Positions 1 to 42,538 of a stretch of 42,538 nucleotides of DNA are shown one piece after another. This DNA comes from a virus. Taxonomy: Duplodnaviria; Heunggongvirae; Uroviricota; Caudoviricetes. Positions within the stretch are counted from its first letter, which is position 1. Each line of letters starts with the position of its first letter. The notes under the pieces were generated by a model. The model had not been told where the DNA came from. It worked only from the letters and a program-made list of their open reading frames with translations, and searched no databases. The translations under genes and the position numbers were made by a program. Location: IMG/VR virus record IMGVR_UViG_2537561945_000004, one strand, 5' to 3'.

Positions 1-7821: not shown

Positions 7822-7843
7822 GGGGCCATTAGGCCCCGTTTTC
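7822..7843 (+). terminator. Rho-independent terminator
   Basis: GGGGCC-ATTA-GGCCCC hairpin followed by GTTTTC. Confidence 0.55.
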
Positions 7844-7860
7844 ATGTCTGGAGACAGTTT

Positions 7861-8233
7861 GTGTTAAGTGAAGAAATGCAATTTGCCATGGCCGTGGCTC
7901 AAATAGTAAGTGCAGTCGCGGTTTCGCTTGGCTTGTTCATAGCTATCGCTACTATTATTTATAATGTAAATACAGCGAGAAAAGTACACACTTCAGTATT
8001 CCTTGGTGAAAGCAGGTTTGATGTAGATTATAAGAAAGGCCTATCTACTATGCGCCGCATTCACGAATCGAACAAATCATTCCGCTCTTATATGTATCCA
8101 AGCAATGGGCAGGCTGATCTTACGGATGAAGAAAAGACAGAGAAGAGAGAAATAATTTACTGTCTAGGTTTCTACGAACCCATGGCTGTGAGCGTGAAGC
8201 GGAAAACTTATGATGAGACCATGATTAAGGAAG
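7861..8233 (+). pseudogene. 5-prime fragment of an AT-rich gene (N-terminal TM protein) disrupted by IS2
   Basis: Track ORF 7861-8283 runs into IS2 sequence after 8233; hydrophobic N-terminus (FAMAVAQIVSAVAVSLGLFIAIATIIY); low GC. Confidence 0.55.
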
Positions 8234-8324
8234 TAGACTGGCCCCCTGAATCTCCAGACAACCAATATCACTTATTTAAGTGATAGTCTTAATACTAGTT
8301 TTTAGACTAGTCATTGGAGAACAG

Positions 8325-8690
8325 ATGATTGATGTCTTAGGGCCGGAGAAACGCAGACGGCGTACCACACAGGAAAAGATCGCAATTGTTCAGCAGAGCT
8401 TTGAACCGGGGATGACGGTCTCCCTCGTTGCCCGGCAACATGGTGTAGCAGCCAGCCAGTTATTTCTCTGGCGTAAGCAATACCAGGAAGGAAGTCTTAC
8501 TGCTGTCGCCGCCGGAGAACAGGTTGTTCCTGCCTCTGAACTTGCTGCCGCCATGAAGCAGATTAAAGAACTCCAGCGCCTGCTCGGCAAGAAAACGATG
8601 GAAAATGAACTCCTCAAAGAAGCCGTTGAATATGGACGGGCAAAAAAGTGGATAGCGCACGCGCCCTTATTGCCCGGGGATGGGGAGTAA
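8325..8690 (+). CDS. insC: IS2 transposase OrfA (InsC)
   Basis: [41 protein letters not shown]... HTH transposase N-terminal protein; ATG 8325 inside IS2. Confidence 0.8.
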
Positions 8691-9553
8691 GCTTAGTCAG
8701 CCGTTGTCTCCGGGTGTCGCGTGCGCAGTTGCACGTCATTCTCAGACGAACCGATGACTGGATGGATGGCCGCCGCAGTCGTCACACTGATGATACGGAT
8801 GTGCTTCTCCGTATACACCATGTTATCGGAGAGCTGCCCACGTATGGTTATCGTCGGGTATGGGCGCTGCTTCGCAGACAGGCAGAACTTGATGGTATGC
8901 CTGCGATCAATGCCAAACGTGTTTACCGGATCATGCGCCAGAATGCGCTGTTGCTTGAGCGAAAACCTGCTGTACCGCCATCGAAACGGGCACATACAGG
9001 CAGAGTGGCCGTGAAAGAAAGCAATCAGCGATGGTGCTCTGACGGGTTCGAGTTCTGCTGTGATAACGGAGAGAGACTGCGTGTCACGTTCGCGCTGGAC
9101 TGCTGTGATCGTGAGGCACTGCACTGGGCGGTCACTACCGGCGGCTTCAACAGTGAAACAGTACAGGACGTCATGCTGGGAGCGGTGGAACGCCGCTTCG
9201 GCAACGATCTTCCGTCGTCTCCAGTGGAGTGGCTGACGGATAATGGTTCATGCTACCGGGCTAATGAAACACGCCAGTTCGCCCGGATGTTGGGACTTGA
9301 ACCGAAGAACACGGCGGTGCGGAGTCCGGAGAGTAACGGAATAGCAGAGAGCTTCGTGAAAACGATAAAGCGTGACTACATCAGTATCATGCCCAAACCA
9401 GACGGGTTAACGGCAGCAAAGAACCTTGCAGAGGCGTTCGAGCATTATAACGAATGGCATCCGCATAGTGCGCTGGGTTATCGCTCGCCACGGGAATATC
9501 TGCGGCAGCGGGCTTGTAATGGGTTAAGTGATAACAGATGTCTGGAAATATAG
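8648..9553 (+). CDS. insD: IS2 transposase OrfB (InsD), DDE/integrase-core domain; normally expressed as OrfAB by -1 frameshift
   Basis: 301-aa track ORF in -1 frame relative to orfA, starting at the AAAAAAG slippery site; rve-type catalytic core. Confidence 0.8.
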
Positions 9554-9569
9554 GGGCAAATCCAGGAAG

Positions 9570-9736
9570 TATTTTACAGCTCCGTTGTAAATAACTATCA
9601 GATTGCGCTACCTCTTATACAAGCCATTAGAGAAAAAGAAAACATAAACACATATTTTAAAGAATATGAATGGTTGGCCACACGATGGAAGGATTGTCCA
9701 TTGAAGGATAAATCCCCGTGGTACAAGTTTTGGTAA
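9570..9736 (+). pseudogene. 3-prime fragment of the IS2-disrupted gene
   Basis: Reading frame of 7861-8233 continues in frame across the removed IS2 plus one TSD copy (..MIKE-VFYSSVVNNYQIALPLIQAIREKENINTYFKEYEWLATRWKDCPLKDKSPWYKFW*); stop 9734-9736 followed by terminator. Confidence 0.5.
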
Positions 9737-9759
9737 GCCCGCGCTGCGGGCTTTTTTTG
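9737..9759 (+). terminator. Rho-independent terminator
   Basis: GCCCGC-GCT-GCGGGC hairpin followed by TTTTTTT. Confidence 0.6.
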
Positions 9760-9830
9760 TGGACGAAACAAAAGTCAGTGCTACACTCATTGACGCCACA
9801 TTGAGGTGGCTTATAGATGGAAATTTCACA

Positions 9831-9992
9831 ATGAAAAAAGCATTTGCTGCACTGTTCGTTTTGTTGTCTCTGGTAGCTTCAACTCAGGCCTTTGCCGGCC
9901 GTTGTCAGCACGACAGCGATACTGCCGCTGACGGCTCCCGCTGCGGTGGGCGTTCTGCGGATTCCCGCCCGGGCGGCGGTGGCATTCGTTAA
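9831..9992 (+). CDS. Small secreted peptide (53 aa), function unknown
   Basis: ATG 9831; signal-peptide-like N-terminus MKKAFAALFVLLSLVASTQAFA followed by Gly/Arg/Asp-rich tail with 2 Cys; possible promoter TTGACG about 40 nt upstream; below track size cutoff, found by eye. Confidence 0.35.
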   Translation: MKKAFAALFVLLSLVASTQAFAGRCQHDSDTAADGSRCGGRSADSRPGGGGIR

Positions 9993-10014
9993 AAACAAGG
10001 CCGCGAAAGCGGCC

Positions 10015-10028
10015 CGTGACATGTCACG
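10015..10028. repeat. 14-bp perfect palindrome CGTGACATGTCACG (copy 1), overlapping stop codon of 10024-10320
   Basis: Seen directly; preceded by hairpin GGCCGC-GAAA-GCGGCC (9999-10014) and followed by a T-run. Confidence 0.5.
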
Positions 10029-10320
10029 TCCCTTTTCTGAATGATAGCCATTCGAAAAATGATGACATTCCACCGCAGACAATAGCAAAGATTATCCCAC
10101 CAAAGAATAGAAGGCCAGCCTGCCACCACTCCCACCGCCATACATCCACAGCGCCAACCATACCAACAATCGCTCCAACAAATGGAATATAGCTCACGAT
10201 GAAAGCAATGGGGGCTGCAATTATCCAGTGCAATCCCCACCATGATTCAAGCCCAGCCATAATTGCTGCCAACTGAAAAAGACCAACGACGATATAAACA
10301 ATGAATCCTATAGCTTGCAT
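10024..10320 (-). CDS. Small multi-pass membrane protein (accessory), function unknown
   Basis: 98 aa, Trp/Gly/Ile-rich hydrophobic helices; lies between virion genes and the accessory island. Confidence 0.45.
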   Translation of the reverse strand: MQAIGFIVYIVVGLFQLAAIMAGLESWWGLHWIIAAPIAFIVSYIPFVGAIVGMVGAVDVWRWEWWQAGLLFFGGIIFAIVCGGMSSFFEWLSFRKGT

Positions 10321-10515
10321 GTAGTCACCTATTTACCCAATAAAAATAAGAGGCCTCCCCTCAATAAGGCTTGCAACAAGAACTACTCCCTGCACAACAA
10401 AGATGAACCAGCAAATAGCTTGAGTCTGAGGGTTAAGAAAATATTTGTAGCGGTCAATAAATAACAATCCACCAGAAATTATCACACTCAAAATAATTAA
10501 AAACACAACACTTCC

Positions 10516-12990
10516 TTATTGCGGAGTGACATCCTGAGGTCTCCACCAGTATGTCTGGTTAAACTCTTTCTTCGAACGTTGCTCCATTTTACGCAAATAG
10601 CCTGGTGAAAAATACTCCTGCATCTGGTTAAAGATCATGTGATCGAGAGCCACCTTCAAGTACCAGAGATTCGCACCAGGCATCAAACCTTTCCCCAGCT
10701 TAACCAGATCACCACCAGTCTGCTCACTCTTCCCTTCCACAGCATTTAACGGTATGCCCTGAGCAATCTTCACTACGTCATCAACCAGACCAGCTACCGG
10801 GCCAAGCATCGACGCCAGCGCGCCGCTTCCGTACCTGGTGTGATCTGACAATAAAAAGTCACCGTAAAGGCCAAGACCACCACCTTTCAGTAGAGCACCA
10901 AGCCAGAATTTTGCGGCATCTTCTCCTGTCATCTCTCGAGGATTACGACCAGACGCAAGGTCGTTAAGTTGCTGCGACAAAGCGCCAAGAATGGTCGTAC
11001 TGGCAATAAACGTCGCAATATATGCCGCACGCCCACCAGCAGACGGCATACCCATAGCGCGTGACCAGTGACGCATAACAACCGAGATAGGGAACGATTT
11101 AAACAGGAAAACACTTCTCGTTAATTCACCTTTCCATGTTCCACGCTGAATACCAGAACCGGTTATCAGTTGCTCACGAGCTCCCGGTGTAATAACAGCC
11201 ATATCAACTTCTTCAGTTACGGCACCGAGCAATTTACGCATTGCCTCAAATTTCACGCGCTCAGGCTCACCAAGATGTTTAACTGCTGAATCAGGGATAC
11301 GCATAATGCTTTCCGGTGTCAGCATCGTATTATTACCGTTCCCCCAGTCCTCCTGTTGCGCCAGCTTCCATACGCTCCAGTCTGTGTCAGTAATCCCTTT
11401 GCTTTTCAGGATACGAAAATCAGAGTCATCGAGGCTACGAAGGTCTGGTGTCCGTGACACTACTTCTCCCAGGCTTCCCATCATGGTTACGCCATAGGCG
11501 CGCTTGTGCGCATCTGACCATGCTGTAAGCCCACTGGCACGCATTACCGCCGTTGCCGCCCAACGAGACACTGACGGCCCCATATTATCCATCGCCCAGC
11601 GGTTAACGCTGCCAAGTAGAGATTCCATCGCCAGACCAGCGCGGCGCGCCCGCGCAAGTTCTGTACGGTTCGTTGGGTCCATAGCTTCAAGCTGGTTGCG
11701 GAATAACTGGTTCATTGGAAGGTTGGTCACCTTCGCAGACAGATACATGGTTCCAAGATCAGAGAACGATGATAGCAACGCGGATCCGAGTCTGCTGGCA
11801 ACCAGCCAGTTGCGGATATTGTCAGACCATCGCGCGATGTGCGGATTCGCTACAGGCTGTGTCTTTCCGGAAATAAAGTTGTACAGATTCTCTGTGTTGT
11901 TCGCCAGCCGCTCGACTTTACCGGTTTTACTCGGGTTAGCTGTTGCCGTTTCTGCCTTCACCTGATCAAGAAGAGAGCGGAAAACATGATCGGGGTTTGG
12001 GCCATATGTTTCCACCAGTGCAATATCTTTACTGATACCTTCCAGGTGACCGACCATGATTTCCCATAGAGAGCGATCGCCATAAAGTTGCTGATATTGC
12101 AGATAGGAATCTGCATCTTTGAAATGTATCTGTCGTGATGCATTACCACGGTTAGCACGTGCGCCGGAAATTCGCATTCCGGTATCAGTAAGCTTATTCA
12201 GCCCACCAGTAGCGATCGTGTTATAAGCCTCTCCAAGAAATGCAGACAACTCGGCATCGTTCATCAGTTGTCCATCGGCTCGGATATAATATTTGCGATC
12301 CAGCTTACCTATAACATCGCTAACCCACTTATCCTTTGATACCGCCCCAACCTTTTCCATAGAATGATGTTGAGGGATCCCCCAGTTTTCGAGATAGCCA
12401 ATGTCCCCACCAGCATCATTAAACCGGCGGCGCAGTAGATCTGTCACTTCTCTCCACGCCTTAGCACCTTTTCTTGCTTTAGCATTGCCAGTATTTTGCC
12501 CTCGCATTTCATATACCAGGTCACGCACGCCAGCTTCATCTTCAAACAGGCCAAAAAAGCGAGGATCAACTGCTTCAAATGCCTCTTGCAATTGACTCAA
12601 TGCATAATCACGAGTAGCTTTTGTTCTGGACTCAACAGAGAGGAAATTCGATTTACCGTCTGCATTAAAAGCAATAGTACGGTTAAGAGCGCCAAGTTTC
12701 CCATCAGCCCCTTGATAGCTATTGATAAATTTATCCAATCTCTGACGTGCGGCTATAGTGAGGGCCACACGACGTTTCTTTAATGCCGCTTCTCGCTGTA
12801 ATTCTTCAGAGGCCAATTGTGCTGCACGATATAGCCGCTCTGATTCGGAAAGTTGTCTCCACGACATCGGGTCATCACGAGCAATGGAGCGCATATTTCG
12901 ATAAATGCGGTCTTCAATGTTCTGTATTTCTCGCGCCGTTAACGTGCGCTGCGCCGCCTGCTGGACCGCTTGTATACATTCCTGTCTCAT
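10516..12990 (-). CDS. Internal virion / ejection protein (large, T7 gp16-like position)
   Basis: 824 aa, last of a run of large proteins following gp14/gp15-like genes; assignment by position and size. Confidence 0.5.
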   Translation of the reverse strand: MRQECIQAVQQAAQRTLTAREIQNIEDRIYRNMRSIARDDPMSWRQLSESERLYRAAQLASEELQREAALKKRRVALTIAARQRLDKFINSYQGADGKLGALNRTIAFNADGKSNFLSVESRTKATRDYALSQLQEAFEAVDPRFFGLFEDEAGVRDLVYEMRGQNTGNAKARKGAKAWREVTDLLRRRFNDAGGDIGYLENWGIPQHHSMEKVGAVSKDKWVSDVIGKLDRKYYIRADGQLMNDAELSAFLGEAYNTIATGGLNKLTDTGMRISGARANRGNASRQIHFKDADSYLQYQQLYGDRSLWEIMVGHLEGISKDIALVETYGPNPDHVFRSLLDQVKAETATANPSKTGKVERLANNTENLYNFISGKTQPVANPHIARWSDNIRNWLVASRLGSALLSSFSDLGTMYLSAKVTNLPMNQLFRNQLEAMDPTNRTELARARRAGLAMESLLGSVNRWAMDNMGPSVSRWAATAVMRASGLTAWSDAHKRAYGVTMMGSLGEVVSRTPDLRSLDDSDFRILKSKGITDTDWSVWKLAQQEDWGNGNNTMLTPESIMRIPDSAVKHLGEPERVKFEAMRKLLGAVTEEVDMAVITPGAREQLITGSGIQRGTWKGELTRSVFLFKSFPISVVMRHWSRAMGMPSAGGRAAYIATFIASTTILGALSQQLNDLASGRNPREMTGEDAAKFWLGALLKGGGLGLYGDFLLSDHTRYGSGALASMLGPVAGLVDDVVKIAQGIPLNAVEGKSEQTGGDLVKLGKGLMPGANLWYLKVALDHMIFNQMQEYFSPGYLRKMEQRSKKEFNQTYWWRPQDVTPQ

Positions 12991-12995
12991 TTAAT

Positions 12996-14798
12996 TTAAC
13001 CTCTCAAGAAACACGCCACAGCGACATCAAACAGGCTGGAGTCCTGTATTGCCTGCTCACTTTCCCTGTTCGCTTCATCCAGTACTTCACGCGCGCTGCG
13101 CGATTGTGGATTACCATCATCATCCAGCACGGTGATTATCATGTCAGGTGATTCAAGCAGCGAGTCTTCAGCTATGCGCAGATCAATATCTCCTGCCTGA
13201 TCCGCCATCATTTTTTGTTCTGCCTGTTGCAATATTTTATCAGGCTCAAAAGGAGCTACTTCGTCTGGCGTCCTGACCTCTGCTGTTTTATAGAATGAAA
13301 CAGCCTGAGCATTAAGTTCACTTTCTACCTGCAGTCGCCGTGCCAGTTCTGCTCGAGCTTCAAAAAACTGACCGCCAGGCTCATGCGGTGCCAACGCGTT
13401 ACGAGAAAATTCCAGGCGTTCTTGTGCCTGCCGGATTCGTTGGTCAATATCGCGAAGTCTGGCCTGTTTATCTGATCGAGCACGAGATAAAGCCTTACCG
13501 CTACCGGTTGGCTCTTCTGCAAGAATTTGTGCGCGCTGTTCAGTGAGATTTTCAATAATTCGTTGGTTATTAGCGATTTCAGACTGGTAAACCTGTCTAT
13601 CGCCACGCGGCAAAAGCTGCGCGGCCCGTTCTTCAAGCAACCGATTTTCTATAGCGCGCGCCGTTACTCCATCATCTACAGATGACAGAGCCTCATTAAC
13701 TGCCTGAGACAGCAGACTCTTGCGCCCAGGAATTTCACTGAAAGATGCAGACTCAACAATGCTGGCAACGTCTACAGGTCTCCCCTGGCTAACATCAGAC
13801 ATGGCTTTTCGCAGAGCCTGAATGTGCGAATTACGCGAAAGCACGTTGATCGGCACGCCGGGAGCAATATCAATTTCAGCATGATGAGCGGCATTCGCCG
13901 CCAGTGCAGCATCGATATCAACTGGTGAAAAATTTGGTGCGCTTGTAGACTCGCCGCGAGAGTTAATAAATCTGCCGACACCACCAAACGCCACCCCAAG
14001 AACAGCATCAATAGCAATTGCCTGTCGATCCAACACATCATACTGGTTAGCCATTTCGCTATAGCCACCATCACGAAGCGTTTTTGCAGTAAGCCCACGC
14101 TGTGCCATACCGAACGCAATATTTGTACCTGCGGCATAGGCAATATCTGGCGTTGCACGTACTGCTGTTGCTGCGGCGCGTCGCACTGAACTCTCACCCG
14201 TCCGCGCAAGCTGAGCCGCCACACCTTCCGCCAGCGCACCACCAGCACGTAACCCGAGGCTCATAGGGATCAGTGTTCCGGCACCAGCAGTAATGCCCTG
14301 CACTAATCCCGCTTCCTGCGCCGTCCTGAAATCAACACCCTGTGCTGTCAGCCGTTCAAACTCAGAAAAACCCTGTAGCGAAGTTACCGCCGCTGCACCT
14401 CCGACAGGACCACCGAGCGTTGTACCGACAACAGCCTGCCCGCCCATATCGAACAACCCATAAAGAACCTGCCCGGCGGTTCCGGTTGTCGCGGCATCAG
14501 GCGTCAGCCGCTTAACCTGCTGCTCTGCTAGTTTTCTCTGCTCGGCAATGTATGAAACTGAAGTATCATTGAGCGAGGTGTTTTCGTTAATAAACTGAGC
14601 AATCGGGGATACGATTTTATCCATCCCTGCCCATAGCAACTGATCTGGCTTTGCCACCAGCCCGGAGTACAAACCAGACAATGCCGCTCCTACAGCATTG
14701 TCGAAAAAACCAACATCGCTGTTAAAGCCCGCTGGATTTGATGCTGCTTCGTCAAGTTGCTGATTCTGGTTTACTGGATTAAGGCCAAAGTAACTCAT
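12996..14798 (-). CDS. Internal virion / ejection protein
   Basis: 600 aa, Ala/Gly-rich with coiled-coil C-terminal half; start overlaps upstream stop. Confidence 0.5.
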   Translation of the reverse strand: MSYFGLNPVNQNQQLDEAASNPAGFNSDVGFFDNAVGAALSGLYSGLVAKPDQLLWAGMDKIVSPIAQFINENTSLNDTSVSYIAEQRKLAEQQVKRLTPDAATTGTAGQVLYGLFDMGGQAVVGTTLGGPVGGAAAVTSLQGFSEFERLTAQGVDFRTAQEAGLVQGITAGAGTLIPMSLGLRAGGALAEGVAAQLARTGESSVRRAAATAVRATPDIAYAAGTNIAFGMAQRGLTAKTLRDGGYSEMANQYDVLDRQAIAIDAVLGVAFGGVGRFINSRGESTSAPNFSPVDIDAALAANAAHHAEIDIAPGVPINVLSRNSHIQALRKAMSDVSQGRPVDVASIVESASFSEIPGRKSLLSQAVNEALSSVDDGVTARAIENRLLEERAAQLLPRGDRQVYQSEIANNQRIIENLTEQRAQILAEEPTGSGKALSRARSDKQARLRDIDQRIRQAQERLEFSRNALAPHEPGGQFFEARAELARRLQVESELNAQAVSFYKTAEVRTPDEVAPFEPDKILQQAEQKMMADQAGDIDLRIAEDSLLESPDMIITVLDDDGNPQSRSAREVLDEANRESEQAIQDSSLFDVAVACFLRG

Positions 14799-17308
14799 TG
14801 CGGAATATCTCCGGAGAATCTCTGACGCTTCTGTGTCAGATCAAGAACAACAGGAGAACCATCATCTTTCAGCAGATAACCAGTACCAAGTTTCACCAGG
14901 TACTGACTATCGCCGTAACTTTGCAAACCATACTGACCAGGCGGTGTTTTTATCCCGGTGCCGACAACTTGTTCATTCCAAGCCTGATTAACCTGCTTAT
15001 CGAATTGCTCTGCAGACATTCCCCACGGCAAAAGGACATTCCCCATTCCGTTATAGTCATGCACGCCACCTGTAGCTACGTTAACAGCCTGTTTCCAGAT
15101 ATCAGTGTCAATTTCGCCTGATACCACGCCTTTTTTCGCCATCACACCAGCGTAATAGTCCTTTGCGATCTCGTATGCCATTGATGCCCCCTGAGCATCA
15201 CCAGCAAATGCACCCTTCACCATGTCAGAAAACTCAAGGCGAAGATCAGCATCTTTAGGCATCGGAATACCTTTCGCATCATCAGTACCTTTACGAGCCG
15301 CCGCGCCAGCAAGAATTGTCTGCGCAGCGGTTTCAGGAGACACGGAAACATCCGGATTAAACCAGTTTTTTTCTGCCAAAATACCACCAGGCTTGTCCAT
15401 CAGTATCCCGGCAACGGCAGCAGATGGAGCGTTGGCACTGATCTGCTGTAGTGCTGACATATACACCTGCCCACCACCAGTGCTCTGCCTGATGGTATCG
15501 AGATATGCTGCCTGTTGGGAAACTGGAGCATCACGAAAGAAAACACCGATCTGATTGGCCTCGTCTTTGGAAAAGAACGTCAGTGGAGTGCCATATGACT
15601 TAGCAAGGTCACTGACCTGAGCGGCACGCAAGGCAACGCTCTGTCCAAAGTTATCCTTATTGCTCATGTCGATAGGCTTTGCCTGTCCGGAGGAAAGAGA
15701 GAACTGCACAGGATCCGACTGCCGCTGCTTTATCACCTGATTTGCAGCAGAAACAACGTTGTCATAAAGAGCTGCGCGTGCCGCATACCCCTCCCCTGTA
15801 TCACCAGTATCCGGGCGTAATTGCTCAACATATGCTGTAATGCTGCTTGTCGGCATGTTGCGGAAAGAGCCTATATACTGTCCAGCGATCTGCGTATTTC
15901 TGAACTCGGTATATCGCAGGTTTCCTTCTCTGACGCCATAAGCTGCAATAAAATCAGCCTCATCTGGTGGGTTAGGAAATTCAACGCCACGCATATACGC
16001 AGCCGTCGCATCGCGAACCTGGCTGTCAATCATCGTTTTATATTCAGCCTGCTGCTGCCGACGCAGTTGATCCGCCTGCCGCATAAAACTTGCCTGAGCC
16101 TCAGGAGATGCCGCATCGAATGCTGCATTACCGGTATAGCGTTTGGTGTTGGTTGGAATTGTTGATAAACCAAGTGCTGCACTGATACCAGCAGTTAACT
16201 GCTGATCACTGTATGGCTGGCTACCGTTCTCATGATGGATAATGGCTGCACAAAGCGCCTTCAGGGTATCAGGATTTGATGCATCGAGAGGCTCATCAGC
16301 AGAAACGCCAAGTTGTTCGCACACTGCTTTGATATACGACATAGTGTCATTTTTATCAGTAGGCGGTGCCCAGCGATTAATTATCTCGCTGACGGTATCA
16401 ATACCCTGCCGCTGATACGACATCAGGTTCCGCCCTAATGCACGAATCCCGTGTTCGGGTGTTTCGAATTTAGCAAATCTACCATCATCACCGGTCTGGC
16501 CTACCCACGGATTAGTTTTGCTGTATTCGAGATTTCCGGGGTTATTGTTGCGTATGCCACGGACACGCTCGGAAGAGCCACTATCTGCTACAGCACGGCG
16601 AGCTCCAGAAGCAGTATCACTTAATTCGCCATTACTTTGGATGAATGCGGTCGCATTGTTTGCCGACCACTGGGACAATGCGGCATCAGCAACCTTCTCT
16701 TTAAACTCGATTTTCTTGGCCTGGATTTGCTCGTCGCTCCAGCCATGCGCAATGCCGTAATCCTCAATTTGCTGGAAAGTTTGCTTATTAGCCAATACGT
16801 ATGCGGCGTTGTCGCCATACAATGCTGCGGCATTTTTACCATTGTTCAGCAGCGTAGCCTGAAACTGGCCTTCTTCGTAGGCATTTATTTGCCCTATCTC
16901 GTGCCGCCCGGCCTGCGTAGTGAACTGAATGCGCTGCTGCTGCGCCTGCTGCATGAAAGCATTACGAGCCTGTTCATCCGGCAGCGACATAGCCAGTTGT
17001 TCGACCTGAGCATCAAACTGCTGCGTATACTCCTGACCTTTTCCAATAGCATTTTTCCCTTTCAGGTTAAGCAAACCTGTTTCAGGGTTATTCAGCAGAT
17101 CACTGCTTATCTGACTGAGGTTAAGAGATGCCTCCTGAGCCAGAGCGATATTGGCACGCTGTTTTGCCTGACCAAAAACATCAATTGCCTCTGCCCCTGC
17201 CCGAACAAAAGCATCACCAATACCTGGCTGAGAAAACGTCTGCAAGCCTGCTGACTGAACTCCACGGCTCTCAACCTGACGTCCGGATACTGTTGGTACG
17301 ACTGGCAT
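14795..17308 (-). CDS. Internal virion protein (T7 gp15-like position) with central IRNNNPGNL-containing domain
   Basis: ATG 17308 (MPVVPTV...) overlapping the stop of the gp14-like gene; track ORF extends to GTG 17383. Confidence 0.55.
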   Translation of the reverse strand: MPVVPTVSGRQVESRGVQSAGLQTFSQPGIGDAFVRAGAEAIDVFGQAKQRANIALAQEASLNLSQISSDLLNNPETGLLNLKGKNAIGKGQEYTQQFDAQVEQLAMSLPDEQARNAFMQQAQQQRIQFTTQAGRHEIGQINAYEEGQFQATLLNNGKNAAALYGDNAAYVLANKQTFQQIEDYGIAHGWSDEQIQAKKIEFKEKVADAALSQWSANNATAFIQSNGELSDTASGARRAVADSGSSERVRGIRNNNPGNLEYSKTNPWVGQTGDDGRFAKFETPEHGIRALGRNLMSYQRQGIDTVSEIINRWAPPTDKNDTMSYIKAVCEQLGVSADEPLDASNPDTLKALCAAIIHHENGSQPYSDQQLTAGISAALGLSTIPTNTKRYTGNAAFDAASPEAQASFMRQADQLRRQQQAEYKTMIDSQVRDATAAYMRGVEFPNPPDEADFIAAYGVREGNLRYTEFRNTQIAGQYIGSFRNMPTSSITAYVEQLRPDTGDTGEGYAARAALYDNVVSAANQVIKQRQSDPVQFSLSSGQAKPIDMSNKDNFGQSVALRAAQVSDLAKSYGTPLTFFSKDEANQIGVFFRDAPVSQQAAYLDTIRQSTGGGQVYMSALQQISANAPSAAVAGILMDKPGGILAEKNWFNPDVSVSPETAAQTILAGAAARKGTDDAKGIPMPKDADLRLEFSDMVKGAFAGDAQGASMAYEIAKDYYAGVMAKKGVVSGEIDTDIWKQAVNVATGGVHDYNGMGNVLLPWGMSAEQFDKQVNQAWNEQVVGTGIKTPPGQYGLQSYGDSQYLVKLGTGYLLKDDGSPVVLDLTQKRQRFSGDIPQ

Positions 17309-17853
17309 TATAATCCTCCGGGTAATCTGGTTCCTGCTGCTGCCCCGATTGGTGCAGGAGTGCTTTGAGTAAACGGACTCCACGTCCCACCAAACATCTG
17401 GTACGCACCGTATGCCTTCAGAGGCGCAGTGAGCAATGTTGTTGCTGCTCCCACATTCCCCTGTTTACGGGCTGAACTGGCTTCTGCTTTATAGTTGGCA
17501 GCCTGAACCTGATAACCATAAGCCTCGCGTTGCGCGTTATTCACCGTCGTCAGCGAATCAAGAGCGCCAAACTGGGCAGTGTCGCCAAATATATCCAGCG
17601 CGTTACCTGTAGATAAATCAGCGCCGGTAGCCCCCATTGTCGCCGCCTGTGTACCAAGCCGCTGTCGGGTCTCTCTGCGTCGTTGCTCAGCTTCAGCGTT
17701 ACCTCTGTTTATTGCATCATTTGCCTGAGATGTGGCTATATCTGCGTTCGCTTCTGCAACCTTCGAGGCATACTTTCCCTGTTGGTACTGGGTGTATGCC
17801 TGAATGCCACTCATGGCGAGCATTGCGCCACCAGCAATAACCGGATCGCACAT
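17308..17853 (-). CDS. Internal virion protein B-like (T7 gp14-like)
   Basis: N-terminus MCDPVIAGGAMLAMSGIQAYTQYQQG... resembles T7 gp14 N-terminus as I recall it; Ala/Gln-rich, 181 aa. Confidence 0.5.
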   Translation of the reverse strand: MCDPVIAGGAMLAMSGIQAYTQYQQGKYASKVAEANADIATSQANDAINRGNAEAEQRRRETRQRLGTQAATMGATGADLSTGNALDIFGDTAQFGALDSLTTVNNAQREAYGYQVQAANYKAEASSARKQGNVGAATTLLTAPLKAYGAYQMFGGTWSPFTQSTPAPIGAAAGTRLPGGL

Positions 17854-18317
17854 TATTTTCTCTCCATGTGAAATCTGTGGAAATTAAGACCAAGAGCACC
17901 ATAAGGCGCGGCTTCTTCAAGCCTGAATCCAAGCCAGTGCAGCCATGCTTTGGCAACATGGTTTCGCTCGTCGACGTAGTTTTCCAGGCGCGGATAAACT
18001 GCCAGCATCTGCTGCAATACAGGGCGGCAGTGGCGCAGAAATGTCTTCTGATATTTTTCAATACGGCTGGTTCCTACCAGCCAGGGCGTACCATTGCCAC
18101 CGATCATTGACGCCGGAGATACACCAAACATGGTTACCAGTTCTCCGTTCGCGAACCCTGACCAGGCCATAGTCGCAGTGCGAAGACCAACGCGCAGCGC
18201 ATCTTCGGTAGTCATCAGCGATACCGCATACAGTTCGTCAATATCAGCCTGACGAACATCCGGCAAAATCATCTGAAGATGCTCTTCGGTAGCGGGAATA
18301 ATTTGAACATCGATCAT
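17853..18317 (-). CDS. Virion protein (T7 gp13-like position), function unknown
   Basis: 154 aa between tail-tube B-like and gp14-like genes; start overlaps upstream stop. Confidence 0.4.
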   Translation of the reverse strand: MIDVQIIPATEEHLQMILPDVRQADIDELYAVSLMTTEDALRVGLRTATMAWSGFANGELVTMFGVSPASMIGGNGTPWLVGTSRIEKYQKTFLRHCRPVLQQMLAVYPRLENYVDERNHVAKAWLHWLGFRLEEAAPYGALGLNFHRFHMERK

Positions 18318-20788
18318 CAGAATCCCCCAACAGTAAGGCGAGGAATAACGGCAAGAACAGACAGCGGCAACGGGTCAAGCTGACGGATTTTTACACGCCC
18401 GTTTTTGCCCCAGTTACTGTCCAGTTTCACTTCTACTTTTCCGGTAGCATCATCAACAGGATCATCGTAGAACTCGAATTCACGCTGTGGATATTCGTAC
18501 CATTTACCGCCGGGCGTAGTCGCCCAGATGCCGCGACTGGCATTCACAACCAGAGTAACGGACGGGATCACCTGTTTTTTGTCCAGCAGCGTTTCCTGTC
18601 CGTTAATGTTGATATCCAGTGTTTCGAATTCAGCAGTTATTGGCAGGCCGATGTGCACAACAGCCCCCGGTGATTCCAGCGTGACGGCACCTCCGGAAAC
18701 CACTTTTTGTGGTTCCACGTTCGCATCAGAGAGGATGTTTACGGTCTGGCCTTCAAGATGAGACAAGCCGCCAAATGTCCGGCGCGCCATCTGCCAGTTC
18801 GTGGTGGCCACATTCCTGAGGGATGGCGGGACGTTCCTGTTAGCACGAACCACTACTGCGGTATTGCTGGTTACAGAAATAATGTCGCAACGTAATTCTT
18901 TTGACACTTCATCGCCAGTATCAGGATCAGCTCCGGTATAAGGGAACTGTAGTTGCGCACCAACATCACTACTGGTGAAGTACGCACCACCAGAAACACT
19001 GATTGTATATTCCGCGTGGTAATCCCATTCACCAGAACCACCAGTGATGGTCATCGTTCTGTCAGACGTATTTCTTCCATCATAGCTAAGGCCAGAATCA
19101 ACAAAGAAAGCATCTTCATCGCTGGTAAATAAACGGCTGGACAGTCTCTCGATGTATCTCACTGTTTGCCCGTTAACGGTTCTGTTAACGACGAAATACA
19201 CTGCATCTTCATTGCCTTCGCTGATACTGCATGTGCTTTCATATTTTCCGGTACTGGATTGTGGTGCCCATGCAAAAACCTGCTGATCACGCAAATAGGT
19301 CATCACCAGTAATTTACCGTCATCACGAATGCAGAAGGCACTGGAGTAAGGGACAATCGAGAAGCACCAGTCAACAATGCTGTGCTTCTGAAAAAGATGA
19401 TTGGCAAGGATAGTAAGGTCGTTCCCCTGATAGCCGTCAACATCGAATGAATAGGCCAGATCACGGACAACACTGCCTTTCTCCTGGACGAACAGAGCAA
19501 TATTCGCCACAGCAATTGGTGGGACGTTGCTTGAGCCATTTGATCCCTGAGAGCTGAATGCAAATGATGATGGGGTTAACACTTTGTTCTGGTCACCGGT
19601 GATGACGTACTCACCTCCGGAAGTCAGCGCCACCAGAGAACCAACATCAATCAGGTGACGGATCTCATTAACCTGACGCCCGGCATAGGTGTAGATAATT
19701 CTGTCGTCATCCTGCGTAGGATTGCTTTTGCCAAAATCCTTATAATCCCCGGTACGGCTGGCCCAGATAGTCTGAGGGAACGCAGTCGATGCGGCGAAGT
19801 AAAGACGTTGTTGATAATAAACAACAGTGCCAGGATAACCATTAACACTGTTCCAGGCATATTTAGCCCATTTATAGCTGGCATTATCCTCGCCCACGAC
19901 CTGCGAAGGGATATAGGAAATCACCTCGGCAGTTGCAGTAGTTCCATTTGCAGCAGTGATACGGGCAATGCCAAAACCACTGTGCAGATATTCCCACTCA
20001 ATGCCAGTATCATCATCACCGGATCCGCCCCAGCCATCCCATGATGTGCCTTCTGTATGCGAAGGGCGCAAAGTACCTGTTTTGCCTGCTGTAACGGCGC
20101 GATAGTAGTTACTGTCTGCACGGCGAATATCGCCAATCGACGTACTCTTACTGGTTTCCCATACCGGCACTGAATCCACTGCAGGCTGTTCCAGATAGAA
20201 CAATTTGCCTACCTGCTCCGCGCCAAAAATAGAGGCGCTTGCCGTTAACGTAATTGTCCCGGTGCTGGCGCTGGCATAAACCGTCACTGACTCGTCAATA
20301 TTGATATCTTCAAATGGCCCGTTCTTCGTTACCACATCAACCAGTTGCCAGTTGTCATGAGCATATCGGCGCAACTCTTTCGGCGGGTATGCCGGGTGAA
20401 CCAGCGTAAGCACGTCGGCGCTTTGCGTGAATTTAATTCGGAACAGATCGGCTTCAGTATATGGCGTGGCAATTTCATAAATAACATTGCTGCTGTTCAG
20501 CACCAACGCACCATCTTTGATAACGCGCATGTACTGGTGTCCGAACTCCAGAGCATAGGTCTGAACCGTCGAGAACTGGAACGGGATCAGGCGGCATTTC
20601 CGATTTGGGTATTTGGCGGCACCGACAAAACGCGTACCAGGTCGATTCTCAACGCCGCCATACTGCCGCACGATAAAGTTATCGCACTTGCGCAATGCTA
20701 CCTGGTACTTCGCCATGTCAATACGCCCGTACAACGACGGTCCAATCTCACCACCGGCAAAGCTGGGCTGGATCCAACTGATAGCCAT
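18317..20788 (-). CDS. Tail tubular protein B-like (nozzle; T7 gp12-like)
   Basis: 823 aa; N-terminal pattern IQPSFAGGEIGPSLYGRIDMAKYQ typical of podoviral tail-tube B proteins. Confidence 0.55.
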   Translation of the reverse strand: MAISWIQPSFAGGEIGPSLYGRIDMAKYQVALRKCDNFIVRQYGGVENRPGTRFVGAAKYPNRKCRLIPFQFSTVQTYALEFGHQYMRVIKDGALVLNSSNVIYEIATPYTEADLFRIKFTQSADVLTLVHPAYPPKELRRYAHDNWQLVDVVTKNGPFEDINIDESVTVYASASTGTITLTASASIFGAEQVGKLFYLEQPAVDSVPVWETSKSTSIGDIRRADSNYYRAVTAGKTGTLRPSHTEGTSWDGWGGSGDDDTGIEWEYLHSGFGIARITAANGTTATAEVISYIPSQVVGEDNASYKWAKYAWNSVNGYPGTVVYYQQRLYFAASTAFPQTIWASRTGDYKDFGKSNPTQDDDRIIYTYAGRQVNEIRHLIDVGSLVALTSGGEYVITGDQNKVLTPSSFAFSSQGSNGSSNVPPIAVANIALFVQEKGSVVRDLAYSFDVDGYQGNDLTILANHLFQKHSIVDWCFSIVPYSSAFCIRDDGKLLVMTYLRDQQVFAWAPQSSTGKYESTCSISEGNEDAVYFVVNRTVNGQTVRYIERLSSRLFTSDEDAFFVDSGLSYDGRNTSDRTMTITGGSGEWDYHAEYTISVSGGAYFTSSDVGAQLQFPYTGADPDTGDEVSKELRCDIISVTSNTAVVVRANRNVPPSLRNVATTNWQMARRTFGGLSHLEGQTVNILSDANVEPQKVVSGGAVTLESPGAVVHIGLPITAEFETLDININGQETLLDKKQVIPSVTLVVNASRGIWATTPGGKWYEYPQREFEFYDDPVDDATGKVEVKLDSNWGKNGRVKIRQLDPLPLSVLAVIPRLTVGGF

Positions 20789-21396
20789 CAGGACAACCTC
20801 GCAATGGTAAACTCATCAACCGGTGGCTGTGGTTCCTGTGATTCATTCTGGCTATGCGAGCCAGCACTAAGAATCACGCGATTGTACATATTGAGGGCAA
20901 ACGTACCGAGGTCTGCATTCCCAGTCAGCGCCATGTTAATAGCTGCCGCAAGACGCCAGGCCAACGCCTCCATAAAAATGGCATCAAACATGTTCACATC
21001 TGTAACGCGAGAGACATACTTGAGCCATGCCTGAGGCTGGTCTGTGTAGATCAACTTTCCTGTTCCGTTGGTGTCTGCACCAACTTCGTACTGAACGCGC
21101 ATTGCTGCTGTTGGATTGCGTACACCAGGAAGCATAATTTCAGTAATGCGCAGACAATCTGACGGGTACTGGTACGCATATTCCCAGTCAGGCGGTGGAT
21201 TGCTCGTATCTGCAAGCGCCACGCGTTTGGTAGCAAAGTTCCAGTCAAAATCAGAAAGCACAGCATCACGACAGGCCTCAAAGTGCAGCGAACATTCCCC
21301 CGCTTCCTTGCTGGCTTCCGTCAGGCTGTTAATGCTGCGGCTGTTGCCAATATTGGACAGCGCACGATTACAGATCTCTACTACAGAGGCCATCAC
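20788..21396 (-). CDS. Tail tubular protein A-like (adaptor; T7 gp11-like)
   Basis: 202 aa; N-terminal pattern VVEICNRALSNIGNSRSINSLTE...DFDWNF parallels T7 gp11. Confidence 0.5.
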   Translation of the reverse strand: MMASVVEICNRALSNIGNSRSINSLTEASKEAGECSLHFEACRDAVLSDFDWNFATKRVALADTSNPPPDWEYAYQYPSDCLRITEIMLPGVRNPTAAMRVQYEVGADTNGTGKLIYTDQPQAWLKYVSRVTDVNMFDAIFMEALAWRLAAAINMALTGNADLGTFALNMYNRVILSAGSHSQNESQEPQPPVDEFTIARLS

Positions 21397-21722
21397 TCAC
21401 CTCCGTTACCGTACAGAGTTTCAGCCGCTGATTTTTCTACATCCCCGGAAACAGGAGCGATCGCCATATCAGTGATCTGCAGATCGGCGCTGCGATTAAC
21501 GCCATCGTTAGTTTCTCTGGCAGACAGGCCTCGAATAACAGCCTTTGCAGTTATCATCACTTCCGTTCCGACGCCCTTAGGTTGCGCCTTCAGCTTATTC
21601 AATGTGTCGTTATTAAGAGTGATGCACAGCCCCCACGGGTATTCATCGCGAGTTCTGGTTTCTCCGCTCTCATCCTGGTAGCTGTCAGTGCCGGTTTTGA
21701 GGTTTACGAGTTCCATATACAC
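21393..21722 (-). CDS. Hypothetical virion/head-completion protein
   Basis: ORF track; GCAGGAGT RBS; in structural operon. Confidence 0.45.
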   Translation of the reverse strand: MYMELVNLKTGTDSYQDESGETRTRDEYPWGLCITLNNDTLNKLKAQPKGVGTEVMITAKAVIRGLSARETNDGVNRSADLQITDMAIAPVSGDVEKSAAETLYGNGGE

Positions 21723-21724
21723 TC

Positions 21725-21750
21725 CTGCAATAAAGGGGCCGAAGCCCCTT
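21725..21750 (-). terminator. Intra-operon hairpin terminator
   Basis: On the minus strand AAGGGGC-TTCG-GCCCCTT followed by TTATT, just before the RBS of 21393-21722. Confidence 0.45.
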
Positions 21751-21766
21751 GTCTGATCCGCGAGGC

Positions 21767-22111
21767 TTACACGCCCAGTTCTTTACGCTTATCTGCGATC
21801 TTCTCGCGGAGCGTTTCGGCTTTGGCGTTATGGTGTGGCTTCTCGTTAAAGAGCAATTCGTACTCTTCACGGAGCTTATCCAGCTCACCATCATCTGACA
21901 CATCGTTGATGATTTTGGTACTGGTTGCTGCCATTGACACCTTTCCTGCTACCTTTGCTTTTGCCTGTCTGGCTGCATCGTTAACAGGTTCCAGTGCGCT
22001 ACCAGGCTCACCTTCGTATTCGATTTCTGCCCCCTCCGGCCACAGAGTGTTATGGATATGAGAGAGGCGCAGAACGCGGTATCTTGGTTTCTCACCTGAC
22101 ATCGATATCAC
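21767..22111 (-). CDS. Hypothetical structural protein
   Basis: ORF track; 114 aa, charged, in structural operon. Confidence 0.45.
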   Translation of the reverse strand: MISMSGEKPRYRVLRLSHIHNTLWPEGAEIEYEGEPGSALEPVNDAARQAKAKVAGKVSMAATSTKIINDVSDDGELDKLREEYELLFNEKPHHNAKAETLREKIADKRKELGV

Positions 22112-22112
22112 C

Positions 22113-22550
22113 TTAACCAGTTACTTTTGAGCGGATCGGATACGGCGTATTGGCATCAACATCAAGACTGATACCAGCAGTGAATTCGCCAGCCGTTAGT
22201 GGGCCAGTTGCGACGGAGTAGTTAACACGCAGATATCGCTGAACACCGGCAGGCACCTTTGCAGAAACAACTCGTTTACCTGCTGTCAGGGCGGTCTTTG
22301 CCAGTGCACCACTATCATAAATAGTGGTCCATGAGCTGTTATTCTCACTCGTCTGCAACTGGATGTTTACAGTTGCCTCACCACTTGCCGTGGCGGCTTC
22401 GTTAACCAGCGCCCAAAACTCAAGCGGGTAACCCACGCCGATATCACGACGTTTTCCGTCAATTGGACCGAGATCGATTACGTCAGTAGAAGCCGCGGTA
22501 TTCGTAACCGCCTGAGCTTCGGAGAACATCAACAGTTTGTCGGTGATCAT
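22113..22550 (-). CDS. Virion structural protein (possible capsid decoration protein)
   Basis: 145 aa beta-rich protein directly downstream of the major capsid gene; GGAGAAAG RBS. Confidence 0.45.
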   Translation of the reverse strand: MITDKLLMFSEAQAVTNTAASTDVIDLGPIDGKRRDIGVGYPLEFWALVNEAATASGEATVNIQLQTSENNSSWTTIYDSGALAKTALTAGKRVVSAKVPAGVQRYLRVNYSVATGPLTAGEFTAGISLDVDANTPYPIRSKVTG

Positions 22551-22601
22551 CTTCTTTCTCCATTAGTGGGTCTGTTACGACCCACAGGTTAATAACAGGC
22601 G

Positions 22602-23594
22602 TTACACCACGCGGGCTTCTGTTTCCAGAAGCGCATCAGTTTCACGGATTGGTACACCACGGAATGAAGTCCACCACTCGCCTTCAGTCTCTTTTACGCT
22701 GATAGCCAGAGATGTTTTCTCCAGAGATTGCAGATCAAGAGCCTGGCCTACAGTGCGGTTCATGTAGAACACCGGGCGGCCCATTCCACGGTTTGGAATG
22801 CGATGCAGTGCTTTAACCATCAACTTCGCAATATTTGCGGCAGAGGAAGGTTCTGAAAGATTGCTGACATCGATGTTTGCAATGCGAACAACATAACGCC
22901 AGTCACGCAGAGCAAGTCCGTTGTCCCATTTGTAATGGGTGCGATAGCCTTCGTACTTGCCGCCATTAGCATCTTCCAGTGTCACCTGGCCTTTATCTTC
23001 CATCTGGATGCCAGCCTTCTGCCCTTTCGGGAAGATGCCATGCACGGTGTTTTCGCCCCACACCACTAACCAGATTGAGGTGTTATCTGTACCCGTGCCA
23101 CCAGCATCAATGATGTTCTGAGCATTACCCGCAGACAGGCTGGAATAGCGGGAGGACAGTCCCATAAACTGCTGAGGGTTAACGCTGGAATCACCATAAA
23201 ACAGCGTCTGCGCCATCTGCTGATTCATCGCTTCAATAAATGCGCGGTCTTCAGACAGGCGGAATTCAGCGGTATTGCCGTTCAGATCAGCCAGTGACTT
23301 ATCGACTTCAGCATAGGTTTCCAGCATGCCAACGGAATCGGTTACCTGCACTGTGGTTGATTTGCTTGGCTGTACGCCATAGTTCAGCAAACGCCAGGTA
23401 GCTGAAGGTAAACCAGAACGAATGGTGGTTCGGTGTCCGGTAGGAAGGTTCCCTTCGACAAAAGGCATATCCTGAAGGATCGGGTTAGTTTGACCGAGAA
23501 GCTCGATAATCTTATCGACTTTCCCGTTTGGATCGACGCGCTTACCCCAGTCAGCCATCGTTAGCGCAGTTAAGCCTTTAACAGCCATTGTCAT
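22602..23594 (-). CDS. Major capsid protein
   Basis: 330 aa, directly downstream of the acidic scaffold gene and upstream of a stem-loop (22567-22586); position and size typical. Confidence 0.6.
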   Translation of the reverse strand: MTMAVKGLTALTMADWGKRVDPNGKVDKIIELLGQTNPILQDMPFVEGNLPTGHRTTIRSGLPSATWRLLNYGVQPSKSTTVQVTDSVGMLETYAEVDKSLADLNGNTAEFRLSEDRAFIEAMNQQMAQTLFYGDSSVNPQQFMGLSSRYSSLSAGNAQNIIDAGGTGTDNTSIWLVVWGENTVHGIFPKGQKAGIQMEDKGQVTLEDANGGKYEGYRTHYKWDNGLALRDWRYVVRIANIDVSNLSEPSSAANIAKLMVKALHRIPNRGMGRPVFYMNRTVGQALDLQSLEKTSLAISVKETEGEWWTSFRGVPIRETDALLETEARVV

Positions 23595-23602
23595 TTCCTC
23601 TC

Positions 23603-24304
23603 TTATTTGCCATAGAGCACTTCGGCCGCACTACGCTGGCCTTCATTACCACCGGTGACCATGCCATCTTCAGACATCGCCTTTCCGATTTTCACGAACG
23701 TTTTGACCAGATCAGGGTGATTACCCAGCCCGGTGGTGTTCAGATATTCTTTGAGTTCAGGTGTCCCGAACTGGTCAAGCGCACGCTGTGCGGCGCTAAG
23801 GTTAGAAATCAACTTGTCGCCACCGATTTCTTTGTCAGCTTTTACATCCGCAGCCCACTGCTCGGTTGTTTTCTGCCAGGCTTCTGCCTGGCGCTGCTGA
23901 ACACCTGCCAGAATCTTCGGATAAGCATCAACCAGCTTTTGCGCTTGCTCGTTGGTCAGGTTAAGTTCTCGCGCCACCGGCTCGAATTCATTCAACGCTT
24001 CTGTATCCAGCTCTACGCCTTCGGCAGCCTGAAACTCGTACTTCTCAGGCGCACCCTCTGGTTTATCGCCGTCCTTTTTTTCATCCTGCTTATCGTTTTC
24101 AGGCTTTTTGTCATCAGCAGGTTTATCGCCATCAGCAACAGGTTGTGGCTTATCACCTTCCTGTTGTGATGGATCACCAACTGGAGCAGGGTTATCACCT
24201 GCAGGCGCTGACGGTTCTGACGCAGCCGGAGCTGCTCCACCATCGACTGGTTGCTCATTGCAAAGACGGCGATACAGCAAACGCTCAAATAAATTCATGA
24301 TCAC
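23603..24304 (-). CDS. Scaffolding protein
   Basis: 233 aa, highly acidic, Pro/Ala/Asp/Lys low-complexity N-terminal half plus helical C-terminus, between portal and capsid. Confidence 0.55.
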   Translation of the reverse strand: MIMNLFERLLYRRLCNEQPVDGGAAPAASEPSAPAGDNPAPVGDPSQQEGDKPQPVADGDKPADDKKPENDKQDEKKDGDKPEGAPEKYEFQAAEGVELDTEALNEFEPVARELNLTNEQAQKLVDAYPKILAGVQQRQAEAWQKTTEQWAADVKADKEIGGDKLISNLSAAQRALDQFGTPELKEYLNTTGLGNHPDLVKTFVKIGKAMSEDGMVTGGNEGQRSAAEVLYGK

Positions 24305-24597
24305 TCCTGTTCACTGGCCTCTTTGGCCATCTTCAAATACTGTTCAGGGCAATGCGCCATAACGCGCTGAAACAGTTCCAGCGCCAGATTGCGTTGCCCC
24401 TCATTAAATGCCATTGCCATAGCGTCCATCGGTGAGATGGCGGAAAACACACGGCCTTTCTCCAGCACCGACCAGACAACGCGACGCCCCTGTTCACTGC
24501 TCATGACAAAGCGAATGTCATCAATTTCACGCTGCGCCATGTCACGTTGCTTACGGGCGTTTTCTTCTTTCAGTTGATCGTCTTCGTAATCTGTCAT
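24301..24597 (-). CDS. Hypothetical small protein between portal and scaffold
   Basis: 98 aa; overlaps portal stop and scaffold start (translational coupling). Confidence 0.45.
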   Translation of the reverse strand: MTDYEDDQLKEENARKQRDMAQREIDDIRFVMSSEQGRRVVWSVLEKGRVFSAISPMDAMAMAFNEGQRNLALELFQRVMAHCPEQYLKMAKEASEQE

Positions 24598-26273
24598 TGT
24601 GATTGCCCACCCTGACCACTAACTGCATTCGCCATAGCTGACAACACACTCGGATCCGAAGTTTTAGCTTCGCTTAGCGTCTTGGCCCCCTGTGCCGCCG
24701 CCATCCCCATCGCCATCATTTGTTGCTGCTGTTGTTGCTGTGCCCGTTGCTGGCGAGCCTGCTCAACCTGTTCCTGCGGAACAATGACGGTTGGAGACAC
24801 TCCGGACATATCAGCGAATGCATCGATCGCCTGATCAACGTTGAGTTTGTCGAGAGCTTCTGGTTTCGCTTGCGCAAGTTGACCAATGAAGTTGACCGTA
24901 GACGCCAGACTGGACAGGCCGATAGACTTCTGCGCCTGAGCCATGACGGAAATGTATTCGACCTTCAGGGGCATACCTTCCATCGCGTCAGGCGGTGGCG
25001 GCAGCATGTTTTTACGCACCATCATCGAGAAAGCGCGGTCAATGAGAGGATTAAGACATTCGTCGTTCAGACGCTCCAGAACCGGCCCCAACATCAGAAG
25101 TTTTTCTTCTTTCATTTCGATCACCGCTTCAACAGGCATCGAGCGGGTATTGATGTTCTGCAACATCATGAACAGATCGACAAAGTAGGCGCTGTTAATA
25201 ATTTGGCGAGTGTCCTGAATGTCTGCTACCAGATCTGCTGTACTGGGGTTAACCAGATAAGCAGGCCTGAAACCATCCTGACCAGTAATCTGATCGATAT
25301 ACGTGATGTCGCCAGGAAGAAGGGAGGCGCGCTGATTCTTGAGGGAAGTCGGAGCAACCATCGGCGGATTGGTGGCTTTATCAATCAACTGCGACTTGCG
25401 CTTCTGGAGAAGCTGCAATGCCTTAACAGGTCCAAGCGCCAGCATACCCGGGCATGATGATCCATAAACATCTTCGCCGTTAACTTCCCAGCGCGGAGCC
25501 ATAATTGGAAACTCATCGAATCCGGACTCACGCAACAACTTGTCGTTATCGCCACCAACCTCGTAATAAACCGATTTGAATGGCTTGTTCTTGCTATCCA
25601 GCTTCGATGTATCGCGGTCAATGTTCGGGTAAACCGAATGCATCACTTCAATCCACTTCTCGTAGGTGCCGCTTTCCCACATGCTTTTTACGGATTCGCT
25701 GACGTTATTTAGCCCGAACTCCTGAACAAGCTGACGAACAGTCATAGAGAACTTGCGAAAACAGGTGTCCACACTGCCACGAGGTGAGTTAGCCAGGTAG
25801 TAACTGCCTATCGGGAATGGCATTGTGCGAATGATGTCCTCGTCATCCTCCAGCACTGCCATTGCACCAGTGCTGTATGTGCCGAGGCTTCCGTATAACT
25901 GCGGCAGAGACTGATAGAGATTCGACTTATTGAACATATCGTTCATGCGGTTCTGCACCGCCTCAAGCCACAACTTAACAGGGCCATAATCCATCATTTC
26001 AGGATCTGGCGTAGCCAGGCGAAACCACGGACGCGCGGGGCTTGTGATGCCTGACATCATGCCGCTGGCGAGAGTGCGCGCCGCCATAGTCCCGGTCGAA
26101 TCAATAATGCGTGTATTGCGTCGATCGTTACGGTTGACCTCAGAAGTCAGAAAGCGGGAACCACGCGGGTTGATGTAATCACTCAACTCGCGCCAGTGCG
26201 GCTCGAACGACTGACGCTCGCTTTCAAGTTGTGCGAACTGTTTGTTCAATCGCTCTTTAGTTGTTTCCGCCAT
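24594..26273 (-). CDS. Portal (head-to-tail connector) protein, T7 gp8-like
   Basis: 559 aa; Gln/Ala/Met-rich C-terminal tail (QQRAQQQQQQQMMAMGMAAAQGA) like T7-type connectors; GGAG RBS. Confidence 0.7.
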   Translation of the reverse strand: MAETTKERLNKQFAQLESERQSFEPHWRELSDYINPRGSRFLTSEVNRNDRRNTRIIDSTGTMAARTLASGMMSGITSPARPWFRLATPDPEMMDYGPVKLWLEAVQNRMNDMFNKSNLYQSLPQLYGSLGTYSTGAMAVLEDDEDIIRTMPFPIGSYYLANSPRGSVDTCFRKFSMTVRQLVQEFGLNNVSESVKSMWESGTYEKWIEVMHSVYPNIDRDTSKLDSKNKPFKSVYYEVGGDNDKLLRESGFDEFPIMAPRWEVNGEDVYGSSCPGMLALGPVKALQLLQKRKSQLIDKATNPPMVAPTSLKNQRASLLPGDITYIDQITGQDGFRPAYLVNPSTADLVADIQDTRQIINSAYFVDLFMMLQNINTRSMPVEAVIEMKEEKLLMLGPVLERLNDECLNPLIDRAFSMMVRKNMLPPPPDAMEGMPLKVEYISVMAQAQKSIGLSSLASTVNFIGQLAQAKPEALDKLNVDQAIDAFADMSGVSPTVIVPQEQVEQARQQRAQQQQQQQMMAMGMAAAQGAKTLSEAKTSDPSVLSAMANAVSGQGGQSQ

Positions 26274-26287
26274 TTCAATGACTCCGG

Positions 26288-26494
26288 TTACTGACCAAGT
26301 AGCGTTTTACCGCTGGTATTAGCGGTTGATGTGTCGCCCTGAGAACCGGTAAGCAGCGTAGAACTACGACCAGCAGCAGCGCGACGGCGACGAGTTTCTT
26401 CGTCGCGGGCATCAACAACGGCGGCATCCTGCTCCTGTGGTGCTGCCTGAACTTCTGGTGTTGCAGGCACTGATGGTGAGCTACCCATGCACAT
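26288..26494 (-). CDS. Possible small protein upstream of portal
   Basis: 68-aa ORF with GGAGTCATTGA RBS-like motif identical to that in front of the portal gene; weak composition, uncertain. Confidence 0.3.
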   Translation of the reverse strand: MCMGSSPSVPATPEVQAAPQEQDAAVVDARDEETRRRRAAAGRSSTLLTGSQGDTSTANTSGKTLLGQ

Positions 26495-26583
26495 ATCAAT
26501 GACTCCGTACGCAATTAAATTATTACCAATTTAACCACATATGATTTATTTATCGTAGGAGGTTGACATTTAACGCACGAATT

Positions 26584-26600
26584 ATTACCTTTCAGGTAAC
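26584..26600. promoter_or_regulatory. Operator-like palindrome ATTACC-TTTCA-GGTAAC with TTGACA (26563-26568) upstream
   Basis: Perfect TTACC-N5-GGTAA; candidate promoter/operator for the plus-strand ncRNA/tRNA/moron unit. Confidence 0.45.
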
Positions 26601-26920
26601 CAAAAAGTTCATTCCGGTTACTAACCTGACTGGCTTGTCGTTAAATTGAACAGGTGGAGTGAGCTTTTATTTTGAGCAGTACGGCGTATGGCACATGCGC
26701 CGATAGCGGTCTGGGTACGTTTAAGGGGCACCCTCCCTTGCTCGGGCAAACGAACCAGGTAGCCGGAATGTGCAAGTCGAGCGGTTTTATTCCGCGCACG
26801 GGGATTCACCATCCCGGCGATTCGGTGTGACGCCTCGGAAGAGACGAGGTACAACGATGAGAGCATTTATGGATCCGCGACAAAGTGTGGCGCCTTAACA
26901 GGCTAAGTGCTCTCAGCGTT

Positions 26921-26997
26921 GTGGCATTAGCTCAGTTGGACAGAGCAACCGCCTTCTAAGCGGTTGGTCGCAGGTTCGAATCCTGCATGCCACGCCA
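26921..26997 (+). tRNA. tRNA-Arg (anticodon UCU, reads AGA), phage-encoded
   Basis: 77 nt; acceptor stem GTGGCAT/ATGCCAC, discriminator G then CCA; anticodon arm ACCGC-CTTCTAA-GCGGT; T-loop GGTTCGAATCC; sequence differs from the E. coli argU I recall. Confidence 0.85.
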
Positions 26998-27199
26998 GAA
27001 TCACGCCTAAGGACCGTGATGCCAGAAGTTCCAAGTGCTTGGCGGTGATGGTTTCCCTTGAAGGACTATCACCGCCCTTTTTACAGCAGGACGCCATTGC
27101 GATGACTTCATGCTGTAAACCCGTACAGCCACGGAAGGCAGAACTCATTGCTTCCAGTTCGCCCGGTTCGCCGGGCATTTTTTTGCTTGATGACCGCAA

Positions 27200-27216
27200 A
27201 TTACCTTAAAGGTATA
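27200..27216. promoter_or_regulatory. Operator-like palindrome variant ATTACC-TTAAA-GGTATA overlapping RBS of 27220 gene
   Basis: One-mismatch variant (GGTAT) immediately upstream of ATG 27220. Confidence 0.4.
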
Positions 27217-27219
27217 ATC

Positions 27220-28038
27220 ATGAAAAACTTCAAGGTAATTAGCATGTTTGAATCGTTCAAAGAGCTGTTTTTATCTACTGCCAATACTGCCGTGAATCGA
27301 GCCAAAAACCCTGTGCTTGGTGCTTTTGTTATGTCCTGGTGCGCCTTCAACTGGAAATCAATTCTTTATCTATTTTTTAGCAAATCAAACATAATAGATA
27401 AAATTTCATATATCTCAGATAACAGCACATGGAAAACTGTTATGTTTTATCCATGCTTATCTGTAATTGCTATCTGCTGCCTATTACCATGGGTAAACAA
27501 TATCATTAACGTATGGCAAGCAAAGCCTCTTGATAATAATGACTCAATCGAAAATCACCTGAAGGCAAGAAAAATCCAGCGTGAAACAAGGCTGCAGAGG
27601 TTATTGGCTAAAAAAGATGTTACATACGACAAAGTTAAGACTGGCGCGGAAAAAGACATCCAAGAGATGAAAGAAGAGATTATTCGTTCAAAGAATAGTA
27701 TGGGGGAATTGACTGCCGAGTTGAAAGCTAAAGATGACGAATTGAGATCCGCCAGTGCTCAGTTAGCAGCTCTAAATCATTCATTAAAAGAGATATCGGA
27801 AACTCTTGGAAGAATGAATGAGGCATATAAGACCCTCCAAAATGATTTCGACGAATACAAACTCAAATACCCTGAAAAATCTCAAATAAAAAGCCTTGCA
27901 CTTGGCAACGGCCAAACAATTAGCAACTTTTTGGAGCAACACAACTTATCCGGATTAAAATCTGGTAAGCCAAACGTTTTTAATAACTTTGGTGTTCTAT
28001 CTGGATTATCAGGTTTCGAGGATAAAAATAAAGACTAA
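27220..28038 (+). CDS. AT-rich moron: membrane-anchored coiled-coil protein, function unknown (candidate exclusion/abortive-infection-type protein)
   Basis: ATG 27220 (track ORF starts upstream at 27148); two hydrophobic segments then long charged coiled-coil; markedly lower GC than neighbours; opposite strand to the late operon; stop overlaps terminase large stop. Confidence 0.55.
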   Translation: MKNFKVISMFESFKELFLSTANTAVNRAKNPVLGAFVMSWCAFNWKSILYLFFSKSNIIDKISYISDNSTWKTVMFYPCLSVIAICCLLPWVNNIINVWQAKPLDNNDSIENHLKARKIQRETRLQRLLAKKDVTYDKVKTGAEKDIQEMKEEIIRSKNSMGELTAELKAKDDELRSASAQLAALNHSLKEISETLGRMNEAYKTLQNDFDEYKLKYPEKSQIKSLALGNGQTISNFLEQHNLSGLKSGKPNVFNNFGVLSGLSGFEDKNKD

Positions 28039-29510
28039 GCATATGGATCGTACTCGGTAAGCGCCTTGCCTTGCTGGTTCTGCTGCCCGGGAAGTCGCAG
28101 GCGCTTTGACACCGGGAAAGCAAACGTCAGCAGTAGCGCATCGCCTTTACCAGGCGAACGCCCAAGTCGTTCTTTGATATCTTCCTTCGGTTCGATAACG
28201 ATTTTACCGTCCACGCGAACTTTGTACTCTGCCGCCGACAGATCGTCCGCTGTTTCCTGGTCATCCAGCATCCCGCCCAACCTCAGCCATGTCTTGCATG
28301 AGTTGAACATCTCCCCACGCTTGTTAAGCATCTGCGGGTCAGTGGACGCACCGCCGAACGGAACAAGTTGCCATGTACGTCCCCAGCCATCACCGATTGA
28401 CTTCAAACCGGTTCCGTAACCGAAGTCGATGAACACCGCGTCAGCCTGATACTGGTCTTCAAAGTCAGCGATACGCTTCGCCATAATCAGATCGTCGGTA
28501 GTCTTGTTGCCAGTCCACAGCACCTTACTGTGTAGCCCCTGCCGCAGGTATATCACCGCGTCATCAACGCCTGAATATGCCGGGTCAACACCGATTATCA
28601 CCGGAGCATGCGCCACCTGCGCAGCGGTCACCACCCGTTTCATTGCCTCATCAGTAAGACCGGTAGGGATAAACTGCAATTCAGATGCATCAGGGAATAT
28701 GCCGCGCACACGGATTTTAACGAAGTCGCTGTCTTCCCCGTAGTCATCAACCCATTTCTGCAACTGCTGTTTGTTAGTGCCTTCCACCGTCCGGCTGTCA
28801 ATCTGCGCAGTTTTCCAGCGGTGTTTATACTTGCGGAAACATTCACGGAATCGCCCGGTGTTACGTGTCGGGTTTCCGAACGCCACCCAGATAATCTCAG
28901 TGTCTTCGTCCGTAAGCGCACCCTCAGCAACTTCCCACACCAGATCCGCAATATTCGACGCTTCATCGAATACCACGATGATGCGTTTGCGCTCGTTGTG
29001 TAGTCCGGCGAATGCCTCTGTGTTGTGCTCAGACCAGGGGATTGCGTCAGCTCGCCACCGCTTGTCGTGCCCAGGATCATTGCTGTACATCGCGGTAGCG
29101 GTACAGGTAAACCAGTCTTTCGTGATAGCAAGGTTCGACCACTTGATAATTTCCGGCCAGGTCTTCGTTCGTAGCTGGTTGTCGGTGTTGGCGGTCACCA
29201 CGACCTTACAATCCTCGCAAGTGGACATGCCCCAGTTGATCAGCATTGAGATGAATGCGGATTTACCAATACCGTGACCAGAAGCGCGTGCCAGCATAAG
29301 CGGCTGATAGCGCGTCTCTGGATTCTGCAGGTGATCACGTATCTCTCGGAACGCATCAGCCTGCCACTGACGTGGGCCGGTGGCATGTGCCAGTTCAGTC
29401 CCCTCTTCCCCCCACGGGAACGCATAGAGGGCATAGCCAAGCGGATCGTGAGTGAACCCTGCAATATCCTCGATCAACTGCTCTTCAGGAGATAACGCTG
29501 TATCTGTCAC
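28035..29510 (-). CDS. Terminase large subunit
   Basis: 491 aa; ATPase N-terminal and nuclease C-terminal terminase architecture; overlaps terminase small stop. Confidence 0.75.
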   Translation of the reverse strand: MTDTALSPEEQLIEDIAGFTHDPLGYALYAFPWGEEGTELAHATGPRQWQADAFREIRDHLQNPETRYQPLMLARASGHGIGKSAFISMLINWGMSTCEDCKVVVTANTDNQLRTKTWPEIIKWSNLAITKDWFTCTATAMYSNDPGHDKRWRADAIPWSEHNTEAFAGLHNERKRIIVVFDEASNIADLVWEVAEGALTDEDTEIIWVAFGNPTRNTGRFRECFRKYKHRWKTAQIDSRTVEGTNKQQLQKWVDDYGEDSDFVKIRVRGIFPDASELQFIPTGLTDEAMKRVVTAAQVAHAPVIIGVDPAYSGVDDAVIYLRQGLHSKVLWTGNKTTDDLIMAKRIADFEDQYQADAVFIDFGYGTGLKSIGDGWGRTWQLVPFGGASTDPQMLNKRGEMFNSCKTWLRLGGMLDDQETADDLSAAEYKVRVDGKIVIEPKEDIKERLGRSPGKGDALLLTFAFPVSKRLRLPGQQNQQGKALTEYDPYA

Positions 29511-30100
29511 TGATTGCCATCCTGACGTTCTTTCAGTCTCTTCCTGGCTGCCGCTATGCGATCAGCAATTGTCACATTCACATTAACATCCAGACGTTCT
29601 TTGAATGCATTGACATCGACGTGCTTACCAATCAGCTCAAGGTTCTTCACCTTGTCAGGCCATTTAATTTTTTTGAGGATTGTCTCTATCGAATCCTCGT
29701 TCATGTTCATGATGGTCGATGACAGATCAAAGCCGCTAAGCGTAGTGCGCCAGATTTTCGGCCACTCGCGGATTGGCTTAAGGCTCCCATCGTCGTTGAG
29801 GATATCAATCACGTCCATCTGGTCGATCTCCACCAAGCGCATGAGAACGTAATCAGCACTGACACGCATTCGTTTGTTGCGTTCCTCCATCAGCTCGGCA
29901 ATCCGTTTCTGAATGCGTTCATCGCGCATCATGACACTGGCTTTAACTGCCGCTGTATTTGGGGAGAATCCTGCGTTAATCGCTGCCTGAGTCTGGTTTT
30001 CAGGCATTTTGATGTATGACTGGCAATAAGCCTCCTGCATTGCTGTTAGTGGCTTAAATTGCGTTGATTTGCGTTTATAGGTTTTAGGTTCAGCAGGCAT
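29507..30100 (-). CDS. Terminase small subunit
   Basis: ATG 30100 with GGTGG RBS (MPAEPKTYKRKS...); track ORF extends to 30181 across the operator and terminator, which I reject. Confidence 0.6.
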   Translation of the reverse strand: MPAEPKTYKRKSTQFKPLTAMQEAYCQSYIKMPENQTQAAINAGFSPNTAAVKASVMMRDERIQKRIAELMEERNKRMRVSADYVLMRLVEIDQMDVIDILNDDGSLKPIREWPKIWRTTLSGFDLSSTIMNMNEDSIETILKKIKWPDKVKNLELIGKHVDVNAFKERLDVNVNVTIADRIAAARKRLKERQDGNQ

Positions 30101-30120
30101 AATAACCACCCTGGTAATTG

Positions 30121-30135
30121 TTACCGTTGTGGTAA
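30121..30135. promoter_or_regulatory. Operator-like palindrome TTACC-GTTGT-GGTAA (overlapping GGTAA-TTG-TTACC at 30113-30125) in front of the late operon
   Basis: Perfect TTACC-N5-GGTAA 15-30 nt upstream of the terminase small ATG. Confidence 0.5.
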
Positions 30136-30144
30136 TAGTAACAT

Positions 30145-30172
30145 GCAAAATAAAGCCGCCATAGTTGGCGGC
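30145..30172 (-). terminator. Early-operon terminator preceding late genes (tR-prime-like)
   Basis: On the minus strand GCCGCC-aactat-GGCGGC followed by TTTATTTT. Confidence 0.55.
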
Positions 30173-30212
30173 AGTATTCAAAACACATCAAATTCATCAT
30201 GCATAATCTACT

Positions 30213-30225
30213 CGTGACATGTCAC
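30213..30225. repeat. Palindrome CGTGACATGTCAC (copy 2 of GTGACATGTCAC), overlapping stop codon of 30222-30569
   Basis: Seen directly; same 12-bp core as at 10016-10027. Confidence 0.5.
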
Positions 30226-30569
30226 ACTATTAATTTCGTTTCATGCCAGCCTTTAGTCACCCAGCATTGCGAGTCACCATTACACGGGCATGAATTAACT
30301 GGAACTCTCTCGCCGCACTTACCGCAACGTTTTCTGCTGATCGATTTTATACGCCCGCGCACGCGTGCATCATCCTGGCGGATCAGTAACGCTATATACT
30401 CACCAAATTCGTAAGGCGCACGCCCGGGGCGACGTGTGGCACAGTTACGCTCCAGCATTTCAATTTCCTGAGCATCAAGCACAATCTCCAGCTTACGTAC
30501 ACCGGATTCAGCTTGTCTGGCTCTCTGAGCGGCTTTGCGTTCTGCGGGGGATTTAGCCACGAATCGCAC
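30222..30569 (-). CDS. Zinc-ribbon protein upstream of late operon (possible late-gene regulator/antiterminator)
   Basis: C-terminal CGKCGERVPVNSCPCNGDSQC cysteine cluster; position corresponds to lambda Q; start uncertain (GTG 30569 or ATG 30458 with AGGAAA RBS). Confidence 0.4.
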   Translation of the reverse strand: MRFVAKSPAERKAAQRARQAESGVRKLEIVLDAQEIEMLERNCATRRPGRAPYEFGEYIALLIRQDDARVRGRIKSISRKRCGKCGERVPVNSCPCNGDSQCWVTKGWHETKLIV

Positions 30570-30675
30570 TCCACGCCAGATTGATTAATGACTCCCAGGC
30601 AATATAAACCCGGATACCAGCAGCCAGGCCGAAACCAATCACCATGGCATAAAGCAGAGCGTTGCACTTGTTCAT
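30553..30675 (-). CDS. Small hydrophobic peptide (40 aa)
   Basis: ATG 30675 overlapping the DUF551 gene stop, preceded by AGGAGG with 8-nt spacing; MNKCNALLYAMVIGFGLAAGIRVYIAWESLINLAWSAIRG; not in ORF track (below cutoff). Confidence 0.3.
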   Translation of the reverse strand: MNKCNALLYAMVIGFGLAAGIRVYIAWESLINLAWSAIRG

Positions 30676-31526
30676 CACTTCACCTCCTGCGGCGGTTCTG
30701 GTAGAGGCATCCAGTCGGTTACATTGCGGCTCTGCGTTTCGAAGAACTCCTCACCATTGCGGACAACATCAAAAAACTCACCGTCTCGATATTGTGCATA
30801 AAGAACGAATGCACCATCACATAAAATAATTACGTGCTGACCATCATCAGGCATTTGCTCACTACAGCTTATCCAACCATCCGGAGTTACCGGAGAGTTG
30901 CCAGCCAGTCTACGCAAAACAGCCTTAACAGCCTCAATACGGTCATCATCGTAACTTTCCGCCGTATCTATGCGGTAGAGCATGATGATTGCGTTATCAA
31001 TATCAGGATTGCCAGTCCACTCATTACCGCGATTGGATTCGGCAGCCTGGTTGCCGCGTACTGGTTGATTCTCGGCTTTACCCTGTCTGTCGTCGCTGCA
31101 TGAATGCCCTTCCAGCCAGGCCAATGCTTGTCGCATGAAATATGCAATATGTTTGCCGTGGTAATCGTCTTCATCGATGTGAAAAGCGATACTGCGGATG
31201 TATTCAATTGCGTTTTCAATGGCCTCCGGCGTTATCGGCGCTGGCGGTGCGGTATAAAACTTCGTCCCCAACGGCAACAACTTCATCGCTTTTTCTCCCT
31301 TAATGATGCGATAAGTTGATTTCCCGCCAAGGTCTACCGTTCCATCCATAACAAGGCCATGTTGCTTCTCTGAAACTTCACCAATAGGCTCTGCTTCCAG
31401 CGATGCCAGCGCAATTCGTGCCAGTTCTTCCGCTTCTTCTGCTGGCAGTACAACGTTGCTACCCGGTCCGTATGTTTCGCGCCACTGCTTGATTGTCAGC
31501 AGTCGCTCTTTGGTAATAGTGGTCAT
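30675..31526 (-). CDS. DUF551-domain phage protein
   Basis: C-terminal ..DGQHVIILCDGAFVLYAQYRDGEFF...VTDWMPLPEPP matches the DUF551 pattern common in lambdoid nin regions. Confidence 0.55.
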   Translation of the reverse strand: MTTITKERLLTIKQWRETYGPGSNVVLPAEEAEELARIALASLEAEPIGEVSEKQHGLVMDGTVDLGGKSTYRIIKGEKAMKLLPLGTKFYTAPPAPITPEAIENAIEYIRSIAFHIDEDDYHGKHIAYFMRQALAWLEGHSCSDDRQGKAENQPVRGNQAAESNRGNEWTGNPDIDNAIIMLYRIDTAESYDDDRIEAVKAVLRRLAGNSPVTPDGWISCSEQMPDDGQHVIILCDGAFVLYAQYRDGEFFDVVRNGEEFFETQSRNVTDWMPLPEPPQEVK

Positions 31527-31536
31527 TTGTTAGTCC

Positions 31537-32292
31537 TTAAACTGCCAGTTGCAATTGCATTTCAAAGCGGTCGCGTTGTTCACAATACGCAAGAGAACCA
31601 GGGCTATTGTGTGCCTCAATCCGTTCTACCATTAATGCTGCGCGTGTCTCTTTACTTGCAGGTGCATAAGCCCCAGACCAGGCTTTATCAATACCGATGT
31701 TTCGAGCGACGTTCGTACTATCTGCGCTGGCTAAGGGTAATTTTGTGAATATCAGCGGATTTAACATGCGCAATCCATGTAGTTTCGTAACCGGCTGACC
31801 ATGCTCATCAACAATGTGACAAATCAGGTCTTTCATTCTGGCTACCGCAAGAGTTGGGCGCTTTACGTCATAGTCTCCACAACTACCGATAGCCACTCGC
31901 GGAAACTCATTGCACAAATGAATAAACCGCTCGTCACTTTCATTCATGTGCCACACTGGAACGTCAGATAGTTTTCCGTGAGGCCACTCATTCAGAAGCG
32001 CATCATTTTCCTCCTCTCCGCCATCAATAACATCCGGGATAATGGCAAAATCGAATCCTGGGTGATTCTTCCAGCGAGCGACAAACTCGTAGTAATCGCT
32101 CCAGTCGATTTTGTTTTTGCCAGCTGCTTTCCAGGCGGTGAATGCACCGTTGTCCAGCGCGAACGACTGACAGTATTCAGCCGCGAGATTGATCTGTCCT
32201 GAATGCGCAAAACTGATAAACGCATGCCGCCCTTTCCATGCTCTCATTGCGCACGTATCAGGAGTAATAGGCCCACCGTGATAATGAATCAT
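31537..32292 (-). CDS. Hypothetical protein; candidate tRNA-guanine transglycosylase (TGT)/DpdA-like enzyme
   Basis: ATG 32292 with AAGGAG RBS (MIHYHGGPITP...); weak motif-level resemblance to TGT superfamily (HGGPITP, LDNGAF); assignment tentative. Confidence 0.35.
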   Translation of the reverse strand: MIHYHGGPITPDTCAMRAWKGRHAFISFAHSGQINLAAEYCQSFALDNGAFTAWKAAGKNKIDWSDYYEFVARWKNHPGFDFAIIPDVIDGGEEENDALLNEWPHGKLSDVPVWHMNESDERFIHLCNEFPRVAIGSCGDYDVKRPTLAVARMKDLICHIVDEHGQPVTKLHGLRMLNPLIFTKLPLASADSTNVARNIGIDKAWSGAYAPASKETRAALMVERIEAHNSPGSLAYCEQRDRFEMQLQLAV

Positions 32293-32293
32293 C

Positions 32294-32785
32294 TCACTCT
32301 CCTTTGATGCGAATGCCTGTTGCAATGCTGTTTATGATGCTGTCAGTGCATGGGGTAGAAAGCTGGGCATCTCCAGCAATTTTCATGACCTCAACATCTG
32401 CATATCGAATACCGAGGTGTATCAGACCGGCTATACCTGACTTAAGCCGAGCATTTTCCATAAACAGATCCTTTGCCCGCTGTTTTTCTGCCTCAAGCTC
32501 AACGCGCAGCTTCCCTACCGTTAGCGCAATATCCTCGTTCTCCTGGTCGCGGCGTTTGATGTATTGCTGGTTCCTTTCCCGTTCATCCAGTAGTGCCAAA
32601 GCAATCTTTGGATTAAAGGCAGCAATAAATTCAGCGTTGTTTTTCAGGACGTGTTGCGCAATGGCCTGACTACTTAGTCGGACCTCATAACCACGTGCGC
32701 CACGGTGTGGTTTATATGAGTCCCAGTCTCCCCACGTTGCTTTCTCTGCCGCCTCACGCAGTGCATGATAGTCAATCTTGTTCAC
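32294..32785 (-). CDS. Ea22-like coiled-coil protein
   Basis: N-terminus MNKIDYHALREAAEKATWGDW typical of ead/Ea22-like lambdoid proteins. Confidence 0.5.
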   Translation of the reverse strand: MNKIDYHALREAAEKATWGDWDSYKPHRGARGYEVRLSSQAIAQHVLKNNAEFIAAFNPKIALALLDERERNQQYIKRRDQENEDIALTVGKLRVELEAEKQRAKDLFMENARLKSGIAGLIHLGIRYADVEVMKIAGDAQLSTPCTDSIINSIATGIRIKGE

Positions 32786-33249
32786 TGGACGCCTCCTTTG
32801 CGAAGCTGGGCGGCGAACTCGTTAAGTGATATGTAGCAATCTCCAAATGTTAACGAGCCGCTCGACTGCATATGCTCCATAGCCATCTCTACCACCTGCG
32901 CCCGCACTTCAGCCATGAAAGCATCGGTGGCTGGGGTTTCAACACGGATGCTGTCGCGCAAGATGAAAAATGCATCAAGCATTCCAGTCTCCGGAACTTC
33001 ATCCTGATACTTCTCATACGCATCAAGAGCCTTCATCATCTCAGGTCCGAATGGTTGAGGGTGCGCAGATTTCAGTCTCGCATTCTCCGCTGCCAGCGCA
33101 TTAGCACGCACCAGTTGCACTTCCAGTTGCGTTGCCAAATCGCTGATCAGCTTTGCCACACTGCGCATATCAACGGCACCACATTCTGCTTTCAGTTCCG
33201 AAGCCATCTCATGCCCGGCGGCAACTAACCCTTTGATATTACTTTCCAT
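32782..33249 (-). CDS. Ea22-like / hypothetical coiled-coil protein
   Basis: ORF track; helical charged protein adjacent to the Ea22-like gene. Confidence 0.4.
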   Translation of the reverse strand: MESNIKGLVAAGHEMASELKAECGAVDMRSVAKLISDLATQLEVQLVRANALAAENARLKSAHPQPFGPEMMKALDAYEKYQDEVPETGMLDAFFILRDSIRVETPATDAFMAEVRAQVVEMAMEHMQSSGSLTFGDCYISLNEFAAQLRKGGVQ

Positions 33250-33310
33250 CTTTACCCTCGCTTATCCACATAACTTATTGATTACATTGATAACTAAAAA
33301 GATCGTCGAT

Positions 33311-33655
33311 TCAGAACTCTTCTATGTTCCAGCCACCACCTGCTTTCTTTGGTTTAACCGTTACCCCGATGATTCGGAACGGATACTGATCTGCGGCGAC
33401 TTTGGTTTTCACCCTGGCGTCGTCGGTCCAGAAACCTTTCACTTCGTGCAGTTCCATCTCGCCGGTGGCGAGCATCACAGCAAAATCGGGCGTATAGAAC
33501 GTGTTGTCAGCTAACCGCAGCTTGATACCCTCAAATCGATACCAGACGATTTCTCCTGCACGTTTACGCAGCTCAAGGTGCTGGCAATACGCAGATTCTG
33601 TTTTGTTCATTTGGCCTGTTTTGAGTCGACCAAGAGCCTGTATCTGTTTTCTCAT
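33311..33655 (-). CDS. DUF1064-family phage protein (resolvase/nuclease-like fold)
   Basis: Pattern MRKQIQALGRLKTGQMNKTESAY..LELRKRAGEI..YRFEGIKLRLA...YTPDF; operator motif immediately upstream. Confidence 0.5.
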   Translation of the reverse strand: MRKQIQALGRLKTGQMNKTESAYCQHLELRKRAGEIVWYRFEGIKLRLADNTFYTPDFAVMLATGEMELHEVKGFWTDDARVKTKVAADQYPFRIIGVTVKPKKAGGGWNIEEF

Positions 33656-33658
33656 GAT

Positions 33659-33673
33659 TTACCCCTTAGGTAA
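33659..33673. promoter_or_regulatory. Operator-like palindrome TTACC-CCTTA-GGTAA
   Basis: Perfect TTACC-N5-GGTAA directly upstream of the DUF1064 gene start. Confidence 0.45.
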
Positions 33674-33720
33674 TTAAAAACCACATAAGACATGAAATCA
33701 ATAAAGATTAGAACATTTTG

Positions 33721-33735
33721 TTACCCAACAGGTAA
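33721..33735. promoter_or_regulatory. Operator-like palindrome TTACC-CAACA-GGTAA
   Basis: Perfect TTACC-N5-GGTAA about 65 nt upstream of the DUF1064 gene. Confidence 0.45.
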
Positions 33736-33772
33736 TCATGTAGGCGTAAAAAAATGCGCTATCGCGCTGGTA

Positions 33773-34558
33773 TTACTTGATAAATCCTGCCGCCTTTCCC
33801 CGCCTGTATTCCTCTATCAGCCACTGCGCCGGTGTTATTCCCCCCAGGGTGGCGGCGTTAGGCATGCACCCGAAACTTCGCCCTGGTGGATGGTAAACGT
33901 TTCTCCCAGTGTCAGGAGGCGTACTCATGGGTTCTGGCTTTGCCTGTATGCTGATCACCGGATCGGGTATCTGCTGTCCGGAAGCCACCTTTTTCGCCCA
34001 ATCATCGAGCAGCCTGCGCGCGTGTTTCTCAACCTCAATCTCGCTAAGCTGGCGCTGATACATTGCACGGCGGGTATCACATACGACCCAGTACATAACC
34101 GGATGTCGCCACGGGAATCTTTCGGGACCACCAGGATATAAACTTTTTTCCTTGCTGTACCGGTGAAACTCCGCCATCACATCGTCAATGGTGACGCCAA
34201 GAACCATCTTGCTGTCTTTACACCACTTGATGAATTGCCCAGGCGACGGCCAGAACGGAGATTCACTGGCGCGGGCGTGGCGCATACCAGCAGAAACCTG
34301 TTCACGGGTTCGGATCCCCCCTTCGGCAAACGCAGCAATCCACTGCTGTTTTGCAGCTACTTCCTGCTCTGGCGTCTTCAGGTTGGTTACCACTGCCGCC
34401 GGAAACAGTTGTTTCAGCTGTTTGAAAAGGGCATCAACAAGCCTCTCTGCTGACATGTTAACCACATTGTCATTGTTGACGTACTGATGCTCATAACCTG
34501 ACATGCGAGAAAGGGCTTCTCCGTCACGGTTTTGTATCGCGGTAAAAACGTTGTTCAC
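33773..34558 (-). CDS. Replication protein P-like (DnaB helicase loader)
   Basis: ..QQWIAAFAEGGIRTREQVSAGMRHARASESPFWPSPGQFIKWCKDS.. parallels lambda P (RRQWVLAFRENGITTMEQVNAGMRVARRQNRPFLPSPGQFVAWCREE); GTG 34558 with GGAGGA RBS overlapping O-like stop (GTGA). Confidence 0.65.
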   Translation of the reverse strand: MNNVFTAIQNRDGEALSRMSGYEHQYVNNDNVVNMSAERLVDALFKQLKQLFPAAVVTNLKTPEQEVAAKQQWIAAFAEGGIRTREQVSAGMRHARASESPFWPSPGQFIKWCKDSKMVLGVTIDDVMAEFHRYSKEKSLYPGGPERFPWRHPVMYWVVCDTRRAMYQRQLSEIEVEKHARRLLDDWAKKVASGQQIPDPVISIQAKPEPMSTPPDTGRNVYHPPGRSFGCMPNAATLGGITPAQWLIEEYRRGKAAGFIK

Positions 34559-35370
34559 AAGAAATCCTCCCATGCTTCAGGGCTGTTCCAGTGCGGAACG
34601 TTGTTATCAGATAATGTTGATTGCTTCTGTCTGCTAATCTGCAGCCGCCTTGCCAGCTTCTGCTCCCACTGTGCCTGATGGTATGCCTTACCCTCAGCCA
34701 TCCAGTAAATTCTGAACTCTGCAAGTTCCTGTGCCGTTGGCAGACTGTCCAGGTAGATCCCCTGCAATGAGCTTTTCCGAAGAAAGTCATCTGATGGCTG
34801 CCATTGTTCATGCATGACAAATTTGCCTAATTGCCCTGGCCCACCAGGAGGAACAAAGTTATTCATCACGGCGTTGTTTGCGCCGGGGTCATGATGCACA
34901 GAATCCCCGTTTTTTGTCCTGCTCTCCCTCTCTTGGTTAAATGACTGGTTATATGACTGGTTCTGGATCCCGTTTTTGGGATCATTCAACATCCCGTTTT
35001 TGGGATCATTCAACATCCCGTTTTTGGGTATATTCCCGTTTTCGGTAACATTACCGTTTTCGGGTTCATTGCCCCCCTCCCGGTTGCCTTTAATGTTCCC
35101 GTTTTTGGTTATATTAAGAGAGAAAACCCGCACTCTTTTTGTCGCTCCCTTTCTCTCTCCGGTATCTGAAATAAGCCCCATTTTCATGAGCGATATAAGC
35201 CCGGCCTGCACGGTTTTTTTATTCAGGCAAGTGTCTTTAACGAGGCGTTCTATGCTGGGGTAGCAGAGGTTATATTCATCGGCTCTGTCAGCCATCGAGA
35301 GCAGTATGAGCTTTAATGATGAGCTACCTGGATCTGTCTCCCAGGCCCAATCTGTTGCATGTCTGCTCAT
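34555..35370 (-). CDS. Replication initiator O-like protein with iterons inside the coding sequence
   Basis: GGAG RBS; N-terminal HTH-like DNA-binding region; internal peptide repeats (NDPKNGML x3) encoded by 24-bp DNA iterons; directly followed by P-like gene. Confidence 0.6.
   Translation of the reverse strand: MSRHATDWAWETDPGSSSLKLILLSMADRADEYNLCYPSIERLVKDTCLNKKTVQAGLISLMKMGLISDTGERKGATKRVRVFSLNITKNGNIKGNREGGNEPENGNVTENGNIPKNGMLNDPKNGMLNDPKNGIQNQSYNQSFNQERESRTKNGDSVHHDPGANNAVMNNFVPPGGPGQLGKFVMHEQWQPSDDFLRKSSLQGIYLDSLPTAQELAEFRIYWMAEGKAYHQAQWEQKLARRLQISRQKQSTLSDNNVPHWNSPEAWEDFL
34941..35110. repeat. Putative replication origin: iterons TCCCGTTTT(T/C)GG x6 plus ATGACTGGTT x2, followed by AT-rich stretch
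   Basis: Copies at about 34968, 34992, 35016 (24-bp period), 35034, 35053, 35097; AT-rich segment 35110-35130. Confidence 0.6.
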
Positions 35371-35385
35371 GATTAATCTCCGCTA

Positions 35386-35586
35386 TCAGCTTGAGTGTTG
35401 TGGGGAGGAATTAATCATGATCTGCTTAATCTCTGCCCTGATGCGACGGTTTGATTCCATGGTGCACTCAACACAGTGTCCGTTGTAAACCCAGCGTTCA
35501 CTGTCATGTCCGTGCTTACATGGTTTTCCGGTGTAGTAGCGTTTAAGTCCGCGCTTTGCGGCATCAATACGTGTAATGATTTCCAT
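35386..35586 (-). CDS. Small zinc-finger protein (CxxH...CxxC), cII-position regulator candidate
   Basis: MEIITRIDAAKRGLKRYYTGKPCKHGHDSERWVYNGHCVECTMESNRR; start uncertain (track ORF begins at 35649). Confidence 0.4.
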   Translation of the reverse strand: MEIITRIDAAKRGLKRYYTGKPCKHGHDSERWVYNGHCVECTMESNRRIRAEIKQIMINSSPQHSS

Positions 35587-35665
35587 GGTAAGCCCTGTTA
35601 TTAGTATTGGGATTACGGTTATTTTGTGCTGACACAAAAAAAAGATCAACCATATTTGGTTTTTT

Positions 35666-35681
35666 ATTACCTTTGAGGTAC
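35666..35681. promoter_or_regulatory. Operator-like palindrome variant ATTACC-TTTGA-GGTACG
   Basis: One-mismatch variant between the Cro-like terminator and the zinc-finger gene. Confidence 0.35.
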
Positions 35682-35687
35682 GAATAG

Positions 35688-35714
35688 ATATGAAAAGACC
35701 GCCGGATGGCGGTC
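35688..35714 (-). terminator. Terminator after Cro-like gene (tR1-like)
   Basis: On the minus strand GACCGCC-ATCC-GGCGGTC followed by TTTTCA. Confidence 0.5.
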
Positions 35715-35736
35715 TACAGAGGGTTGTGGCTGGATA

Positions 35737-35967
35737 TCATGAGTAGAAGAAGTATGCCAGTTCTGCTTTTGAGCGCAGCCATTGTCTTGTTTTACAGGCT
35801 TTAAAAAGCCCATTCATCAATACCTTACCTGGCATTTTGCGCTTACCTGTTAAGTGAGTCTGGATATAGTGACTCGTCGTTCCGGCTTCCTGTGCGAAGG
35901 CTTCACGCTCATCCGGAGTAAGTGCAAGCCAGTGCTTTTTGAAATCGAAATGTCCGTTATCGCTCAT
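35737..35967 (-). CDS. Cro-like small HTH regulator
   Basis: 76 aa, HTH-like segment EAGTTSHYIQTHLTGKRKMPGKVL; divergent from the repressor-like gene across an operator-bearing intergenic region. Confidence 0.5.
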   Translation of the reverse strand: MSDNGHFDFKKHWLALTPDEREAFAQEAGTTSHYIQTHLTGKRKMPGKVLMNGLFKACKTRQWLRSKAELAYFFYS

Positions 35968-36034
35968 AGCTATTGCCTGATATTTATTTCAGATAATAAA
36001 TATTCACCCATAAGGTAACAAAAATCAAGGATAG

Positions 36035-36066
36035 TTACCTGTGGGGTGCATTTACCTGTTGGGTAA
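36035..36066. promoter_or_regulatory. Immunity-region operators: TTACC-TGTGG-GGTGC (variant) and TTACC-TGTTG-GGTAA (perfect), plus half-site AGGTAAC at 36013
   Basis: Located in the 154-bp divergent intergenic region between the Cro-like and repressor-like genes. Confidence 0.55.
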
Positions 36067-36121
36067 TATTGCTTTAAATTGAATCATCTACTGATTCATA
36101 TATGAGGCGATTTTCCAGAAA

Positions 36122-36706
36122 ATGAAAAGTATCCAGGACGTCCGCAGGCAAAATCTCAACGACTTGATCGACCGTGAATGCAATGGTGTTCAGACGCGGA
36201 TGGCAGAAAAACTTGGAACTCAGGCAAATCTGGTAAACCGCTGGGCTCTTGGCAAGAAGGTTATCGGCGACCAGGTTGCACGAAAAATTGAAGCTGCCGC
36301 CAATAAACCCCGTAACTGGCTTGATATTGATCGTTCGCTTTCTCAGGAGGGTTTTCAGCCTGTCGGCCCGAGCGATATAGGTCAGCTGGCGGCTCACAAC
36401 CTGGAACGCTGGATGAGCGAAAGCCGCGACCTTTCAACACAGGGAAAACTTCACCGCGCATCCGGCGTCGCCCAGGTGACAATCAGCCGCCTGTTAAACA
36501 ATGAGGTCAGCGTTTCCATTTCCACCCTGGAGAATGTTGCATCCGCATTCGGGCGTCACGGCTATGAATTACTGATTCACCCGCACGACCCTGCGACCAT
36601 CAACTATGATCGCTCGCGCTACGCATTGTTACCCGAAACCGAGAAAGCAAAGATCGAAAGTTACATTGAATTTGTCATCAACCAGAACGAAAAAAACAAA
36701 CAATAA
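36122..36706 (+). CDS. Prophage repressor candidate: two HTH (XRE-like) domains, no S24 peptidase domain
   Basis: 194 aa; HTH segments MAEKLGTQANLVNRWALGKKVIGDQVARKIE and LHRASGVAQVTISRLLNNEVSVSISTLENVASAF; no Ser-Lys autocleavage module visible; divergent from Cro-like gene; followed by terminator. Confidence 0.55.
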   Translation: MKSIQDVRRQNLNDLIDRECNGVQTRMAEKLGTQANLVNRWALGKKVIGDQVARKIEAAANKPRNWLDIDRSLSQEGFQPVGPSDIGQLAAHNLERWMSESRDLSTQGKLHRASGVAQVTISRLLNNEVSVSISTLENVASAFGRHGYELLIHPHDPATINYDRSRYALLPETEKAKIESYIEFVINQNEKNKQ

Positions 36707-36727
36707 AACCATATTTTTCAGTAAGTA

Positions 36728-36751
36728 AGCCGCCTTATGGCGGCTTTTTTA
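36728..36751 (+). terminator. Rho-independent terminator after repressor gene
   Basis: AGCCGCC-TTAT-GGCGGCT followed by TTTTTT. Confidence 0.65.
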
Positions 36752-36762
36752 TTGTCTATTCG

Positions 36763-36779
36763 ATTACCTAACGGGTAAT
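36763..36779. promoter_or_regulatory. Operator-like palindrome ATTACC-TAACG-GGTAAT
   Basis: Perfect 17-bp palindrome just upstream of the early-left promoter. Confidence 0.5.
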
Positions 36780-36797
36780 TTTTTTAACTCATATCTA

Positions 36798-36840
36798 TTG
36801 ACATCAAACCATATACGCATAATTATTACCTCAACGGTAA
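36798..36840 (+). promoter_or_regulatory. Early-left promoter (-35 TTGACA 36798-36803, -10 AATTAT/TAATTA about 36820-36826) with overlapping operator TTACC-TCAAC-GGTAA (36826-36840)
   Basis: Consensus -35, 16-17 bp spacer, AT-rich -10, operator palindrome at -10/+1, followed by GAGG RBS and ATG 36860. Confidence 0.5.
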
Positions 36841-36859
36841 CAGACCGAGGTAACAAGTT

Positions 36860-37012
36860 ATGCAGTGGAAAATCATCAACGGTTGGTACTGCGTTACTGC
36901 ATGCGGATTCATGAGCTGGAAGTTCCGCACCTTACAGGAAGGCATTAAGTGGGCTTTCGTCAGCAAAGAAGCTCGCGATGTGGCCAACGATAACGAGATA
37001 TGGGAGGGCTGA
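36860..37012 (+). CDS. Small protein (50 aa), first gene of early-left operon
   Basis: GAGG RBS; MQWKIINGWYCVTACGFMSWKF...; stop overlaps RBS of next gene; below track cutoff. Confidence 0.3.
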   Translation: MQWKIINGWYCVTACGFMSWKFRTLQEGIKWAFVSKEARDVANDNEIWEG

Positions 37013-37014
37013 TA

Positions 37015-37314
37015 ATGAACGTTAATCAGCAGAAAAATCTTCAAAAAATCATGCTGGCATTCGACAAGGACTACCGTCTGTCAGAACAGCTATATGACCG
37101 ACAAGTTGAACTGATTGAGAGTATCCGGCTTCATCAACTGGCATCAACTTTCGACGTTGTAACAGTTAAAGGCGTTCGCCAGGAAGTACTGGAGGCCGCT
37201 AAAGACAGCCCTGAGTTCGAAGAACTAATGGATGCCTACCGGCGCGAGGCAATGGCAATTATCGCCCGCTGGGATCTGGCTGATCAGCTTGATGGGCAGA
37301 GGGACGCGGCATGA
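37015..37314 (+). CDS. Hypothetical helical protein
   Basis: ATG 37015 with GGGAGGG RBS; 99 aa. Confidence 0.45.
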   Translation: MNVNQQKNLQKIMLAFDKDYRLSEQLYDRQVELIESIRLHQLASTFDVVTVKGVRQEVLEAAKDSPEFEELMDAYRREAMAIIARWDLADQLDGQRDAA

Positions 37315-37517
37315 AACCAACACTCCTCTCATTGCTGCGAGGTGGAAAACACAGCATCCGAGATATGGCAAAGATTCTTGGTATCTCAAGATCGAAGGTT
37401 TCTTGGTTCATCGCTGAGCTTGAACGTCGCAAATGGGTAGAGGTAACCATGAGCGCAATATATTTCCACGATGGAACCCGTTCCAACAAGCAGAACGAAT
37501 ACAAGGTTAAGTTATGA
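37311..37517 (+). CDS. Small winged-helix/HTH DNA-binding protein
   Basis: 68 aa, SIRDMAKILGISRSKVSWFIAELERRKWV HTH-like; GAGGGA RBS. Confidence 0.45.
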   Translation: MKPTLLSLLRGGKHSIRDMAKILGISRSKVSWFIAELERRKWVEVTMSAIYFHDGTRSNKQNEYKVKL

Positions 37518-38335
37518 ATACTGGCATCTATTTCGACATCAGCAATGAGGACTACCACGCCGGTGACGGCGTGAGTAAGTCGCAACTGGACATGGTTGCC
37601 AAGAATCCGGCGCTTCTTAAATGGGTTCAGGCAGCACCAGAAGACGAAGAGAAAAAGTCTGCACTGGATATGGGAACCGCATTGCACTGTCTGCTTCTGG
37701 AGCCTAGAGAGTTCGACAAACGCTTCATTGTTTCACCGAAATTCGATCGTCGGACGAAACAAGGTAAAGCTGACGAAGAGGCATTTCTTCGTGATGTGGC
37801 GGATATGGGGATTACGGTACTTGATGCCGAGCAGTGGCGGAAACTGGAGCTGATGCGTGATAGCGCAATGGCTCACCCGGCGGCACGCTGGATGTTGGAA
37901 GCACCTGGTTACTGCGAAGCATCAATGTACTGGAACGATGAAGAGACGGGTGAGTTGTGCCGAATTCGTCCAGACAAATGGCTGAACGAGCACAACGTGA
38001 TCGTCGACGTGAAAAAGGTTGCAGATATGGACCGTTTTGCACGCCACATCGAGGAATTCCGCTACCACGTGCAGGACGCAATGTACCGCGAAGGCGCAAT
38101 GAGGGTTACTGGTCAGCCGCATGGTTTTTTCTTTCTTGCCGTGAGCGAAAGCATTGATTGTGGTCGGTATCCGGTACGCGTGTTCGAGCTGGATGCGCAG
38201 GATGTCGATGCCGGGCACGCTCTGTTCCGCCGGGATCTGAATACCTATCACGAATGCCGCATCAATGATGAATGGGGCGGTGTGGAAATCATTAAACGCC
38301 CTGAGTGGGCACGCAAACAGGATATGTACATATGA
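37514..38335 (+). CDS. PD-(D/E)XK family 5-prime to 3-prime exonuclease (RecE/YqaJ-like recombination exonuclease)
   Basis: N-terminal GIYFDISNEDYHAGDGVSKSQL and D..D-VK nuclease motif (IVDVKKV); immediately upstream of and overlapping RecT-like gene. Confidence 0.6.
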   Translation: MNTGIYFDISNEDYHAGDGVSKSQLDMVAKNPALLKWVQAAPEDEEKKSALDMGTALHCLLLEPREFDKRFIVSPKFDRRTKQGKADEEAFLRDVADMGITVLDAEQWRKLELMRDSAMAHPAARWMLEAPGYCEASMYWNDEETGELCRIRPDKWLNEHNVIVDVKKVADMDRFARHIEEFRYHVQDAMYREGAMRVTGQPHGFFFLAVSESIDCGRYPVRVFELDAQDVDAGHALFRRDLNTYHECRINDEWGGVEIIKRPEWARKQDMYI

Positions 38336-39273
38336 GCAACGACATCGCAAACATCAACGCACCAGTAGACACAGCAATCGCTGGAACTGCTGCAACTATT
38401 TTCAGCCCAGACGGCTTGAACCAACTGATGAAATTCGCCGAGGTAATGGCGCAAAGCCGCGTAACGGTACCGGCGCACCTCGCCGGGAAACCAGCTGATT
38501 GCATGGCCGTGGCAATGCAGGCTGCGCAGTGGGGAATGAACCCGTTTGCCGTGGCTCAGAAAACCCATGTTGTGAACGGCACGCTAGGTTATGAAGCCCA
38601 ATTAGTAAACGCAGTTATCTCAACGATGTCGCCAACAAAAGATCGCATCAACTACGAGTGGTTTGGGCCGTGGGAACGCGTGATCGGTAAGTTTGTTGAG
38701 AAAACATCCAAAAACGGCAATCCATATATCGCACCAGGCTGGACTCTAAAAGACGAAGAAGGCTGCGGTGTTCGCGTATGGGCAACCATGAAGGGCGAGG
38801 ATCAACCTCGAGTGCTTGAGTTAATGCTGTCTCAAGCACAGGTAAGAAACTCCACACTTTGGGCCAGTGATCCGAAACAACAACTCGCATACCTTGCGAC
38901 AAAACGCTGGTCTCGCCTGCACTGTCCTGACGTAATCATGGGCGTCTACACCCCAGACGAATTACAGGAAACGGCACCGCGCGTTGAGCGAGACATTACT
39001 CCGCAAACGACAACTGCTGCGGGAATGAACAGTCTGATCAACGCTAAAACAGTGAAAAAGCCTGATGAGCAAACGCGTAAAGCGGATAGCCGTGATCCAG
39101 AAGAAATGCTGATGGCCTTTACCAGCGCAGCGATGAATTACAGCACTGTCTCCGAACTGGATAAGGCTTACAAATACATTGCACAAAAACTTTCAGATGA
39201 TGACGAACTGCTGGCAAAAGCCACCGACGTTTACAGCGTTCGTCGGGAAGAATTAAACGAAATATCTATGTAA
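38332..39273 (+). CDS. RecT-family single-strand annealing protein
   Basis: ATG 38332 overlapping exonuclease stop; pattern ..LAYLATKRWSRLHCPDVIMGVY.. and pairing with exonuclease. Confidence 0.6.
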   Translation: MSNDIANINAPVDTAIAGTAATIFSPDGLNQLMKFAEVMAQSRVTVPAHLAGKPADCMAVAMQAAQWGMNPFAVAQKTHVVNGTLGYEAQLVNAVISTMSPTKDRINYEWFGPWERVIGKFVEKTSKNGNPYIAPGWTLKDEEGCGVRVWATMKGEDQPRVLELMLSQAQVRNSTLWASDPKQQLAYLATKRWSRLHCPDVIMGVYTPDELQETAPRVERDITPQTTTAAGMNSLINAKTVKKPDEQTRKADSRDPEEMLMAFTSAAMNYSTVSELDKAYKYIAQKLSDDDELLAKATDVYSVRREELNEISM

Positions 39274-39322
39274 CCACCACCGCGGCGCCACGCGCGCCGC
39301 ACTGCAACCAAGAGAGGTATTT

Positions 39323-39571
39323 ATGAAAGGTGCATTAGGTAAGAAGGAACTCCTGGCGGTGGTGCCACTGTCATGGAGCACTATCGACCGTATGGAGCGC
39401 GCAGGTGAATTTCCTAAACGCTGGTATATCACTGACAAACGCTGCGCATGGAACCGTGACGAAGTTGAGCGTTGGCTTGATGAACGTCAGGCAGCAAGCC
39501 CGGCAGAGTTCCAGGGTAAAAAGCCTCCTGTTCAGCAACGTGTATATCGTCCTGTGAGCAACGCTGCATGA
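39323..39571 (+). CDS. AlpA-family excisionase / transcriptional regulator
   Basis: 82 aa; ..LLAVVPLSWSTIDRMERAGEFPKRWYITDKRCAWNRDEVERWLDE.. typical AlpA/Xis-like winged helix; AGAGAGG RBS. Confidence 0.6.
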   Translation: MKGALGKKELLAVVPLSWSTIDRMERAGEFPKRWYITDKRCAWNRDEVERWLDERQAASPAEFQGKKPPVQQRVYRPVSNAA

Positions 39572-39680
39572 GTGCGCTGCTAAGGCACTGGAGCAAATGG
39601 TCAGGATGGTACTTATTCCTGGCCTCTGTTTCAGCATGGCTTTATCTGCTGGCATTAATTTTCAGAGAGGGTTGGATTAA

Positions 39681-39980
39681 GTGAGAAAGTTAAGCCGACT
39701 TGAAAAATATCACATGAACAAGGTTTCAATGCGCAGCCCTTCAAAGATTGTCGCCGTTACTCCTGCGGCGATAGAGATCGAAAAACGCGCGATTGAAAGA
39801 GAGAAAAAAGGGCAATTCCGCATTGCCGCTCACCTTTGGCTTCAGTGTATGGATGTTGCTTCTGGTGATGTTGAACGTGCAAGGATCGCGGTTCGCAGGG
39901 ACCAATGTATCACAAAAGGTAACGGCCTTCGCCGTGGCGACTATAGCGGCATAGGATGTTGTGGGGTGGTTTATGACTAA
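39681..39980 (+). CDS. PerC-like transcriptional activator (tentative)
   Basis: Motif AIEREKKGQFRIAAHLWLQCMD resembles the PerC-family core (E..KG.WRRAA.LW) as I recall it. Confidence 0.35.
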   Translation: MRKLSRLEKYHMNKVSMRSPSKIVAVTPAAIEIEKRAIEREKKGQFRIAAHLWLQCMDVASGDVERARIAVRRDQCITKGNGLRRGDYSGIGCCGVVYD

Positions 39981-40623
39981 GAAATACACACTAATCTATG
40001 CAGATCCACCCTGGGTATACCGGGACAAAGCCGCAGATGGTAATCGCGGTGCCAGTTTTAAATATCCGGTTATGAGTGTGATGGATATCTGCCGCCTTCC
40101 TGTGTGGGATTTGGCCGATGAAAACTGTCTGTTGGCCATGTGGTGGGTGCCAACACAACCACTCGAAGCGCTAAAAGTTGTTGAAGCCTGGGGATTCCGT
40201 CTGATGACCATGAAGGGCTTCACGTGGATAAAATGTGGTAGTCGACAACCAGATAAACTGGTTATGGGTATGGGGCACATGACTCGCGCCAATAGTGAAG
40301 ATTGCCTGTTTGCGGTAAAGGGAAAACTACCTACGCGCATTAATGCAGGGATCGTTCAGTCATTTACCGCACCGCGGCTTGAGCATTCAAGAAAACCAGA
40401 TATCGTTCGTGAAAAACTTGTGCAATTGTTAGGCGATGTTTCTCGCATTGAACTGTTCGCCCGCCAGACGTCTCATGGCTTCGATGTTTGGGGTAATCAG
40501 TGCGAAGACCCGGCAGTGCAACTACACCCTGGATACGCGTTGGATATTGGCGGATTAACAAATGCATTCAGCAATGCTCCGGTGTCACCAATAGACAACC
40601 AGGGGCGGGAGCGTGCAGCATGA
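39973..40623 (+). CDS. MT-A70-family DNA N6-adenine methyltransferase
   Basis: Catalytic DPPW motif ([10 protein letters not shown]); ATG 39973 with GGGGTGG RBS (track ORF starts at GTG 39961). Confidence 0.75.
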
Positions 40624-41279
40624 ACCTATATCAACGCATCAATGGCGCTGACTGGTGCAATATCTTCGTCGTCGGCGATCTGCATGGGTGCTACACGCTG
40701 CTGATGAACGAACTCGACAAAGTTTCATTCGACCCGGCGCGCGATTTACTTATTTCCGTTGGTGACCTTGTTGACCGCGGCGCTGAAAACGTCGAATGCC
40801 TGGATTTGATTACTATGCCGTGGTTCCGAGCTGTTCGTGGCAACCATGAGCAGATGATGCTGGATGCACTGGTCAACGGCGGAAGTTTCGGACATTGGAT
40901 GTCAAACGGCGGTGGATGGTGGCACCAACTTGATTCTGAGCAGGATGTGCAACTCAAATACCTTCTGCCAAAGATTACCAACCTCCCGATGATTATCGAA
41001 CTGGTTACCGGCAATAAGAAGGTCGTCATCTGTCACGCAGACTACCCGCACAACGAATACGCATTCGATAAGCCAGTACCAGAAGAAATGGTGATATGGA
41101 ATCGTGAACGGGTTAGCGACGCGCAGGACGGTATTGTCTCGGAGATAACCGGTGCCGATTTGTTCATCTTCGGTCATACGCCAGCACATCACCCACTGGT
41201 GTATGCAAACCAGATGTACATCGACACCGGCGCAGTGTTCTGCGGAAATCTGACGCTTACCAAAGTCCAGGAAGGATAG
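40620..41279 (+). CDS. Ser/Thr protein phosphatase (lambda-PPase / NinI-like metallophosphoesterase)
   Basis: Motifs GDLHG, GDLVDRG, GNHE; ATG 40620 overlapping methyltransferase stop (track ORF starts upstream at 40500). Confidence 0.8.
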
Positions 41280-41281
41280 AA

Positions 41282-42538
41282 TTATTTATTACTGTCTTCC
41301 ATCCACTTCTCAAACTTCGACGGGGAGAACGGAATCAGATCCGTATGCTCCCCGTTAATCCAGGAATCAATCATATCGGCCCACTGCTGCAACATGTAGG
41401 CGCGCTGTCTGGCGTATTCCGCTTTGTTATATACGGCGCGCACACCTTTCTGCTCATGTGCCAGAGCCTTTTCAATCCAGTCTGAAGGATAACCAGCCTC
41501 ATGCAACAACGTACTGGCTGTACGGCGCATATCGTGTACGGTGAAGTCCTGAATATTCTCACCATCTTCATTTATTATTTTCACCGTTCTGTCGATCAGA
41601 GAGTTCAGCGCGGCATTAGATAATGGCTTCCTGAAATTGTAACGACCAGGAACCAGATATTCACTTCCACCAGCGCACATCTGCAACCCGACCAATATAT
41701 CCTGAGCCTGTTTAGGCAGGTAAATAACATGCGCCCGGCTTCCCTTCATGCGGTCTGAAGGAATTGTCCATGTCCATTTTTTAAAATCTATTTCATCCCA
41801 CGTTGCATTGGTGAATTCGCCCTTACGAACCATAGTGATAAGCACCAGTTTTAAAGCCATTTTCATAGTGCCCATAGCACCAATGGCATCCAACGTGCGG
41901 AAGAACAGGCCAATTTCTTCTGGTGTCAGTGTTCGCTCTCGTGGTTTAAATATGGCGATAGACGAAGGTTTAATGTCAGCCGCAGGATTAAACAAACCAT
42001 GACCACGGTCATTGGCGTGACGGTATACGCTGCTGATGATCTCCCTGGCCTGTACTGCTGTTGCCCGACCACCACGTTCGACAATCCGGTCACACAAATC
42101 ACGAACCATCGATGTGGTAATTTCAGCCATCATTTTGTTGCCAAGAACCGGAAGTATGTCACGGTCGATCACCGCCTGCTTCATTGCTCGGGTACTGTCA
42201 GCCAGGATGACGTGTTTCATATAACTGTCGGTATGTACCGCAAACGTCTCGGCACCACGAATCTTTTTGATACCGTCACGTTTAGCCGCAGCCGGCGACT
42301 GGCCTGCTTTAAGCAGCTTCTTTGCAGCAATCAGTTCTTCTCGCGCTTCTGCTAGACTGATACCGTCACGCCCATACTGCCCGATTACCAGTGTTTCGCG
42401 GCGACCGTTGATACGGTAGTCATAGCGAAACGAGACCGTGCCTGACGTAAGCACAGCTACATACAGCCCGTCACGATCGGAGACCTTGTACAGTTTGTCC
42501 TGCGGCTTGAGGTTTTTTAATTTTGTATCGGTAAGCAC
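41282..42538 (-). CDS. Tyrosine recombinase (P4-type phage integrase), N-terminus at or just beyond window edge
   Basis: N-terminal LTDTKLKNLKPQDKLYKVSDRDGLYVAVLTSG arm-binding domain; C-terminal catalytic R..H..R..Y region (HDMRRTASTLL...VRAVY). Confidence 0.85.
   Translation of the reverse strand: MLTDTKLKNLKPQDKLYKVSDRDGLYVAVLTSGTVSFRYDYRINGRRETLVIGQYGRDGISLAEAREELIAAKKLLKAGQSPAAAKRDGIKKIRGAETFAVHTDSYMKHVILADSTRAMKQAVIDRDILPVLGNKMMAEITTSMVRDLCDRIVERGGRATAVQAREIISSVYRHANDRGHGLFNPAADIKPSSIAIFKPRERTLTPEEIGLFFRTLDAIGAMGTMKMALKLVLITMVRKGEFTNATWDEIDFKKWTWTIPSDRMKGSRAHVIYLPKQAQDILVGLQMCAGGSEYLVPGRYNFRKPLSNAALNSLIDRTVKIINEDGENIQDFTVHDMRRTASTLLHEAGYPSDWIEKALAHEQKGVRAVYNKAEYARQRAYMLQQWADMIDSWINGEHTDLIPFSPSKFEKWMEDSNK

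What the first reader, a model, noticed from the sequence alone, without database searches (positions are those of the whole stretch)
10015..30225. Identical palindrome GTGACATGTCAC at two distant sites, each overlapping a stop codon
The 12-bp palindrome GTGACATGTCAC (14 bp CGTGACATGTCACG at 10015-10028; 13 bp at 30213-30225) occurs twice. Each time the TGA stop of an unrelated minus-strand gene (10024-10320 and 30222-30569) lies inside it, and each time it sits at an operon boundary (accessory island/virion genes; early/late junction next to the terminator 30145-30172). Two copies of the same 12-bp palindrome in 42.5 kb are unlikely by chance (rough estimate about 1 percent). It could be a protein-binding site (late-gene activator or antiterminator loading site), an RNA processing site, or a recombination hot spot for module exchange.
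Basis: seen in the sequence. Interest (0 to 1): 0.45.

Follow-up and report, generated by a model that had tools for sequence, protein, structure and literature searches.

The report
Conserved phage operator resembling host matS
The repeated 12-base palindrome is real and not chance: it is a conserved site (GTGAC-NN-GTCAC, the host matS site minus one base) that travels through many temperate phages with a small uncharacterised DNA-binding protein, whose gene ends inside one copy, and it marks the operon ends where these phages swap accessory genes.

Summary
Observation confirmed. GTGACATGTCAC lies at 10016-10027 and 30214-30225, each overlapping a minus-strand TGA and lying 0-41 nt before an intrinsic terminator. 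From the window alone it is only suggestive (1.5-3% by chance). Comparison settles it.

The window is a phiV10/epsilon15-like prophage at guaA. The same 12-mer is perfectly kept at three syntenic places in epsilon15 and Tyrion (about 77-81% DNA identity), where the adjoining sequence on one or both sides is unrelated or highly variable.

The general motif GTGAC-N2-GTCAC recurs in unrelated phage types: N15-like, P2-like Yersinia and two Vibrio lineages. All encode a homologue of ORF 30222-30569, and the motif usually sits at that gene's stop codon. Of 1024 possible half-sites, GTGAC is the only one found in all seven genomes tested. Two whole control phages and the P2 early region, all without the gene, have none.

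A confident AlphaFold model of the protein matches ribbon-helix-helix DNA binders, with MatP ranked fourth. The motif is E. coli matS (GTGACATTGTCAC) minus one central base.

Best reading: it is the operator of this new ribbon-helix-helix/zinc-knuckle family, placed at operon ends that are also breakpoints of accessory-gene exchange. Binding and the effect on transcription are inferred, not shown.

The parts
30214..30225 (.). Palindrome GTGACATGTCAC, site 2. It overlaps the TGA of the regulator gene at the junction between the early-right operon and the late genes.
   Evidence: The site is kept in epsilon15 and Tyrion; phiV10 has one mismatch at this position. About 76 of 80 related IMG/VR loci have it at this position.
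10016..10027 (.). Palindrome GTGACATGTCAC, site 1. It lies at the end of the virion-gene operon, abuts the terminator, and sits between convergent transcription units.
   Evidence: The site is kept in phiV10, epsilon15 and Tyrion and in 71 of 80 IMG/VR loci.
4891..4902 (.). Third match to the general motif (GTGACGGGTCAC), inside tail-fibre gene 3176-5338, 34 nt before the point where homology with other tail fibres ends. It may be functional or may be chance.
   Evidence: It is also present in the identical prophage of E. coli BE311 but not in phiV10, epsilon15 or Tyrion. About 0.04 such matches are expected per genome.
30222..30569 (-). Gene for the 115-aa candidate binding protein (the 'p55 family': phiV10 p55, epsilon15 gp49, N15 gp46, phrog_536). 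It has a basic helix, a ribbon-helix-helix core and a Cys-rich zinc knuckle.
9998..10015 (-). Intrinsic terminator of the virion operon (GGGCCGCTTTCGCGGCCT followed by TGTTTTT), directly after site 1. On the plus strand the same hairpin has no U-tract.
   Evidence: It is annotated as a terminator in phiV10 and epsilon15. This flank is constant in 71 loci.
30155..30172 (-). Intrinsic terminator between the regulator gene and terS (GCCGCCAACTATGGCGGC followed by TTTATTTT).
   Evidence: It is conserved in phiV10, epsilon15 and Tyrion and annotated in epsilon15.
30181..30213 (-). Remnant of a small accessory gene between site 2 and the terminator. Only its first and last codons are left.
   Evidence: Locus L006 carries the full gene of about 80 aa at this place. 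Epsilon15 and Tyrion have 22 nt here instead.
10024..10320 (-). 98-aa membrane-protein gene (phrog_3075), the variable last gene of the virion operon, which runs into site 1.
   Evidence: Two other unrelated sequences take its place in other loci, while the palindrome and terminator stay.

Best explanation
The palindrome is one form of a conserved 12-bp operator, GTGAC-N2-GTCAC. The operator belongs to a family of small phage proteins of about 110 aa, here ORF 30222-30569. Each protein has a basic helix, a ribbon-helix-helix core and a Cys-rich zinc knuckle.

The protein most likely binds each site as a symmetric dimer. The geometry would resemble the host ribbon-helix-helix protein MatP on matS, which has the same half-sites one base further apart.

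In this phage group the sites lie at the ends of transcription units:
- after the early-right operon, at the regulator's own stop codon;
- beside the terminase terminator (this copy is lost in the window);
- at the end of the virion operon.

Each site is within 0-41 nt of an intrinsic terminator. My best guess is that the bound protein controls how much transcription crosses these boundaries, either as a roadblock or insulator or by modifying read-through at the adjacent terminator.

Because the 12-mer is identical in otherwise diverged phages, it also serves as the point where accessory genes are exchanged.

Shown:
- conservation and position of the sites;
- co-occurrence with the gene;
- the predicted fold of the protein;
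- the mosaic breakpoints.

Inferred:
- binding of the protein to the site;
- the dimer geometry;
- any effect on transcription;
- any causal role in recombination.
For: **1. The site is kept in divergent relatives.**
- Epsilon15 has the exact 12-mer at 2142, 19517 and 39612. Tyrion has it at 2702, 20377 and across the record junction. PhiV10 has it at 2262 and 19493, with a one-mismatch copy at the junction.
- These genomes are only about 77-81% identical to the window in DNA.

**2. The motif follows the gene across phage types.**
- It overlaps or closely follows the stop of the homologue in N15, YDC107_1 and Kpn74 (GTGACTGGTCAC), in P2-like Yersinia phages (GTGACGCGTCAC), in Vibrio phage 10N.237.312 (GTGACAGGTCAC) and in metagenomic locus L145.
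- In the Yersinia lineage 46 of 57 loci have it at the stop, and 4 loci with a different C-terminus keep it 10 nt downstream.
- Vibrio K308 and L149 carry three copies each. One lies 19-20 nt before the terS start codon.

**3. Enumeration test.** Of all 1024 half-site/N2/reverse-complement palindromes, GTGAC is the only one present in all 7 genomes. It totals 18 copies against 5 for the next best. The spacing is always 2.

**4. Controls without the gene have 0 copies.** These are lambda, Pseudomonas phage UFJF_PfDIW6 (same virion module) and the P2 early region.

**5. The protein looks like a DNA binder.**
- The AlphaFold model has pLDDT 93.
- Weak RHH hits appear in Pfam and NCBIfam.

**6. 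The half-sites are invariant while the central pair varies** (AT, GC, AC, CC, TG, AG, GG). This fits base-specific protein contacts.

**7. Mosaic breakpoints lie at or within about 15 nt of the palindrome edge** at all three sites.
Against: - No binding experiment exists, and the library of papers holds nothing on this protein family or this sequence.
- The exposed residues of the presumed beta-strand differ between lineages although the half-site does not. Recognition would then have to rest on the conserved basic helix (RKxxQRxR).
- Some homologues lack a nearby site: L146, Aeromonas 14AhydR10PP and L144 at its stop.
- The site is not at the regulator's own promoter, which is where ribbon-helix-helix operators usually lie.
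- Its position relative to the terminator is not uniform: before it at two sites, 4 nt after it (in the terL direction) at the third. No single transcriptional mechanism fits all sites.
- The exact 12-mer also occurs as a coding coincidence in other phages.
Confidence: 0.6

Rival explanations
1. The sites are bound by a host protein, most obviously MatP, rather than by the phage protein. They would then act as ectopic matS-like sites or as host-factor roadblocks, including in the lysogen, where the phage early operon is silent.
For: - The half-sites are identical to matS: GTGAC[AG]N[CT]GTCAC (PMC3603311), consensus GTGACATTGTCAC (PMC8669397).
- All hosts of phages carrying the gene are Enterobacterales, Vibrio or Aeromonas. 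From my own knowledge of MatP's distribution, not tested here, this is roughly the group that has MatP.
- A host factor would be present in lysogens, when the accessory genes next to the sites are expressed.
Against: - The spacing is strictly 2 in all 18 sites and in the further sites found in N15, L235 and the Yersinia loci. The only match to the 13-bp matS pattern in these genomes is K308 19491. Losing one base pair moves and rotates the half-sites, which symmetric dimers rarely tolerate.
- The motif follows the phage gene, not merely the host taxon: lambda and P2 infect E. coli and have none.
- The prophage sits at guaA, outside the Ter region.
Confidence: 0.1
2. There is no dedicated binding protein. 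The 12-mer is simply a conserved 'linker' next to terminators, and it persists because it provides microhomology for module exchange by the phage RecE/RecT-type recombinase.
For: - Breakpoints coincide with, or lie within about 15 nt of, the palindrome edge at all three sites.
- These phages encode RecT/RecE-like proteins.
Against: - This does not explain why the same half-sites recur in N15-like, P2-like and Vibrio phages next to one particular gene.
- It does not explain why 12 bp stay perfect while functional neighbours such as the terminators drift.
- A linker needs no dyad symmetry.
Confidence: 0.1
3. The element works in RNA, as a small hairpin at the 3' end of the messages. It could be a processing, stability or nut-like site, or it could control translation of the next gene.
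For: - It is transcribed at gene ends.
- In N15-like phages, in the Vibrio phages and in the cargo-bearing Uetakevirus variant it lies 8-22 nt before a start codon.
Against: - The hairpin is only 4 bp and -1.2 kcal/mol, no better than shuffled sequence.
- No compensatory substitution is seen in any site; the arms are invariant.
- At two of the three Uetakevirus sites no downstream gene follows.
- The associated protein has a DNA-binding fold.
Confidence: 0.05
4. The two copies in the window are a coincidence.
For: Taken alone, a repeated 12-bp palindrome arises in 1.5-3% of random windows. The exact 12-mer also occurs inside conserved coding sequences of other phages.
Against: - It is conserved at syntenic non-coding positions across a genus.
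- GTGAC is the only half-site shared by all seven genomes.
- 62 of the 128 exact 14-mer matches seen in IMG/VR fall in the three Uetakevirus contexts.
Confidence: 0.01

Closest known systems
MatP / matS of E. coli and relatives (Ter macrodomain organiser)
   Same: - The half-sites GTGAC and GTCAC are identical, and the phage 12-mer is the matS consensus GTGACATTGTCAC minus one central base.
- MatP binds through a ribbon-helix-helix domain; this comes from my own knowledge and was not tested here.
- Both proteins have a basic 'RAR' helix just before the strand. This is my reading of the sequences.
   Different: - The spacer is 2 bp, not 3.
- Sequence homology is not detectable: hhalign probability 0.1-0.2.
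- The phage protein lacks MatP's four-helix bundle and coiled coil and has a zinc knuckle instead.
- The sites lie at phage operon ends, not in Ter, and the prophage is at guaA.
Ribbon-helix-helix repressors with short palindromic operators (P22 Arc and Mnt, CopG, antitoxins such as MazE, ParD and TacA)
   Same: - The predicted fold matches.
- The protein is small and the target is a short dyad-symmetric site.
- In N15 and the Yersinia phages a site lies just upstream of an antirepressor operon. This recalls Arc and Mnt control of ant.
   Different: - The operator is not at the regulator's own promoter. It lies at its stop codon and at other operon ends beside terminators.
- There is an extra C-terminal zinc knuckle.
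- Pfam RHH models are not matched above threshold.
Lambdoid Q antiterminators with a DNA binding element, a promoter and a terminator ahead of the late genes
   Same: - The gene is the last one of the early-right operon.
- The order is gene, DNA site, terminator, then terS.
- The Pseudomonas relative with the same virion module has a Q-like gene near the same position, followed by a few small genes and the lysis cassette before terS.
   Different: - No Q family is matched.
- No convincing promoter surrounds the site.
- N15-like phages have both Q and this gene.
- Extra sites lie at the ends of late operons.
F-plasmid TraR / DksA-type C4 zinc-finger proteins (bind the RNA polymerase secondary channel)
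   Same: The C-terminal half gives marginal profile matches to TraR and YbiI. The motif CxxCGxxLPxxxxxxFxGxxxC aligns with TraR's CEACGNPIPEARRKIFPGVTLC.
   Different: - E-values are only 0.06-0.09.
- There is no Pfam zf-dskA_traR hit.
- The second Cys pair is arranged differently.
Dispersed centromere palindromes of N15 (SopB sites)
   Same: A short perfect palindrome is scattered at a few places in a phage genome, some within or next to operons. The N15-type palindrome TGCGACCGCGGTCGCA is seen in Kpn74 and, by its CGACC half-site count, in YDC107_1. Calling it a centromere site rests on my own recollection.
   Different: - The sequence is different.
- The binder there is a ParB-type protein.
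- The integrating phages studied here have no partition genes.

Membership tests
Ribbon-helix-helix regulator with its operator | The protein has the strand-helix-helix fold that dimerises to form a two-stranded sheet. | tested here: met
Ribbon-helix-helix regulator with its operator | The protein binds a short symmetric or repeated DNA site. | not testable with these tools
   Only co-occurrence of the gene and the motif is shown.
Ribbon-helix-helix regulator with its operator | The operator overlaps the regulated promoter, usually the regulator's own. | tested here: not met
   In this phage the sites lie at 3' gene ends beside terminators. Only weak promoter-like matches use GTGACA as a -35 element.
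MatP / matS | A 13-bp site GTGAC[AG]N[CT]GTCAC. | tested here: not met
   All phage sites have a 2-nt spacer. No 13-bp match occurs in the window, phiV10, epsilon15, Tyrion, N15 or the Yersinia phage.
MatP / matS | The protein is homologous to MatP (four-helix bundle, ribbon-helix-helix, coiled coil). | tested here: inconclusive
MatP / matS | The sites are concentrated in the chromosomal terminus region. | tested here: not met
   The sites are in a prophage inserted at the 3' end of guaA.
Q-type antitermination module | A protein of a known Q family. | tested here: not met
   No Pfam or NCBIfam Q match.
Q-type antitermination module | A DNA site embedded in a late promoter, followed by a terminator. 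| tested here: inconclusive
   The terminator is present. The promoter-like match GTGACA-18-CATGAT is weak and is not kept in the cargo-bearing variant.
Intrinsic terminator | A G+C-rich hairpin followed by a U-tract. | tested here: not met
   The palindrome alone folds at -1.2 kcal/mol and has no U-tract. The true terminators are separate hairpins next to it.
TraR/DksA C4 zinc-finger proteins | Match to the zf-dskA_traR signature with two CxxC pairs. | tested here: inconclusive
   Profile E-values are 0.056-0.085 against TraR and YbiI. There is no Pfam hit. Only one CxxC pair is invariant.
Host repetitive element or insertion-sequence end | Many copies with shared flanks, or terminal inverted repeats bracketing a transposase. 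| tested here: not met
   The flanks of the two copies are unrelated. The nearby IS2 (8236-9563) is a separate recent insertion, absent from the identical prophage in BE311. There are 0 copies in 21 kb of host DNA.
Module-boundary 'linker' sequences of mosaic phages | A short conserved sequence lying exactly at breakpoints between exchangeable modules. | tested here: met
   One flank is constant and the other falls into several unrelated classes at all three sites. Whether the sequence causes the exchange cannot be tested with these tools.

The most novel reading that the evidence does not exclude
The 115-aa protein is a phage counterpart, or a captured relative, of the host chromosome organiser MatP. 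GTGAC-N2-GTCAC would then be a private 'phage matS', shifted by one base so that host MatP and the phage protein do not cross-react. The system would mark or organise phage DNA, for example by bridging the sites, excluding the host condensin MukBEF, or insulating operons. It would not act as a classical repressor.
Probability: 0.12. Interest if true: 0.85.

Novelty: new variant of a known kind. Interest (0 to 1): 0.6.

Why it matters
**A testable function for an unstudied family.** The family has about 185 clusters at 50% identity. Sources name its members 'hypothetical' or, generically, 'transcriptional regulator'. It is found in temperate phages of Escherichia, Salmonella, Klebsiella, Yersinia, Vibrio and Aeromonas. 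This work gives it a precise cognate site.

**An unstudied layer of gene control.** Transcriptional control in epsilon15/phiV10-type phages appears little studied; the held literature had nothing on this site or protein. A protein-bound site placed at operon ends beside terminators has not been described for them.

**A mechanistic handle on accessory-gene exchange.** The sites mark exactly where accessory and lysogenic-conversion genes are swapped.

**A possible link to the host chromosome.** The near-identity to matS raises the question of whether phages copy, avoid or interfere with the host's chromosome-organising system. An earlier survey looked only for the 13-bp matS pattern and reported none in 500 prophages (PMC3603311). 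It would have missed these 12-bp sites.

Tried and rejected
- **Record start as a physical genome end (cos or pac).** The phiV10 record begins inside the palindrome. This is only a depositor's convention, since the record starts right after the last stop codon.
- **The other palindrome, TTACC-N5-GGTAA, as the p55 site.** It has 10 copies in the window and is annotated as a repressor site in epsilon15. I rejected it because it is absent from the Vibrio, Yersinia and N15-like phages that carry the gene.
- **Sequence homology to MatP.** Not detectable.
- **Sequence searches of the protein.** PDB, Pfam and NCBIfam gave no significant match.
- **Literature.** Searches for the sequence, for RHH/zinc late regulators and for MatP-like phage proteins found nothing. 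The epsilon15 genome paper is not held. The ZX5 paper concerns other proteins.
- **Promoter reading (GTGACA as a -35 element).** The match is weak and not conserved.
- **Second word-indexed protein search with a diverse profile.** It again returned only close relatives.
- **First chance simulation.** It timed out.
Full report
**1. The observation**

GTGACATGTCAC occurs exactly twice, at 10016-10027 and 30214-30225. None of 100 dinucleotide shuffles contains it.

Each copy is followed on the minus strand by a terminator-like hairpin with a U-tract. At site 1 the hairpin is 10015-9998 and abuts the palindrome. At site 2 it is 30172-30155, 41 nt further on.

The window contains 12 perfect 12-bp palindromes. 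A repeated one turns up in 3% of 400 Markov simulations, and the analytic estimate is 1.5%. The window alone is therefore only suggestive.

**2. What the window is**

It is a phiV10/epsilon15-type (Uetakevirus) prophage with its late genes on the minus strand.
- Bases 1-1071 are the host genes yfgH and yfgI. The integrase is at the right end. The same prophage, 100% identical over the segment compared (window 3800-12100 apart from the IS2), sits at the 3' end of guaA in E. coli BE311.
- The window differs from that copy by an IS2 insertion at 8236-9563.
- Site 2 lies between the last early-right gene and terS. The true terS start is most likely the conserved ATG at 30100.
- Site 1 lies between the last gene of the virion operon and a convergent accessory operon (BRO-N, DUF4760 and a 53-aa gene).

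**3. Conservation within the phage group**

Epsilon15 (Salmonella) and Tyrion (Enterobacter) are about 77-81% identical to the window in DNA. Each carries the exact 12-mer at three syntenic places:
- at the stop of the homologue of 30222-30569;
- in the accessory-gene slot after terL, 4 nt after the terL terminator in epsilon15 and phiV10 and next to the 3' end of a leftward accessory gene; in Tyrion it lies about 530 nt further on, just past the stop of gp53;
- at the end of the virion operon, 1-2 nt before its terminator.

PhiV10 has two exact copies and a one-mismatch copy at the junction.

The window lacks the terL copy. Its accessory gene there (27148-28038, plus strand) has replaced both the terminator and the palindrome.

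**4. Mosaic breakpoints**

- *After terL.* In 80 IMG/VR loci around the regulator gene, the sequence on the terL side is constant, and at least eight unrelated sequences begin right at the palindrome edge. Four loci have an empty slot that still keeps the palindrome.
- *At the regulator stop.* Two alternatives follow the palindrome after a shared stretch of about 15 nt. One is a complete gene of about 80 aa. The window keeps only its first and last codons (30181-30213).
- *At the end of the virion operon.* 71 of 80 loci keep the palindrome and the terminator, while the upstream gene belongs to at least three unrelated types.

The palindrome therefore marks the sites where accessory genes are exchanged. 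The overlap with the stop codon at site 1 is a by-product of this. The motif contains TGA on both strands, so an incoming ORF in the right frame ends in it.

**5. The motif follows one gene across unrelated phages**

tblastn finds homologues of ORF 30222-30569 in 153 phage records from Vibrio, Escherichia, Salmonella, Klebsiella, Yersinia, Aeromonas, Enterobacter, Pectobacterium and Citrobacter. A GTGAC-N2-GTCAC palindrome lies at or near the 3' end of the homologue in most lineages examined.

| Lineage | Site at or near the gene's stop | Other copies |
|---|---|---|
| N15, YDC107_1, Kpn74 (N15-like) | GTGACTGGTCAC overlaps the stop | N15 and YDC107_1: one inside repA and one next to the antirepressor operon (before it in N15). 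Kpn74: only a 6.3-kb stretch was examined |
| P2-like Yersinia prophages | GTGACGCGTCAC at the stop in 46 of 57 loci; 10 nt downstream in 4 loci with a different C-terminus | few |
| Vibrio phage 10N.237.312 | GTGACAGGTCAC overlaps the stop | not examined genome-wide |
| Metagenomic locus L145 | GTGACATGTCAC overlaps the stop | – |
| Vibrio K308, L148, L149 | first copy about 225-240 nt downstream | three in K308 and L149, two in the shorter locus L148; one lies 19-20 nt before the terS start codon. Between K308 and L149 the central pair changes (AC to CC) and the arms do not |

*Enumeration test.* Of all 1024 possible 5-mer/N2/reverse-complement palindromes, GTGAC is the only one present in all seven genomes. 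The next best is found in three. GTGAC totals 18 copies, against 5 for the next best. Among spacings of 0 to 8, only 2 is used recurrently. About 0.04 copies per genome are expected by chance.

*Controls without the gene.* Lambda, Pseudomonas phage UFJF_PfDIW6 (same virion module, but with Q and Arc instead) and the P2 early region have no copy.

*Exceptions.* L146, an Aeromonas phage fragment and L144 at its stop have the gene but no nearby site.

**6. The protein**

- It matches no Pfam family and no PDB sequence. PHROGs calls it 'transcriptional regulator' (phrog_536); other sources call it hypothetical.
- The family has 185 clusters at 50% identity.
- A diverse alignment shows three conserved parts: a basic helix (RKxxQRxR), a strand-helix-helix pattern, and CxxCG...P...C...G...C.
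- With that alignment AlphaFold gives pLDDT 93.
- Weaker leads are RHH_5, RepB and RHH_1 hits in a few members and a marginal match of the C-terminal half to the TraR/YbiI zinc fingers (E 0.06-0.09).

**7. Relation to matS**

The host MatP site is GTGAC[AG]N[CT]GTCAC, with consensus GTGACATTGTCAC (PMC3603311; PMC8669397). The phage 12-mer is that consensus minus one central base.
- Sequence homology between the phage protein and MatP is not detectable. I checked my recalled MatP sequence against PDB 4D8J. hhalign gives probability 0.1-0.2.
- I therefore treat MatP/matS as the closest working analogue, not as the family.
- Binding by host MatP itself is unlikely, because the spacing is strictly 2 and the motif is absent from lambda and P2. 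It is not excluded.

**8. Mechanism**

*Most likely (about 0.7).* The protein binds these sites as a symmetric dimer. Invariant arms with a free central pair fit base-specific protein contacts. They do not fit an RNA structure, which would fold at only -1.2 kcal/mol and shows no compensatory changes.

*Open.* What binding does is unknown.
- All sites in this phage lie at the ends of transcription units beside terminators. In other lineages several lie inside transcribed regions, 8-22 nt before a start codon. That position argues against a classical upstream activator. It favours an action on elongating polymerase, either as a roadblock or insulator or by changing read-through at the terminator.
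- The site precedes the terminator at two places and, in the terL direction, follows it at the third. No single geometry is established.
- A causal role in recombination is possible but not shown.

**9. Caveats**

- The exact 12-mer also occurs by coding coincidence in other phages. One case is the 'SVTCHSC' zinc finger of a 260-aa protein. Another is codons 2-5 of a protein whose N-terminus, by my own recollection, resembles Q antiterminators of the phage-82 type; it was not searched against any family. Exact conservation among close relatives is therefore not proof by itself.
- The third site in the window (4891-4902, inside the tail-fibre gene, 34 nt before the end of the conserved N-terminal domain) may be chance.
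- Frequency in the host genome could not be measured. Only 21 kb of host DNA was checked.

Noticed in passing
window 5443, 6563, 6656, 26585, 30121, 33659, 33721, 36052, 36764, 36826 (each 15 bp): A second palindrome family, TTACC-N5-GGTAA, has ten copies. They lie in the immunity region and upstream of terS, the portal operon and the tail-fibre gene. The epsilon15 record annotates the same sites as repressor-binding, so the prophage repressor may act directly on the late promoters. The family is absent from the Vibrio, Yersinia and N15-like phages that carry the p55-type gene.
   Followed up: partly
window 8236-9563: An IS2 (IS3-family transposase, ORFs 8280-8690 and 8648-9553) is inserted in the accessory region. 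It is absent from the otherwise 100% identical prophage of E. coli BE311.
   Followed up: yes
window 1-1071: The first two ORFs are the host genes yfgH and yfgI. The prophage sits at the 3' end of guaA, so the window is a prophage plus one host flank.
   Followed up: yes
window 26921-26997 (+): A tRNA-Arg (anticodon TCT) lies on the strand opposite the late genes, in the accessory slot between terL and the portal operon.
   Followed up: no
window 27148-28038 (+): An accessory gene (phrog_4780, function unknown) has replaced the terL terminator and the third palindrome copy that most relatives carry here.
   Followed up: partly
window 6900-7650 (maps to L002 3141-3852): In the identical BE311 prophage the BRO-N domain gene of the accessory operon is annotated as frameshifted.
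   Followed up: no
L085 1460 and 5147; L090 (five copies of the CGACC half-site): N15-like phages carry another dispersed perfect palindrome, TGCGACCGCGGTCGCA. It is probably their partition (SopB-type) centromere site; that identification is from memory only.
   Followed up: no
L088 19491-19503: Vibrio phage K308 has one true 13-bp matS match (GTGACACCGTCAC) in addition to its three 12-bp sites.
   Followed up: no
L254 about 10790-10860; L302 about 1900-1960; L340 about 10830-10900; L273; L283: High-GC viral contigs (64-68% G+C) carry dense arrays of GTGAC and GTCAC half-sites in both orientations around the exact palindrome, like iterons. No p55-type gene lies within the fragments held.
   Followed up: no
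L090 (CP025712.1) about 28000-46700: The YDC107_1 record contains a large inverted duplication of its replication, antirepressor and protelomerase region. This doubles two of its motif sites and may be an assembly artefact or a telomere-related structure.
   Followed up: no
P0297 (1245 aa), P0300 (398 aa), P0298 (255 aa), P0212 (256 aa): Some family members are fused into much longer proteins. P0297 matches the profile in nine stretches.
   Followed up: no

Follow-up and report, generated by a model that had tools for sequence, protein, structure and literature searches.

Phage phiV10, which belongs with Salmonella phage epsilon15 to the genus Uetakevirus, is a close, sequenced relative of the prophage considered here, and the P22 design is the other common plan of temperate podophages in enterobacteria. 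Two related virions have been described structurally: the core stack of epsilon15 resembles that of T7, and its ejected internal proteins form a periplasmic tube (PMC8954989), while cryo-EM of a Xanthomonas relative revealed that its portal, adaptor, nozzle and core are all T7-like (bioRxiv 10.64898/2026.02.16.706137). Furthermore, the tail of a relative, the marine podovirus Carin-1, has been solved (PDB 8CK0/8CK1), and four of its components are homologous to the present prophage's portal, adaptor, nozzle and tailspike N-terminus.

The prophage and its integration site

A preliminary description of the window (the whole stretch of 42,538 nucleotides that we analysed) had placed a T7-type virion core within a temperate genome at positions 10516-26273. 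These coordinates are exact: 26273 is the portal start codon and 10516 is where the last large gene ends, and 14 contiguous intact genes on the minus strand lie between them. The region matches phiV10 at 98.6% identity over its full length (100% covered) in a single piece, so the module is real, far beyond chance. Tyrion, PAT1 and epsilon15 match at 75-82% identity, epsilon15-like phages being a comparison that the preliminary description had proposed, and all 14 virion proteins have exactly the lengths of their phiV10 counterparts. These sequence comparisons support assigning the virion (head, tail and DNA-injection) module to a temperate podophage from the epsilon15/phiV10 group. The complete genomes of E. 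coli BE311, F41, K99S and EC24.26 carry a prophage that matches this region at 100% identity.

Four features outside the virion module locate the prophage and its packaging genes:

1162..1178, no strand: 17-bp attachment core ATTGAGTGGGAATGATT, prophage-end copy, mapped onto the window from a direct repeat in the BE311 locus
28035-29510, minus strand: terminase large subunit
29507-30181, minus strand: terminase small subunit
41282..42538, minus strand: P4-family tyrosine integrase, 418 aa (Pfam Arm-DNA-bind_3, Phage_int_M and Phage_integrase)

Homology to phiV10 starts at window position 1162, and the second copy of the attachment core is formed by the guaA 3' end, immediately outside the window. 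The integration locus is this end of guaA in E. coli; in strain BE311 the integrase, which is 98% identical to that of phiV10 and whose start codon is the window end, adjoins guaA. The integrase had been called P4-type, and its three domains agree. The terminase genes lie upstream of the portal, as described earlier, and the pair (28035-30181) matches PF03592 Terminase_2 (4.6e-29), phrog_2 and phrog_51 and is 96% identical to phiV10 genes 1-2. The proposed lambdoid early region is borne out as well: it encodes a replication protein like lambda P, an initiator like DnaT, RecT and an HTH repressor, and it includes ea22-like genes.

Portal, capsid and tail proteins

Reading from just upstream of the portal to the nozzle, and including a tailspike gene outside the studied region, the genes are as follows:

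26288..26494, minus strand: conserved 68-aa ORF, epsilon15 gp3 homologue (phrog_831, 2.4e-36)
24594..26273, minus strand: portal protein, 559 aa, T7 gp8 family (Pfam PF12236, 1.6e-187)
24301..24597, minus strand: Bbp19-like small protein, 98 aa (Pfam PF25181, 2.8e-17)
23603..24298, minus strand: 231-aa protein, public label "protease" (phrog_458 "protease")
22602..23588, minus strand: major capsid protein, 328 aa, epsilon15 gp7 family (Pfam PF20911 GP7, 2.1e-149)
22113..22550, minus strand: Bbp16-family protein, 145 aa (Pfam PF21190 Bbp16, 2.5e-48)
21767..22102, minus strand: 111-aa protein, epsilon15 gp9 homologue (phrog_590, 3.5e-61)
21393..21716, minus strand: capsid staple protein, 107 aa, epsilon15 gp10 family (Pfam PF21628 Gp10-like, 8e-52)
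20788..21393, minus strand: tail adaptor, 201 aa, T7 gp11/tail tubular protein A type (PDB 8ck1_E, 3.9e-26)
18317..20788, minus strand: tail nozzle, 823 aa, T7 gp12/tail tubular protein B type (PDB 8ck1_A "Tail Nozzle", 3.7e-218)
3176..5338, minus strand: tailspike, 720 aa, with a gp17-type N-terminal domain and an SGNH/GDSL hydrolase domain

The nozzle is followed by genes for proteins of 154, 181, 837, 600 and 824 aa. The order from portal to gp15 position and two further large genes had been recognized as that of T7; this order holds, though four small genes (those for the Bbp19-like, Bbp16-like and 111-aa proteins and the gp10 staple) had been left out. It is also kept in phages of Pseudomonas, Xanthomonas, Vibrio, Pelagibacter, Bordetella, Burkholderia, Caulobacter, Acinetobacter and Liberibacter. 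Among 10 relatives compared, 9 keep the Bbp19-like gene directly after the portal, only 2 possess the 111-aa protein, and 7 have a homologue of the 68-aa ORF just upstream of the portal. This ORF begins with MC and carries a basic ...RRR..G.S-STILTG motif; neither T7 gp6.7 nor gp7.3 matches it significantly.

Profile tests independently reproduce T7-type relatedness, to gp8, gp11, gp12, gp13 and gp14, carried by the portal, adaptor, nozzle, 154-aa and 181-aa proteins, respectively, and outside the studied region the tailspike N-terminal domain adds gp17. All of these links are at the level of profile or fold, with profiles built from small alignments; pairwise BLASTP and phmmer searches against T7 proteins gave nothing significant. 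The portal falls in phrog_332, which cross-hits T7's phrog_449 reciprocally; it aligns with the T7 gp8 family in hhalign (P 98.5, E 3.8e-15, 496 columns; P 0.2 for the P22 portal) and matches the portal in PDB 8ck0_A (5.7e-179). The adaptor, whose PDB match is the "Connector Protein" of Carin-1, scores P 92.5 with the T7 gp11 family (E 5e-7, 140 columns) and P 1.2 with P22 gp4; the RefSeq note for epsilon15 already records an HHpred match to T7 tail tubular protein A. The nozzle aligns with the T7 gp12 family (P 97.1, E 7.7e-11, 266 columns) and has no hhalign match to P22 gp10. Residues 11-167 of the tailspike match the N-terminus of T7-group gp17 (P 97.1, E 5.5e-11), residues 1-127 match the Carin-1 tailspike Dpo31 in PDB 8ck1 (4.7e-25), and Pfam returns a faint PF03906 match and a GDSL match (PF13472, 2.1e-10). 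These matches support a gp17-type tail-attachment N-terminus, to which an SGNH/GDSL hydrolase is joined as receptor domain.

The major capsid protein has no profile match to T7 gp10 or P22 gp5 and is, by its sequence family, of the epsilon15 type within the HK97 class. PGAP names the 107-aa product "capsid staple protein" and the 145-aa product "Bbp16 family capsid cement protein", a family named after the BPP-1 capsid cement protein. The 231-aa protein between portal and capsid had been called a scaffold, whereas public records say "protease", a label that in phiV10 and epsilon15 stems from legacy similarity. Pfam, NCBIfam and PDB give no relative. In an alignment of 9 homologues, the N-terminal half is low in complexity and rich in P/E/D/K/G, a conserved Ser/Asp/Cys triad is absent, and the only invariant residues besides Met1 are A119, W148, G160, H194, P195 and Y229. 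The alignment thus favours the scaffold over the public label, and composition and position make a scaffolding-type protein more likely than a protease.

Presumed internal virion proteins and a putative injection mechanism

The remainder of the module putatively encodes internal virion proteins:

17853..18317, minus strand: 154-aa internal virion protein, T7 gp13 homologue (phrog_308, 9.2e-63)
17308..17853, minus strand: 181-aa internal virion protein, T7 gp14 family (Pfam PF24072 T7_gp14, 3.5e-7)
14795..17308, minus strand: 837-aa virion protein with an internal lysozyme-like (Enc34-type) domain (PDB 9vvp_L, 7q47_A)
12996..14798, minus strand: 600-aa all-helical protein (phrog_1145)
10516..12990, minus strand: 824-aa all-helical virion protein (phrog_684 "virion structural protein")

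The 154-aa protein shares phrog_308 with T7 gp13 (1.1e-42 for the latter), and in hhalign it reaches P 89.9 with T7 gp13 and P 98.5 (E 2.6e-15) with PSSP7_032, the gp13-position protein of P-SSP7. The PF24072 match of the 181-aa protein spans residues 1-163 at 30.7 bits against a cut-off of 27, and PGAP names it "virion core protein, T7 gp14 family". Like T7 gp14 it has an MC start and an ...APIxAAxGT... C-terminus; a small hhalign profile gave a negative result with the one T7 gp14 sequence.

The 837-aa protein derives from an 862-aa ORF whose true start lies 25 codons downstream, as annotated in phiV10. Its lysozyme-like peptidoglycan hydrolase domain (approximately residues 250-400) matches PDB 9vvp_L Gp29 (5.2e-38) and 7q47_A "Endolysin" (2.7e-17), both over the domain only. 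It shares 50-55% identity with the gp16 N-terminus ("internal virion protein D") of K1F-type relatives of T7, among them K1F itself, EcoDS1 and SH5. Outside this domain the 837-aa protein has no similarity to T7-group gp15 or gp16. The earlier term "gp15-like" is therefore positional only, since neither this nor any other protein of the module is detectably similar to gp15, including gp15 of T7, SP6, phiKMV and P-SSP7 in the case of the 837-aa protein. We presume that it is an ejection protein.

The 600-aa protein matches no known relative. Its family comprises 1343 representatives, and in other genomes its homologues are fused at the C-terminus to ART-PolyVal, ddrB-ParB, Zeta toxin, GGDEF or SLT domains, effector domains of the polyvalent-protein type that are typical of injected proteins. 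Its AF2 model (pLDDT 80) is helical throughout and matches no PDB fold below E 0.1; the N-terminal part is Gly/Ala-rich, and there is one hydrophobic segment (residues 260-278). It is presumed to be an ejected carrier or channel protein. The AF2 model of the 824-aa protein (pLDDT 69, pTM 0.67) gave 55 Foldseek matches in BFVD at E<=1e-3, including internal core or internal virion protein D of RSB3 (7e-8), BB8 (8e-8), LKA1 (3e-7), PAO1_Ab05 (2e-6) and LIMElight (5e-6), phages of the phiKMV type. The 824-aa protein has no match in PDB, and sequence-profile support for the gp16 link was weak and unstable (P 37 in one run, <20 in another). In predicted fold, the 824-aa protein resembles a gp16-type ("internal virion protein D") body, a comparison of one predicted structure with others, all of helical proteins.

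On the model of T7, and of what cryo-EM and tomography have revealed of epsilon15, a portal of twelve subunits would bear the adaptor ring and a six-fold nozzle, and six tailspikes may dock on this assembly through their gp17-type N-terminal domains. The gp14-like protein and the 837-, 600- and 824-aa proteins would be packaged as an internal core atop the portal. Upon O-antigen processing by the tailspike, core proteins could exit via the portal-nozzle channel, after which the 837-aa protein would cleave peptidoglycan with its lysozyme-like domain, and the helical proteins may build a conduit for DNA across the cell envelope. The 231-aa protein would most likely serve as assembly scaffold rather than protease. 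Including this mechanism and the scaffold assignment, we consider it very probable that a temperate podophage like phiV10, of the genus Uetakevirus, has integrated at the guaA 3' end of E. coli and that the region is its late (virion) operon.

Alternative readings and comparison with known phages

Alternatively, the 837-, 600- and 824-aa proteins could be external tail-tube or hub components. Nonsense mutants had earlier led to this proposal for epsilon15 gp15, gp16 and gp17, and older genetics, as relayed in PMC12391199 (citing Guichard et al. 2013), puts gp15 and gp16/17 in the tail apparatus, listing gp15 and gp17/16 beside gp4 and gp20 in the packaging and injection device. Annotations of the three proteins say only "head protein" or "virion structural protein", and no solved structure places them. 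However, adaptor and nozzle homologues, of which the solved Carin-1 tail is built, already account for the hub, and the large genes occupy the exact place of T7 gp14-16, directly behind the gp13- and gp14-family genes. The gp16-type hydrolase domain, the internal virion protein D fold, the injected-effector domains of the 600-aa family and the reported ejection of the epsilon15 core (PMC8954989) also argue for internal proteins, making external placement quite improbable. A siphovirus or myovirus tail module has practically negligible probability: its sole hint comes from the 837-aa protein, which matches phrog_2276 "tail length tape measure protein" at residues 210-446 (2.2e-32), overlapping the lysozyme-like domain, whereas no family of tail tube, sheath, baseplate or tape-measure proteins was matched outside this shared domain. 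The closest phages are all podoviruses, with solved short tails among relatives, and the region contains no siphovirus or myovirus tail genes, whose presence had been named as evidence against a T7-type core.

A P22-type (Lederbergvirus-like) module would fit the temperate lifestyle, O-antigen-specific tailspike and lambdoid early genes, and adaptor and nozzle folds are generally common to the P22 and T7 groups (PMC4362835). Yet it was not supported by hhalign, in which the families of the module reached P<=2.6 with each of P22 gp1, gp4, gp10, gp26, gp7, gp20 and gp16 as against P 90-98.5 with T7 counterparts; the portal belongs to the T7 gp8 family and a needle (gp26) homologue is absent, so that this reading is very improbable. 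The prophage could also be a defective remnant whose virion module is intact but which no longer yields infectious particles. An IS2 copy (8234-9564) adds 1.3 kb, bringing the prophage to ~41.6 kb, larger than the 39.1-kb phiV10 genome, and a BRO-N antirepressor-type gene is frameshifted. We regard this reading as unlikely, since the 14 virion genes, both terminase subunits, integrase, repressor, replication and lysis genes are full-length ORFs, the IS2 lies within an accessory DUF4760 gene, and an IS2-free copy, 100% identical, in several unrelated strains points to recent mobility.

The module is an ordinary virion operon of the already known phiV10/epsilon15 type. The capsid gene does hold the place assigned to it in the T7 order, but the shell, with its staple and cement-family genes, is of the epsilon15/BPP-1 type and in this differs from T7.

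A phiV10-like prophage and its virion module

The 14 contiguous minus-strand genes at 10516-26273, which run with almost no intergenic space from the gene for a 559-aa portal protein to that for an 824-aa protein, form a virion module that is not new: it belongs to an already known, structurally studied and sequenced phage group. By megablast, the whole region aligned in a single piece with Escherichia phage phiV10 (98.6% identity, 100% of the query), followed by O157 typing phages 9 and 10, phiv142-3, ZX5, PAS61 and HEMP4 (98-99%); Enterobacter phage Tyrion matched at 82% and Salmonella phages PAT1, 65FD and epsilon15 at 75-76%. Predicted protein lengths equal those of the phiV10 annotation in 14 of 14 genes; a mechanically listed 862-aa ORF begins 25 codons too far upstream, and its real product is 837 aa. 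The preliminary description, made from the sequence alone, had placed the module's boundaries exactly, one at the start codon of the portal gene and the other where the last gene ends, while its gene list needs the addition of four small genes (Bbp19-like, Bbp16-family, 111-aa and gp10-type staple).

Since epsilon15 and phiV10 were already known as temperate podophages whose portal, tail and core are T7-like, and since the region is near-identical to phiV10 and identical to prophages in public genomes, the finding carries no novelty. Its discovery value is small, and the useful yield is a clean gene-by-gene assignment for a module whose public labels are uneven ('head protein', 'protease', 'hypothetical'). 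Scanning IMG/VR viral contigs with the nozzle gave 80 loci, all 99-100% identical and with no diversity, and NCBIfam gave nothing useful for ten module proteins. Because phages of the phiV10 type are employed as reporter phages for O157 and supply O-antigen-specific tailspikes, it is of some practical use to have the injection proteins annotated correctly.

The DNA of the window comes from an E. coli chromosome. Over positions 1-8235 and 9564-42538 it shows 100% identity to a prophage found in BE311 and in three other complete genomes. Of 5,426 complete E. coli genomes, 98 or more carry the same prophage, counted as 80% or more of the first 25 kb, and so do hundreds of contigs in IMG/VR. In BE311, it lies between guaA and yfgI/yfgH. 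One copy of a 17-bp direct repeat, ATTGAGTGGGAATGATT, makes up the 3' end of guaA, and a second copy is at window 1162-1178, the point from which the window is homologous to phiV10. The start codon of the P4-family integrase gene, whose product has integrase domains, coincides with the window end. These domains and the att repeat at guaA bear out the earlier reading of a temperate genome with a P4-type integrase.

The whole-genome comparison proposed beforehand found kinship with Uetakevirus, the epsilon15/phiV10 group. BLASTN identities summed over all pieces come to 30,812 identical bases, or 78.8% of phiV10 and 76.9% of the window's prophage part without IS2; this similarity of about 77-79% is approximate, being summed BLASTN rather than a VIRIDIC calculation. 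Against ICTV thresholds of at least 70% nucleotide similarity over the genome for a genus and 95% for a species, it places the prophage in Uetakevirus and under the species line. The collinear order typical of the genus is also present (terminase, gp3, portal through gp17, then tailspike, as in phiV10 p01-p20 and epsilon15 gp1-gp17). Podovirus morphology is predicted for the particle from its 98.6% identity to phiV10 and from its adaptor and nozzle homologues.

A complete IS2 (window 8234-9564, 1331 bp), of which many plasmids carry copies with 100% identity, interrupts a DUF4760 accessory gene of the prophage and is bordered on each side by the duplicated 5-bp target GGAAG. Its absence from the otherwise 100%-identical prophages of BE311, F41, K99S and EC24.26 indicates a very recent insertion. 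The 283-aa ORF at 30675-31526, with DUF551 as its C-terminal domain, is uninterrupted, although the identical BE311 sequence is annotated as two separate partial pseudogenes; the ORF is probably a recombinant gene of the nin region and not a broken one.

Features outside the module are as follows.

3176-5338: tailspike, outside the region, whose N-terminal domain is a homologue of the tail-binding domain of T7-group gp17
6707-6891 and 6940-7651 zone: isrK Hfq-binding RNA and C4 antisense RNA, adjacent (Rfam 67.7 and 63.6 bits)
26921-26997, plus strand: tRNA-Arg(TCT), inside the terminase-portal segment
27148-28038, opposite strand: 296-aa ORF, hydrophobic in its N-terminal part and coiled-coil in its C-terminal half

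The segment from the terminase large subunit to the portal (26500-28038) differs from phiV10. Its 296-aa ORF, which looks like a moron, has no Pfam match, and PADLOC gave only weak SMC-like coiled-coil matches (DndD, 2.8e-5). Immediately downstream of the two RNAs follows a BRO-N antirepressor-type gene, which a frameshift has split into two ORFs; this layout resembles P1/P7-style antisense control of an antirepressor, with the target gene broken here.

Portal, tail and capsid genes

Pairwise searches (BLASTP and phmmer) of each of the 14 proteins against T7 gp8-gp17 yielded nothing significant, so the relationship is remote and T7 is reached by profiles only. Family alignments of the window with ten relatives (epsilon15, BMP-1, MPK9, Bolivar, Vibrio MZH0603, Pelagibacter Skadi-3, Burkholderia KL4, Caulobacter BL94, Acinetobacter Ab9 and one Liberibacter phage) were therefore compared by hhalign with alignments from T7, SP6, phiKMV and P-SSP7, with P22 proteins as the control. 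The portal matched T7-group gp8 (P 98.5, E 3.8e-15), belongs to Pfam PF12236 (1.6e-187), and has reciprocal PHROG cross-hits with T7 gp8. The adaptor matched gp11 (P 92.5, E 5e-7; P22 gp4 P<=1.2) and the nozzle gp12 (P 97.1, E 7.7e-11; P22 gp10 P<=1.2). Direct Pfam or PHROG cross-hits from these two to T7 gp11 and gp12 are absent; their PDB homologues carry the names connector and nozzle, and the curated epsilon15 record already notes an HHpred match of epsilon15 gp11 to T7 tail tubular protein A. The genes of the gp13 and gp14 homologues follow that of the nozzle immediately: the 154-aa protein matched gp13 (P 89.9) and the gp13-position protein of P-SSP7 (P 98.5) and shares phrog_308 with T7 gp13, while the 181-aa protein scores over the curated cut-off of Pfam PF24072 (T7_gp14). 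Outside the module, the tailspike N-terminus matched gp17 (P 97.1, E 5.5e-11, 147 columns), with a faint PF03906 match. At the level of sequence profiles, the evidence-based T7 correspondences are thus gp8, gp11, gp12, gp13, gp14 and the gp17 N-terminus, and the T7-type identities proposed earlier for gp8 and gp11 through gp14 are upheld by hhalign (P 89.9-98.5 for gp8, gp11, gp12 and gp13) and by PF24072 (gp14).

Two other family assignments were weighed. A P22-like (Lederbergvirus) virion module is rejected: the P22 portal, gp4, gp10, gp26 needle, gp7, gp20 and gp16 all gave hhalign P<=2.6, and the profile comparison of structural proteins that had been suggested at the outset matched the portal, adaptor, nozzle and 154-aa protein to T7-group counterparts and not to P22 ones. 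Membership in the T7 family proper, Autographiviridae, has the virion design in its favor, but that family is defined by a phage-encoded single-subunit RNA polymerase and a strictly lytic life. The phiKMV RNA polymerase gene alone takes about 2.4 kb, and outside the virion genes, tailspike, terminase and integrase the window has no ORF above ~330 aa; an integrase, a repressor and att sites are all present. With no ORF of RNA polymerase size and with these temperate traits, this assignment is rejected too, and the virion design alone is shared with the T7 family.

Judged from sequence families, the capsid gene set departs from T7. Its capsid protein falls in the epsilon15 gp7 family (PF20911), the accessories are a gp10-type staple (PF21628) and a Bbp16-family protein (PF21190, named for the BPP-1 cement protein), and there are small genes for a Bbp19-like and a 111-aa protein as well. 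Between portal and capsid lies the 231-aa gene, which phiV10, epsilon15, PHROGs and PGAP all label 'protease'. In an alignment of nine homologues, however, its N-terminal half is low-complexity, acidic and proline-rich, and a conserved Ser/Asp/Cys catalytic set is absent; the protein has no relatives in Pfam, NCBIfam or the PDB. A scaffold, as the preliminary description had it, is more likely than a protease, though the label stays putative.

A 68-aa ORF directly upstream of the portal (26288-26494) keeps its position across the wider epsilon15/BPP-1-like supergroup. It begins Met-Cys, like T7 gp6.7 and gp14, and its basic RRR...STILTG motif recalls the C-terminus of T7 gp7.3. Homology to T7 gp6.7 or gp7.3 was considered and dropped, the comparison not being significant.

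The three large proteins

The three large proteins that follow the gp14 homologue (837, 600 and 824 aa) correspond less directly to T7. No protein of the region matched gp15 of T7, SP6, phiKMV or P-SSP7 by BLASTP, phmmer, hhalign or PHROG, and since all these searches were null, any gp15 correspondence is positional only; the 'gp15-like' label given earlier to the 837-aa protein lacks sequence support by these methods. In hhalign comparisons of the three families with gp14, gp15 and gp16 of the same four phages, none reached P>=20 except the 824-aa protein against the C-terminus of SP6 gp37 (P 37), a match that was unstable between runs. Profile searches of PDB sequences with the 600-aa, 824-aa and 231-aa families returned nothing, and Foldseek searches of the PDB with the 600-aa and 824-aa models gave no match below E 0.1.

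The 837-aa protein contains an internal lysozyme-like domain (approximately residues 250-400) akin to PDB 7q47 'Endolysin' (2.7e-17) and Gp29 of PDB 9VVP. By tblastn, this domain shares 50-55% identity with the gp16 ('internal virion protein D') N-terminal domain in K1F, EcoDS1, SH5 and other T7 relatives, and it also matches the Hafnia phage Enc34 endolysin. Homologue searches with the whole protein, as a single sequence or as a five-sequence profile, found only near-identical enterobacterial copies unfit for a profile. Most of its E. coli homologues (relatives P0001-P0120) are 935 aa long and share the N-terminal 70% of the query at 98-99%. Since only this part is shared, the C-terminal third has been swapped, and the presumed ejection protein is mosaic within one phage group.

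The 600-aa protein belongs to a family of 1343 representatives, and its AF2 model is all-helical (pLDDT 80). Homologues elsewhere carry C-terminal ART-PolyVal, ddrB-ParB, Zeta toxin, GGDEF, LPD3 or SLT domains; such domains are a signature of 'polyvalent' proteins that are injected with DNA. In Burkholderia phage KL4, the 600-aa homologue bears the transglycosylase domain that is located here in the 837-aa protein. Hydrolase and effector domains appear to move between large internal proteins. The model of the 824-aa protein (pLDDT 69, pTM 0.67) matches predicted structures of internal core proteins and internal virion protein D from phiKMV-type and other T7-like phages (E 1e-8 to 1e-5); its sequence-profile signal to gp16 is weak and not reproducible.

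Taken with the predicted fold, these similarities make it plausible that the gp16 correspondence is split over the 837-aa protein (hydrolase) and the 824-aa protein (body). A more far-reaching and rather doubtful reading is that the part of the module from the gp14 homologue onward encodes a four-component ejectosome (181, 837, 600 and 824 aa) rather than a simple copy of T7 gp14-15-16. The gp16 functions would then be divided, the 837-aa protein carrying the hydrolase and the 824-aa protein supplying the gp16-type body, with the 600-aa protein as a separate, widespread carrier scaffold by which other phages take 'polyvalent' effector domains (ADP-ribosyltransferase, ParB-like, Zeta toxin, GGDEF) into their hosts. 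In that case the epsilon15 ejection proteins as assigned in a review (Table 1 of PMC8954989) would be wrong, and the true set would be gp14-gp17. That table gives gp11 as 229 aa, gp12 as 499 aa and gp13 as 708 aa, whereas the epsilon15 record has a gp11 of 201 aa (adaptor), a gp12 of 825 aa (nozzle) and a gp13 of 154 aa (gp13 homologue). These sizes do not fit, and the table seems to describe another, P22-like phage; on the evidence here, gp14-gp17 are the epsilon15 candidates.

A proposed ejection mechanism and comparison with known systems

How the module may work can be inferred from T7 and epsilon15 work (PMC8954989) and from the PhiXacm4-11 preprint, joined to the gene identities established here. 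A dodecameric portal would bear the adaptor ring and a hexameric nozzle, to which six tailspikes would dock by their gp17-type N-termini. The gp14-like and three large proteins would form a core on the portal within the head and be expelled once O-antigen had been processed; the lysozyme-like domain of the 837-aa protein could then open the peptidoglycan, and the helical proteins could form a conduit across the envelope. The tailspike retains the N-terminal anchor of phiV10/epsilon15, but an SGNH/GDSL hydrolase domain (PF13472, 2.1e-10) replaces the receptor-binding domain of phiV10, and the O-acetyltransferase gene oac, downstream of the tailspike in phiV10, is missing from the window. Together these suggest an esterase-type (deacetylating) spike for a different O-antigen.

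The module is collinear with that of Uetakevirus phiV10 (NC_007804) and has the same architecture at 98.6% identity, and identity is 96-98.5% for the genes of terminase, integrase, recombination and replication. The phiV10 tailspike aligns with that of the window in its N-terminal part only (86%). The window also differs in its tRNA-Arg and 296-aa ORF between terminase and portal, a different nin-like region, extra phosphatase and DUF4760 genes, and the IS2 insertion. Salmonella phage epsilon15 (Uetakevirus epsilon15, NC_004775) is the group's structural model, with gp7 capsid, gp10 staple, portal, six-fold tail hub and an ejected internal core (PMC8954989, PMC12391199). It keeps the same gp3-gp17 order with a homologue for each region gene, but its DNA identity of ~75% covers the middle of the region only, its gp16 (634 aa) and gp17 (918 aa) exceed their counterparts here in length, and its tailspike and serotype-conversion genes are different.

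The closest solved structure is that of Cobetia marina podovirus Carin-1 (PDB 8CK0/8CK1, source phage identified via its tailspike Dpo31), with homologues of the portal (5.7e-179), nozzle (3.7e-218), connector/adaptor (3.9e-26) and tailspike N-terminal domain (4.7e-25). Carin-1 is marine, with another host and another receptor-binding domain, and PDB searches found no chains homologous to the 837-, 600- and 824-aa proteins.

Across the epsilon15/BPP-1-like supergroup (Bordetella BPP-1/BMP-1, Kelquatrovirus KL4/BcepC6B, Pseudomonas MPK9, Xanthomonas Bolivar/PhiXacm4-11, Pelagibacter Skadi and Liberibacter SC-type phages), module order is kept at 20-45% protein identity, with homologues of the portal, Bbp19, 'protease', capsid, Bbp16, adaptor, nozzle, gp13- and gp14-like and usually the large proteins. 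The large internal proteins range from one of 1900-2800 aa up to three, and KL4 has its hydrolase domain in a different protein than the window does. In Bolivar (9992-13095 of its locus, L087) and Xanthomonas relatives, the nozzle homologue is split into two adjacent genes, which fits the gp30:gp31 heterodimeric nozzle described for PhiXacm4-11; in the cryo-EM work on that phage, portal, adaptor and nozzle are described as T7-like, with a core lying over the portal (bioRxiv 10.64898/2026.02.16.706137).

With T7, the module shares the order portal, assembly protein, capsid, adaptor, nozzle, gp13, gp14, large internal proteins and fibre, as well as one internal protein with a peptidoglycan hydrolase domain. 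It departs from T7 in a terminase that lies upstream of the portal rather than at the genome end, in additional capsid accessory genes, in three rather than two large proteins after gp14, in a hydrolase domain that is internal and of the Enc34/K1F type, and in belonging to a temperate genome with an integrase.

Follow-up and report, generated by a model that had tools for sequence, protein, structure and literature searches.

A predicted repressor-gated accessory slot in the late operon of an epsilon15/phiV10-like prophage carries a covarying leader RNA, a tRNA-Arg(UCU) and a putative membrane-anchored coiled-coil protein

The DNA analysed here, a stretch of 42,538 nucleotides referred to as the window, holds an epsilon15/phiV10-like prophage (Uetakevirus) located at guaA. 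Late genes on the - strand, i.e. TerS (29507-30181), TerL (28035-29510), a gp3-like gene (26288-26494) and portal (24594-26273), flank a unit on the + strand that lies between TerL and gp3/portal, confirming the antisense position within the late operon that a preliminary description of this DNA had assigned to it. The unit starts with a promoter and its operator (P1, O1), followed by a structured RNA of ~230 nt, hairpin H6, a tRNA-Arg(UCU), two intrinsic terminators and, in the last position, a cargo gene, whose GC content is 36.9% as compared to 49.3% for the window; that of TerL is 54%. To judge from the sequence and its relatives, the segment is a variable accessory slot at the TerL / gp3-portal junction of an epsilon15/phiV10-like temperate podovirus. 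The window also contains C4 and isrK RNAs, both recognized by Rfam models, upstream of a BRO-N antirepressor-like gene.

Promoter P1 (26563..26600, + strand) consists of a -35 element TTGACA (26563-68), a 17-nt spacer and the -10 element TACCTT (26586-91), which is weak. The -10 element is covered by O1 (TTACCTTTCAGGTAA, 26585-99), a perfect palindrome; thus, the promoter/operator proposed earlier for 26563-26600 is real at the level of sequence. A second promoter, P2 (27190..27218, + strand; ATGACC, 17 nt, TATAAT), matches the consensus at 10 of 12 positions, and its spacer and -10 element are overlapped by O2 (TTACCTTAAAGGTAT, 27201-15), a palindrome with one mismatch. The operator motif TTACC-N5-GGTAA occurs 18 times in the window, whereas 0.88 copies are expected, and this number was reached in none of 100 shuffles. 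Copies flank the gene for the HTH repressor (about 36122-36706) and overlap the cro-side promoter, the operator ATTACCTCAACGGTAAC immediately overlaps the -10 end of a PL-like promoter (TTGACA-17-AATTAT), and further copies are found in the C4/isrK-antirepressor region and upstream of TerS.

Both promoter/operator arrangements are conserved. TTGAC and ATTACCTTT..GGTAA of P1/O1 are invariant across nine diverse relatives, the O1 site is unchanged in relatives from E. coli, Klebsiella and Salmonella, and TTACC-N5-GGTA is present at the identical offset in 49 of 49 slots. The site homologous to O1 in epsilon15 carries a repressor-binding annotation (GenBank AY150271), which we take to be a prediction rather than a footprint. 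Upstream of the homologues of the cargo gene the P2/O2 layout TGRTGAC-N10-TTACCTTAAAGGTAnAAT is kept in nine contexts. The palindrome does not fit the consensus sequences of CRP, FNR, LexA, NarL and Fis, and a site for a host regulator was rejected. From operator position alone we infer repression at O1 and O2. As the palindrome overlaps both promoters, P1 and P2 are probably silent in the lysogen and the unit is probably switched on together with the lytic genes.

P1 is followed by a structured leader RNA (26651..26882, + strand) with five covarying helices, among them H1 (26682-90/26694-702), H2 (26706-13/26756-63), which encloses a variable insert, H4 (26801-05/26811-15) and H5 (26833-37/26845-49), and a pseudoknot that pairs 26807-10 with 26824-27. 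Covariation was measured on 54 non-redundant sequences from an alignment that was gathered with a 19-mer seed and therefore carries a seed bias; 96.4% of the cells are paired, and 14 of 29 pairs show compensatory changes. Double-change cells number 104, as compared to 32 +/- 4.6 in shuffled alignments (0/500), with slid controls giving 3-20. Frequent G-U pairs favour the + strand as the transcribed one, and the corresponding covariance model has a single match in the window (162 bits). The GC-rich, structured noncoding stretch described earlier is thus confirmed by covariation as a conserved structured RNA. An RNAalifold alternative contains a long-range pairing of GCACAU (26691-96) with AUGUGC (26768-73), both strands of which are invariant.

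A cmscan of 26450-27260 yielded no Rfam 15 family for the leader at E <= 10, the only hits in that region other than those to the tRNA and its antisense, RyhB (16.5 bits), anti-hemB (13.5 bits) and ceN46 (12.7 bits), all being below the gathering score, and a scan of seven related loci gave no relevant match for the leader either. We therefore discarded a known riboswitch or ribozyme. A protein-coding function of the - strand was rejected in view of non-triplet indels among the relatives and the G-U-rich covariation, which fits the + strand.

Hairpin H6 (CAACGAUGAGAGCA ... UGCUCUCAGCGUUG, 26852..26921, + strand), obtained from the MFE fold, closes precisely where the tRNA begins. Its strands occur in at least eight covarying variants among relatives, and H6 precedes every tRNA or tRNA-like unit there, including tandem units. 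In many relatives the leader is followed by non-canonical tRNA-like units in place of the tRNA. By a crude test for the 5' motif, 65 of 129 related loci have one or more units starting with GUUGUGGU at the tRNA position; 19 loci with such units were passed through ARAGORN, and no tRNA was called in them. Three of five folded examples show an acceptor-like bracket together with a T-arm-like hairpin.

The tRNA-Arg gene (26921-26997, + strand, anticodon UCU) was detected by ARAGORN, with the anticodon tct at position 35, and by Rfam RF00005 (73.3 bits, E 2.6e-14; gathering score 29) and encodes its own 3' CCA. ArgRS recognizes the identity elements A20, C35 and U36, and all three can be read from the sequence, A20 being part of the D-loop GGA and the anticodon loop being CUUCUAA. 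PGAP annotates the same tRNA in strain BE311, and the tRNA first recognized from the letters alone is thus genuine. It is present in phiV10, phiv142-3, BUCT711 and EC.W1-9 and absent from epsilon15. Two chloroplast UTR models, Plastid-ycf2 and Plastid-psbl-rps4, match the antisense strand of the tRNA in the cmscan.

In the 43 CDS of the prophage AGA accounts for 6.84 per 1000 codons and for 11% of the Arg codons, with a concentration in the tail/ejection and early genes, while none is found in four flanking host genes. These four genes and the general codon usage of E. coli form the host baseline, and the phage presumably uses AGA about three times as often as the average of E. coli. As AGA is enriched in the phage, a supply of AGA decoding by the tRNA, as suggested earlier, is plausible. 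Among relatives the tRNA and the cargo ORF assort independently and are therefore no functional pair.

The tRNA is followed by a 3' noncoding module (26999..27186, + strand), delimited by terminator scan, fold and conservation. A hairpin (26999-27021) is followed by intrinsic terminator 1, formed by a stem at 27041-27076 and a T-run, then by conserved hairpins (27080-27160) and by intrinsic terminator 2 (GCCCGGTTCGCCGGGC, 27161-76, plus T7), all on the + strand, and the fold of the module has a z-score of -3.3. The module is kept from E. coli to Salmonella phages, epsilon15 included, and accompanies the ORF where it occurs in other types of prophage.

The cargo ORF (27244..28038, + strand; PHROG 4780) codes for a protein of 264 residues, predicted to be membrane-anchored and to contain a coiled coil. 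Its TAA (28036-38) overlaps the stop of TerL (28035-37, - strand), in agreement with the preliminary description. PGAP, by contrast, places the start at ATG 27220, giving 272 residues, of which Met9 corresponds to ATG 27244. ATG 27220 follows the -10 hexamer of P2, a conserved promoter, at a distance of 1 nt, PHROG 4780 aligns from residue 9 of the longer reading (E 3e-137), and the closest homologues have 264 residues. Hence, translation probably starts at Met9, and of the 272-residue ORF proposed earlier the conserved AT-rich gene stands, whereas its length probably does not.

In 264-residue numbering, the protein has a weakly hydrophobic segment (residues 23-46, Kyte-Doolittle about 1.2) and a strongly hydrophobic one (residues 66-92, up to 2.15), and 11 of the 43 residues after the second segment are Lys or Arg. 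A membrane hairpin agrees with this pattern of hydropathy and charge. The AlphaFold2 model, calculated with 45 homologues (mean pLDDT 66, pTM 0.24), is all-helical, with helices 100-130 and 134-208 and a pLDDT of about 90 over most of the latter. Both the two hydrophobic segments and the long coiled coil noted earlier are thus recovered, although the topology is uncertain, as the first segment is weakly hydrophobic and the model is of low quality in its N-terminal part (pLDDT about 60).

One search found 177 homologues, and another, at E <= 1e-10, gave 299 clusters when sequences were grouped at 50% identity; in view of these conserved clusters a spurious ORF was rejected. In a second, word-indexed search homologues again came from Enterobacteriaceae only. 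Mean pairwise identity is 78% over residues 1-160 and 19% over residues 161-264, i.e. a conserved N-terminal part is joined to a hypervariable C-terminus. Homology to a characterised family was found in none of Pfam, NCBIfam, PADLOC and the PDB. Pfam gave only sub-threshold coiled-coil matches, NCBIfam gave no more than coiled-coil noise, and Pfam detected no domain in 10 distant family members. In PADLOC-DB v2 the best match was DndD (E 2e-5, coiled-coil residues 107-260 on the coiled-coil part of the model), the others being SMC-like coiled coils, a PDB sequence search with the family profile returned only coiled coils (best E 0.095), and Foldseek of the model against the PDB gave nothing below E 3. 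None of the papers available to the search mentions PHROG 4780, the accession of the protein or an anti-defence locus of a Uetakevirus, and a preprint on the Pas sRNA turned out to be unrelated.

The ORF is absent from phiV10, phiv142-3 and epsilon15. Five contexts other than the Uetakevirus slot were examined, one in Klebsiella, one in Citrobacter and those of three distant members, and in each it is a single gene antisense to its phage or plasmid neighbours. Copies outside Uetakeviruses keep terminator 2 and P2, and the most diverged of them, in Cronobacter, has a decayed palindrome, which places the home of the module in the Uetakevirus slot. One Cronobacter homologue is found on 91 contigs, a remnant at guaA in Atlantibacter also carries a homologue, and one copy in a Citrobacter prophage adjoins a defence-like pair of an AAA_15/SMC_N ATPase and a 397-aa protein. 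No terminator of its own follows the ORF, the sole + strand candidate being a weak 5-bp hairpin inside TerL (28156-72). The ORF is a real, conserved gene that moves horizontally, has a promoter of its own and is foreign in composition.

In the 49 complete slots of related phages that we surveyed, the cargo belongs to PF13876 in 14, to the PHROG 4780-type family described here in 12, to an unknown 140-aa family in 10 and to the Tad2-like PF11195 in nine; one slot holds a PF24729 Acb2/Tad1 hairpin protein and the rest other small ORFs. PF13876 is the Acb4 family of anti-CBASS sponges and PF11195 is Tad2 (10.1101/2024.12.30.630793; 10.1101/2025.07.12.664507). The 264-aa ORF matches none of PF13876, PF11195 and PF24729 in a Pfam scan. 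Cargo outside its family starts right after the T-run of terminator 2 and lacks its own promoter, and should thus depend on P1. The presence of Acb4, Tad2 and Acb2/Tad1 in the slot of sister phages points to a phage-side conflict function in the lytic phase rather than to host abortive infection.

Based on these findings we favour, at roughly even odds of being right as a whole, a repressor-gated accessory slot on the + strand that carries phage-side lytic conflict cargo, in this prophage the 264-aa membrane protein. The prophage repressor would hold P1 and P2 shut in the lysogen, and upon infection or induction the unit would fire together with the early and lytic promoters. The tRNA would then boost AGA decoding, while the cargo position would hold phage-side conflict genes, which in sister phages are the nucleotide-signal sponges Acb4, Tad2 and Acb2/Tad1. 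With low confidence, we speculate that the 264-aa protein may form a helical hairpin in the inner membrane with cytoplasmic N- and C-termini, may oligomerise via its long coiled coil and, during lytic growth, may block either a membrane-acting effector of host immunity or, like T4 Imm, DNA entry by a competing phage. The conserved 160 N-terminal residues would be the working part, and the hypervariable C-terminus may confer specificity or merely serve oligomerisation. In other prophages or remnants that lack the cognate repressor the module would be expressed constitutively.

The sponge loci of sister Uetakeviruses share the slot, the swappable cargo and the upstream promoter with the unit described here. 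The 264-aa cargo, however, is no sponge but a putative membrane-anchored coiled coil dissimilar to them, with an extra promoter of its own, and this difference from the soluble proteins with which it alternates counts against the favoured explanation, as do its own promoter, low GC content and antisense insertion, all of which are moron traits. Moreover, retention in chromosomal prophage remnants and beside an ATPase pair is easier to explain by a host-beneficial role in defence or exclusion than by counter-defence. Less probably than the favoured explanation, the gene would be the classical moron of the preliminary description, its product being made in the lysogen and protecting it by inner-membrane superinfection exclusion or abortive infection. 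The conserved promoter, the foreign base composition and the absence from close relatives agree with a moron, as do the recurrence in further types of prophage on the strand opposite to its neighbours, the persistence in decayed prophages and the wide distribution in Cronobacter. The copy next to the AAA_15/SMC_N plus 397-aa pair and the contrast between the conserved N-terminal module and the hypervariable C-terminus, a combination common in sensor/effector immune proteins, suit an exclusion or abortive-infection function as well. Yet the repressor operator overlaps the -10 elements of both home-slot promoters, rendering expression in the lysogen, the hallmark of a moron, doubtful, and the gene has no 3' terminator. 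The slot otherwise carries counter-defence genes, and beyond coiled-coil regions PADLOC, Pfam and NCBIfam connect the protein with no defence family. If the regulation is as favoured here, AT-richness, antisense orientation and a promoter of its own do not automatically mark a gene as a lysogeny-expressed moron, as the placement of operators alters the prediction.

Conflict may also be the main purpose of the RNAs. If so, the tRNA, like the tRNA-like RNAs found in its place in relatives, would serve counter-defence rather than codon supply, as a substitute or decoy for host tRNAs that anticodon nucleases or acceptor-end-modifying toxins attack. This seems unlikely to us: to our knowledge no defence system is aimed at tRNA-Arg(UCU), the anticodon loop CUUCUAA is identical to that of host argU and has no evident escape change, and the AGA enrichment is a sufficient ordinary explanation. 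The GUUGUGGU units in 65/129 loci could not decode AGA, which speaks for such a role, as does the dedication of the slot to counter-defence cargo, although the uncharacterised units could be decayed genes. A precedent exists in phage tRNAs that rescue from tRNA-targeting defence, as reported for the tRNA-Tyr of T5 against a retron (10.1101/2023.03.15.532788). In an extended form, which we consider improbable, the whole unit would be a repressor-gated mixed RNA/protein counter-defence cassette. The conserved pseudoknotted leader and the interchangeable tRNA or tRNA-like units after H6 would be RNA-based devices of immune evasion, possibly by replacing, or serving as decoys for, tRNAs hit by host nucleases or acceptor-end-modifying toxins; or else the leader might respond to a signal and thereby govern read-through into the sponge genes. 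In this reading, the 264-aa protein would be the first of a new class of inhibitors that act at the membrane on immune effectors. Finally, with its membrane anchor and long coiled coil the protein has the general build of i-spanins and division-site scaffolds, and repressor control suits any lytic function, so that the 264-aa protein might be a factor for host takeover or lysis (cell division, envelope, lysis timing) and no conflict protein. We regard this as very unlikely, since the gene lies outside the lysis cassette and is absent from most sister phages, i.e. it is dispensable, and since genes involved in conflict typically show such a patchy, swappable distribution. A spanin proper was rejected: the transmembrane segment and coiled coil of an i-spanin are present, but no embedded or adjacent + strand ORF of at least 40 aa could serve as o-spanin partner, and the gene is located between TerL and portal.

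If the favoured reading of the regulation is true, the late operon of a temperate podovirus includes a repressor-gated slot that is reserved for conflict genes. Such a slot could be mined, since no fewer than three known sponge families and several unknown small proteins are found in it, and the 140-aa family (10/49 slots) and the family of ~300 clusters described here would be prioritised candidates for counter-defence or exclusion in Enterobacteriaceae, including E. coli, Salmonella and Klebsiella. The leader, with its well-supported structure, no Rfam match and its association with tRNA-like units, may represent a new class of phage RNA.

Several known systems resemble the unit in part. Lambdoid morons (HK97 gp15, lambda bor and lom), described by Hendrix and colleagues, are extra genes with their own promoter that are expressed from the repressed prophage. 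Like them, the 264-aa gene is an extra gene between late genes, has its own promoter and a deviant composition and is absent from close relatives; unlike them, it lacks its own terminator and its promoter is overlapped by a repressor operator. T4 Imm, which is made in lytic growth, P22 SieA and HK97 gp15 are inner-membrane superinfection-exclusion proteins. The 264-aa protein is likewise small, putatively located in the inner membrane and encoded outside the core modules and, like Imm, would be made early in lytic growth, but we found no relation in sequence or fold, and its predicted cytoplasmic coiled coil has no counterpart in these proteins. In P1/P7 immunity, C1 operators are spread across many operons and the antisense RNA C4 controls the antirepressor. 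Here, too, operators are scattered outside the immunity region over accessory units, and C4 and isrK RNAs lie near a BRO-N antirepressor-like gene; however, the operator is the symmetric TTACC-N5-GGTAA, and instead of C1 there is a lambda-like HTH repressor beside a cro-like gene. The tRNA cluster of T4 includes the species 1/2 RNAs, and T5 carries tRNAs. As in these phages, a tRNA for a host-rare codon shares a unit with structured RNAs, but in contrast to them it is a single tRNA in a temperate podovirus, preceded by a covarying leader outside the Rfam families and, in relatives, swapped for tRNA-like units.

The window represents a Uetakevirus prophage (epsilon15/phiV10 group), integrated beside guaA of E. 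coli, and it carries a + strand unit within a late operon in which TerS (29507-30181), TerL (28035-29510), a gp3-like gene for 68 aa (26288-26494) and the portal gene (24594-26273) are all encoded on the - strand. With a 2-kb query, BE311, F41, K99S and EC24.26 are 100% identical to the window; the whole segment is present in 38 of 5426 complete E. coli genomes and parts of it in 770. The top phage matches, phiv142-3, phiV10, ZX5 and TL-2011b, cover just 54-58% of the segment, because they share the flanks and the tRNA region, but not the ORF, i.e. the gene for a membrane/coiled-coil protein. The observation made in the preliminary description is confirmed, and there is partial support for its interpretation. 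The description that fits the locus best is that of an accessory slot (counter-defence/competition) under repressor control, which houses a phage tRNA of the ordinary kind, a membrane coiled-coil protein that is widespread but uncharacterised, and a conserved structured RNA without Rfam match. None of the literature searched describes this locus.

The promoter/operator previously placed at 26563-26600 is borne out at the sequence level. The upstream promoter P1 (+ strand, -35 TTGACA at 26563-68, 17-nt spacer, -10 TACCTT) is overlapped at its -10 by the operator O1, a perfect palindrome (TTACCTTTCAGGTAA, 26585-99), and sites matching TTACCTNNNAGGTAA with ≤2 mismatches occur 18 times in the window vs 0.88 expected. 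The ORF has its own + strand promoter, P2 (ATGACC-17-TATAAT, 27190-27218), whose spacer and -10 are overlapped by O2 (27201-15), a palindrome with one mismatch. Operator-like sites also flank an HTH repressor gene (about 36122-36706) on both sides: one pair (36825-41 and 36764-78) encloses a PL-like promoter (TTGACA-17-AATTAT), and a second pair (36004-18 and 36052-66) covers the cro-like gene's promoter and its upstream side. Two further sites are found between replication and nin-like genes and one upstream of TerS, which is how the operators of a repressor should be distributed. Moreover, the epsilon15 GenBank record annotates a homologous site in the same intergenic region as repressor-binding, the P1/O1 parts TTGAC and ATTACCTTT..GGTAA do not vary among nine E. 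coli, Klebsiella and Salmonella phages, and the offset of TTACC-N5-GGTA is identical in all 49 complete slots, i.e. intervals between gp3 and TerL. An operator over the -10 is a classical repression layout, and we infer from it that the unit would be kept off in the lysogen and come on upon infection or induction.

Operator-like palindromes are also present away from the immunity region (30121-30135, 33659-33735, 5443-5457 and 35667-35681), one of them just upstream of the short-form TerS start, so that the repressor may directly gate several dispersed promoters, possibly including that of the late operon. Additionally, a P1/P7-type immI module occurs in this podovirus: isrK (67.7 bits) and C4 antisense RNA (63.6 bits) stand in tandem at 6707-6891 (+), with two operator palindromes (6563, 6656) ahead of them and a frameshifted BRO-N antirepressor-like gene behind.

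Related loci were gathered with a 19-mer from the structured leader of the unit, and those that span gp3 as well as the end of TerL, 49 in all, were compared. Their gp3-TerL interval ranges from 704 to 1904 bp, and its + strand cargo belongs to the PF13876 family in 14 loci (also in epsilon15 and phiV10), to the family of the ORF product in 12, to an uncharacterised ~140-aa family in 10 and to the Tad2-like PF11195 proteins in 9; a PF24729 Acb2/Tad1 hairpin protein and a DUF551 protein occur once each, and the rest carry various unrelated small ORFs. PF13876 corresponds to the Acb4 family of anti-CBASS sponges and PF11195 to Tad2 (10.1101/2024.12.30.630793; 10.1101/2025.07.12.664507); we read the slot as a cargo site for conflict genes. 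The sponge genes start directly 3' of the T-run of terminator 2 (...GGGCATTTTTTTAAGGTGAAAATCATG), the second of two terminators between tRNA and ORF, and have no promoter of their own in the slot, thus relying on P1. No known domain is present in the ~140-aa family (e.g. L133, cluster C2), in the repeat-rich 115-aa protein of L016/L055 (TL-2011b) or in the 125-aa predicted lipoprotein of L014 (SPN1S; lipobox-like LCMAGC), all of which are, by position, candidates for new counter-defence or exclusion genes.

The GC-rich, structured noncoding stretch noticed earlier is kept, with many indels, in phages of E. coli, Salmonella and Klebsiella, and corresponds to a structured RNA (26651-26921, +) with helices H1, H2, H4, H5 and H6 and a pseudoknot, supported by strong covariation. 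For 54 sequences, non-redundant at 94% identity, a structure of four helices and a loop-to-downstream pseudoknot was drawn by hand; 96.4% of the cells are paired, 14 of 29 pairs show compensatory change, and 104 double-change cells compare with 32 +/- 4.6 in shuffled alignments (0/500) and 3-20 with slid partners. For the pseudoknot (CACC 26807-10 with GGUG 26824-27), support comes from two sequences only (CACC->AACC with GGUG->GGUU). G-U pairs are frequent, favouring the + strand. A 19-mer midway through the alignment shows no variation, which is an artefact of sequence collection. The covariance model finds a single copy in the window (26651-26882, 162 bits), copies in the relatives L013 and L014 (185-189 bits) and, with 51 bits, a partial one in epsilon15; it finds no copy in those contexts of the protein that are not Uetakeviruses. 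The leader is specific to the TerL/gp3 slot of Uetakevirus-like phages. Rfam 15 holds no match at E <= 10. It could be processed into a stable RNA, serve as a signal for processing or stability, regulate cargo read-through or act as a cis-antisense partner of the late transcript.

Hairpin H6 (26852-65 with 26908-21) covaries in at least eight variants and closes exactly at the 5' end of the only tRNA in the window, the previously proposed tRNA-Arg(UCU), which ARAGORN calls at 26921-26997 (+) and Rfam scores with 73.3 bits. AGA accounts for 6.84 per 1000 codons and 11% of the Arg codons in 43 prophage genes, compared to none in four flanking host genes and an E. coli average of about 2 per 1000; its use centres on tail/ejection and early genes, and the capsid, portal and TerL genes lack it. 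AGA codon supply is a sufficient explanation for the tRNA. tRNA and ORF vary independently of each other: the tRNA accompanies an Acb4-family gene in phiV10, Salmonella prophages carry the ORF but no tRNA, and both are missing from epsilon15. By a crude motif test of the 5' end only, H6 is followed in 129 leader loci by tRNA-Arg in 38, by one to three units starting GUUGUGGU in 65 and by neither in 26. These tRNA-like units, which replace tRNA-Arg in about half of the related phages (e.g. L058, L029, L015, L017, L043, L083, L126, L133), are each preceded by an H6-type hairpin and have the outline GUGGUG...CCACCAC-A-(A/C)C(C)A, many of those inspected ending in ...CCACCACA(A/C)C(C)A. ARAGORN calls no tRNA in 19 loci with such units, nor does Rfam recognise the units. 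Three of five folded units show an acceptor-like bracket, a D-like arm and a hairpin resembling a T-arm, whose loop is the canonical UUCGAUU in one of them; some units have a canonical T-arm. Between the two terminators lies a conserved sRNA-like element (27080-27186, +; 3' end GCCCGGTTCGCCGGGC + T7), for which no promoter of its own was seen; it is kept even in epsilon15, which lacks the tRNA, and moves with the ORF into lambdoid prophages.

The ORF is real and ends at 28038, its stop codon overlapping that of TerL as described before, and its GC content is indeed low (36.9% vs 49.3% in the window). The 272-aa reading from ATG 27220, also chosen by PGAP, is disfavoured, and ATG 27244, yielding 264 aa, is favoured, since the PHROG 4780 alignment (E 3e-137) starts at residue 9 of the longer reading, the nearest homologues have 264 aa, relatives lack an in-frame ATG upstream of the equivalent Met, and ATG 27220 is one base past the -10 hexamer of a promoter kept in every context. 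Both proposed hydrophobic segments were found, the first weak (residues 23-46) and the second strong (66-92), the latter followed by 11 K/R within 43 residues; AlphaFold2 yields an all-helical model with helices at 100-130 and, for the most part with pLDDT about 90, at 134-208, and with a poorly defined N-terminal domain (mean pLDDT 66, pTM 0.24). A spanin was considered and rejected, as there is no o-spanin partner and the gene lies outside the lysis cassette. HMMER finds 299 family clusters at E <= 1e-10 among 1.84 billion representatives; the members listed, mostly of 200-400 aa, have in common the signature ER.KNP..GAF..SW..FNWK, after which comes a long coiled coil. No characterised family is clearly related: none of ten distant members has a Pfam domain, the 264-aa protein has neither a PDB relative nor a fold match, and its homologues are named "hypothetical" throughout. 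Within Enterobacteriaceae mean identity is 78% for residues 1-160, but just 19% for residues 161-264.

The family occupies the same slot in Uetakeviruses of E. coli, Salmonella and Klebsiella, and is also found in Klebsiella and Citrobacter lambdoid prophages, antisense to its neighbours, and in prophage remnants of Cronobacter and Atlantibacter; distant members adjoin a ParA-like gene of a phage or phage-plasmid. Parts of terminator 2 and of P2, palindrome included, are still found with every enterobacterial copy outside the slot; in the most diverged copy the palindrome has decayed. The module thus arose in the Uetakevirus slot and then escaped. Outside the slot repression would be lost; the Klebsiella lambdoid prophage has no other copies of the palindrome. 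In a Citrobacter lambdoid prophage (L021, 1222-4207) genes for an AAA_15/SMC_N ATPase (602 aa) and a 397-aa protein, a defence-like pair, lie directly upstream of the homologue.

As to the function of the 264-aa protein, two lines of evidence point different ways. Operator control and a sponge-filled slot suggest a phage-side role in the lytic phase, whereas persistence in decayed prophages suggests a benefit for the host. The main rival reading, close to the classical moron of the preliminary description, is that the protein is expressed in the lysogen and acts in exclusion or abortive infection; such a role would account for the retention in remnants, but is at odds with operators over P1 and P2 and with the company of sponge genes. 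With low confidence, we favour a class of function that would reconcile most of the evidence: the membrane protein may block DNA entry of competing phages or block a membrane-acting immune effector. T4 Imm blocks DNA entry of a competing phage, and it is in this block that the proposed likeness lies.

The + strand terminators are unidirectional and would not stop late - strand transcription, in line with the earlier proposal that it reads through the antisense unit. As, moreover, no terminator for P2 transcripts precedes their antisense entry into TerL, convergent transcription across 26.5-28.1 kb is expected during lytic growth. One related IMG/VR contig (L107) additionally carries an int-alpA RNA (RF02996, 916-980, - strand) that scores 44 bits, above the gathering score.

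Follow-up and report, generated by a model that had tools for sequence, protein, structure and literature searches.

The window analysed here, a stretch of 42,538 nt of viral DNA (IMG/VR record IMGVR_UViG_2537561945_000004), contains at positions 26601-26920 a segment bordered by a minus-strand ORF (26288-26494) on one side and by a plus-strand tRNA-Arg(TCT) gene (26921-26997) on the other, and the question is what this segment encodes and what a phage might use it for. The minus-strand neighbours at 24594-26494 are a 68-aa ORF and the portal gene, and beyond the tRNA there is an accessory ORF followed by the gene of the large terminase (minus strand). The source of the window is a phiV10/epsilon15-like (Uetakevirus) phage or prophage of E. 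coli, and the locus lies in its packaging/morphogenesis part. A preliminary description, made from the letters of the DNA, had called the segment GC-rich, hairpin-dense and noncoding, and had proposed for it a structured regulatory RNA, a ribozyme-like element or the precursor portion of a composite transcript.

The noncoding character was borne out by comparison of 40 homologues, among which a given reading frame of the two strands stays open in 16 at most, and in which the distances separating the conserved blocks take all three values modulo 3, so that insertions and deletions occur in all phases; the segment is therefore not coding, and a protein-coding gene was rejected as a candidate. 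The 81-aa ORF present on the minus strand (26621-26866) has no Pfam match, and its sole PHROG match spans 21 residues (E=0.0018). The high GC content ascribed to the segment is real to a slight degree, as 53.1% compares with 49.3% for the whole window, but 18% of the 320-nt windows are equally high; the conserved core (26676-26923) has 57.7%. Its extent had to be redrawn as well: rather than the whole ~320 nt upstream of the tRNA, wide conservation covers only 26676-26923, the last three nucleotides of which are inside the tRNA, and the first ~75 nt of the region (26603-26668) form a leader hairpin specific to Uetakevirus.

By BLAST, the core (~26681-26867, often extending to 26920) is found in phages that have no other similarity to the window, the identity being 70-82%. 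In P1, P7, D6, SJ46 and RCS47 the scaffold, as the family core is called here, is positioned between tRNA-Ile2 and ban. The lambdoid carriers include cdtI, mEp460, mEp390, 1720a-02 and Stx2c/Stx2a converting phages, and in these the element is always directly 3' of a cI-type repressor gene on the same strand. Further carriers are Uetakeviruses of Salmonella, Klebsiella and Enterobacter and the Klebsiella phage SopranoGao, and one carrier was deposited as a Stenotrophomonas phage. The element is present in 1837 of 5426 complete E. coli genomes (in 1472 of these the match covers at least 80% of the query) and in 591 plasmid records, mostly P1-like, and a scan for an exact 19-mer from the scaffold returned at least 120 IMG/VR contigs and, among species representatives, 11 enterobacterial genera plus Erwinia. 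For all E. coli genomes among the matches listed, the annotation at the matching stretch reads "none", and in a small number of phage and plasmid records a "hypothetical protein" is called there. Only one of 100 loci has two copies, which are in tandem. Comparison of the neighbouring proteins over the loci gave no common partner. In epsilon15 only the 5' third of the scaffold is retained, and the scaffold is thus dispensable for at least one phage.

Table 1. Features of the element and its surroundings in the window.
Feature	Position	Strand	Remarks
Candidate early promoter	26563..26599	+	-35 TTGACA 26563-26568, 17-nt spacer, -10 TACCTT 26586-26591
Operator-like palindrome TTACCTTTCAGGTAA	26585-26599		Overlaps candidate early promoter; read from sequence
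Leader hairpin	26603..26668	+	Extended irregular duplex resembling RNase III substrates; Uetakevirus lineage
Scaffold RNA (family core)	26676..26853	+	~175 nt; covariance model R1, 142.5 bits, E ~1e-42
H1 hairpin, CGGCGUAU-GGCAC-AUGCGCCG	26682..26702	+	Loop invariant
Junction helix, AGCGGUCUGG ... CCAGGUAGCC	26705..26776 (including 19-mer)	+	Encloses a variable hairpin with CCUUG motif
Near-invariant 19-mer GGUAGCCGGAAUGUGCAAG	26758-26776	+	3' of junction helix
H3 variable hairpin, here GCGG-UUUUAUU-CCGC	26781..26795	+	Length and sequence vary by lineage
H4 hairpin GGGATTCACCATCCC and pseudoknot	26801..26827	+	H4 26801-26815; covariation
Pseudoknot	Loop CACC 26807-26810 with GGUG 26824-26827	+	Covariation
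H6 hairpin, CCUCG-GAAGAGA-CGAGG	26833..26849	+	Covariation
Terminal stem, UACAACGAUGAGAGCAUUUA / UAAGUGCUCUCAGCGUUGUG	26850..26923	+	~20 bp; 3' strand takes tRNA nt 1-3
Hypervariable cassette	26870-26903	+	Enclosed by terminal stem
tRNA-Arg, anticodon UCU	26921..26997	+	ARAGORN; Rfam 73.3 bits
Hairpin AUCACG-GCCUAAGGAC-CGUGAU	27000..27020	+	3' of tRNA
Intrinsic terminator 1	27041..27085	+	14-bp stem and T run
Intrinsic terminator 2	27161..27184	+	Terminator prediction
Promoter of next ORF	27190-27218		Downstream of both terminators

The structure of the scaffold (Table 1), whose covariance model R1 has a single match in the whole window, is supported by covariation. The 130 loci collected were reduced to 44 cluster representatives and 39 scaffolds were aligned, and in these 39 sequences 98.4% of the cells form standard pairs, as compared to 29-49% when the partners are slid by 1-3 columns, with ten pairs showing changes on both sides. 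In H1, pair 11/23 is G-C in 20 of the 39 sequences and A-U in the other 19, with none unpaired, and the adjacent pair 12/22 is an invariant U·G. The junction helix, whose variable hairpin always has a CCUUG-like motif, contains double changes from CG to UA in nine sequences (at pair 37/92, 30 sequences have C-G and 9 have U-A) and from GC to AU in two, as well as one invariant U·G. Three of the four pairs of H4 are doubly changed, with pair 147/155 occurring as A-U, U-G, C-G or U-A, and the same holds for three of the five pairs of H6, in which 96.9% of cells are paired. The two hairpins quoted in the preliminary description, GGGATTCACCATCCC and CCTCGGAAGAGACGAGG, are in fact H4 and H6, so that both exist as helices conserved through compensatory changes. 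At the pseudoknot pair, 35 sequences have C-G and 4 have A-U, with none unpaired, a covariation that depends on one clade (cdtI). H3 was left out of the scoring because the alignment is unreliable there. In the terminal stem (33 distinct sequences), 94.6% of the cells are paired versus 30-60% in the slid controls, and 11 of the 19 pairs are doubly changed. Although the sequences are related and many of them were gathered with the exact 19-mer, the slid controls and the number of independent pair types make it very unlikely that the covariation arose by chance, and the covariation analysis thus upholds the earlier suggestion of a structured RNA across 39-44 distinct homologues from unrelated phages.

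The 19-mer GGUAGCCGGAAUGUGCAAG is invariant in 13 homologues derived by BLAST, and only single substitutions of it occur in loci recovered by a different pattern and in the second copy of locus L032; as the sample is phylogenetically narrow (Enterobacteriaceae) and was for the most part gathered with the exact 19-mer, its apparent invariance is inflated. RNAalifold also returned an alternative in which the H1 loop region GGCACAU pairs with AUGUGC of the 19-mer, both blocks being invariant. H1 is preferred since it covaries, and a 4-bp contact between its loop and the 19-mer is possible only.

As for the strand, the folding energy of 26601-26920 is -117.7 kcal/mol (z = -2.6) for the plus strand, a value that none of 100 shuffles reached, and the minus strand has z = -1.6. 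All 30 of 30 full-length homologues have their more stable fold on the plus strand (mean -93.8 versus -80.8 kcal/mol). Several scaffold pairs are U·G in 39 of 39 sequences and such pairs are common in the terminal stem; as an invariant U·G would be A·C on the opposite strand, these pairs and the folding energies together identify the RNA as the plus strand. It is near certain that 26676-26923 is the gene for a conserved, pseudoknotted phage noncoding RNA, as regards both the existence of the family and its structure.

This RNA family is undescribed in Rfam 15 and in the searchable literature and is structurally unlike known phage RNAs. A scan of 26400-27250 against Rfam 15 returned only the tRNA (26921-26994), the rest being no better than E=2.4 except for tRNA-antisense artefacts, and 12 homologous loci, searched both with the gathering thresholds and with E relaxed to 10, gave no consistent match on the element. 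The Rfam scan proposed earlier as a check hence gave nothing on the element; conserved structure is nevertheless clear, so the missing match means "undescribed" and not "unreal". A literal search for the invariant blocks in the text of 8 million papers gave no match, and no description of the element was found in the literature on prophage sRNAs, on the P1 ban operon or in catalogues of phage RNA motifs, although fragments of it could be among the roughly 10,000 candidate viral RNAs catalogued in PMC10690425. Several known classes were considered and rejected. A tmRNA, standard or permuted, was found by ARAGORN in none of the 44 loci and by Rfam nowhere on the element. The Rfam model of YrlA misses the element and matches, weakly, only the tRNA pair of P1, and the genes found next to the element are those of portal, terminase, cI and ban. 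The C4/P4 CI antisense RNA (clan CL00128) has a C4 match in the window, at 6808-6891, and none on the element, and no reverse transcriptase, as would accompany a retron or DRT ncRNA, adjoins the element in any annotated context.

Several observations suggest that the element is a transcription unit of its own. In the Uetakeviruses, the spacer upstream of it contains the palindrome TTACCTTTNNGGTAA, overlapped by a TTGACM-17-TACCTT promoter, and this arrangement is conserved in BUCT711, SPN1S and OXA245phi3.2; in the window, the candidate promoter 26563-26591 scores below the threshold of the consensus scanner, and in the epsilon15 record repressor and IHF sites are annotated in the homologous spacer. 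Promoter-like sites within 100 nt upstream were predicted in 22 of the 44 variants (shuffled mean 10.6, maximum 17), and terminators downstream in 20 of the 44 (shuffled 3.5, maximum 7). The lambdoid phages have the element beginning 10-55 nt past a promoter set in operator-like repeats right after cI, and in mEp460 the order is operators and likely PL, the RNA, a strong terminator (~2886-2930) and the early-left genes. In SopranoGao, a terminator, a TG-extended promoter and the RNA are all placed within 70 nt, with the -10 box ending 3 nt before the model match. The P1 copy is situated 2.3 kb from the ban-operon promoters P1ban/P2ban, inside an mRNA operon, and has neither the terminal stem nor a downstream RNA module, a setting that suits a cis role equally well. 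On the 3' side in the window, the hairpin following the tRNA occurs with identical sequence 3' of tRNA-like modules in four other loci (L049, L073, L090 and L115), and terminator 1 is likely the 3' end of the RNA-tRNA transcript. The PHROG match of the next ORF starts at residue 9.

The leader hairpin (MFE -22.8 kcal/mol, z = -2.2) is common to epsilon15, Tyrion, PAT1 and BUCT711 with compensatory changes (GUUCAU/GUGAGC versus GCGCAC/GUGCGC), and its U·G pairs are possible on the plus strand only. The homologous stretch bears the label "RNaseIII mRNA processing" in the epsilon15 record. In most lineages the terminal stem takes the form ACAAC-N-...GAGC / GCUC...-GUUGUGG, and mEp460 has a second stem of this ACAAC type, also 3' of the element. 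As the stem pairs the first three nucleotides of the tRNA, RNase P cleavage and stem formation compete. The cassette enclosed by the stem ranges from 7 to ~170 nt in length, differs in type between near-identical phages (the window and L040) and is shared between unrelated scaffolds (the window and cdtI-type phages; SPN1S and 1720a-02; L073 and L097). What follows the stem varies as well. A tRNA is adjacent in just 8 of the 44 variants by ARAGORN, namely tRNA-Arg(UCU) downstream in six and tRNA-Ile2 upstream in two, so that the element is not a tRNA 5' leader and the earlier remark that it is too long for a simple one was correct, 36 variants being without an adjacent tRNA. Where a tRNA is missing, the slot starts with GUGG and ends with CCAC-N-CCA, followed by AAUCACGCC; the tRNA-like module in it, which most relatives have in place of the tRNA, consists of GUGGUGA, an GCGCAGGCUGAUGCGC hairpin, a variable middle, GCCGGAGAUCAGCACCGG and YCACCAC, with a 7-bp acceptor-like stem, and in some records is annotated as a small CDS. 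Its GCGCAGGCUGAUGCGC hairpin changes by compensation (GCGCA..UGCGC to GCACA..UGUGC). Other relatives have an RprA-like 3' module with a terminator, which in L008 scores 50 bits, below the gathering score.

T-arm-like hairpins were counted 10 times in cassettes and flanks, versus 0 in shuffles, with 4 of them outside true tRNAs, and the second stem in the mEp460 leader contains a 13-mer, GGGCUCAUAACCC, which is the anticodon arm of the E. coli initiator tRNA. The cassettes may represent tRNA mimicry under diversifying selection, or they may equally be unconstrained tips of processing hairpins that acquire tRNA debris. Together, the tRNA-like companions and the tRNA-mimicking cassettes suggest a target in tRNA/translation or RNA processing.

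In the model that is proposed here, the element encodes an early phage noncoding RNA that is cut from a composite transcript and acts in trans, and for this statement as a whole, including the processing and the trans role, a probability of about one half appears appropriate. Transcription from the operator-overlapped promoter (26563-26591) would yield one precursor of ~480 nt that includes tRNA-Arg and stops at 27041-27085. The leader hairpin (26603-26668) and the terminal stem would serve as sites for double-strand-specific (RNase III-type) processing and RNase P would cut at 26920/26921, following which the scaffold RNA and the tRNA (or tRNA-like RNA) would be released as separate stable molecules. 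The earlier idea of a precursor portion of a composite transcript agrees with the order in which promoter and operator, leader hairpin, scaffold, stem, tRNA or tRNA-like module and terminators are read in the sequence. The freed scaffold would then act in trans during early lytic growth, with the near-invariant single-stranded blocks UGGCAC, GGUAGCCGGAAUGUGCAAG, GGCG and GGUGUGAC binding a host component that is conserved across Enterobacteriaceae, the likeliest target being a part of the tRNA/translation or RNA-processing machinery. Because the predicted promoters are of the kind that fire first on induction, the RNA probably contributes to the takeover of the host, to the control of early genes or to counter-defence. 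A further elaboration, which is rather improbable, would make the scaffold, as an early and abundant RNA, a display platform, the invariant core of which binds a conserved host enzyme, with the exchangeable tRNA-mimicking cassettes and companions (T-arms, the initiator anticodon arm and tRNA-like modules) acting as decoys or competitive inhibitors of tRNA-targeting defence nucleases or toxins; if true, it would account for the hypervariability of the cassettes and their exchange among unrelated phages, and for the presence of genuine rare-codon tRNAs in the same slot.

The main rival to this model, unlikely in our judgement, is that of a put-like processive antiterminator or anti-pausing RNA acting in cis, in which the nascent scaffold binds RNA polymerase and causes read-through of later terminators. 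Its appeal lies in the position of the element after repressor-controlled early promoters and before intrinsic terminators, as seen in the mEp460 gene order, the two terminators of the window and the family-wide enrichment of terminators, as well as in the near-invariant sequence, which would be expected of a polymerase-binding RNA, and in the lower five base pairs and flanks that H1 shares with stem I of put. Model R1, however, is blank on the HK022 immunity region (27500-33500, no match at E up to 1) and on the entire HK639 genome (no match at E up to 10), so that put homology was rejected, the resemblance being confined to H1; a 14-nt match in HK022 falls inside the nun reading frame and is due to chance. 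Size and architecture differ too (~175 nt and a pseudoknot versus ~70 nt and two stems). Some of the gene arrangements also count against this reading: the downstream ORF of the window has its own promoter after the terminators, a search for a plus-strand gene after the element in SopranoGao gave none that is convincing, and in L094 and L051 the scaffold is found upstream of a boxA/nutL-like site, for which reason its function does not appear to be tied to antitermination. Moreover, there is one copy per phage, and no second copy in the rightward operon, as in a putL/putR-like pair, was found among the 100 loci.

It is also unlikely that the element is a passive platform for maturation and expression, whose stems offer cleavage sites for RNase III and RNase P and stabilise whatever RNA comes next (a tRNA, tRNA-like RNA, sRNA or mRNA) and which has no function of its own. 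This reading accounts well for the modular slot after the stem, filled by tRNA-Arg, the tRNA-like module or the RprA-like 3' module, for the unconstrained apical cassette and for the resemblance of the long duplexes to RNase III substrates, one of which is annotated as such in the epsilon15 record; a passive leader would not, however, retain a near-invariant single-stranded stretch of 19 nt along with a pseudoknot and five helices that covary, in phages otherwise unrelated, and P1 has the scaffold without the stem or any downstream RNA module.

The three other readings considered (DNA-level, relic and coding) carry little probability even when taken jointly. A DNA-level element, i.e. a recombination or insertion hotspot, a set of protein-binding sites or a MITE-like repeat whose inverted repeats mimic covariation, would suit the inverted repeats around a variable segment, the swapping of cassettes among unrelated phages and the mosaic locus, but is very improbable given that many plus-strand U·G pairs, some of them invariant, would become A·C mismatches on the opposite strand or in cruciform DNA, that the plus strand folds better in 30/30 homologues, and that a pseudoknot and compensated short hairpins are unexpected of DNA sites. 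Hardly credible, too, is a decaying remnant of a tRNA cluster, carried along by recombination and now functionless: tRNA-like fragments do occur in cassettes and flanks and epsilon15 has a truncated copy, but decay yields neither compensatory changes nor near-invariant blocks over backgrounds that are 70-82% divergent, and the scaffold proper has no tRNA similarity in Rfam or ARAGORN. The weakest candidate, and an exceedingly improbable one, is a region coding for a protein or small peptide, such as the 81-aa minus-strand ORF or the small CDSs of relatives, for although ORFs of 42-81 aa overlap the element and hypothetical proteins are annotated on it in some records (mEp460 gp37, Tyrion gp54, SopranoGao gp01), its substitutions track base pairing and not codons.

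If the proposed noncoding RNA is real, it would constitute a large structured RNA class within some of the most intensively studied genomes, namely those of P1, of lambdoid prophages (Stx-converting ones among them) and of O157 typing phages. About one in three sequenced E. coli would have it, in many cases wrongly annotated as small hypothetical proteins. Annotation would then be corrected in thousands of genomes and a new Rfam family added, and P1 c1-100 together with inducible prophages would offer a ready system for a new RNA-host interaction. The combination of a scaffold with a processing stem, a swappable cassette and a tRNA slot may also be of use as an RNA expression chassis.

Among known systems, the GOLLD and ROOL RNAs are structured noncoding RNAs of phages and prophages that are often found beside tRNA genes and whose variable regions can hold tRNAs; they are about 580-800 nt long and come from other bacterial phyla. 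The element described here differs from them in its length of about 250 nt and is matched by neither Rfam model even when E is relaxed to 10, and nothing on it bears on multimeric cages. The species 1 and 2 RNAs of T4 (rnaC and rnaD) are small, stable, co-transcribed with phage tRNAs and excised by tRNA-processing enzymes, whereas the scaffold is mostly without tRNAs and is found in temperate phages, and is not known to be related to them in sequence. YrlA RNAs have a long stem formed from distant strands and tRNA-like arms, and some of them are substrates of RNase P (PMC4201824); some of the cassettes likewise have T-arm-like hairpins, but YrlA genes adjoin Ro60/Rsr, which is not seen beside the element. 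The RNase III hairpins of T7 early mRNA and of the lambda N leader are similar in being duplexes of ~20 bp with a conserved internal mismatch or bulge, located between functional RNAs of an early transcript, a likeness that is limited to the leader hairpin and the terminal stem, as predicted sites, and does not extend to the scaffold.

By analogy of position, the nearest functional counterpart is that of the put RNAs, which are ~70 nt long and consist of two stems with a triplex (PMC9378689). In HK022 and HK639 they are encoded right behind PL of these lambdoid phages, ahead of terminators, and act without a phage protein, and stem I, in HK022 and in HK639 putL, has the five lowest base pairs and their flanks (ACGGCG...AUGCGUCG) in common with H1. 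The scaffold differs from them in its ~175 nt, five helices and pseudoknot, to which the long stem is added, and is found, unlike put, also where there is nothing obvious to antiterminate, as in the window and in SopranoGao; it could still be a distant, enlarged relative of put.

The slot directly behind the conserved pseudoknotted RNA element, which holds tRNA-Arg(UCU) in the window, is occupied in many relatives by a tRNA-like module of the form GUGGUGA...GCCGGAGAUCAGCACCGG-YCACCAC-AAC, whose hairpins show compensatory changes such as GCGCA/UGCGC to GCACA/UGUGC, and GGCGG/CCGCC. The module carries a small-protein annotation, gp54 in Tyrion and gp01 in SopranoGao. A hairpin, AUCACG-GCCUAAGGAC-CGUGAU, is kept immediately 3' of the true tRNA-Arg and of the tRNA-like modules alike, which suggests that it serves both as a common 3' processing or stability element.

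Features accompanying the RNA element and elsewhere in the window (L-numbers, homologous loci in their own coordinates; L004, mEp460)
Feature	Position	Strand	Remarks
isrK	window 6707-6783		Rfam, 67.7 bits, over gathering score
C4 antisense RNA	window 6808-6891		Rfam, 63.6 bits, over gathering score
sigma70-like promoter	window 27190-27218		ATGACC-17-TATAAT, 10/12 matches
AUCACG...CGUGAU hairpin	window 27000-27020		also L049, L073, L090, L115
tRNA-like module	L004 2741-2868; L009 ~1690-1790; L006 ~1706-1870		
Second long stem, ACAAC...GUUUUGUGG	L004 2931-3021		3' of terminator, mEp460/cdtI early-left leader
RprA-like 3' module	L008 1631-1750; also L082, L090, L115, L019		AAUUGCUGUGUGUAGUCUUGGC + terminator, behind element
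Tandem scaffold copies	L032 3996-4158 and 4803-4963	minus	single viral contig

In mEp460, the tip of the second long stem holds GGGCUCAUAACCC (2962-2974), which is identical to the anticodon arm of the E. coli initiator tRNA, and the terminator tail lying 5' of this stem, CGCUCUUUUUACAA, is boxA-like.

The second of the tandem scaffold copies in L032 carries substitutions in the near-invariant 19-mer (GGAAGCUGG), and in epsilon15 (locus coordinates 1545-1639) just H1 and the beginning of the junction helix are kept, scoring 42 bits, with the remaining scaffold deleted, so that this phage can dispense with the RNA. Family members or matches to the 19-mer also occur in a record with an assigned Stenotrophomonas host (L008, OM816834.1) and in MAGs labelled Oscillospiraceae/Bacillota (Firmicutes), of which L158 contains a full scaffold with the top score of the scaffold covariance model (169.5 bits) and L146 gives weak matches (<=10.2 bits). 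Wrongly assigned hosts or contaminated contigs seem a more probable explanation than a true spread beyond Enterobacteriaceae.

Downstream of the tRNA, the sigma70-like promoter ends 2 nt 5' of the ATG at 27220 of an accessory ORF extending to 28038, which encodes a coiled-coil protein whose match to PHROG 4780 begins at residue 9. The true start codon of this ORF is probably the second Met (near 27244), and the ORF probably forms a transcription unit of its own.

The RprA-like module of L008, which at 50.2 bits lies under the gathering score of 70, may be a phage mimic of an Hfq-dependent host sRNA. The adjoining isrK and C4 RNAs of the window, a pair likewise present in mEp460 (L004 206-394), where it adjoins an antirepressor, constitute an antisense immunity module of the P1/P7 immI type carried by a Uetakevirus.

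What the first reader, a model, noticed from the sequence alone, without database searches (positions are those of the whole stretch)
30145..30675. Early-to-late junction: zinc-ribbon protein, palindrome, terminator and operator before terminase
On the minus strand the order is: DUF551 gene, an overlapping 40-aa hydrophobic peptide with AGGAGG RBS, a zinc-ribbon protein (30222-30569), the palindrome GTGACATGTCAC over its stop, an intrinsic terminator (30145-30172), the operator palindrome (30121-30135), then terminase small. This resembles a Q/tR-prime-type antitermination checkpoint with an added operator. The zinc-ribbon protein is the obvious late-regulator candidate but is not recognisably lambda Q.
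Basis: inference. Interest (0 to 1): 0.4.

Follow-up and report, generated by a model that had tools for sequence, protein, structure and literature searches.

The report
Phage DNA-binding protein with conserved palindrome
The early-to-late gene junction of this epsilon15-like prophage is real but not lambda-Q-like: its last early gene encodes a small DNA-binding protein that travels across many phages with a 12-base palindrome over its own stop codon, a site that closely resembles the bacterial chromosome-organising matS site.

Summary
Corrections: the "zinc-ribbon" gene most likely starts at 30560 (112 aa), and a second, degenerate operator covers the terS ribosome-binding site. The window is an epsilon15/phiV10-type prophage.

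The terminator and the repressor operator before terS are ordinary. The epsilon15 RefSeq record already annotates both.

The Q/tR'-type reading is not supported:
- The protein has no Q homology.
- The promoter-like match is not conserved in relatives.
- In phage N15 a family member coexists with a real Q.

The new result concerns the palindrome.
- GTGAC-NN-GTCAC sits at or near the stop codon of this gene family in 35 of 48 diverged lineages, and exactly over the stop in 22.
- There are 49 exact copies in 373 kb against about 0.36 expected by chance.
- It recurs two or three times per genome. In the epsilon15-type genomes these copies lie at gene ends, just before intrinsic terminators.

The protein models confidently (pLDDT 89) as a ribbon-helix-helix fold plus a four-cysteine module. 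Its best structural match, though weak, is MatP bound to matS. matS (GTGACRNYGTCAC) has the same half-sites with one extra central base.

I infer a cognate protein-site pair acting at operon ends. Whether it controls read-through or organises DNA as MatP does is unresolved.

The parts
30675..31526 (-). DUF551-domain gene, upstream neighbour in the early-right operon
   Evidence: ORF. Pfam DUF551 E 6e-20.
30553..30678 (-). 41-aa hydrophobic peptide gene. AGGAGG lies upstream. Its start overlaps the DUF551 stop and its stop overlaps the next gene's start.
   Evidence: phrog_5525 E 8e-30. It is not a constant partner of the family: phiV10 and TL-2011b have other genes at this position.
30222..30560 (-). 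112-aa ribbon-helix-helix protein with a C-terminal four-cysteine module (C79, C82, C91, C99). Equivalent to epsilon15 gp49, phiV10 gp55 and N15 gp46. An alternative GTG start lies at 30569.
30214..30225 (.). PAL1: GTGACATGTCAC, containing the TGA stop of the 112-aa gene. Inferred binding site of that protein.
   Evidence: Conserved in diverged loci even where displaced from the stop. 49 exact GTGAC-NN-GTCAC copies in 373 kb of family loci against about 0.36 expected.
30178..30204 (-). 8-codon remnant ORF (MHDEFDVF*) of a cargo gene. Relatives carry different cargo genes at this position.
   Evidence: In relatives the same position holds a small ORF (L127), a umuD-like gene with a LexA box (L130, L137, L123) or a TIR-like gene (L117).
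30145..30172 (-). Intrinsic terminator t1: GCCGCCAACTATGGCGGC followed by TTTATTTT
   Evidence: dG -13.8 kcal/mol, z -4.5. Kept in relatives, with a different stem sequence in L154. Annotated in epsilon15 and phiV10.
30120..30136 (.). Prophage-repressor operator O1 (ATTACC-N5-GGTAAC, exact 15-bp core)
   Evidence: The homologous site in epsilon15 (12-27) is annotated as a repressor-binding site.
30103..30117 (.). Second, degenerate operator O2 (one mismatch). It covers the terS Shine-Dalgarno (GGGTGG) and ends 2 nt before the ATG.
   Evidence: The operator at 33659 has the same arrangement in front of the DUF1064 gene.
29507..30100 (-). Terminase small subunit, first gene of the packaging operon
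   Evidence: Terminase_2 E 3e-29. phrog_51.
10016..10027 (.). PAL3: second exact GTGACATGTCAC, containing the TGA stop of the last gene of the structural operon (98-aa membrane protein, 10024-10320)
   Evidence: The same site is present in phiV10 (19493), epsilon15 (19517) and phiv142-3 (7086).
9991..10015 (-). Intrinsic terminator immediately after PAL3 (GGCCGCTTTCGCGGCC followed by TTGTTTTT)
   Evidence: Annotated in phiV10 at 19505-19522.
36122..36706 (+). Prophage repressor gene, flanked by operator pairs 36004/36052 and 36764/36826. Presumed to bind O1 and O2.
   Evidence: Equivalent to phiV10 gp40 and the epsilon15 repressor.

Best explanation
This is the end of the early-right (replication and accessory-gene) operon and the start of the packaging operon of an epsilon15/phiV10-type temperate podophage.

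Shown
- The last early gene encodes a 112-aa ribbon-helix-helix (RHH) protein with a C-terminal four-cysteine module.
- A 12-bp palindrome, GTGAC-NN-GTCAC, overlaps its stop codon and is inherited together with this gene across very diverged phages.
- A decayed cargo-gene remnant, a strong intrinsic terminator and two prophage-repressor operators follow. The second operator lies on the terS ribosome-binding site.

Inferred, about 0.75
- The protein binds the palindrome as a dimer, so the two form a cognate gene-site pair.

Inferred, about 0.6
- The terminator ends early and cargo transcripts.
- Repressor bound at O1 and O2 keeps terS shut in the lysogen.

Inferred, about 0.35, the mechanism I commit to
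- The protein bound at these sites changes what RNA polymerase does at the terminators that follow them, most likely allowing read-through from the early operon into the packaging genes (PAL1/t1) and past the end of the structural operon towards the tailspike and lysis genes (PAL3).
- This would act as a timer, because the protein is the last early product.
- It would not work as lambda Q does: no promoter-proximal loading site is conserved.
For: Anatomy.

Gene-site linkage
- The palindrome is kept in relatives whether or not it overlaps the stop.
- 35 of 48 lineage representatives have it within -15 to +300 nt of the stop, and 22 have it exactly on the stop. These include members only 25-33% identical.
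- There are 49 exact copies against about 0.36 expected.
- N15 gp46 (35% identical) has it on its stop.

DNA-binding fold
- AlphaFold2 pLDDT 88.9.
- Some members give weak Pfam RHH or RepB-RCR_reg hits.

DNA site rather than RNA element
- The half-sites are invariant while the centre varies.
- As an RNA hairpin the palindrome reaches only -2.9 kcal/mol, no better than shuffled sequence.

Link to operon ends
- Extra exact copies lie at gene stops just upstream of terminators in the window (10016), phiV10, epsilon15, phiv142-3 and N15.
- A terminator lies within 100 nt of 11 of 49 sites, against 4.3% of random positions.

Other
- Cargo inserted between PAL1 and t1 is tolerated.
- No convincing sigma-70 promoter precedes terS, the portal operon or the tailspike gene.
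- No Q-like hit turned up among the genes scanned, and the first PL-operon product is not arginine-rich, unlike the N antiterminators as I recall them.
- The gene usually sits directly before terminase, lysis or portal genes.
Against: - No binding or expression data exist. The protein-palindrome pairing rests on co-inheritance and fold only.
- In distant lineages the palindrome is often followed directly by the next gene, with no terminator.
- N15 has its own Q, and two of its three sites lie in the leftward repA operon, one of them inside repA itself.
- P2-like phages, which normally use Ogr-type late activators (my own knowledge), also carry the family.
- The site after terL in phiV10, epsilon15 and phiv142-3 belongs to an antisense cargo gene. 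It lies after the terminator with respect to late transcription, and it is missing from this window.
- I know of no precedent for antitermination loaded from a double-stranded palindrome in mid-operon. Most RHH proteins are repressors.
Confidence: 0.45

Rival explanations
1. MatP-like architectural role. The protein is a phage counterpart of the chromosome-organising protein MatP, working on its own separate set of sites. It binds two or three matS-like sites in the phage genome to bridge or organise phage DNA, or to keep MukBEF or other SMC-type complexes off it. The positions at gene ends would only reflect where a 12-bp site is tolerated.
For: - The half-sites are identical to matS (GTGACRNYGTCAC). 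Only the spacer differs, 2 bases instead of 3.
- There are a few dispersed sites per genome.
- Nearly all hosts named for family members belong to Enterobacterales, Vibrionales, Aeromonadales or Alteromonadales. From my own knowledge these are the orders that carry MatP and MukBEF.
- True 13-bp matS sites are absent from 500 Escherichia and Salmonella prophages (PMC3603311), so the 12-bp form could avoid cross-talk with the host system.
Against: - Profile comparison with MatP gives no significant similarity (probability 0.1%, E 0.5).
- The protein lacks MatP's four-helix bundle and coiled coil and has a zinc module instead.
- The sites lie upstream of terminators, in transcribed DNA, rather than beyond them.
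- No function for such a system in a phage is known.
Confidence: 0.2
2. GTGACA of the palindrome is the -35 element, and a Q-binding-like element, of a constitutive promoter. This promoter makes a short leader RNA that stops at the terminator. The zinc protein loads there, as lambda Q does at PR', and lets polymerase read into terS.
For: - A promoter-like match GTGACA-18-CATGAT lies at 30225-30196, followed by the terminator about 35 nt after the predicted start.
- The gene lies immediately upstream of its putative site, as Q does.
- No other antiterminator was recognised.
Against: - The promoter scan found no more hits than in shuffled sequence (7 against 9.4).
- The -10-like hexamer lies in a cargo-gene remnant and is absent from L154, L117, L140 and others that keep the palindrome.
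- PAL3 has no promoter-like arrangement, because the terminator stem starts right after it.
- There is no Q homology.
- N15 has Q as well as this family.
Confidence: 0.1
3. Ordinary operon end. Late operons fire from weak promoters at the dispersed operators once the repressor is inactivated. The RHH protein is only a local repressor or autoregulator, for example of the cargo gene next to it, and has no role in late-gene timing.
For: - Operators precede terS, the portal operon, the tailspike gene and the DUF1064 gene.
- The PL promoter and the DUF1064 promoter show clear promoter-plus-operator geometry.
- Most RHH proteins are repressors.
- Tandem palindromes about 33 nt apart in some lineages look like classical operators.
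- Cargo genes, including some with their own promoter, sit next to the site.
Against: - No convincing -35 and -10 elements lie at the terS, portal or tailspike operators.
- The site is at the 3' end of the regulator's own gene, not at a promoter.
- Extra sites at the ends of other operons, far from any cargo promoter, are left unexplained.
Confidence: 0.15
4. The palindrome is not the protein's site. It is a module-boundary or recombination sequence, or a host-factor site (for example for MatP), that merely tends to lie next to this gene.
For: - Homology between relatives breaks exactly at the palindrome's edge. At PAL3 different last genes (the 98-aa gene, phiV10 gp21, epsilon15 gp18) read into the same palindrome and terminator. 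At PAL1 different cargo genes follow it.
- Cargo genes or variable regions lie next to the sites in the epsilon15-type genomes and next to the gp46 site in N15.
- In the 14-mer scan of viral contigs, 53 of 128 matches had none of nine selected window proteins, including the family protein, within 3 kb.
Against: - Linkage to the stop codon of this one family persists across P2-like, N15-like, epsilon15-like and other phage types. Simple adjacency does not easily explain this.
- Many of the 53 unlinked 14-mer matches could be chance, because the collection is very large and the stored stretches are short.
Confidence: 0.1

Closest known systems
MatP / matS (Ter macrodomain organiser of E. coli and relatives)
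   Same: - Palindromic site with identical half-sites, GTGAC and GTCAC.
- A few dispersed sites per replicon.
- Same host clade.
   Different: - The site is 12 bp (spacer of 2), not 13 bp (spacer of 3).
- No detectable sequence homology.
- No four-helix bundle or coiled coil. A four-cysteine module is present instead.
- The gene carries its own site on its stop codon.
Lambda Q with PR', qut and tR'
   Same: - It is the last gene before the late genes.
- Its putative site lies immediately downstream of the gene.
- A terminator stands between the site and the late genes.
- Q also binds zinc (my own knowledge).
   Different: - No homology to any Q family.
- No conserved promoter or pause element.
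- The site is a perfect dyad and recurs at other operon ends.
- The family coexists with Q in N15.
Ribbon-helix-helix regulators (Arc, Mnt, CopG, MetJ, ParD/TacA antitoxins, AmrZ)
   Same: - Strand-helix-helix topology with a basic N-terminal arm.
- A short dyad site.
- Tandem sites in some lineages.
   Different: - C-terminal four-cysteine module.
- The site lies at the 3' end of the regulator's own gene rather than at a promoter.
- Only weak Pfam RHH hits, in a few members.
Dispersed repressor sites: the sites annotated in the epsilon15 record, and mycobacteriophage L5 'stoperators'
   Same: - About 14 repressor-type sites spread over intergenic regions, including in front of late genes.
- The epsilon15 record annotates the site before terS.
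- L5 likewise has many sites that block read-through in lysogens (my own knowledge).
   Different: - The sites here are symmetric 17-mers, not asymmetric 13-mers.
- Whether they act as promoter operators or as roadblocks is not known.
Late activators encoded just upstream of terS in Gram-positive phages (RinA, LtrC, ArpU)
   Same: A small regulator gene lies directly before terS, with its site between the two genes (my own knowledge of those systems; position here).
   Different: - No homology.
- The distance from the site to terS varies, because cargo genes are inserted between them. That argues against a fixed-distance activator.
DksA/TraR C4 zinc-finger proteins
   Same: The best sequence-profile hits in the PDB are YbiI and TraR. 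They align over a long helix plus the CxxCG..P..G..C motif (E 0.035-0.05).
   Different: - The cysteine spacing differs (CxxC-x8-C-x7-C).

Membership tests
Lambda-type Q antitermination module | Protein belongs to a Q family (lambda Q, 82/P22 gp23 or 21 type) | tested here: not met
   No Pfam, NCBIfam or PDB sequence match to any Q family. The fold is RHH plus a Cys4 module.
Lambda-type Q antitermination module | Constitutive promoter with a Q-binding element and promoter-proximal pause between the Q gene and the terminator | tested here: not met
   There is only a 9-of-12 promoter-like match in this window, and the scan total is below the shuffled expectation. It is not conserved in relatives that keep the palindrome and terminator. 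Transcription start sites cannot be tested here.
Lambda-type Q antitermination module | Intrinsic terminator between the regulator's site and the late genes | tested here: met
   Stem 30172-30155 followed by a T run, dG -13.8, z -4.5. terS follows at 30100.
Lambda-type Q antitermination module | The protein is the phage's only late antiterminator | tested here: not met
   N15 encodes both a family member (gp46) and a Q-like protein (gene 40) with its own late promoter and terminator.
MatP family | Sequence or profile similarity to MatP | tested here: not met
   hhalign of the 89-sequence family alignment against E. coli MatP, and against a 78-sequence MatP alignment, gives probability 0.1% and E 0.5. 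The MatP alignment was shallow (87% identity or more).
MatP family | Tripartite fold: four-helix bundle, RHH and C-terminal coiled coil (my own knowledge of the MatP structure) | tested here: not met
   [not shown]
MatP family | Binds 13-bp matS, GTGACRNYGTCAC | tested here: not met
   The linked sites are 12 bp, GTGAC-NN-GTCAC. 13-bp versions occur in only 8 of 241 loci. The half-sites are identical. Binding itself cannot be tested here.
Ribbon-helix-helix (MetJ/Arc/CopG) superfamily | Strand-helix-helix topology that dimerises to form a two-stranded sheet | tested here: inconclusive
   [not shown]
Ribbon-helix-helix (MetJ/Arc/CopG) superfamily | Match to a curated RHH family model | tested here: inconclusive
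   The window protein has no Pfam hit. A few family members hit RHH_5, RepB-RCR_reg or RHH_1 at E 0.01-0.07. Four members have a precomputed PF10723 hit. NCBIfam 'LexA regulated protein' scores E 0.08.
DksA/TraR C4 zinc-finger family | CxxC-x17-CxxC zinc finger after a long helix, and family-level similarity | tested here: not met
   [not shown]
Epsilon15-type prophage-repressor operator | 17-bp dyad ATTACC-N5-GGTAAT that also flanks the repressor gene | tested here: met
   There are 10 exact and 6 one-mismatch cores against 0.76 expected. Pairs lie on both sides of the repressor gene 36122-36706.
Epsilon15-type prophage-repressor operator | Homologous site before terS recognised in a reference genome | tested here: met
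   Epsilon15 RefSeq feature 'protein_bind, repressor' at 12-27, just before terS at 47. That annotation is itself a prediction.
Intrinsic (Rho-independent) terminator | GC-rich hairpin followed by a U tract, conserved in relatives | tested here: met
   Relatives keep it, and L154 has a different stem sequence that still pairs.

The most novel reading that the evidence does not exclude
Temperate phages of enterobacteria, vibrios and aeromonads carry a compact cassette that mimics MatP and matS but works on its own sites. It consists of an RHH-zinc protein and 12-bp sites that are matS shortened by one base. The protein would bridge or mark phage DNA, or evict MukBEF or other SMC-type complexes from it, during lytic growth, without touching the host's 13-bp matS sites. 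The sites would also mark the places where cargo and defence genes are exchanged.
Probability: 0.2. Interest if true: 0.85.

Novelty: new variant of a known kind. Interest (0 to 1): 0.6.

Why it matters
- **Late-gene switch.** No Q or N homologue was recognised among this prophage's genes that I scanned, and I found no description of how epsilon15/phiV10-type phages switch on late genes. A DNA-binding protein whose sites lie just before the terminators on the way to the late genes gives a direct, testable candidate.
- **Gene family without a known function.** The family (phrog_536) has 149 clusters at 50% identity and occurs in Escherichia, Salmonella, Klebsiella, Yersinia, Vibrio and Aeromonas phages, including N15. 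It is annotated only as "transcriptional regulator" or "hypothetical". Linking it to a precise 12-bp site makes it experimentally tractable.
- **Link to chromosome organisation.** The site has the same half-sites as matS, and the protein's best structural match is MatP. Phages may therefore copy or interfere with the host's chromosome-organisation system, which would be new.
- **Practical use.** In the epsilon15-type genomes, and beside gp46 in N15, the palindrome marks boundaries where cargo genes differ between relatives (TIR-like, umuD-like and toxin-antitoxin genes). It could serve as a landmark for finding such genes.

Tried and rejected
- **Sequence searches with the protein alone.** Pfam, NCBIfam and PDB gave nothing usable.
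- **First AlphaFold2 run.** With 34 close homologues the model reached only pLDDT 64 and was not used.
- **Other fold searches.** Foldseek against the PDB found nothing significant. Against BFVD it found only a 46-aa fragment of the same family. The afdb50 library was unavailable.
- **MatP homology by sequence.** hhalign against one MatP sequence and against 78 sequences gave no signal. The genome scan returned only close MatP relatives, so the test was weak.
- **RNA element.** As an RNA hairpin the palindrome is no more stable than shuffled sequence. Rfam gave only a sub-threshold rseX match (29 against 50 bits) that rests mainly on the terminator hairpin and U tract. Rejected.
- **Fixed-distance promoter downstream of the palindrome.** None was seen across lineages.
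- **Genome ends or a pac site next to the gene.** Many contigs end shortly after it, but they end at prophage boundaries (an alpA-like gene, integrase, tRNA), not at packaging ends.
- **Defence-system membership.** No PADLOC hit for the protein.
- **Literature.** The epsilon15 genome paper and the MatP-matS structure paper are not held. Full-text searches for the palindrome strings found no paper. The ZX5 paper deals only with the repressor, antirepressor and integrase.
- **N-like antiterminator.** The first PL-operon product is not arginine-rich.
Full report
**What the window is**

The window is an epsilon15/phiV10-type temperate podophage (Uetakevirus-like), present here as a prophage.
- The junction region is 92-97% identical to Escherichia phages phiv142-3, PAS61, TL-2011b and phiV10.
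- Gene order matches the annotated phiV10, epsilon15 and phiv142-3 genomes.
- On the minus strand the order is: repressor-proximal early genes, replication genes (a lambda-P-like gene at 33773-34573), accessory genes (DUF1064, Ead/Ea22, a DpdA-like gene, DUF551), the gene under study, then terS, terL, the portal and the structural genes.

**Checking the observation**

- DUF551 gene, 30675-31526.
- 41-aa hydrophobic peptide gene, 30553-30678, behind AGGAGG. It matches phrog_5525.
- Cys-rich ORF, 30222-30569.
- GTGACATGTCAC at 30214-30225, with the ORF's TGA inside it.
- A terminator with a 7-bp stem (6 of them G-C), 30172-30155, followed by TTTATTTT. The hairpin has dG -13.8 kcal/mol and z -4.5.
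- Operator core at 30121-30135.
- terS, with its ATG at 30100.

Three refinements follow.
- Homologues are almost all 112 aa. GTG 30560 has GGAG 8 nt upstream and overlaps the peptide's stop, so 30222-30560 is the likelier gene.
- A second operator with one mismatch, 30103-30117, covers the terS Shine-Dalgarno.
- The stretch between palindrome and terminator holds an 8-codon relic, MHDEFDVF*.

**The operator is one of a dispersed family and is already known**

- TTACC-N5-GGTAA occurs 16 times at up to one mismatch, 10 of them exact, against 0.76 expected. The full consensus is the 17-mer ATTACC-N5-GGTAAT.
- Pairs flank the repressor gene 36122-36706.
- PL reads TTGACA-17-AATTAT, with one operator at +1 and another 62 bp upstream. 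The same 62-bp pair precedes the DUF1064 gene, where the second operator holds the Shine-Dalgarno.
- Other sites precede the portal operon, a cargo gene and the tailspike gene.
- The epsilon15 RefSeq record annotates seven 'repressor' binding sites, including 12-27 just before terS, and a terminator after gp49. The terminator-plus-operator part of the finding is therefore already on record.
- At terS the two operators are 18 bp apart. I see no convincing -35 and -10 elements there, nor at the portal or tailspike sites. They may therefore act as roadblocks rather than as promoter operators. That is inference.

**A site between palindrome and terminator where relatives carry cargo genes**

In relatives the same position holds one of the following:
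- a small ORF that ends ...YDEFDGS* (L127);
- a umuD-like gene behind a perfect LexA box (L130, L137, L123);
- a TIR-like gene (L117).

The window keeps only the fused start and end of such a gene. The terminator is retained in L121, L127, L130 and L120. L154 has a different stem sequence that still pairs.

**The protein**

- It belongs to phrog_536 (E 5e-54).
- It has 774 relatives among clusters at 90% identity and 149 among 1.84 billion representatives at 50% identity. All are named 'hypothetical' or 'transcriptional regulator'.
- Alignments of members down to 26% identity keep R8, R13, Y50, E54, L59, C79, C82, a third cysteine (C91) and C99.
- With 89 sequences AlphaFold2 gives pLDDT 88.9: an N-terminal basic helix, a coil at residues 20-29, helices 30-42 and 52-74, then the cysteine module.
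- A few members give weak Pfam RHH or RepB-RCR_reg hits.

**The palindrome is the key element**

- In diverged epsilon15-like loci GTGACATGTCACG is kept. This holds even where the stop codon is elsewhere: L117 has it 10 nt after a TAA, L123 has it after an extra ORF, and L120 has one changed base.
- Across 48 lineage representatives the motif generalises to GTGAC-NN-GTCAC, with invariant half-sites and a free centre.
- 35 lineages have it within -15 to +300 nt of the stop, and 22 have it exactly over the stop (G-TGA-C). These include Vibrio, Aeromonas, P2-like and lysis-adjacent members only 25-33% identical.
- There are 49 exact copies in 373 kb, against about 0.36 expected from base frequencies of one quarter each.
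- Some lineages have two sites about 33 nt apart.
- As RNA the palindrome folds no better than shuffled sequence (-2.9 kcal/mol). Conserved arms with a variable centre is the pattern of a double-stranded site for a dimer, not of a hairpin.
- From co-inheritance and the RHH fold I infer that this protein binds the site.

**More copies, at operon ends**

- The window has a second exact copy at 10016-10027. It again contains the TGA of the last gene of the structural operon (a 98-aa membrane protein) and abuts a terminator.
- Epsilon15 has three exact copies: at the gp49 stop, after terL, and at the gp18 stop.
- phiV10 has two, plus one split by the ends of the record.
- phiv142-3 has three.
- In each case the order is gene stop, palindrome, terminator, read in the direction of the gene that ends there.
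- The copy after terL belongs to an antisense cargo gene. It is absent from this window, where a different cargo gene abuts terL.
- Similarity between relatives ends at the palindrome's edge.
- A strict terminator lies within 100 nt of 11 of 49 sites, against 4.3% of random positions. This is mostly an epsilon15-group feature.
- N15 gp46 is a member (35% identity, E 1e-21) and N15 has three GTGACTGGTCAC sites. One is on the gp46 stop, one lies between gene 33 and a terminator, and one is inside repA.

**matS and MatP**

- matS is GTGACRNYGTCAC (PMC6907758; PMC3603311). It has the same half-sites with one more central base.
- 13-bp versions are rare in the family loci: 8 of 241 loci have one.
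- True matS was reported absent from 500 Escherichia and Salmonella prophages.
- Profile comparison with MatP is not significant, although the best local alignment falls on the two RHH helices.
- Nearly all hosts named for family members are Enterobacterales, Vibrionales, Aeromonadales or Alteromonadales.
- The resemblance therefore consists of site, fold class and host range, not demonstrated homology.

**Gene neighbourhood**

- In epsilon15-like phages the gene is followed by terS and terL, sometimes with a cargo gene in between.
- In a Pantoea-type group it is followed by an alpA-like gene, an integrase and the prophage end.
- In P2-like prophages it lies next to the portal and terL genes.
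- In another group the order is integrase, small genes, this gene, holin, endolysin and a DUF1441 gene.
- The gene is therefore usually the last one before late genes. This fits a regulator, but N15's separate Q shows it is not a general replacement for Q.

**How it most likely works**

Shown:
- the anatomy;
- the gene-site linkage;
- the recurrence of the site at operon ends.

Inferred:
- The protein binds the palindrome (about 0.75).
- The terminator and repressor-bound operators insulate terS from early and cargo transcription in the lysogen (about 0.6).
- The bound protein alters polymerase behaviour at the downstream terminators, most likely allowing read-through and so delaying late expression until the last early product accumulates (about 0.35).

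The main rival is a MatP-like architectural or SMC-excluding role (about 0.2).

**Novelty**

- The terminator and the operator are already on record.
- I found no description of the palindrome, or of its link to this family, in the annotated records or in the paper library.
- I class the finding as a new variant of a known kind, an RHH regulator with a cognate dyad site. It has an unusual site position and an unexpected likeness to matS.

Noticed in passing
window 31537-32325 (-): A DpdA-like gene (phrog_887, 'queuine tRNA-ribosyltransferase', E 5e-102) lies in the accessory-gene part of the early operon. It suggests 7-deazaguanine modification of the phage DNA. It has no Pfam hit.
   Followed up: no
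window 8280-9553 (+): Two overlapping ORFs look like an IS3-family (IS2-like) transposase. They lie in the variable region between the structural operon and the tailspike gene. This identification is by eye from the translations only.
   Followed up: no
window 26921-26997 (+), 27170-27195 (+) and 27220-28038 (+): A tRNA-Arg(tct) gene, a terminator-like hairpin and a 272-aa cargo gene all run antisense to the late genes, between terL and the portal operon. An operator lies over a perfect TATAAT just before the cargo gene's ATG. The cargo protein has a coiled-coil region giving weak DndD-, LmuB- and JetC-like hits. Its stop overlaps the terL stop.
   Followed up: partly
window 34934-35070 (within gene 34555-35370): Tandem repeats of 24 bp (2.6 copies, 100% matches), 18 bp and 12 bp lie inside the replication-initiator gene. 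They are probably origin iterons.
   Followed up: partly
window 36764/36826 and 33721/33659: Two operator pairs have exactly the same 62-bp spacing. One is at PL and one is in front of the DUF1064 gene. In both, the downstream operator sits at about +1. The pair before terS is only 18 bp apart.
   Followed up: partly
window 4891-4902: A third exact match to GTGAC-NN-GTCAC (GTGACGGGTCAC) lies inside the tailspike gene. phiv142-3, whose tailspike gene differs, has no copy in its tailspike gene. This may be chance.
   Followed up: partly
L130, L137 and L123, just after the palindrome: Relatives carry a umuD-like gene with a near-consensus LexA box (TACTGT-N8-ACAGTA) and a TTGACT -35 element 7 nt after the palindrome. 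This is an SOS-controlled cargo gene directly upstream of the terminase genes.
   Followed up: partly
L112, L094, L114, L150, L119, L085 and others, 10-25 nt after the palindrome: A conserved short hairpin-like sequence, CCTG(A/T)TGCAGCAGG, follows the palindrome. It precedes an alpA-like gene in the relatives whose prophage ends with an integrase. Its function is unknown.
   Followed up: no
L164, L165 and L178 (family ORFs of 380-408 aa); protein P0251: Some family members are fused to a roughly 290-aa N-terminal extension. In P0251 that part looks like the N-terminus of a large terminase subunit. L164's fused ORF has no Pfam hit.
   Followed up: partly
window 35386-35586 (-): A small early protein (phiV10 gp42-like) has the motif GKPCKHGH...NGHCVEC. 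This is a second cysteine-rich candidate regulator. It sits behind its own terminator (35715-35696) and operator (35667).
   Followed up: no
window 30148-30233 (-): A sub-threshold, full-length Rfam match to the Hfq-binding sRNA RseX (29 bits against a threshold of 50) spans the palindrome to the terminator. The match rests mainly on the terminator hairpin and U tract.
   Followed up: yes

What the first reader, a model, noticed from the sequence alone, without database searches (positions are those of the whole stretch)
31537..32292. Possible TGT/DpdA-like DNA-modification enzyme in the nin region
The 251-aa protein (strong AAGGAG RBS) has an N-terminal HGGPITP segment and an LDNGAF segment that loosely recall tRNA-guanine transglycosylase signatures. 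Phage DpdA homologs of this superfamily insert 7-deazaguanine derivatives into DNA as anti-restriction protection. A solo DpdA using host preQ0 would be a notable anti-defence function alongside the MT-A70 methyltransferase. This is a weak, motif-level inference.
Basis: inference. Interest (0 to 1): 0.5.

Follow-up and report, generated by a model that had tools for sequence, protein, structure and literature searches.

The report
Solo phage DpdA DNA-guanine transglycosylase gene
This prophage gene encodes a stripped-down member of the DpdA family, enzymes that swap guanine in phage DNA for a 7-deazaguanine base to dodge host restriction; near-identical copies were already catalogued in 2019, so it is a correct call but not a new discovery.

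The parts
31537..32292 (-). Solo dpdA gene: a 251-aa minimal (beta/alpha)8-barrel transglycosylase of the phage DpdA family (stop codon included).
32299..32304 (-). Shine-Dalgarno AAGGAG, 6 nt upstream of the ATG. The upstream ORF's stop (32294..32296) lies between it and the start codon.
   Evidence: Read directly from the sequence.
32140..32157 (-). Codons for L46-D47-N48-G49-A50-F51. D47 is the inferred general acid/base and F51 the inferred base-stacking Phe (equivalents: E. coli Tgt D89-SGG-F93, bDpdA D95/F99, CAjan LDSGAF).
   Evidence: D47 is invariant in 52 diverse homologs. It aligns to CAjan LDSGAF. Tgt motif located. bDpdA residue roles from PMC10164549.
32026..32040 (-). Codons for I85-P86-D87-V88-I89. 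D87 is the inferred base-recognition Asp at the end of beta-4 (equivalents: Tgt FD143EC, bDpdA D130, Cap10 D122).
   Evidence: D87 is conserved in >=90% of A1 and invariant in A2. Its position at a strand end comes from the model. The equivalence is inferred from colinearity.
31948..31959 (-). Codons for P112-V113-W114-H115 at the end of beta-5. H115 is nearly invariant and is the inferred counterpart of bDpdA H181.
   Evidence: Conservation. Aligns to CAjan PCFH. The bDpdA equivalence is inferred.
31768..31785 (-). Codons for K170-L171-H172-G173-L174-R175 on beta-7. H172 is invariant and is the conserved DpdA histidine; it probably partners the nucleophile as Cap10 H226 does.
   Evidence: Invariant. 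Aligns to CAjan KLHAFG. 'Conserved histidine' of DpdA noted in PMC6884629. Cap10 D248/H226 pair.
31714..31728 (-). Codons for S189-A190-D191-S192-T193 on beta-8. D191 is the inferred catalytic nucleophile (equivalents: Tgt DMFD264C, bDpdA D256, Cap10 D248, CAjan SCDSS).
   Evidence: S189, D191 and S192 are invariant. Aligned to CAjan. DNA checked. Roles.
35993..36021 (-). Candidate PR-like promoter of the rightward early operon (replication genes, then resolvase, then Ead/Ea22-like genes, then dpdA). Weak consensus match only.
   Evidence: 9/12 consensus match, with fewer such sites in the region than shuffles give. No terminator-like site on the minus strand between 35696 and 30506. Operon membership is inferred.

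Best explanation
The gene encodes a minimal, stand-alone phage DpdA, a TGT-superfamily DNA-guanine transglycosylase. It is co-transcribed with the replication genes during lytic growth (inferred). It then acts on newly replicated phage DNA by a double-displacement base exchange. D47 protonates and activates the target guanine. [quoted passage not shown] A free 7-deazaguanine base, read by D47/N48, D87 and H115 and stacked on F51, then attacks through N9 to close the glycosidic bond. The phage carries no precursor genes, so the base must come from the E. coli queuosine pathway: preQ0 most likely, possibly ending up as dADG. Modification is therefore expected to be sparse or motif-restricted, giving partial protection from restriction enzymes. 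What is shown: family membership, fold, conservation of the catalytic constellation, the solo status, and pathway association in the sister clade. What is inferred: DNA as the substrate, the identity of the inserted base, the timing of expression, and the anti-restriction benefit. The confidence of 0.65 refers to the functional claim (7-deazaguanine insertion into DNA); membership of the DpdA family itself is about 0.93.
Confidence: 0.65

Rival explanations
1. It is a diverged DpdA-fold protein that no longer bulk-modifies phage DNA. It could be a site-specific writer at a handful of sites, an enzyme using a different base (preQ1, queuine, CDG), or a base-excising or base-swapping enzyme aimed at other DNA, such as the host chromosome in lysogens or deazaguanine-modified competitor phages.
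For: The clade has shed every precursor and transporter gene (0 in 80 loci; none in the window), while the sister clade retains them. It is nevertheless under very strong purifying selection. It is present in 204 of 5,426 E. coli genomes. Solo-DpdA phages measured so far have trace (7-11) or no (Orion) modification. Hutinet et al. raise functional divergence explicitly. Other DpdAs insert bases other than preQ0.
Against: The full catalytic constellation for base exchange is invariant, which argues for retained transglycosylase chemistry. The operon position with the replication genes fits action on replicating phage DNA. There is no PADLOC defence hit. No evidence of expression in lysogens was found.
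Confidence: 0.2
2. It is a true tRNA-guanine transglycosylase, as the PHROG and RefSeq label 'queuine tRNA-ribosyltransferase' says, and it alters queuosine status of host or phage tRNAs to tune translation.
For: The label comes from phrog_887 and several RefSeq records. The protein shares the TGT fold. The window carries a tRNA-Arg(tct).
Against: There is no PF01702 hit and no hhalign similarity to E. coli Tgt (probability 1%). It has no Zn-binding CxCxxC motif and no conserved Cys cluster. At 251 aa there is room only for the barrel, without the tRNA-binding insertions and C-terminal elements of the 375-aa Tgt. The closest validated relative acts on DNA. The label is inherited annotation, not a test. 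tRNA-Arg(UCU) lacks the G34-U35-N36 anticodon that TGT targets (established knowledge of TGT specificity).
Confidence: 0.06
3. It is a Cap10-like enzyme that handles a 7-deazaguanine conjugated to a protein (deazaguanylation), not to nucleic acid.
Against: Cap10 works within a Cap9 (QueC-like) plus CD-NTase operon. No such genes are in the window or next to homologs, and PADLOC finds no CBASS component. Sequence homology points to phage DpdA.
Confidence: 0.03

Closest known systems
Singleton phage DpdA of gamma-proteobacterial phages (Hutinet et al. 2019, Nat Commun 10:5442, group 3: SPN3UB YP_007011024, SfI YP_009147480, BTP1, HK106, 7-11, SE131, PEAT2)
   Same: Same protein family and, for SPN3UB (92% identity) and SfI (67%), the same clade. 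Same solo status, with no preQ0 genes. Same slot after the replication genes in SPN3UB.
   Different: Here the gene is carried by a phiV10/epsilon15-like podovirus prophage rather than a lambdoid, P22-like or SfI-type phage. It is only 36% identical to the one measured member, 7-11. HK106 and PEAT2 fall in the 7-11 subclade, not this one.
DpdA1 of Queuovirinae (Escherichia phages CAjan and 9g)
   Same: Detectable homology (hhalign 98.9%), shared D-x-G-A-F, P-x-x-H, K-L-H and S-x-D-S motifs, no Zn site and no Pfam hit. Works without a DpdB-type partner.
   Different: CAjan DpdA is 306 aa with extra N- and C-terminal segments. It sits in a FolE-QueD-QueE-QueC-YhhQ cluster and modifies ~25-32% of G at GA/GGC. 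The target is 251 aa and solo, and its level and motif of modification are unknown.
Bacterial DpdA of the Dpd restriction-modification system (Salmonella Montevideo, PDB 7UI4)
   Different: bDpdA is 413 aa with a Zn site and a 128-residue Ins8. It needs the DpdB ATPase and sits in a dpd cluster. The target has none of these and no sequence-level match.
Cap10 of type IV CBASS (PDB 9NTN)
   Different: Cap10 binds a deazaguanylated CD-NTase N-terminus and is encoded with Cap9 and CdnD in a defence operon. None of that context exists here.
tRNA-guanine transglycosylase (Tgt, PF01702)
   Different: No Pfam or hhalign match, no Zn motif, no tRNA-binding extensions, and about 125 residues shorter.

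Membership tests
Phage DpdA (DNA 7-deazaguanine transglycosylase, DpdA1-type / singleton group) | Significant sequence homology to an experimentally validated phage DpdA | tested here: met
   BLASTP E=1e-7 (25% identity over 152 aa) and hhalign 98.9% probability, E=3e-17, to CAjan DpdA. 36% identity, E=4e-37, to the SE131/7-11 DpdA. The 92%-identical SPN3UB protein is listed as a DpdA in PMC6884629 Supplementary Data 1.
Phage DpdA (DNA 7-deazaguanine transglycosylase, DpdA1-type / singleton group) | TGT-like (beta/alpha)8 barrel fold | tested here: met
Phage DpdA (DNA 7-deazaguanine transglycosylase, DpdA1-type / singleton group) | Catalytic Asp pair (acid/base Asp in D-x-G-x-F; nucleophile Asp on beta-8) plus a base-reading Asp and the conserved His | tested here: met
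   D47, H172 and D191 are invariant and D87 and H115 are conserved in >=90%. They align with CAjan LDSGAF, KLHAFG and SCDSS and are colinear with Tgt D89/D143/D264 and bDpdA D95/D130/H181/D256. Equivalence to the solved structures is inferred; no superposition was done.
Phage DpdA (DNA 7-deazaguanine transglycosylase, DpdA1-type / singleton group) | Genomic association with 7-deazaguanine precursor synthesis or uptake genes | tested here: inconclusive
   Not met for this gene or its close clade: none in the window and 0 in 80 loci. Met for the sister clade of the same family: 24 of 43 contigs have an abutting YhhQ/VUT or QueD(/QueE) gene. Solo status is itself a recognised DpdA group.
Phage DpdA (DNA 7-deazaguanine transglycosylase, DpdA1-type / singleton group) | 7-deazaguanine nucleosides present in phage DNA and dependent on the gene | not testable with these tools
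   Requires LC-MS/MS or nanopore analysis of induced phage DNA. Only 7-11 (36% identical) has been measured, at 50 dADG per 10^6 nt.
Bacterial DpdA (Dpd R-M system) | Encoded in a dpd cluster with the DpdB ATPase and DpdC; structural Zn site and large Ins8 insertion | tested here: not met
   No conserved partner gene in 53 loci. No PADLOC hit at E<=0.01. No conserved Cys cluster. It is 251 aa versus 413 aa. The profile finds no PDB sequence.
tRNA-guanine transglycosylase (PF01702) | Match to the PF01702 / TGT profile; CxCxxC...H zinc site; tRNA-binding extensions | tested here: not met
   No Pfam hit even at E<=10. hhalign to E. coli Tgt gives probability 1%. The Tgt C302-x-C-x-x-C motif has no counterpart.
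Cap10 (type IV CBASS deazaguanylation) | Operon with a Cap9 (QueC-like) gene and a CD-NTase carrying a Gly-rich N-terminus | tested here: not met

The most novel reading that the evidence does not exclude
The solo clade has lost every precursor and transporter gene, yet it is held under very strong purifying selection in thousands of temperate enterobacterial phages. It may therefore not be a bulk anti-restriction modifier. It could write a host-derived 7-deazaguanine (preQ0, preQ1 or ADG) at a few specific sites, or act on non-phage DNA such as the lysogen chromosome or incoming deazaguanine-modified competitors. That would give temperate phages an epigenetic-type mark or an exclusion function distinct from what lytic Queuovirinae do.
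Probability: 0.15. Interest if true: 0.6.

Novelty: already known. Interest (0 to 1): 0.3.

Why it matters
RefSeq labels this gene 'hypothetical protein' in the records I examined. It is present in about 4% of complete E. coli genomes (204 of 5,426) and in many Salmonella, Shigella, Klebsiella and Vibrio temperate phages. Recognising it as a DpdA matters in three ways. Such prophages may release virions whose DNA carries 7-deazaguanines, which affects restriction barriers, Cas9 and nanopore behaviour, and sensitivity to newly found deazaguanine-targeting defences (GrwAB, Dag glycosylases). It also gives an easily inducible E. coli system for answering the question left open in 2019: what do singleton DpdAs do, and with which host-made base? 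Finally, it shows that Pfam- or Foldseek-only screens miss this family.

Tried and rejected
These searches and checks led nowhere or came back negative.

- Pfam, NCBIfam and PDB sequence searches with the single protein gave nothing, even at E<=10.
- The family profile against PDB sequences gave only GCN4 coiled-coil noise.
- CAjan DpdA against PDB sequences gave nothing.
- hhalign of the family profile against a single E. coli Tgt sequence gave probability 1%, so no direct sequence bridge to canonical TGT could be built.
- The search for related loci with the very diverse alignment A1 failed for lack of a conserved stretch. It was redone with A2.
- The first Python attempt failed on file layout.
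- The search for a conserved partner gene (a DpdB- or DpdC-like helper) in 53 loci found only the ubiquitous Ead/Ea22/DUF551 mosaic proteins. A partner is rejected.
- PADLOC gave no defence-system match.
- The literature searches found no experiments on this temperate-phage clade. The BTP1 transcriptome paper does not mention the gene.
- A functional link to the MT-A70 gene was considered and rejected. It is 7.7 kb away in the opposite operon, and nothing ties the two together.

Full report
OBSERVATION. The feature is a genuine gene on the minus strand, 31537..32292. It starts with ATG at 32292 and encodes 251 aa beginning MIHYHGGPITP. An AAGGAG ribosome-binding site lies 6 nt upstream (32299..32304). 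The stop codon of the preceding Ead/Ea22-like ORF (32294..32785) ends one base before the ATG, and the next ORF (DUF551 protein, 30675..31526) starts 10 nt after the stop. This is the tight packing of an operon. HGGPITP is residues 5-11 and LDNGAF is residues 46-51. The gene is certainly functional. More than 7,800 homologs scored E<=1e-3, and 832 cluster representatives did so in an exhaustive search of 1.84 billion proteins. Homologs that are 92-94% identical in protein have saturated synonymous sites, giving dN/dS of about 0.01-0.02.

SETTING. The window is a phiV10/epsilon15-like (Uetakevirus) E. coli prophage. On the minus strand the order is:
- DnaT-like replication initiator (34555..35370)
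- P-like helicase loader (33773..34573)
- DUF1064-type resolvase (33311..33655)
- two unknown or Ead/Ea22-like ORFs
- the target gene
- a DUF551 protein
- a regulator
- small and large terminase subunits

No terminator-like site on the minus strand interrupts this run between 35696 and 30506, so the gene is probably transcribed with the replication genes. That is an inference. 'Nin region' is therefore only an analogy. The closest sequenced relative of the prophage, phiv142-3 (97% DNA identity in the flanks), has unrelated ORFs in this slot, so the gene is a mosaic accessory cassette. The same cassette sits right after the replication genes in lambdoid Salmonella phage SPN3UB (92% identity). 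It occurs in 204 of 5,426 complete E. coli genomes, and the listed top hits are all annotated 'hypothetical protein'.

WHAT IT IS. Routine checks are silent. There is no Pfam, NCBIfam or PADLOC hit and no PDB sequence hit, even with a family profile. Only PHROGs gives a label (phrog_887, 'queuine tRNA-ribosyltransferase', E=2e-101). Three independent lines establish the family.

(1) Sequence. The protein matches the DpdA of Escherichia phage CAjan by BLASTP (E=1e-7), and the family profile matches it by hhalign at 98.9% probability (E=3e-17, 174 columns). Every conserved motif is in register: LDNGAF/LDSGAF, PVWH/PCFH, KLHGLR/KLHAFG and SADST/SCDSS. CAjan DpdA is experimentally validated: wild-type DNA has 70,628 dPreQ0 per 10^6 nt and the dpdA deletion has <6. 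CAjan DpdA itself has no Pfam hit, so Pfam's silence carries no weight. The same profile gives only 1% probability against E. coli Tgt. This doubles as a control showing that hhalign does not reward any TIM barrel.

(3) Genomic association. A sister clade of the same family is about 40% identical to the target (Pseudanabaena phage Pam5 and Caulobacter phage DMCA). There the gene is directly abutted by a YhhQ/VUT-type preQ0 transporter in 14 loci and by QueD in 10 loci (4 of them with QueE). That is 24 of 43 distinct viral contigs. PEAT2's solo homolog also neighbours a VUT gene. In contrast, the 80 closest viral loci (66-99% identity, 1.08 Mb) and the window itself contain no FolE, QueD, QueE, QueC or YhhQ homolog. 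This clade is consistently solo.

ACTIVE SITE. Across 52 homologs down to 34% identity, the invariant residues are D47, H172, S189, D191 and S192. H5, G6, D87, H115 and E118 are conserved in at least 90%. In the model all of them sit at the C-terminal ends of beta strands. Their order and spacing are colinear with three known enzymes:
- E. coli Tgt: D89-SGGF, FD143EC, DMFD264C
- bacterial DpdA: D95 acid/base, F99, D130, H181, D256 nucleophile
- Cap10: D73/S74, D122, H226/D248

These equivalences are inferred from colinearity and from the CAjan alignment. I could not superpose coordinates. The family has no conserved Cys cluster, and neither does CAjan DpdA. The Zn site of TGT and bDpdA, and their large insertions, are therefore absent: this is a bare barrel.

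MECHANISM (best explanation, about 0.65 for the functional claim and about 0.93 for family membership). During lytic growth the enzyme exchanges guanines in replicated phage DNA for a free 7-deazaguanine by the TGT/DpdA double-displacement route. D47 is the acid/base, D191 the nucleophile with H172 as partner, and D87, N48 and H115 read the base. With no precursor genes, the base must come from the host queuosine pathway. This is feasible: 9g DpdA expressed alone in E. coli inserts dPreQ0 into plasmid DNA, and hosts of solo-DpdA enterobacterial phages have the full pathway. Unlike bacterial DpdA, no ATPase partner is expected. None is conserved next to the gene in 53 loci, where only the ubiquitous Ead/Ea22/DUF551 mosaics recur. 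Modification is likely sparse. The one measured relative, phage 7-11 (its DpdA is 99.6% identical to SE131's and 36% identical to the target), carried only dADG, at ~0.02% of G.

RIVALS.
(a) Functional divergence of the solo clade: site-specific marking, another base, or another DNA target (confidence 0.2). This is favoured by the loss of all pathway genes despite strong selection, and by the trace or absent modification in measured solo phages. It is disfavoured by the intact catalytic set.
(b) A real tRNA transglycosylase, as the inherited label says (0.06). This is disfavoured by the missing Zn site and tRNA-binding parts, and by the absence of any TGT profile match.
(c) Cap10-like protein deazaguanylation (0.03). 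The fold and the Asp/His pair fit, but the obligatory Cap9 and CD-NTase context is absent.

COMPARISON WITH WHAT IS KNOWN, AND NOVELTY. Hutinet et al. 2019 (PMC6884629) defined a group of 76 phages that encode DpdA but no precursor genes. Their Supplementary Data 1 lists SPN3UB, SfI, HK106, BTP1, 7-11, SE131 and PEAT2. SPN3UB's single homolog is 92% identical to the target and SfI's is 67% identical. The classification is therefore already in the literature. What remains unknown, and was flagged as open by those authors, is what singleton DpdAs in temperate enterobacterial phages actually do. I found no later experimental work on this clade.

VERDICT. The finding is already known as a kind and as a near-identical protein, so interest is modest (0.3). 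That interest rests mainly on the open functional question and on the practical point that standard Pfam or Foldseek screens miss this family.

Noticed in passing
window 27148..28038 (+): A 296-aa ORF runs opposite to the whole structural operon, wedged between the large terminase (28035..29510, -) and the portal gene (24594..26273, -). It belongs to phrog_4780 (unknown function, E=4e-137) and has no Pfam hit. PADLOC gives only weak coiled-coil-type similarity to DndD, JetC and LmuB (E about 1e-5 to 1e-2). It is a possible moron or defence gene in an unusual position.
   Followed up: partly
window 26921..26997 (+): A tRNA-Arg (anticodon TCT) lies in the same terminase-portal gap and overlaps a 90-aa minus-strand ORF of phrog_4647. 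The same tRNA is annotated in phage phiv142-3.
   Followed up: no
window 34967..35119: Six tandem copies of an 18-24 nt unit (ATCCCGTTTTTGGGATCATTCAAC; two are perfect) lie inside the DnaT/O-like replication initiator gene (34555..35370, -). They encode the NGN/KNGMLNDP peptide repeats. This is probably the iteron array of the phage origin, as in lambda O.
   Followed up: partly
window 39961..41279 (+): An MT-A70 DNA methyltransferase ORF (39961..40623, Pfam E=1e-22, phrog_359) is followed by a NinI-like Ser/Thr phosphatase ORF (40500..41279). As listed from the first in-frame start, the second overlaps the first by about 120 nt, so its true start is probably further downstream. Both are in the leftward early operon with RecT (38305..39273) and a DUF3799 PDDEXK exonuclease (37514..38335), next to the integrase (41282..42538, -).
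   Followed up: partly
L135 (phiv142-3) 3143..5609 vs window 30675..33249: The closest sequenced Uetakevirus lacks the dpdA gene. The slot between the resolvase and the terminase holds a different set of Ead/Ea22/Eaa-type ORFs. This shows cassette-level mosaicism in an otherwise 97%-identical backbone.
   Followed up: yes
L003 (SE131), H74-H77 (PEAT2, HK106): Solo DpdAs of enterobacterial phages split into at least two subclades. HK106 and PEAT2 group with 7-11/SE131 (59-61% identity to SE131), whereas SPN3UB, SfI and this prophage form another, about 36% identical to the first. In SE131 the gene lies about 1.6 kb from a DarB-like antirestriction gene.
   Followed up: partly
L115-L117, L128 (IMG/VR contigs): Some sister-clade phages carry only QueE, QueD and the DpdA-like gene in a row, with no QueC or FolE homolog detected within 10 kb. 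This suggests they top up CDG synthesis and rely on the host for the remaining steps, or that they insert CDG itself.
   Followed up: no

What the first reader, a model, noticed from the sequence alone, without database searches (positions are those of the whole stretch)
35737..36706. Immunity region built from a 2xHTH repressor and a Cro-like protein, with a 7-codon upstream ORF overlapping the repressor start
The divergent intergenic region (35968-36121) carries one perfect and two imperfect TTACC-N5-GGTAA sites. The repressor gene has a poor Shine-Dalgarno but is preceded by a mini-ORF (ATG 36101, MRRFSRK) whose stop overlaps the repressor ATG (AATGA), suggesting translational coupling. The repressor has duplicated HTH domains and no visible protease domain.
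Basis: partly seen in the sequence, partly recalled or inferred. Interest (0 to 1): 0.4.

Follow-up and report, generated by a model that had tools for sequence, protein, structure and literature searches.

The report
Known phiV10-type phage repressor switch
This is the ordinary, already described lysis-lysogeny switch of a phiV10/epsilon15-type E. coli prophage, whose non-cleavable two-domain repressor is switched off by a separate SOS-controlled antirepressor, and the tiny upstream ORF is most likely a chance feature.

Summary
The window is a phiV10-like Uetakevirus (98% nt identity). One perfect and two imperfect TTACC-N5-GGTAA sites lie between a divergent 76-aa Cro-position gene and a 194-aa repressor. 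A 7-codon ORF (ATG at 36102, not 36101) ends in an ATGA overlap with the repressor start.

The repressor is 99.5% identical to the phiV10/ZX5 repressor. It matches the solved SPC32H Rep over its full length (PDB 5D50, E 4.9e-41). It has no S24 protease domain.

The SPC32H induction partner is also in the window: an Ant homologue (5534-5791, 88% identity) behind a canonical LexA box and a Rep operator. The operator motif is already annotated as the repressor site in the epsilon15 GenBank record, and ten perfect copies lie in the window.

Translational coupling is not supported:
- A uORF of this kind arises in about 20% of shuffles.
- It has no Shine-Dalgarno of its own.
- It is absent or in another frame in relatives.
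- Its ATG is ACG in 5 of 80 near-identical prophages that keep rep and cro intact.

Verdict: already known, low interest.

The parts
36122..36706 (+). rep: 194-aa prophage repressor of the SPC32H Rep family. N-terminal HTH DNA-binding domain about aa 1-70; C-terminal HTH_3-fold domain about aa 86-194.
   Evidence: PDB 5D50_A E 4.9e-41 over aa 1-190 and 5D4Z (C-terminal domain) E 4e-20. Pfam HTH_3 at aa 106-147 and no S24. 99.5% identical to the phiV10/ZX5 repressor. Start supported by the invariant ATGAAAAG in 7 phages.
35737..35967 (-). Cro-position gene (76 aa), homologue of phiV10 p41, epsilon15 gp39 and SPC32H_042.
   Evidence: 76% identical to SPC32H_042. PHROG 35 E 5.6e-13. AF2 model with five helices, pLDDT 83.8; best Foldseek hits are lambda-repressor-like HTH domains with TM 0.54-0.63 but E>1.
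36052..36066 (.). Operator O1, perfect TTACC-N5-GGTAA, nearest to rep.
   Evidence: Position and half-sites conserved in 7 phages. No half-site variation in 80 loci.
36035..36049 (.). Operator O2 (TTACCTGTGGGGTGC, 2 mismatches), 17 bp centre-to-centre from O1.
   Evidence: Population variation is confined to its N5 spacer, 36040-36044.
36004..36018 (.). Operator O3 (TCACCCATAAGGTAA, 1 mismatch), lying inside the candidate cro promoter.
   Evidence: Overlaps TTGTTA-17-TATTAT on the minus strand.
35993..36021 (-). Candidate PR-like promoter for cro (TTGTTA-17-TATTAT). An alternative -35, TTGATT at 36023-36028, lies in a block invariant across 7 phages.
   Evidence: 9 of 12 matches; AAAAATCAA invariant. 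Consensus match only; not mapped.
36102..36125 (+). 7-codon upstream ORF MRRFSRK*, ATGA overlap with rep. Judged incidental.
   Evidence: sequence. (p about 0.2, no SD). (not conserved; ATG to ACG in 5 of 80 loci).
36104..36107 (+). GAGG, the only SD-like element for rep, 14 nt upstream of the ATG.
   Evidence: A purine/G-rich element sits at the aligned position in all lineages.
36727..36752 (+). Rho-independent terminator after rep.
   Evidence: Annotated as a terminator at the equivalent position in phiV10.
36764..36840 (+). OL/PL-like region: perfect operators at 36764-36778 and 36826-36840 flanking and overlapping the promoter TTGACA-17-AATTAT (36798-36826) of the recombination operon.
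   Evidence: The equivalent sites are annotated 'repressor' in epsilon15.
35696..35715 (-). Terminator after cro, followed by a 1-mismatch operator at 35667-35681.
   Evidence: phiV10 annotation.
5534..5791 (+). ant: 85-aa antirepressor homologue, the predicted inducer that inactivates Rep.
   Evidence: 88% identical to SPC32H Ant, tblastn E 1e-48.
5495..5514 (.). LexA box TACTGTATAAATATACAGTT just upstream of ant.
   Evidence: CTGT-N8-ACAG core at 5497-5512. Conserved in phiV10, TL-2011b, epsilon15 and SPC32H.
5443..5457 (.). Perfect Rep operator upstream of ant.
   Evidence: The equivalent site is annotated 'repressor' in epsilon15 at 19895-19911.

Best explanation
Window 35737-36706, with its flanking operators and terminators, is the lysis-lysogeny switch of a phiV10-type Uetakevirus prophage. 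It belongs to the characterised SPC32H/epsilon15 Rep-Ant system.

Rep (36122-36706) has an N-terminal HTH domain that recognises the 15-17 bp palindrome (A)TTACC-N5-GGTAA(T). Its C-terminal HTH-fold domain serves oligomerisation and antirepressor docking, not proteolysis. Rep occupies three sites between rep and cro, with O3 inside the cro promoter. It also occupies two sites at the leftward-operon promoter downstream of rep, and single or paired sites in front of most other transcription units, including ant.

Rep is not cleaved during the SOS response. Instead LexA inactivation derepresses the small antirepressor Ant (5534-5791), which binds Rep, breaks up its DNA-binding oligomer and releases the lytic promoters. 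The 76-aa HTH protein made from the cro promoter then plays the Cro role.

Rep is translated directly from its own ATG. That ATG sits in an unstructured, A-rich initiation region with only a distant GAGG. This weak initiation signal is conserved in the family. The 7-codon uORF has no role.

Shown here: homology, architecture, operator statistics and conservation, presence of Ant with its LexA box, and non-conservation of the uORF. Taken from the literature: tetramer formation, Ant-mediated disassembly, and repression by the identical ZX5 protein. Inferred: which promoter makes rep mRNA, the Cro function, and the mode of rep translation.
For: - Identity of the phage: 98% nt identity to phiV10 and relatives.
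- Rep: full-length match to SPC32H Rep 5D50 (E 4.9e-41) and to its C-terminal-domain crystal form 5D4Z. It is 99.5% identical to the phiV10 and ZX5 repressors. No S24 domain.
- Experiment on the ZX5 repressor (99.5% identical to this Rep): overexpression abolished free phage and cut endolysin and holin transcripts by 99.97-99.99%; a Bro-N antirepressor promoted lysis (PMC9782041).
- SPC32H mechanism as summarised in PMC9638917: Rep binds DNA as a tetramer, and tetrameric Ant binds two Rep dimers and breaks the tetramer.
- Operators: 10 perfect sites, which by my placement against the ORF maps lie between genes or just upstream of gene starts. The same motif is annotated 'protein_bind repressor' at 7 sites in epsilon15. 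Positions are conserved in 7 phages. In 80 near-identical loci, variation falls only in the N5 spacers, never in the half-sites.
- Ant: 88% identity, LexA box and operator conserved in 5 phages.
- Against any need for coupling: the uORF has no SD and p is about 0.2, the initiation region is unstructured with z +2.15, and the uORF is not conserved.
Against: - Rep is only 42% identical to SPC32H Rep (37% in the C-terminal domain that docks Ant) while Ant is 88% identical. The Rep-Ant interaction in this phage is therefore inferred, not shown.
- The two primary SPC32H papers and the epsilon15 genome paper could not be read here. Mechanistic detail rests on a secondary summary and on my memory of them.
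- The rep promoter is not identified. The one positionally conserved candidate (TTTACC-18-TAAATT) would put the uATG inside the mRNA.
- The perfect operator is on the rep side and the imperfect one lies over the cro promoter, the reverse of lambda. The occupancy logic is not understood.
- Cro function is assigned from position and a weak fold match only.
Confidence: 0.88

Rival explanations
1. The 7-codon uORF (36102-36125) is translated, and ribosomes terminating at its TGA re-initiate at the overlapping rep ATG. This would compensate for the poor Shine-Dalgarno.
For: The ATGA overlap exists. The same 7-codon arrangement is kept in BUCT554 and Erwinia dacicola (MRRFTRA*) and in Superficieibacter (MRNFYRQ*). 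An ATG sits at the aligned column in epsilon15, SPC32H and Citrobacter. The conserved promoter candidate TTTACC-18-TAAATT would place the uATG about 15 nt into the mRNA.
Against: The uORF has no SD (0 kcal/mol), so it cannot recruit ribosomes better than rep itself. 20% of shuffles give such a uORF, and the stop follows automatically from the Met-Lys start. There is no ATG in Tyrion, the Klebsiella phages or Scandinavium. In epsilon15, SPC32H and Citrobacter the ATG is 19 nt upstream, in another frame, and that ORF ends inside rep. ATG is ACG in 5 of 80 near-identical prophages with intact rep and cro. The 36090-36114 stretch is the most variable part of the intergenic region outside the operator spacers. 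The start region is unstructured.
Confidence: 0.06
2. A lambda-type CI repressor: RecA-stimulated self-cleavage of the repressor itself induces the prophage.
For: The layout is lambda-like: divergent rep and cro, tripartite OR, a terminator, then OL/PL and recombination genes.
Against: No Peptidase_S24 or LexA-like domain at E<=0.1. The C-terminal half is an HTH_3-fold domain homologous to the SPC32H Rep C-terminal domain. A LexA-controlled Ant is present.
Confidence: 0.02
3. The 194-aa protein is a toxin-antitoxin antidote or a general XRE regulator (one record calls it VapI) and not the prophage repressor.
For: The annotation in phage BP9 reads 'plasmid maintenance system antidote protein VapI'. 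There are weak HigA and HipB NCBIfam matches far below cut-off.
Against: No toxin partner is adjacent. The protein matches a solved phage repressor over its full length. Overexpression of the ZX5 protein (99.5% identical to this Rep) blocks lytic growth. Its operator motif is distributed over the phage's intergenic regions.
Confidence: 0.02

Closest known systems
Rep/Ant switch of Salmonella phage SPC32H (Kim & Ryu 2013 J Virol; Kim et al. 2016 PNAS; PDB 5D50 and 5D4Z)
   Same: Full-length homologous repressor with the same two-domain layout and no protease domain. Same rep-cro-operator synteny. Same TTACC-N5-GGTAA operators at OR, OL and ant. Ant homologue (88%) behind a LexA box at the same place, divergent from the tailspike gene.
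   Different: Rep is only 42% identical overall (53% in the N-terminal domain, 37% in the C-terminal domain). Operator spacers at OR and OL are G/C-containing here and A/T-rich in SPC32H. Tetramerisation and Ant binding were not tested for this protein.
Repressor of phiV10 (PhiV10p40) and of vB_EcoP_ZX5 (ORF21)
   Same: 99.5% identical protein and 98% identical DNA, uORF included. The phiV10 record already notes 'two helix-turn-helix motifs'. ZX5 ORF21 was shown to block the lytic cycle when overexpressed.
   Different: Essentially nothing within the finding's coordinates. The accessory antirepressor region (5800-7700) is mosaic between these phages.
epsilon15 gp38 repressor and its annotated operators
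   Same: Same operator core. The GenBank features 'protein_bind, repressor, lysogeny' are (A)TTACC-N5-GGTAAT at promoters across the genome, as in this window.
   Different: 42% identical repressor. The upstream ATG lies in another frame.
Lambda CI/Cro/OR
   Same: Divergent repressor and cro genes, three operators, weak translation signals on the repressor gene, and a second operator cluster at the other early promoter.
   Different: No S24 autocleavage domain. Induction goes through an antirepressor. The best operator is on the repressor-gene side and the imperfect one lies over the cro promoter. Operators are also spread over many other promoters.
Antirepressor-induced prophages with non-cleavable repressors (Gifsy-1/3 GfoR/GfhR, coliphage 186 Tum, N15 AntC; from my own knowledge)
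   Same: The same logic: LexA controls a small antirepressor rather than the repressor being cleaved.
   Different: No sequence relationship between those proteins and Rep or Ant was tested or found here.

Membership tests
SPC32H-type Rep repressor family | Full-length sequence homology to SPC32H Rep | tested here: met
   phmmer against PDB: 5D50_A E 4.9e-41 over aa 1-190. 42% identity.
SPC32H-type Rep repressor family | N-terminal HTH domain plus a C-terminal (about 92-198) oligomerisation domain, and no S24 peptidase | tested here: met
   5D4Z C-terminal-domain match E 4e-20. Pfam HTH_3 at aa 106-147, sub-threshold HTH at aa 21-67, no S24.
SPC32H-type Rep repressor family | Operators of the type ATTACC-N5-GGTAAT at OR, OL and other promoters | tested here: met
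   10 perfect sites in the window; 10 in SPC32H and 11 in epsilon15.
SPC32H-type Rep repressor family | A cognate small Ant antirepressor under LexA control | tested here: met
   Ant homologue at 5534-5791 (88% identity) with a LexA box at 5495-5514.
SPC32H-type Rep repressor family | Rep tetramer binds DNA; Ant tetramer binds Rep dimers and disassembles the complex | not testable with these tools
   Biochemical property, known for SPC32H only (summary in PMC9638917).
Lambda CI / LexA-type cleavable repressors | C-terminal S24 peptidase domain with a Ser-Lys dyad and a cleavage site | tested here: not met
   No Peptidase_S24 match at E<=0.1. The C-terminal half is an HTH_3-fold domain.
Lambda CI / LexA-type cleavable repressors | Divergent repressor and cro genes with a tripartite operator | tested here: met
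Translationally coupled uORF-gene pair | Stop of the upstream ORF overlaps or abuts the downstream start | tested here: met
   ATGA at 36122-36125.
Translationally coupled uORF-gene pair | The upstream ORF has its own efficient initiation signal | tested here: not met
   No anti-SD complementarity within 22 nt upstream of 36102.
Translationally coupled uORF-gene pair | The arrangement is conserved among orthologous loci | tested here: not met
   Absent in Tyrion, the Klebsiella phages and Scandinavium; other frame in the epsilon15 clade; ACG in 5 of 80 near-identical loci.
Translationally coupled uORF-gene pair | The downstream start is masked by structure or otherwise depends on upstream translation | tested here: not met
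   The region 36085-36175 folds less stably than all 200 shuffles, z +2.15. Dependence itself needs an experiment.
Cro/CI-type HTH (Cro role) | Lambda-repressor-like all-alpha HTH fold | tested here: inconclusive
   AF2 model pLDDT 83.8 with five helices. The top Foldseek hits are 434 repressor DBD, YdaS N-terminal domain, C-proteins and P22 c2 (TM 0.54-0.63), but all have E>1. No Pfam, NCBIfam or PDB sequence hit.
Cro/CI-type HTH (Cro role) | Binds the same operators and represses the repressor promoter | not testable with these tools
   Needs EMSA or reporter assays.

The most novel reading that the evidence does not exclude
In the phiV10 subclade only, the upstream ATG at 36102 is used on a roughly 35-nt rep leader made from the conserved TTTACC-18-TAAATT promoter candidate. 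It would act as a weak out-of-frame start that tunes how much Rep is made, by coupling or by competition. The natural ACG variants would then be lysogens with a different repressor set-point and a different spontaneous induction rate.
Probability: 0.06. Interest if true: 0.3.

Novelty: already known. Interest (0 to 1): 0.1.

Why it matters
It matters little for discovery. The region is a textbook copy of a switch that already has crystal structures (SPC32H Rep and Rep-Ant), annotated operators (epsilon15) and a functional test of a 99.5% identical repressor (ZX5).

Its practical value is annotation. The 'helix-turn-helix protein' and the 'hypothetical protein' of phiV10-like E. coli O157 prophages can be labelled Rep and Cro-position regulator. 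The small gene next to the tailspike can be labelled the LexA-controlled Ant. The TTACC-N5-GGTAA sites mark the Rep regulon.

The open questions are narrow:
- Where rep mRNA starts.
- Why the best operator lies on the rep side.
- How a highly conserved Ant (88%) serves strongly diverged Reps (42%).

Tried and rejected
1. Reading the primary SPC32H papers (J Virol 2013, PNAS 2016) and the epsilon15 genome paper: none is held in the library. I used a secondary summary, the GenBank feature tables and my own memory, marked as such.

2. Internal duplication of the two HTH halves: BLASTP found no similarity, so 'duplicated' cannot be claimed.

3. Sequence-based family assignment of the Cro-position protein: no hit in Pfam, NCBIfam or PDB sequences. 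Only PHROG 35 and a weak fold match were found.

4. Locating the rep promoter by consensus. The standard scan found none on the + strand between O1 and rep. A relaxed scan over 9 orthologues gave one positionally conserved but weak candidate, TTTACC-18-TAAATT. It also gave an epsilon15-clade-only TACAAT 4 nt before the ATG, which is too close to serve rep. Unresolved.

5. The IMG/VR scan returned 80 loci, all 99% identical. They were useless for deep conservation but useful as a population sample.

6. Toxin-antitoxin (VapI/HigA) reading: rejected. The matches are sub-threshold and there is no toxin gene.

Full report
**What the window is.** The 1.3 kb around the finding is 98% identical to Escherichia phage phiV10 and about twenty relatives (PAS61, ZX5, O157 typing phages 9 and 10, TL-2011b). 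It is about 77% identical to Enterobacter phages Tyrion and BUCT554. These are Uetakeviruses, the epsilon15-like temperate podoviruses.

The gene order around the finding is as follows:
- Leftward from the intergenic region: a Cro-position gene, a terminator, a small conserved gene, a DnaT/O-like replication gene and a lambda-P-like gene.
- Rightward: the repressor gene, a terminator, a second operator/promoter region, then small ORFs, an exonuclease and RecT.

**Checking the observation.**
- The three TTACC-N5-GGTAA sites are at 36052-36066 (perfect), 36035-36049 (two mismatches) and 36004-36018 (one mismatch).
- The motif is not a chance palindrome. The window carries ten perfect copies, where ten specified bases predict about 0.04.
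- The mini-ORF is real but starts at 36102, not 36101. It reads ATG AGG CGA TTT TCC AGA AAA TGA, and its TGA overlaps the rep ATG at 36122.
- The rep Shine-Dalgarno is indeed poor. The only complementarity to the anti-SD is GAGG at 36104-36107, 14 nt from the ATG. Neighbouring genes have stronger matches at 7 nt.
- Pfam finds HTH_3 at residues 106-147 and a sub-threshold YdaS/HTH_3 match at 21-67. It finds no S24 peptidase.
- The two halves show no BLASTP similarity to each other. 'Two HTH-fold domains' holds; 'duplicated' is not demonstrated.

**What the repressor is.**
- A search of solved structures gives a full-length match to the repressor of Salmonella phage SPC32H (5D50, E 4.9e-41, residues 1-190). 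It also matches that protein's C-terminal-domain crystal form (5D4Z, E 4e-20).
- The protein is 99.5% identical to the repressors of phiV10 and vB_EcoP_ZX5.
- The phiV10 record already says 'putative transcriptional repressor; two helix-turn-helix motifs'. The epsilon15 record cites 5D50 for its own repressor.
- For ZX5, overexpressing this repressor abolished free phage and reduced endolysin and holin transcripts by more than 99.9%. Overexpressing a Bro-N antirepressor favoured lysis (PMC9782041).
- For SPC32H, a later paper summarises the mechanism. Rep binds DNA as a tetramer whose DNA-binding dimers come from different dimers. Tetrameric Ant binds two Rep dimers and breaks the tetramer (PMC9638917).
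- From my own memory of the primary papers, which I could not open: Rep is not cleaved in the SOS response, Ant is repressed by LexA, and the C-terminal domain (92-198) is the tetramerisation and Ant-docking module.

**The induction arm is in the window.**
- tblastn with SPC32H Ant finds an 85-aa ORF at 5534-5791 (88% identity, E 1e-48).
- It is preceded by a perfect CTGT-N8-ACAG LexA box (TACTGTATAAATATACAGTT, 5495-5514) and a perfect Rep operator at 5443-5457. It is divergent from the tailspike gene, exactly as in SPC32H.
- The operator, a conserved GCTGGATAG block and the LexA box are kept in phiV10, TL-2011b, epsilon15 and SPC32H.

This explains the 'no visible protease domain' without anything new.

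**Operators.**
- The epsilon15 GenBank record annotates seven 'protein_bind, repressor, lysogeny' features. Their sequences are (A)TTACC-N5-GGTAAT.
- epsilon15 has 11 perfect cores, SPC32H has 10 and this window has 10.
- By my placement against the ORF maps, the window's perfect sites all lie between genes or just upstream of a gene start:
  - ant (5443)
  - a second antirepressor module (6563, 6656)
  - upstream of the portal block (26585)
  - upstream of the terminase genes (30121)
  - between the replication and DUF1064 genes (33659, 33721)
  - OR (36052)
  - the early leftward promoter (36764, 36826)
- In the alignment of seven phages the three OR sites keep their positions, and TTACC and GGT are invariant.
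- In 80 near-identical IMG/VR loci the 154-nt intergenic region varies at only 12 positions. Five lie in operator N5 spacers and seven lie in 36090-36114. None lies in a half-site.
- A sigma-70-like promoter for cro (TTGTTA-17-TATTAT) overlaps O3. TTGACA-17-AATTAT at 36798-36826 is flanked and overlapped by the two downstream operators.
- Terminators follow both rep and cro, as annotated in phiV10.

**The upstream mini-ORF.** Five lines of evidence argue against a function.
1. Chance. Because rep begins Met-Lys (ATGAAA, invariant in all relatives), a TGA always overlaps the start. Any in-frame upstream ATG therefore makes such a uORF. 20% of dinucleotide shuffles of the 60 nt upstream do so.
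2. The uORF has no anti-SD complementarity at all. It cannot load ribosomes better than rep itself.
3. Comparative data. The 7-codon form is kept in BUCT554/Erwinia dacicola and in Superficieibacter. Tyrion (TTAAGAG), the Klebsiella phages and Scandinavium have no ATG there. In epsilon15, SPC32H and Citrobacter the ATG lies 19 nt upstream, in another frame, and that ORF ends inside rep.
4. Population data. 5 of 80 near-identical prophages carry ACG instead of ATG yet keep intact rep and cro. The leader stretch that contains the uORF is the least constrained part of the region outside the operator spacers.
5. The RNA around the start is less structured than all 200 shuffles (z +2.15). There is no masked start for coupling to open.

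What is conserved at that place is a short G-rich purine element (GAGG, GAGA, AGAG, AGG, GGG, GGA) 13-16 nt before the ATG. The uATG overlaps it. The ATG is therefore best read as incidental to that element.

One caveat remains: the rep promoter is not identified. The only positionally conserved candidate (TTTACC-18-TAAATT, 36051-36080, 8 of 12 matches) would start the mRNA near 36087 and include the uATG. The coupling model keeps a small residual probability for that reason.

**The Cro-position protein.**
- It has no Pfam, NCBIfam or PDB sequence match, and its 48 database relatives that carry a name are all called 'hypothetical'.
- It matches PHROG 35, 'transcriptional repressor' (E 5.6e-13), and is 76% identical to SPC32H_042.
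- An AlphaFold model (pLDDT 83.8) has five helices.
- Its best Foldseek matches are the 434 repressor DNA-binding domain, the YdaS N-terminal domain, controller C-proteins and P22 c2 (TM 0.54-0.63). For so small a domain the E-values are all above 1.

'Cro-like' is reasonable but rests mainly on position.

**Differences from lambda and open points.**
- The perfect operator lies next to rep, and the imperfect one lies over the cro promoter. This pattern is conserved across the family and is the reverse of lambda OR.
- Rep has diverged to 42% identity from SPC32H Rep (53% in the N-terminal domain, with the NLVNRW stretch — by my reading the recognition helix — conserved; 37% in the C-terminal domain). 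Ant (88%), Cro (76%) and the operator half-sites are conserved.

These are modest curiosities within a known system.

**Verdict.** The immunity-region and non-cleavable-repressor reading is right but already known. The translational-coupling idea is not supported.

Noticed in passing
window 6563-7651: A second antirepressor module. Two perfect Rep operators (6563-6577, 6656-6670) are followed by Rfam matches to the isrK Hfq-binding sRNA (6707-6783, 67.7 bits) and the P1/P7-type C4 antisense RNA (6808-6891, 63.6 bits). Next comes a Bro-N ORF (6925-7251) and an ORF (7337-7651) whose product is 40% identical to SPC32H Ant. This looks like a Bro-N/Ant-domain fusion under c4-type antisense control.
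   Followed up: partly
window 7225-7260: The Bro-N/Ant-like gene is one intact 231-aa ORF in phage TL-2011b. Here it is split into two frames: TIPLPLS* here against TIPYRFRKWVTGEVLPQIRRTGSY in TL-2011b. This looks like an extra C in a C-run (my reading of the sequence, not aligned at the nucleotide level). It is a pseudogene or a sequencing error.
   Followed up: partly
window 5443, 6563, 6656, 26585, 30121, 33659, 33721, 36052, 36764, 36826: Ten perfect TTACC-N5-GGTAA sites are spread over the whole phage. By my placement they lie between genes or just upstream of gene starts (terminase, portal block, replication/late junction, ant). Rep probably represses most transcription units directly, as the epsilon15 annotation implies.
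   Followed up: partly
window 35629-35681: Between the cro terminator and the next gene lies a 1-mismatch operator (35667-35681). A plus-strand promoter-like site (CTGACA-16-CATATT, 35629-35656) would read antisense through cro towards rep, like lambda PRE. By eye there is also a minus-strand TTGATC-17-CAAAAT candidate for the replication operon (and my reading).
   Followed up: no
window 36122-36706 versus 5534-5791 and 35737-35967: The components have diverged unevenly from SPC32H: Rep 42% (C-terminal domain 37%), Cro-position protein 76%, Ant 88%, operator half-sites identical. This suggests that Ant recognises conserved Rep features, or that modules have been exchanged. It also raises the possibility that phiV10-type and epsilon15-type repressors recognise the same operators.
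   Followed up: partly
window 26921-26994: A tRNA gene on the plus strand (Rfam tRNA, 73.3 bits). It sits in the same region where SPC32H carries tRNA-Arg.
   Followed up: no
L013-L017 (Paraburkholderia, Hydrogenovibrio, Thiomicrospira): Distant genomes encode proteins matching only the Rep N-terminal domain (residues 1-70, 38-40% identity) and beginning with the same MKSI motif. The DNA-binding module therefore occurs with other C-terminal parts outside the Enterobacterales.
   Followed up: no
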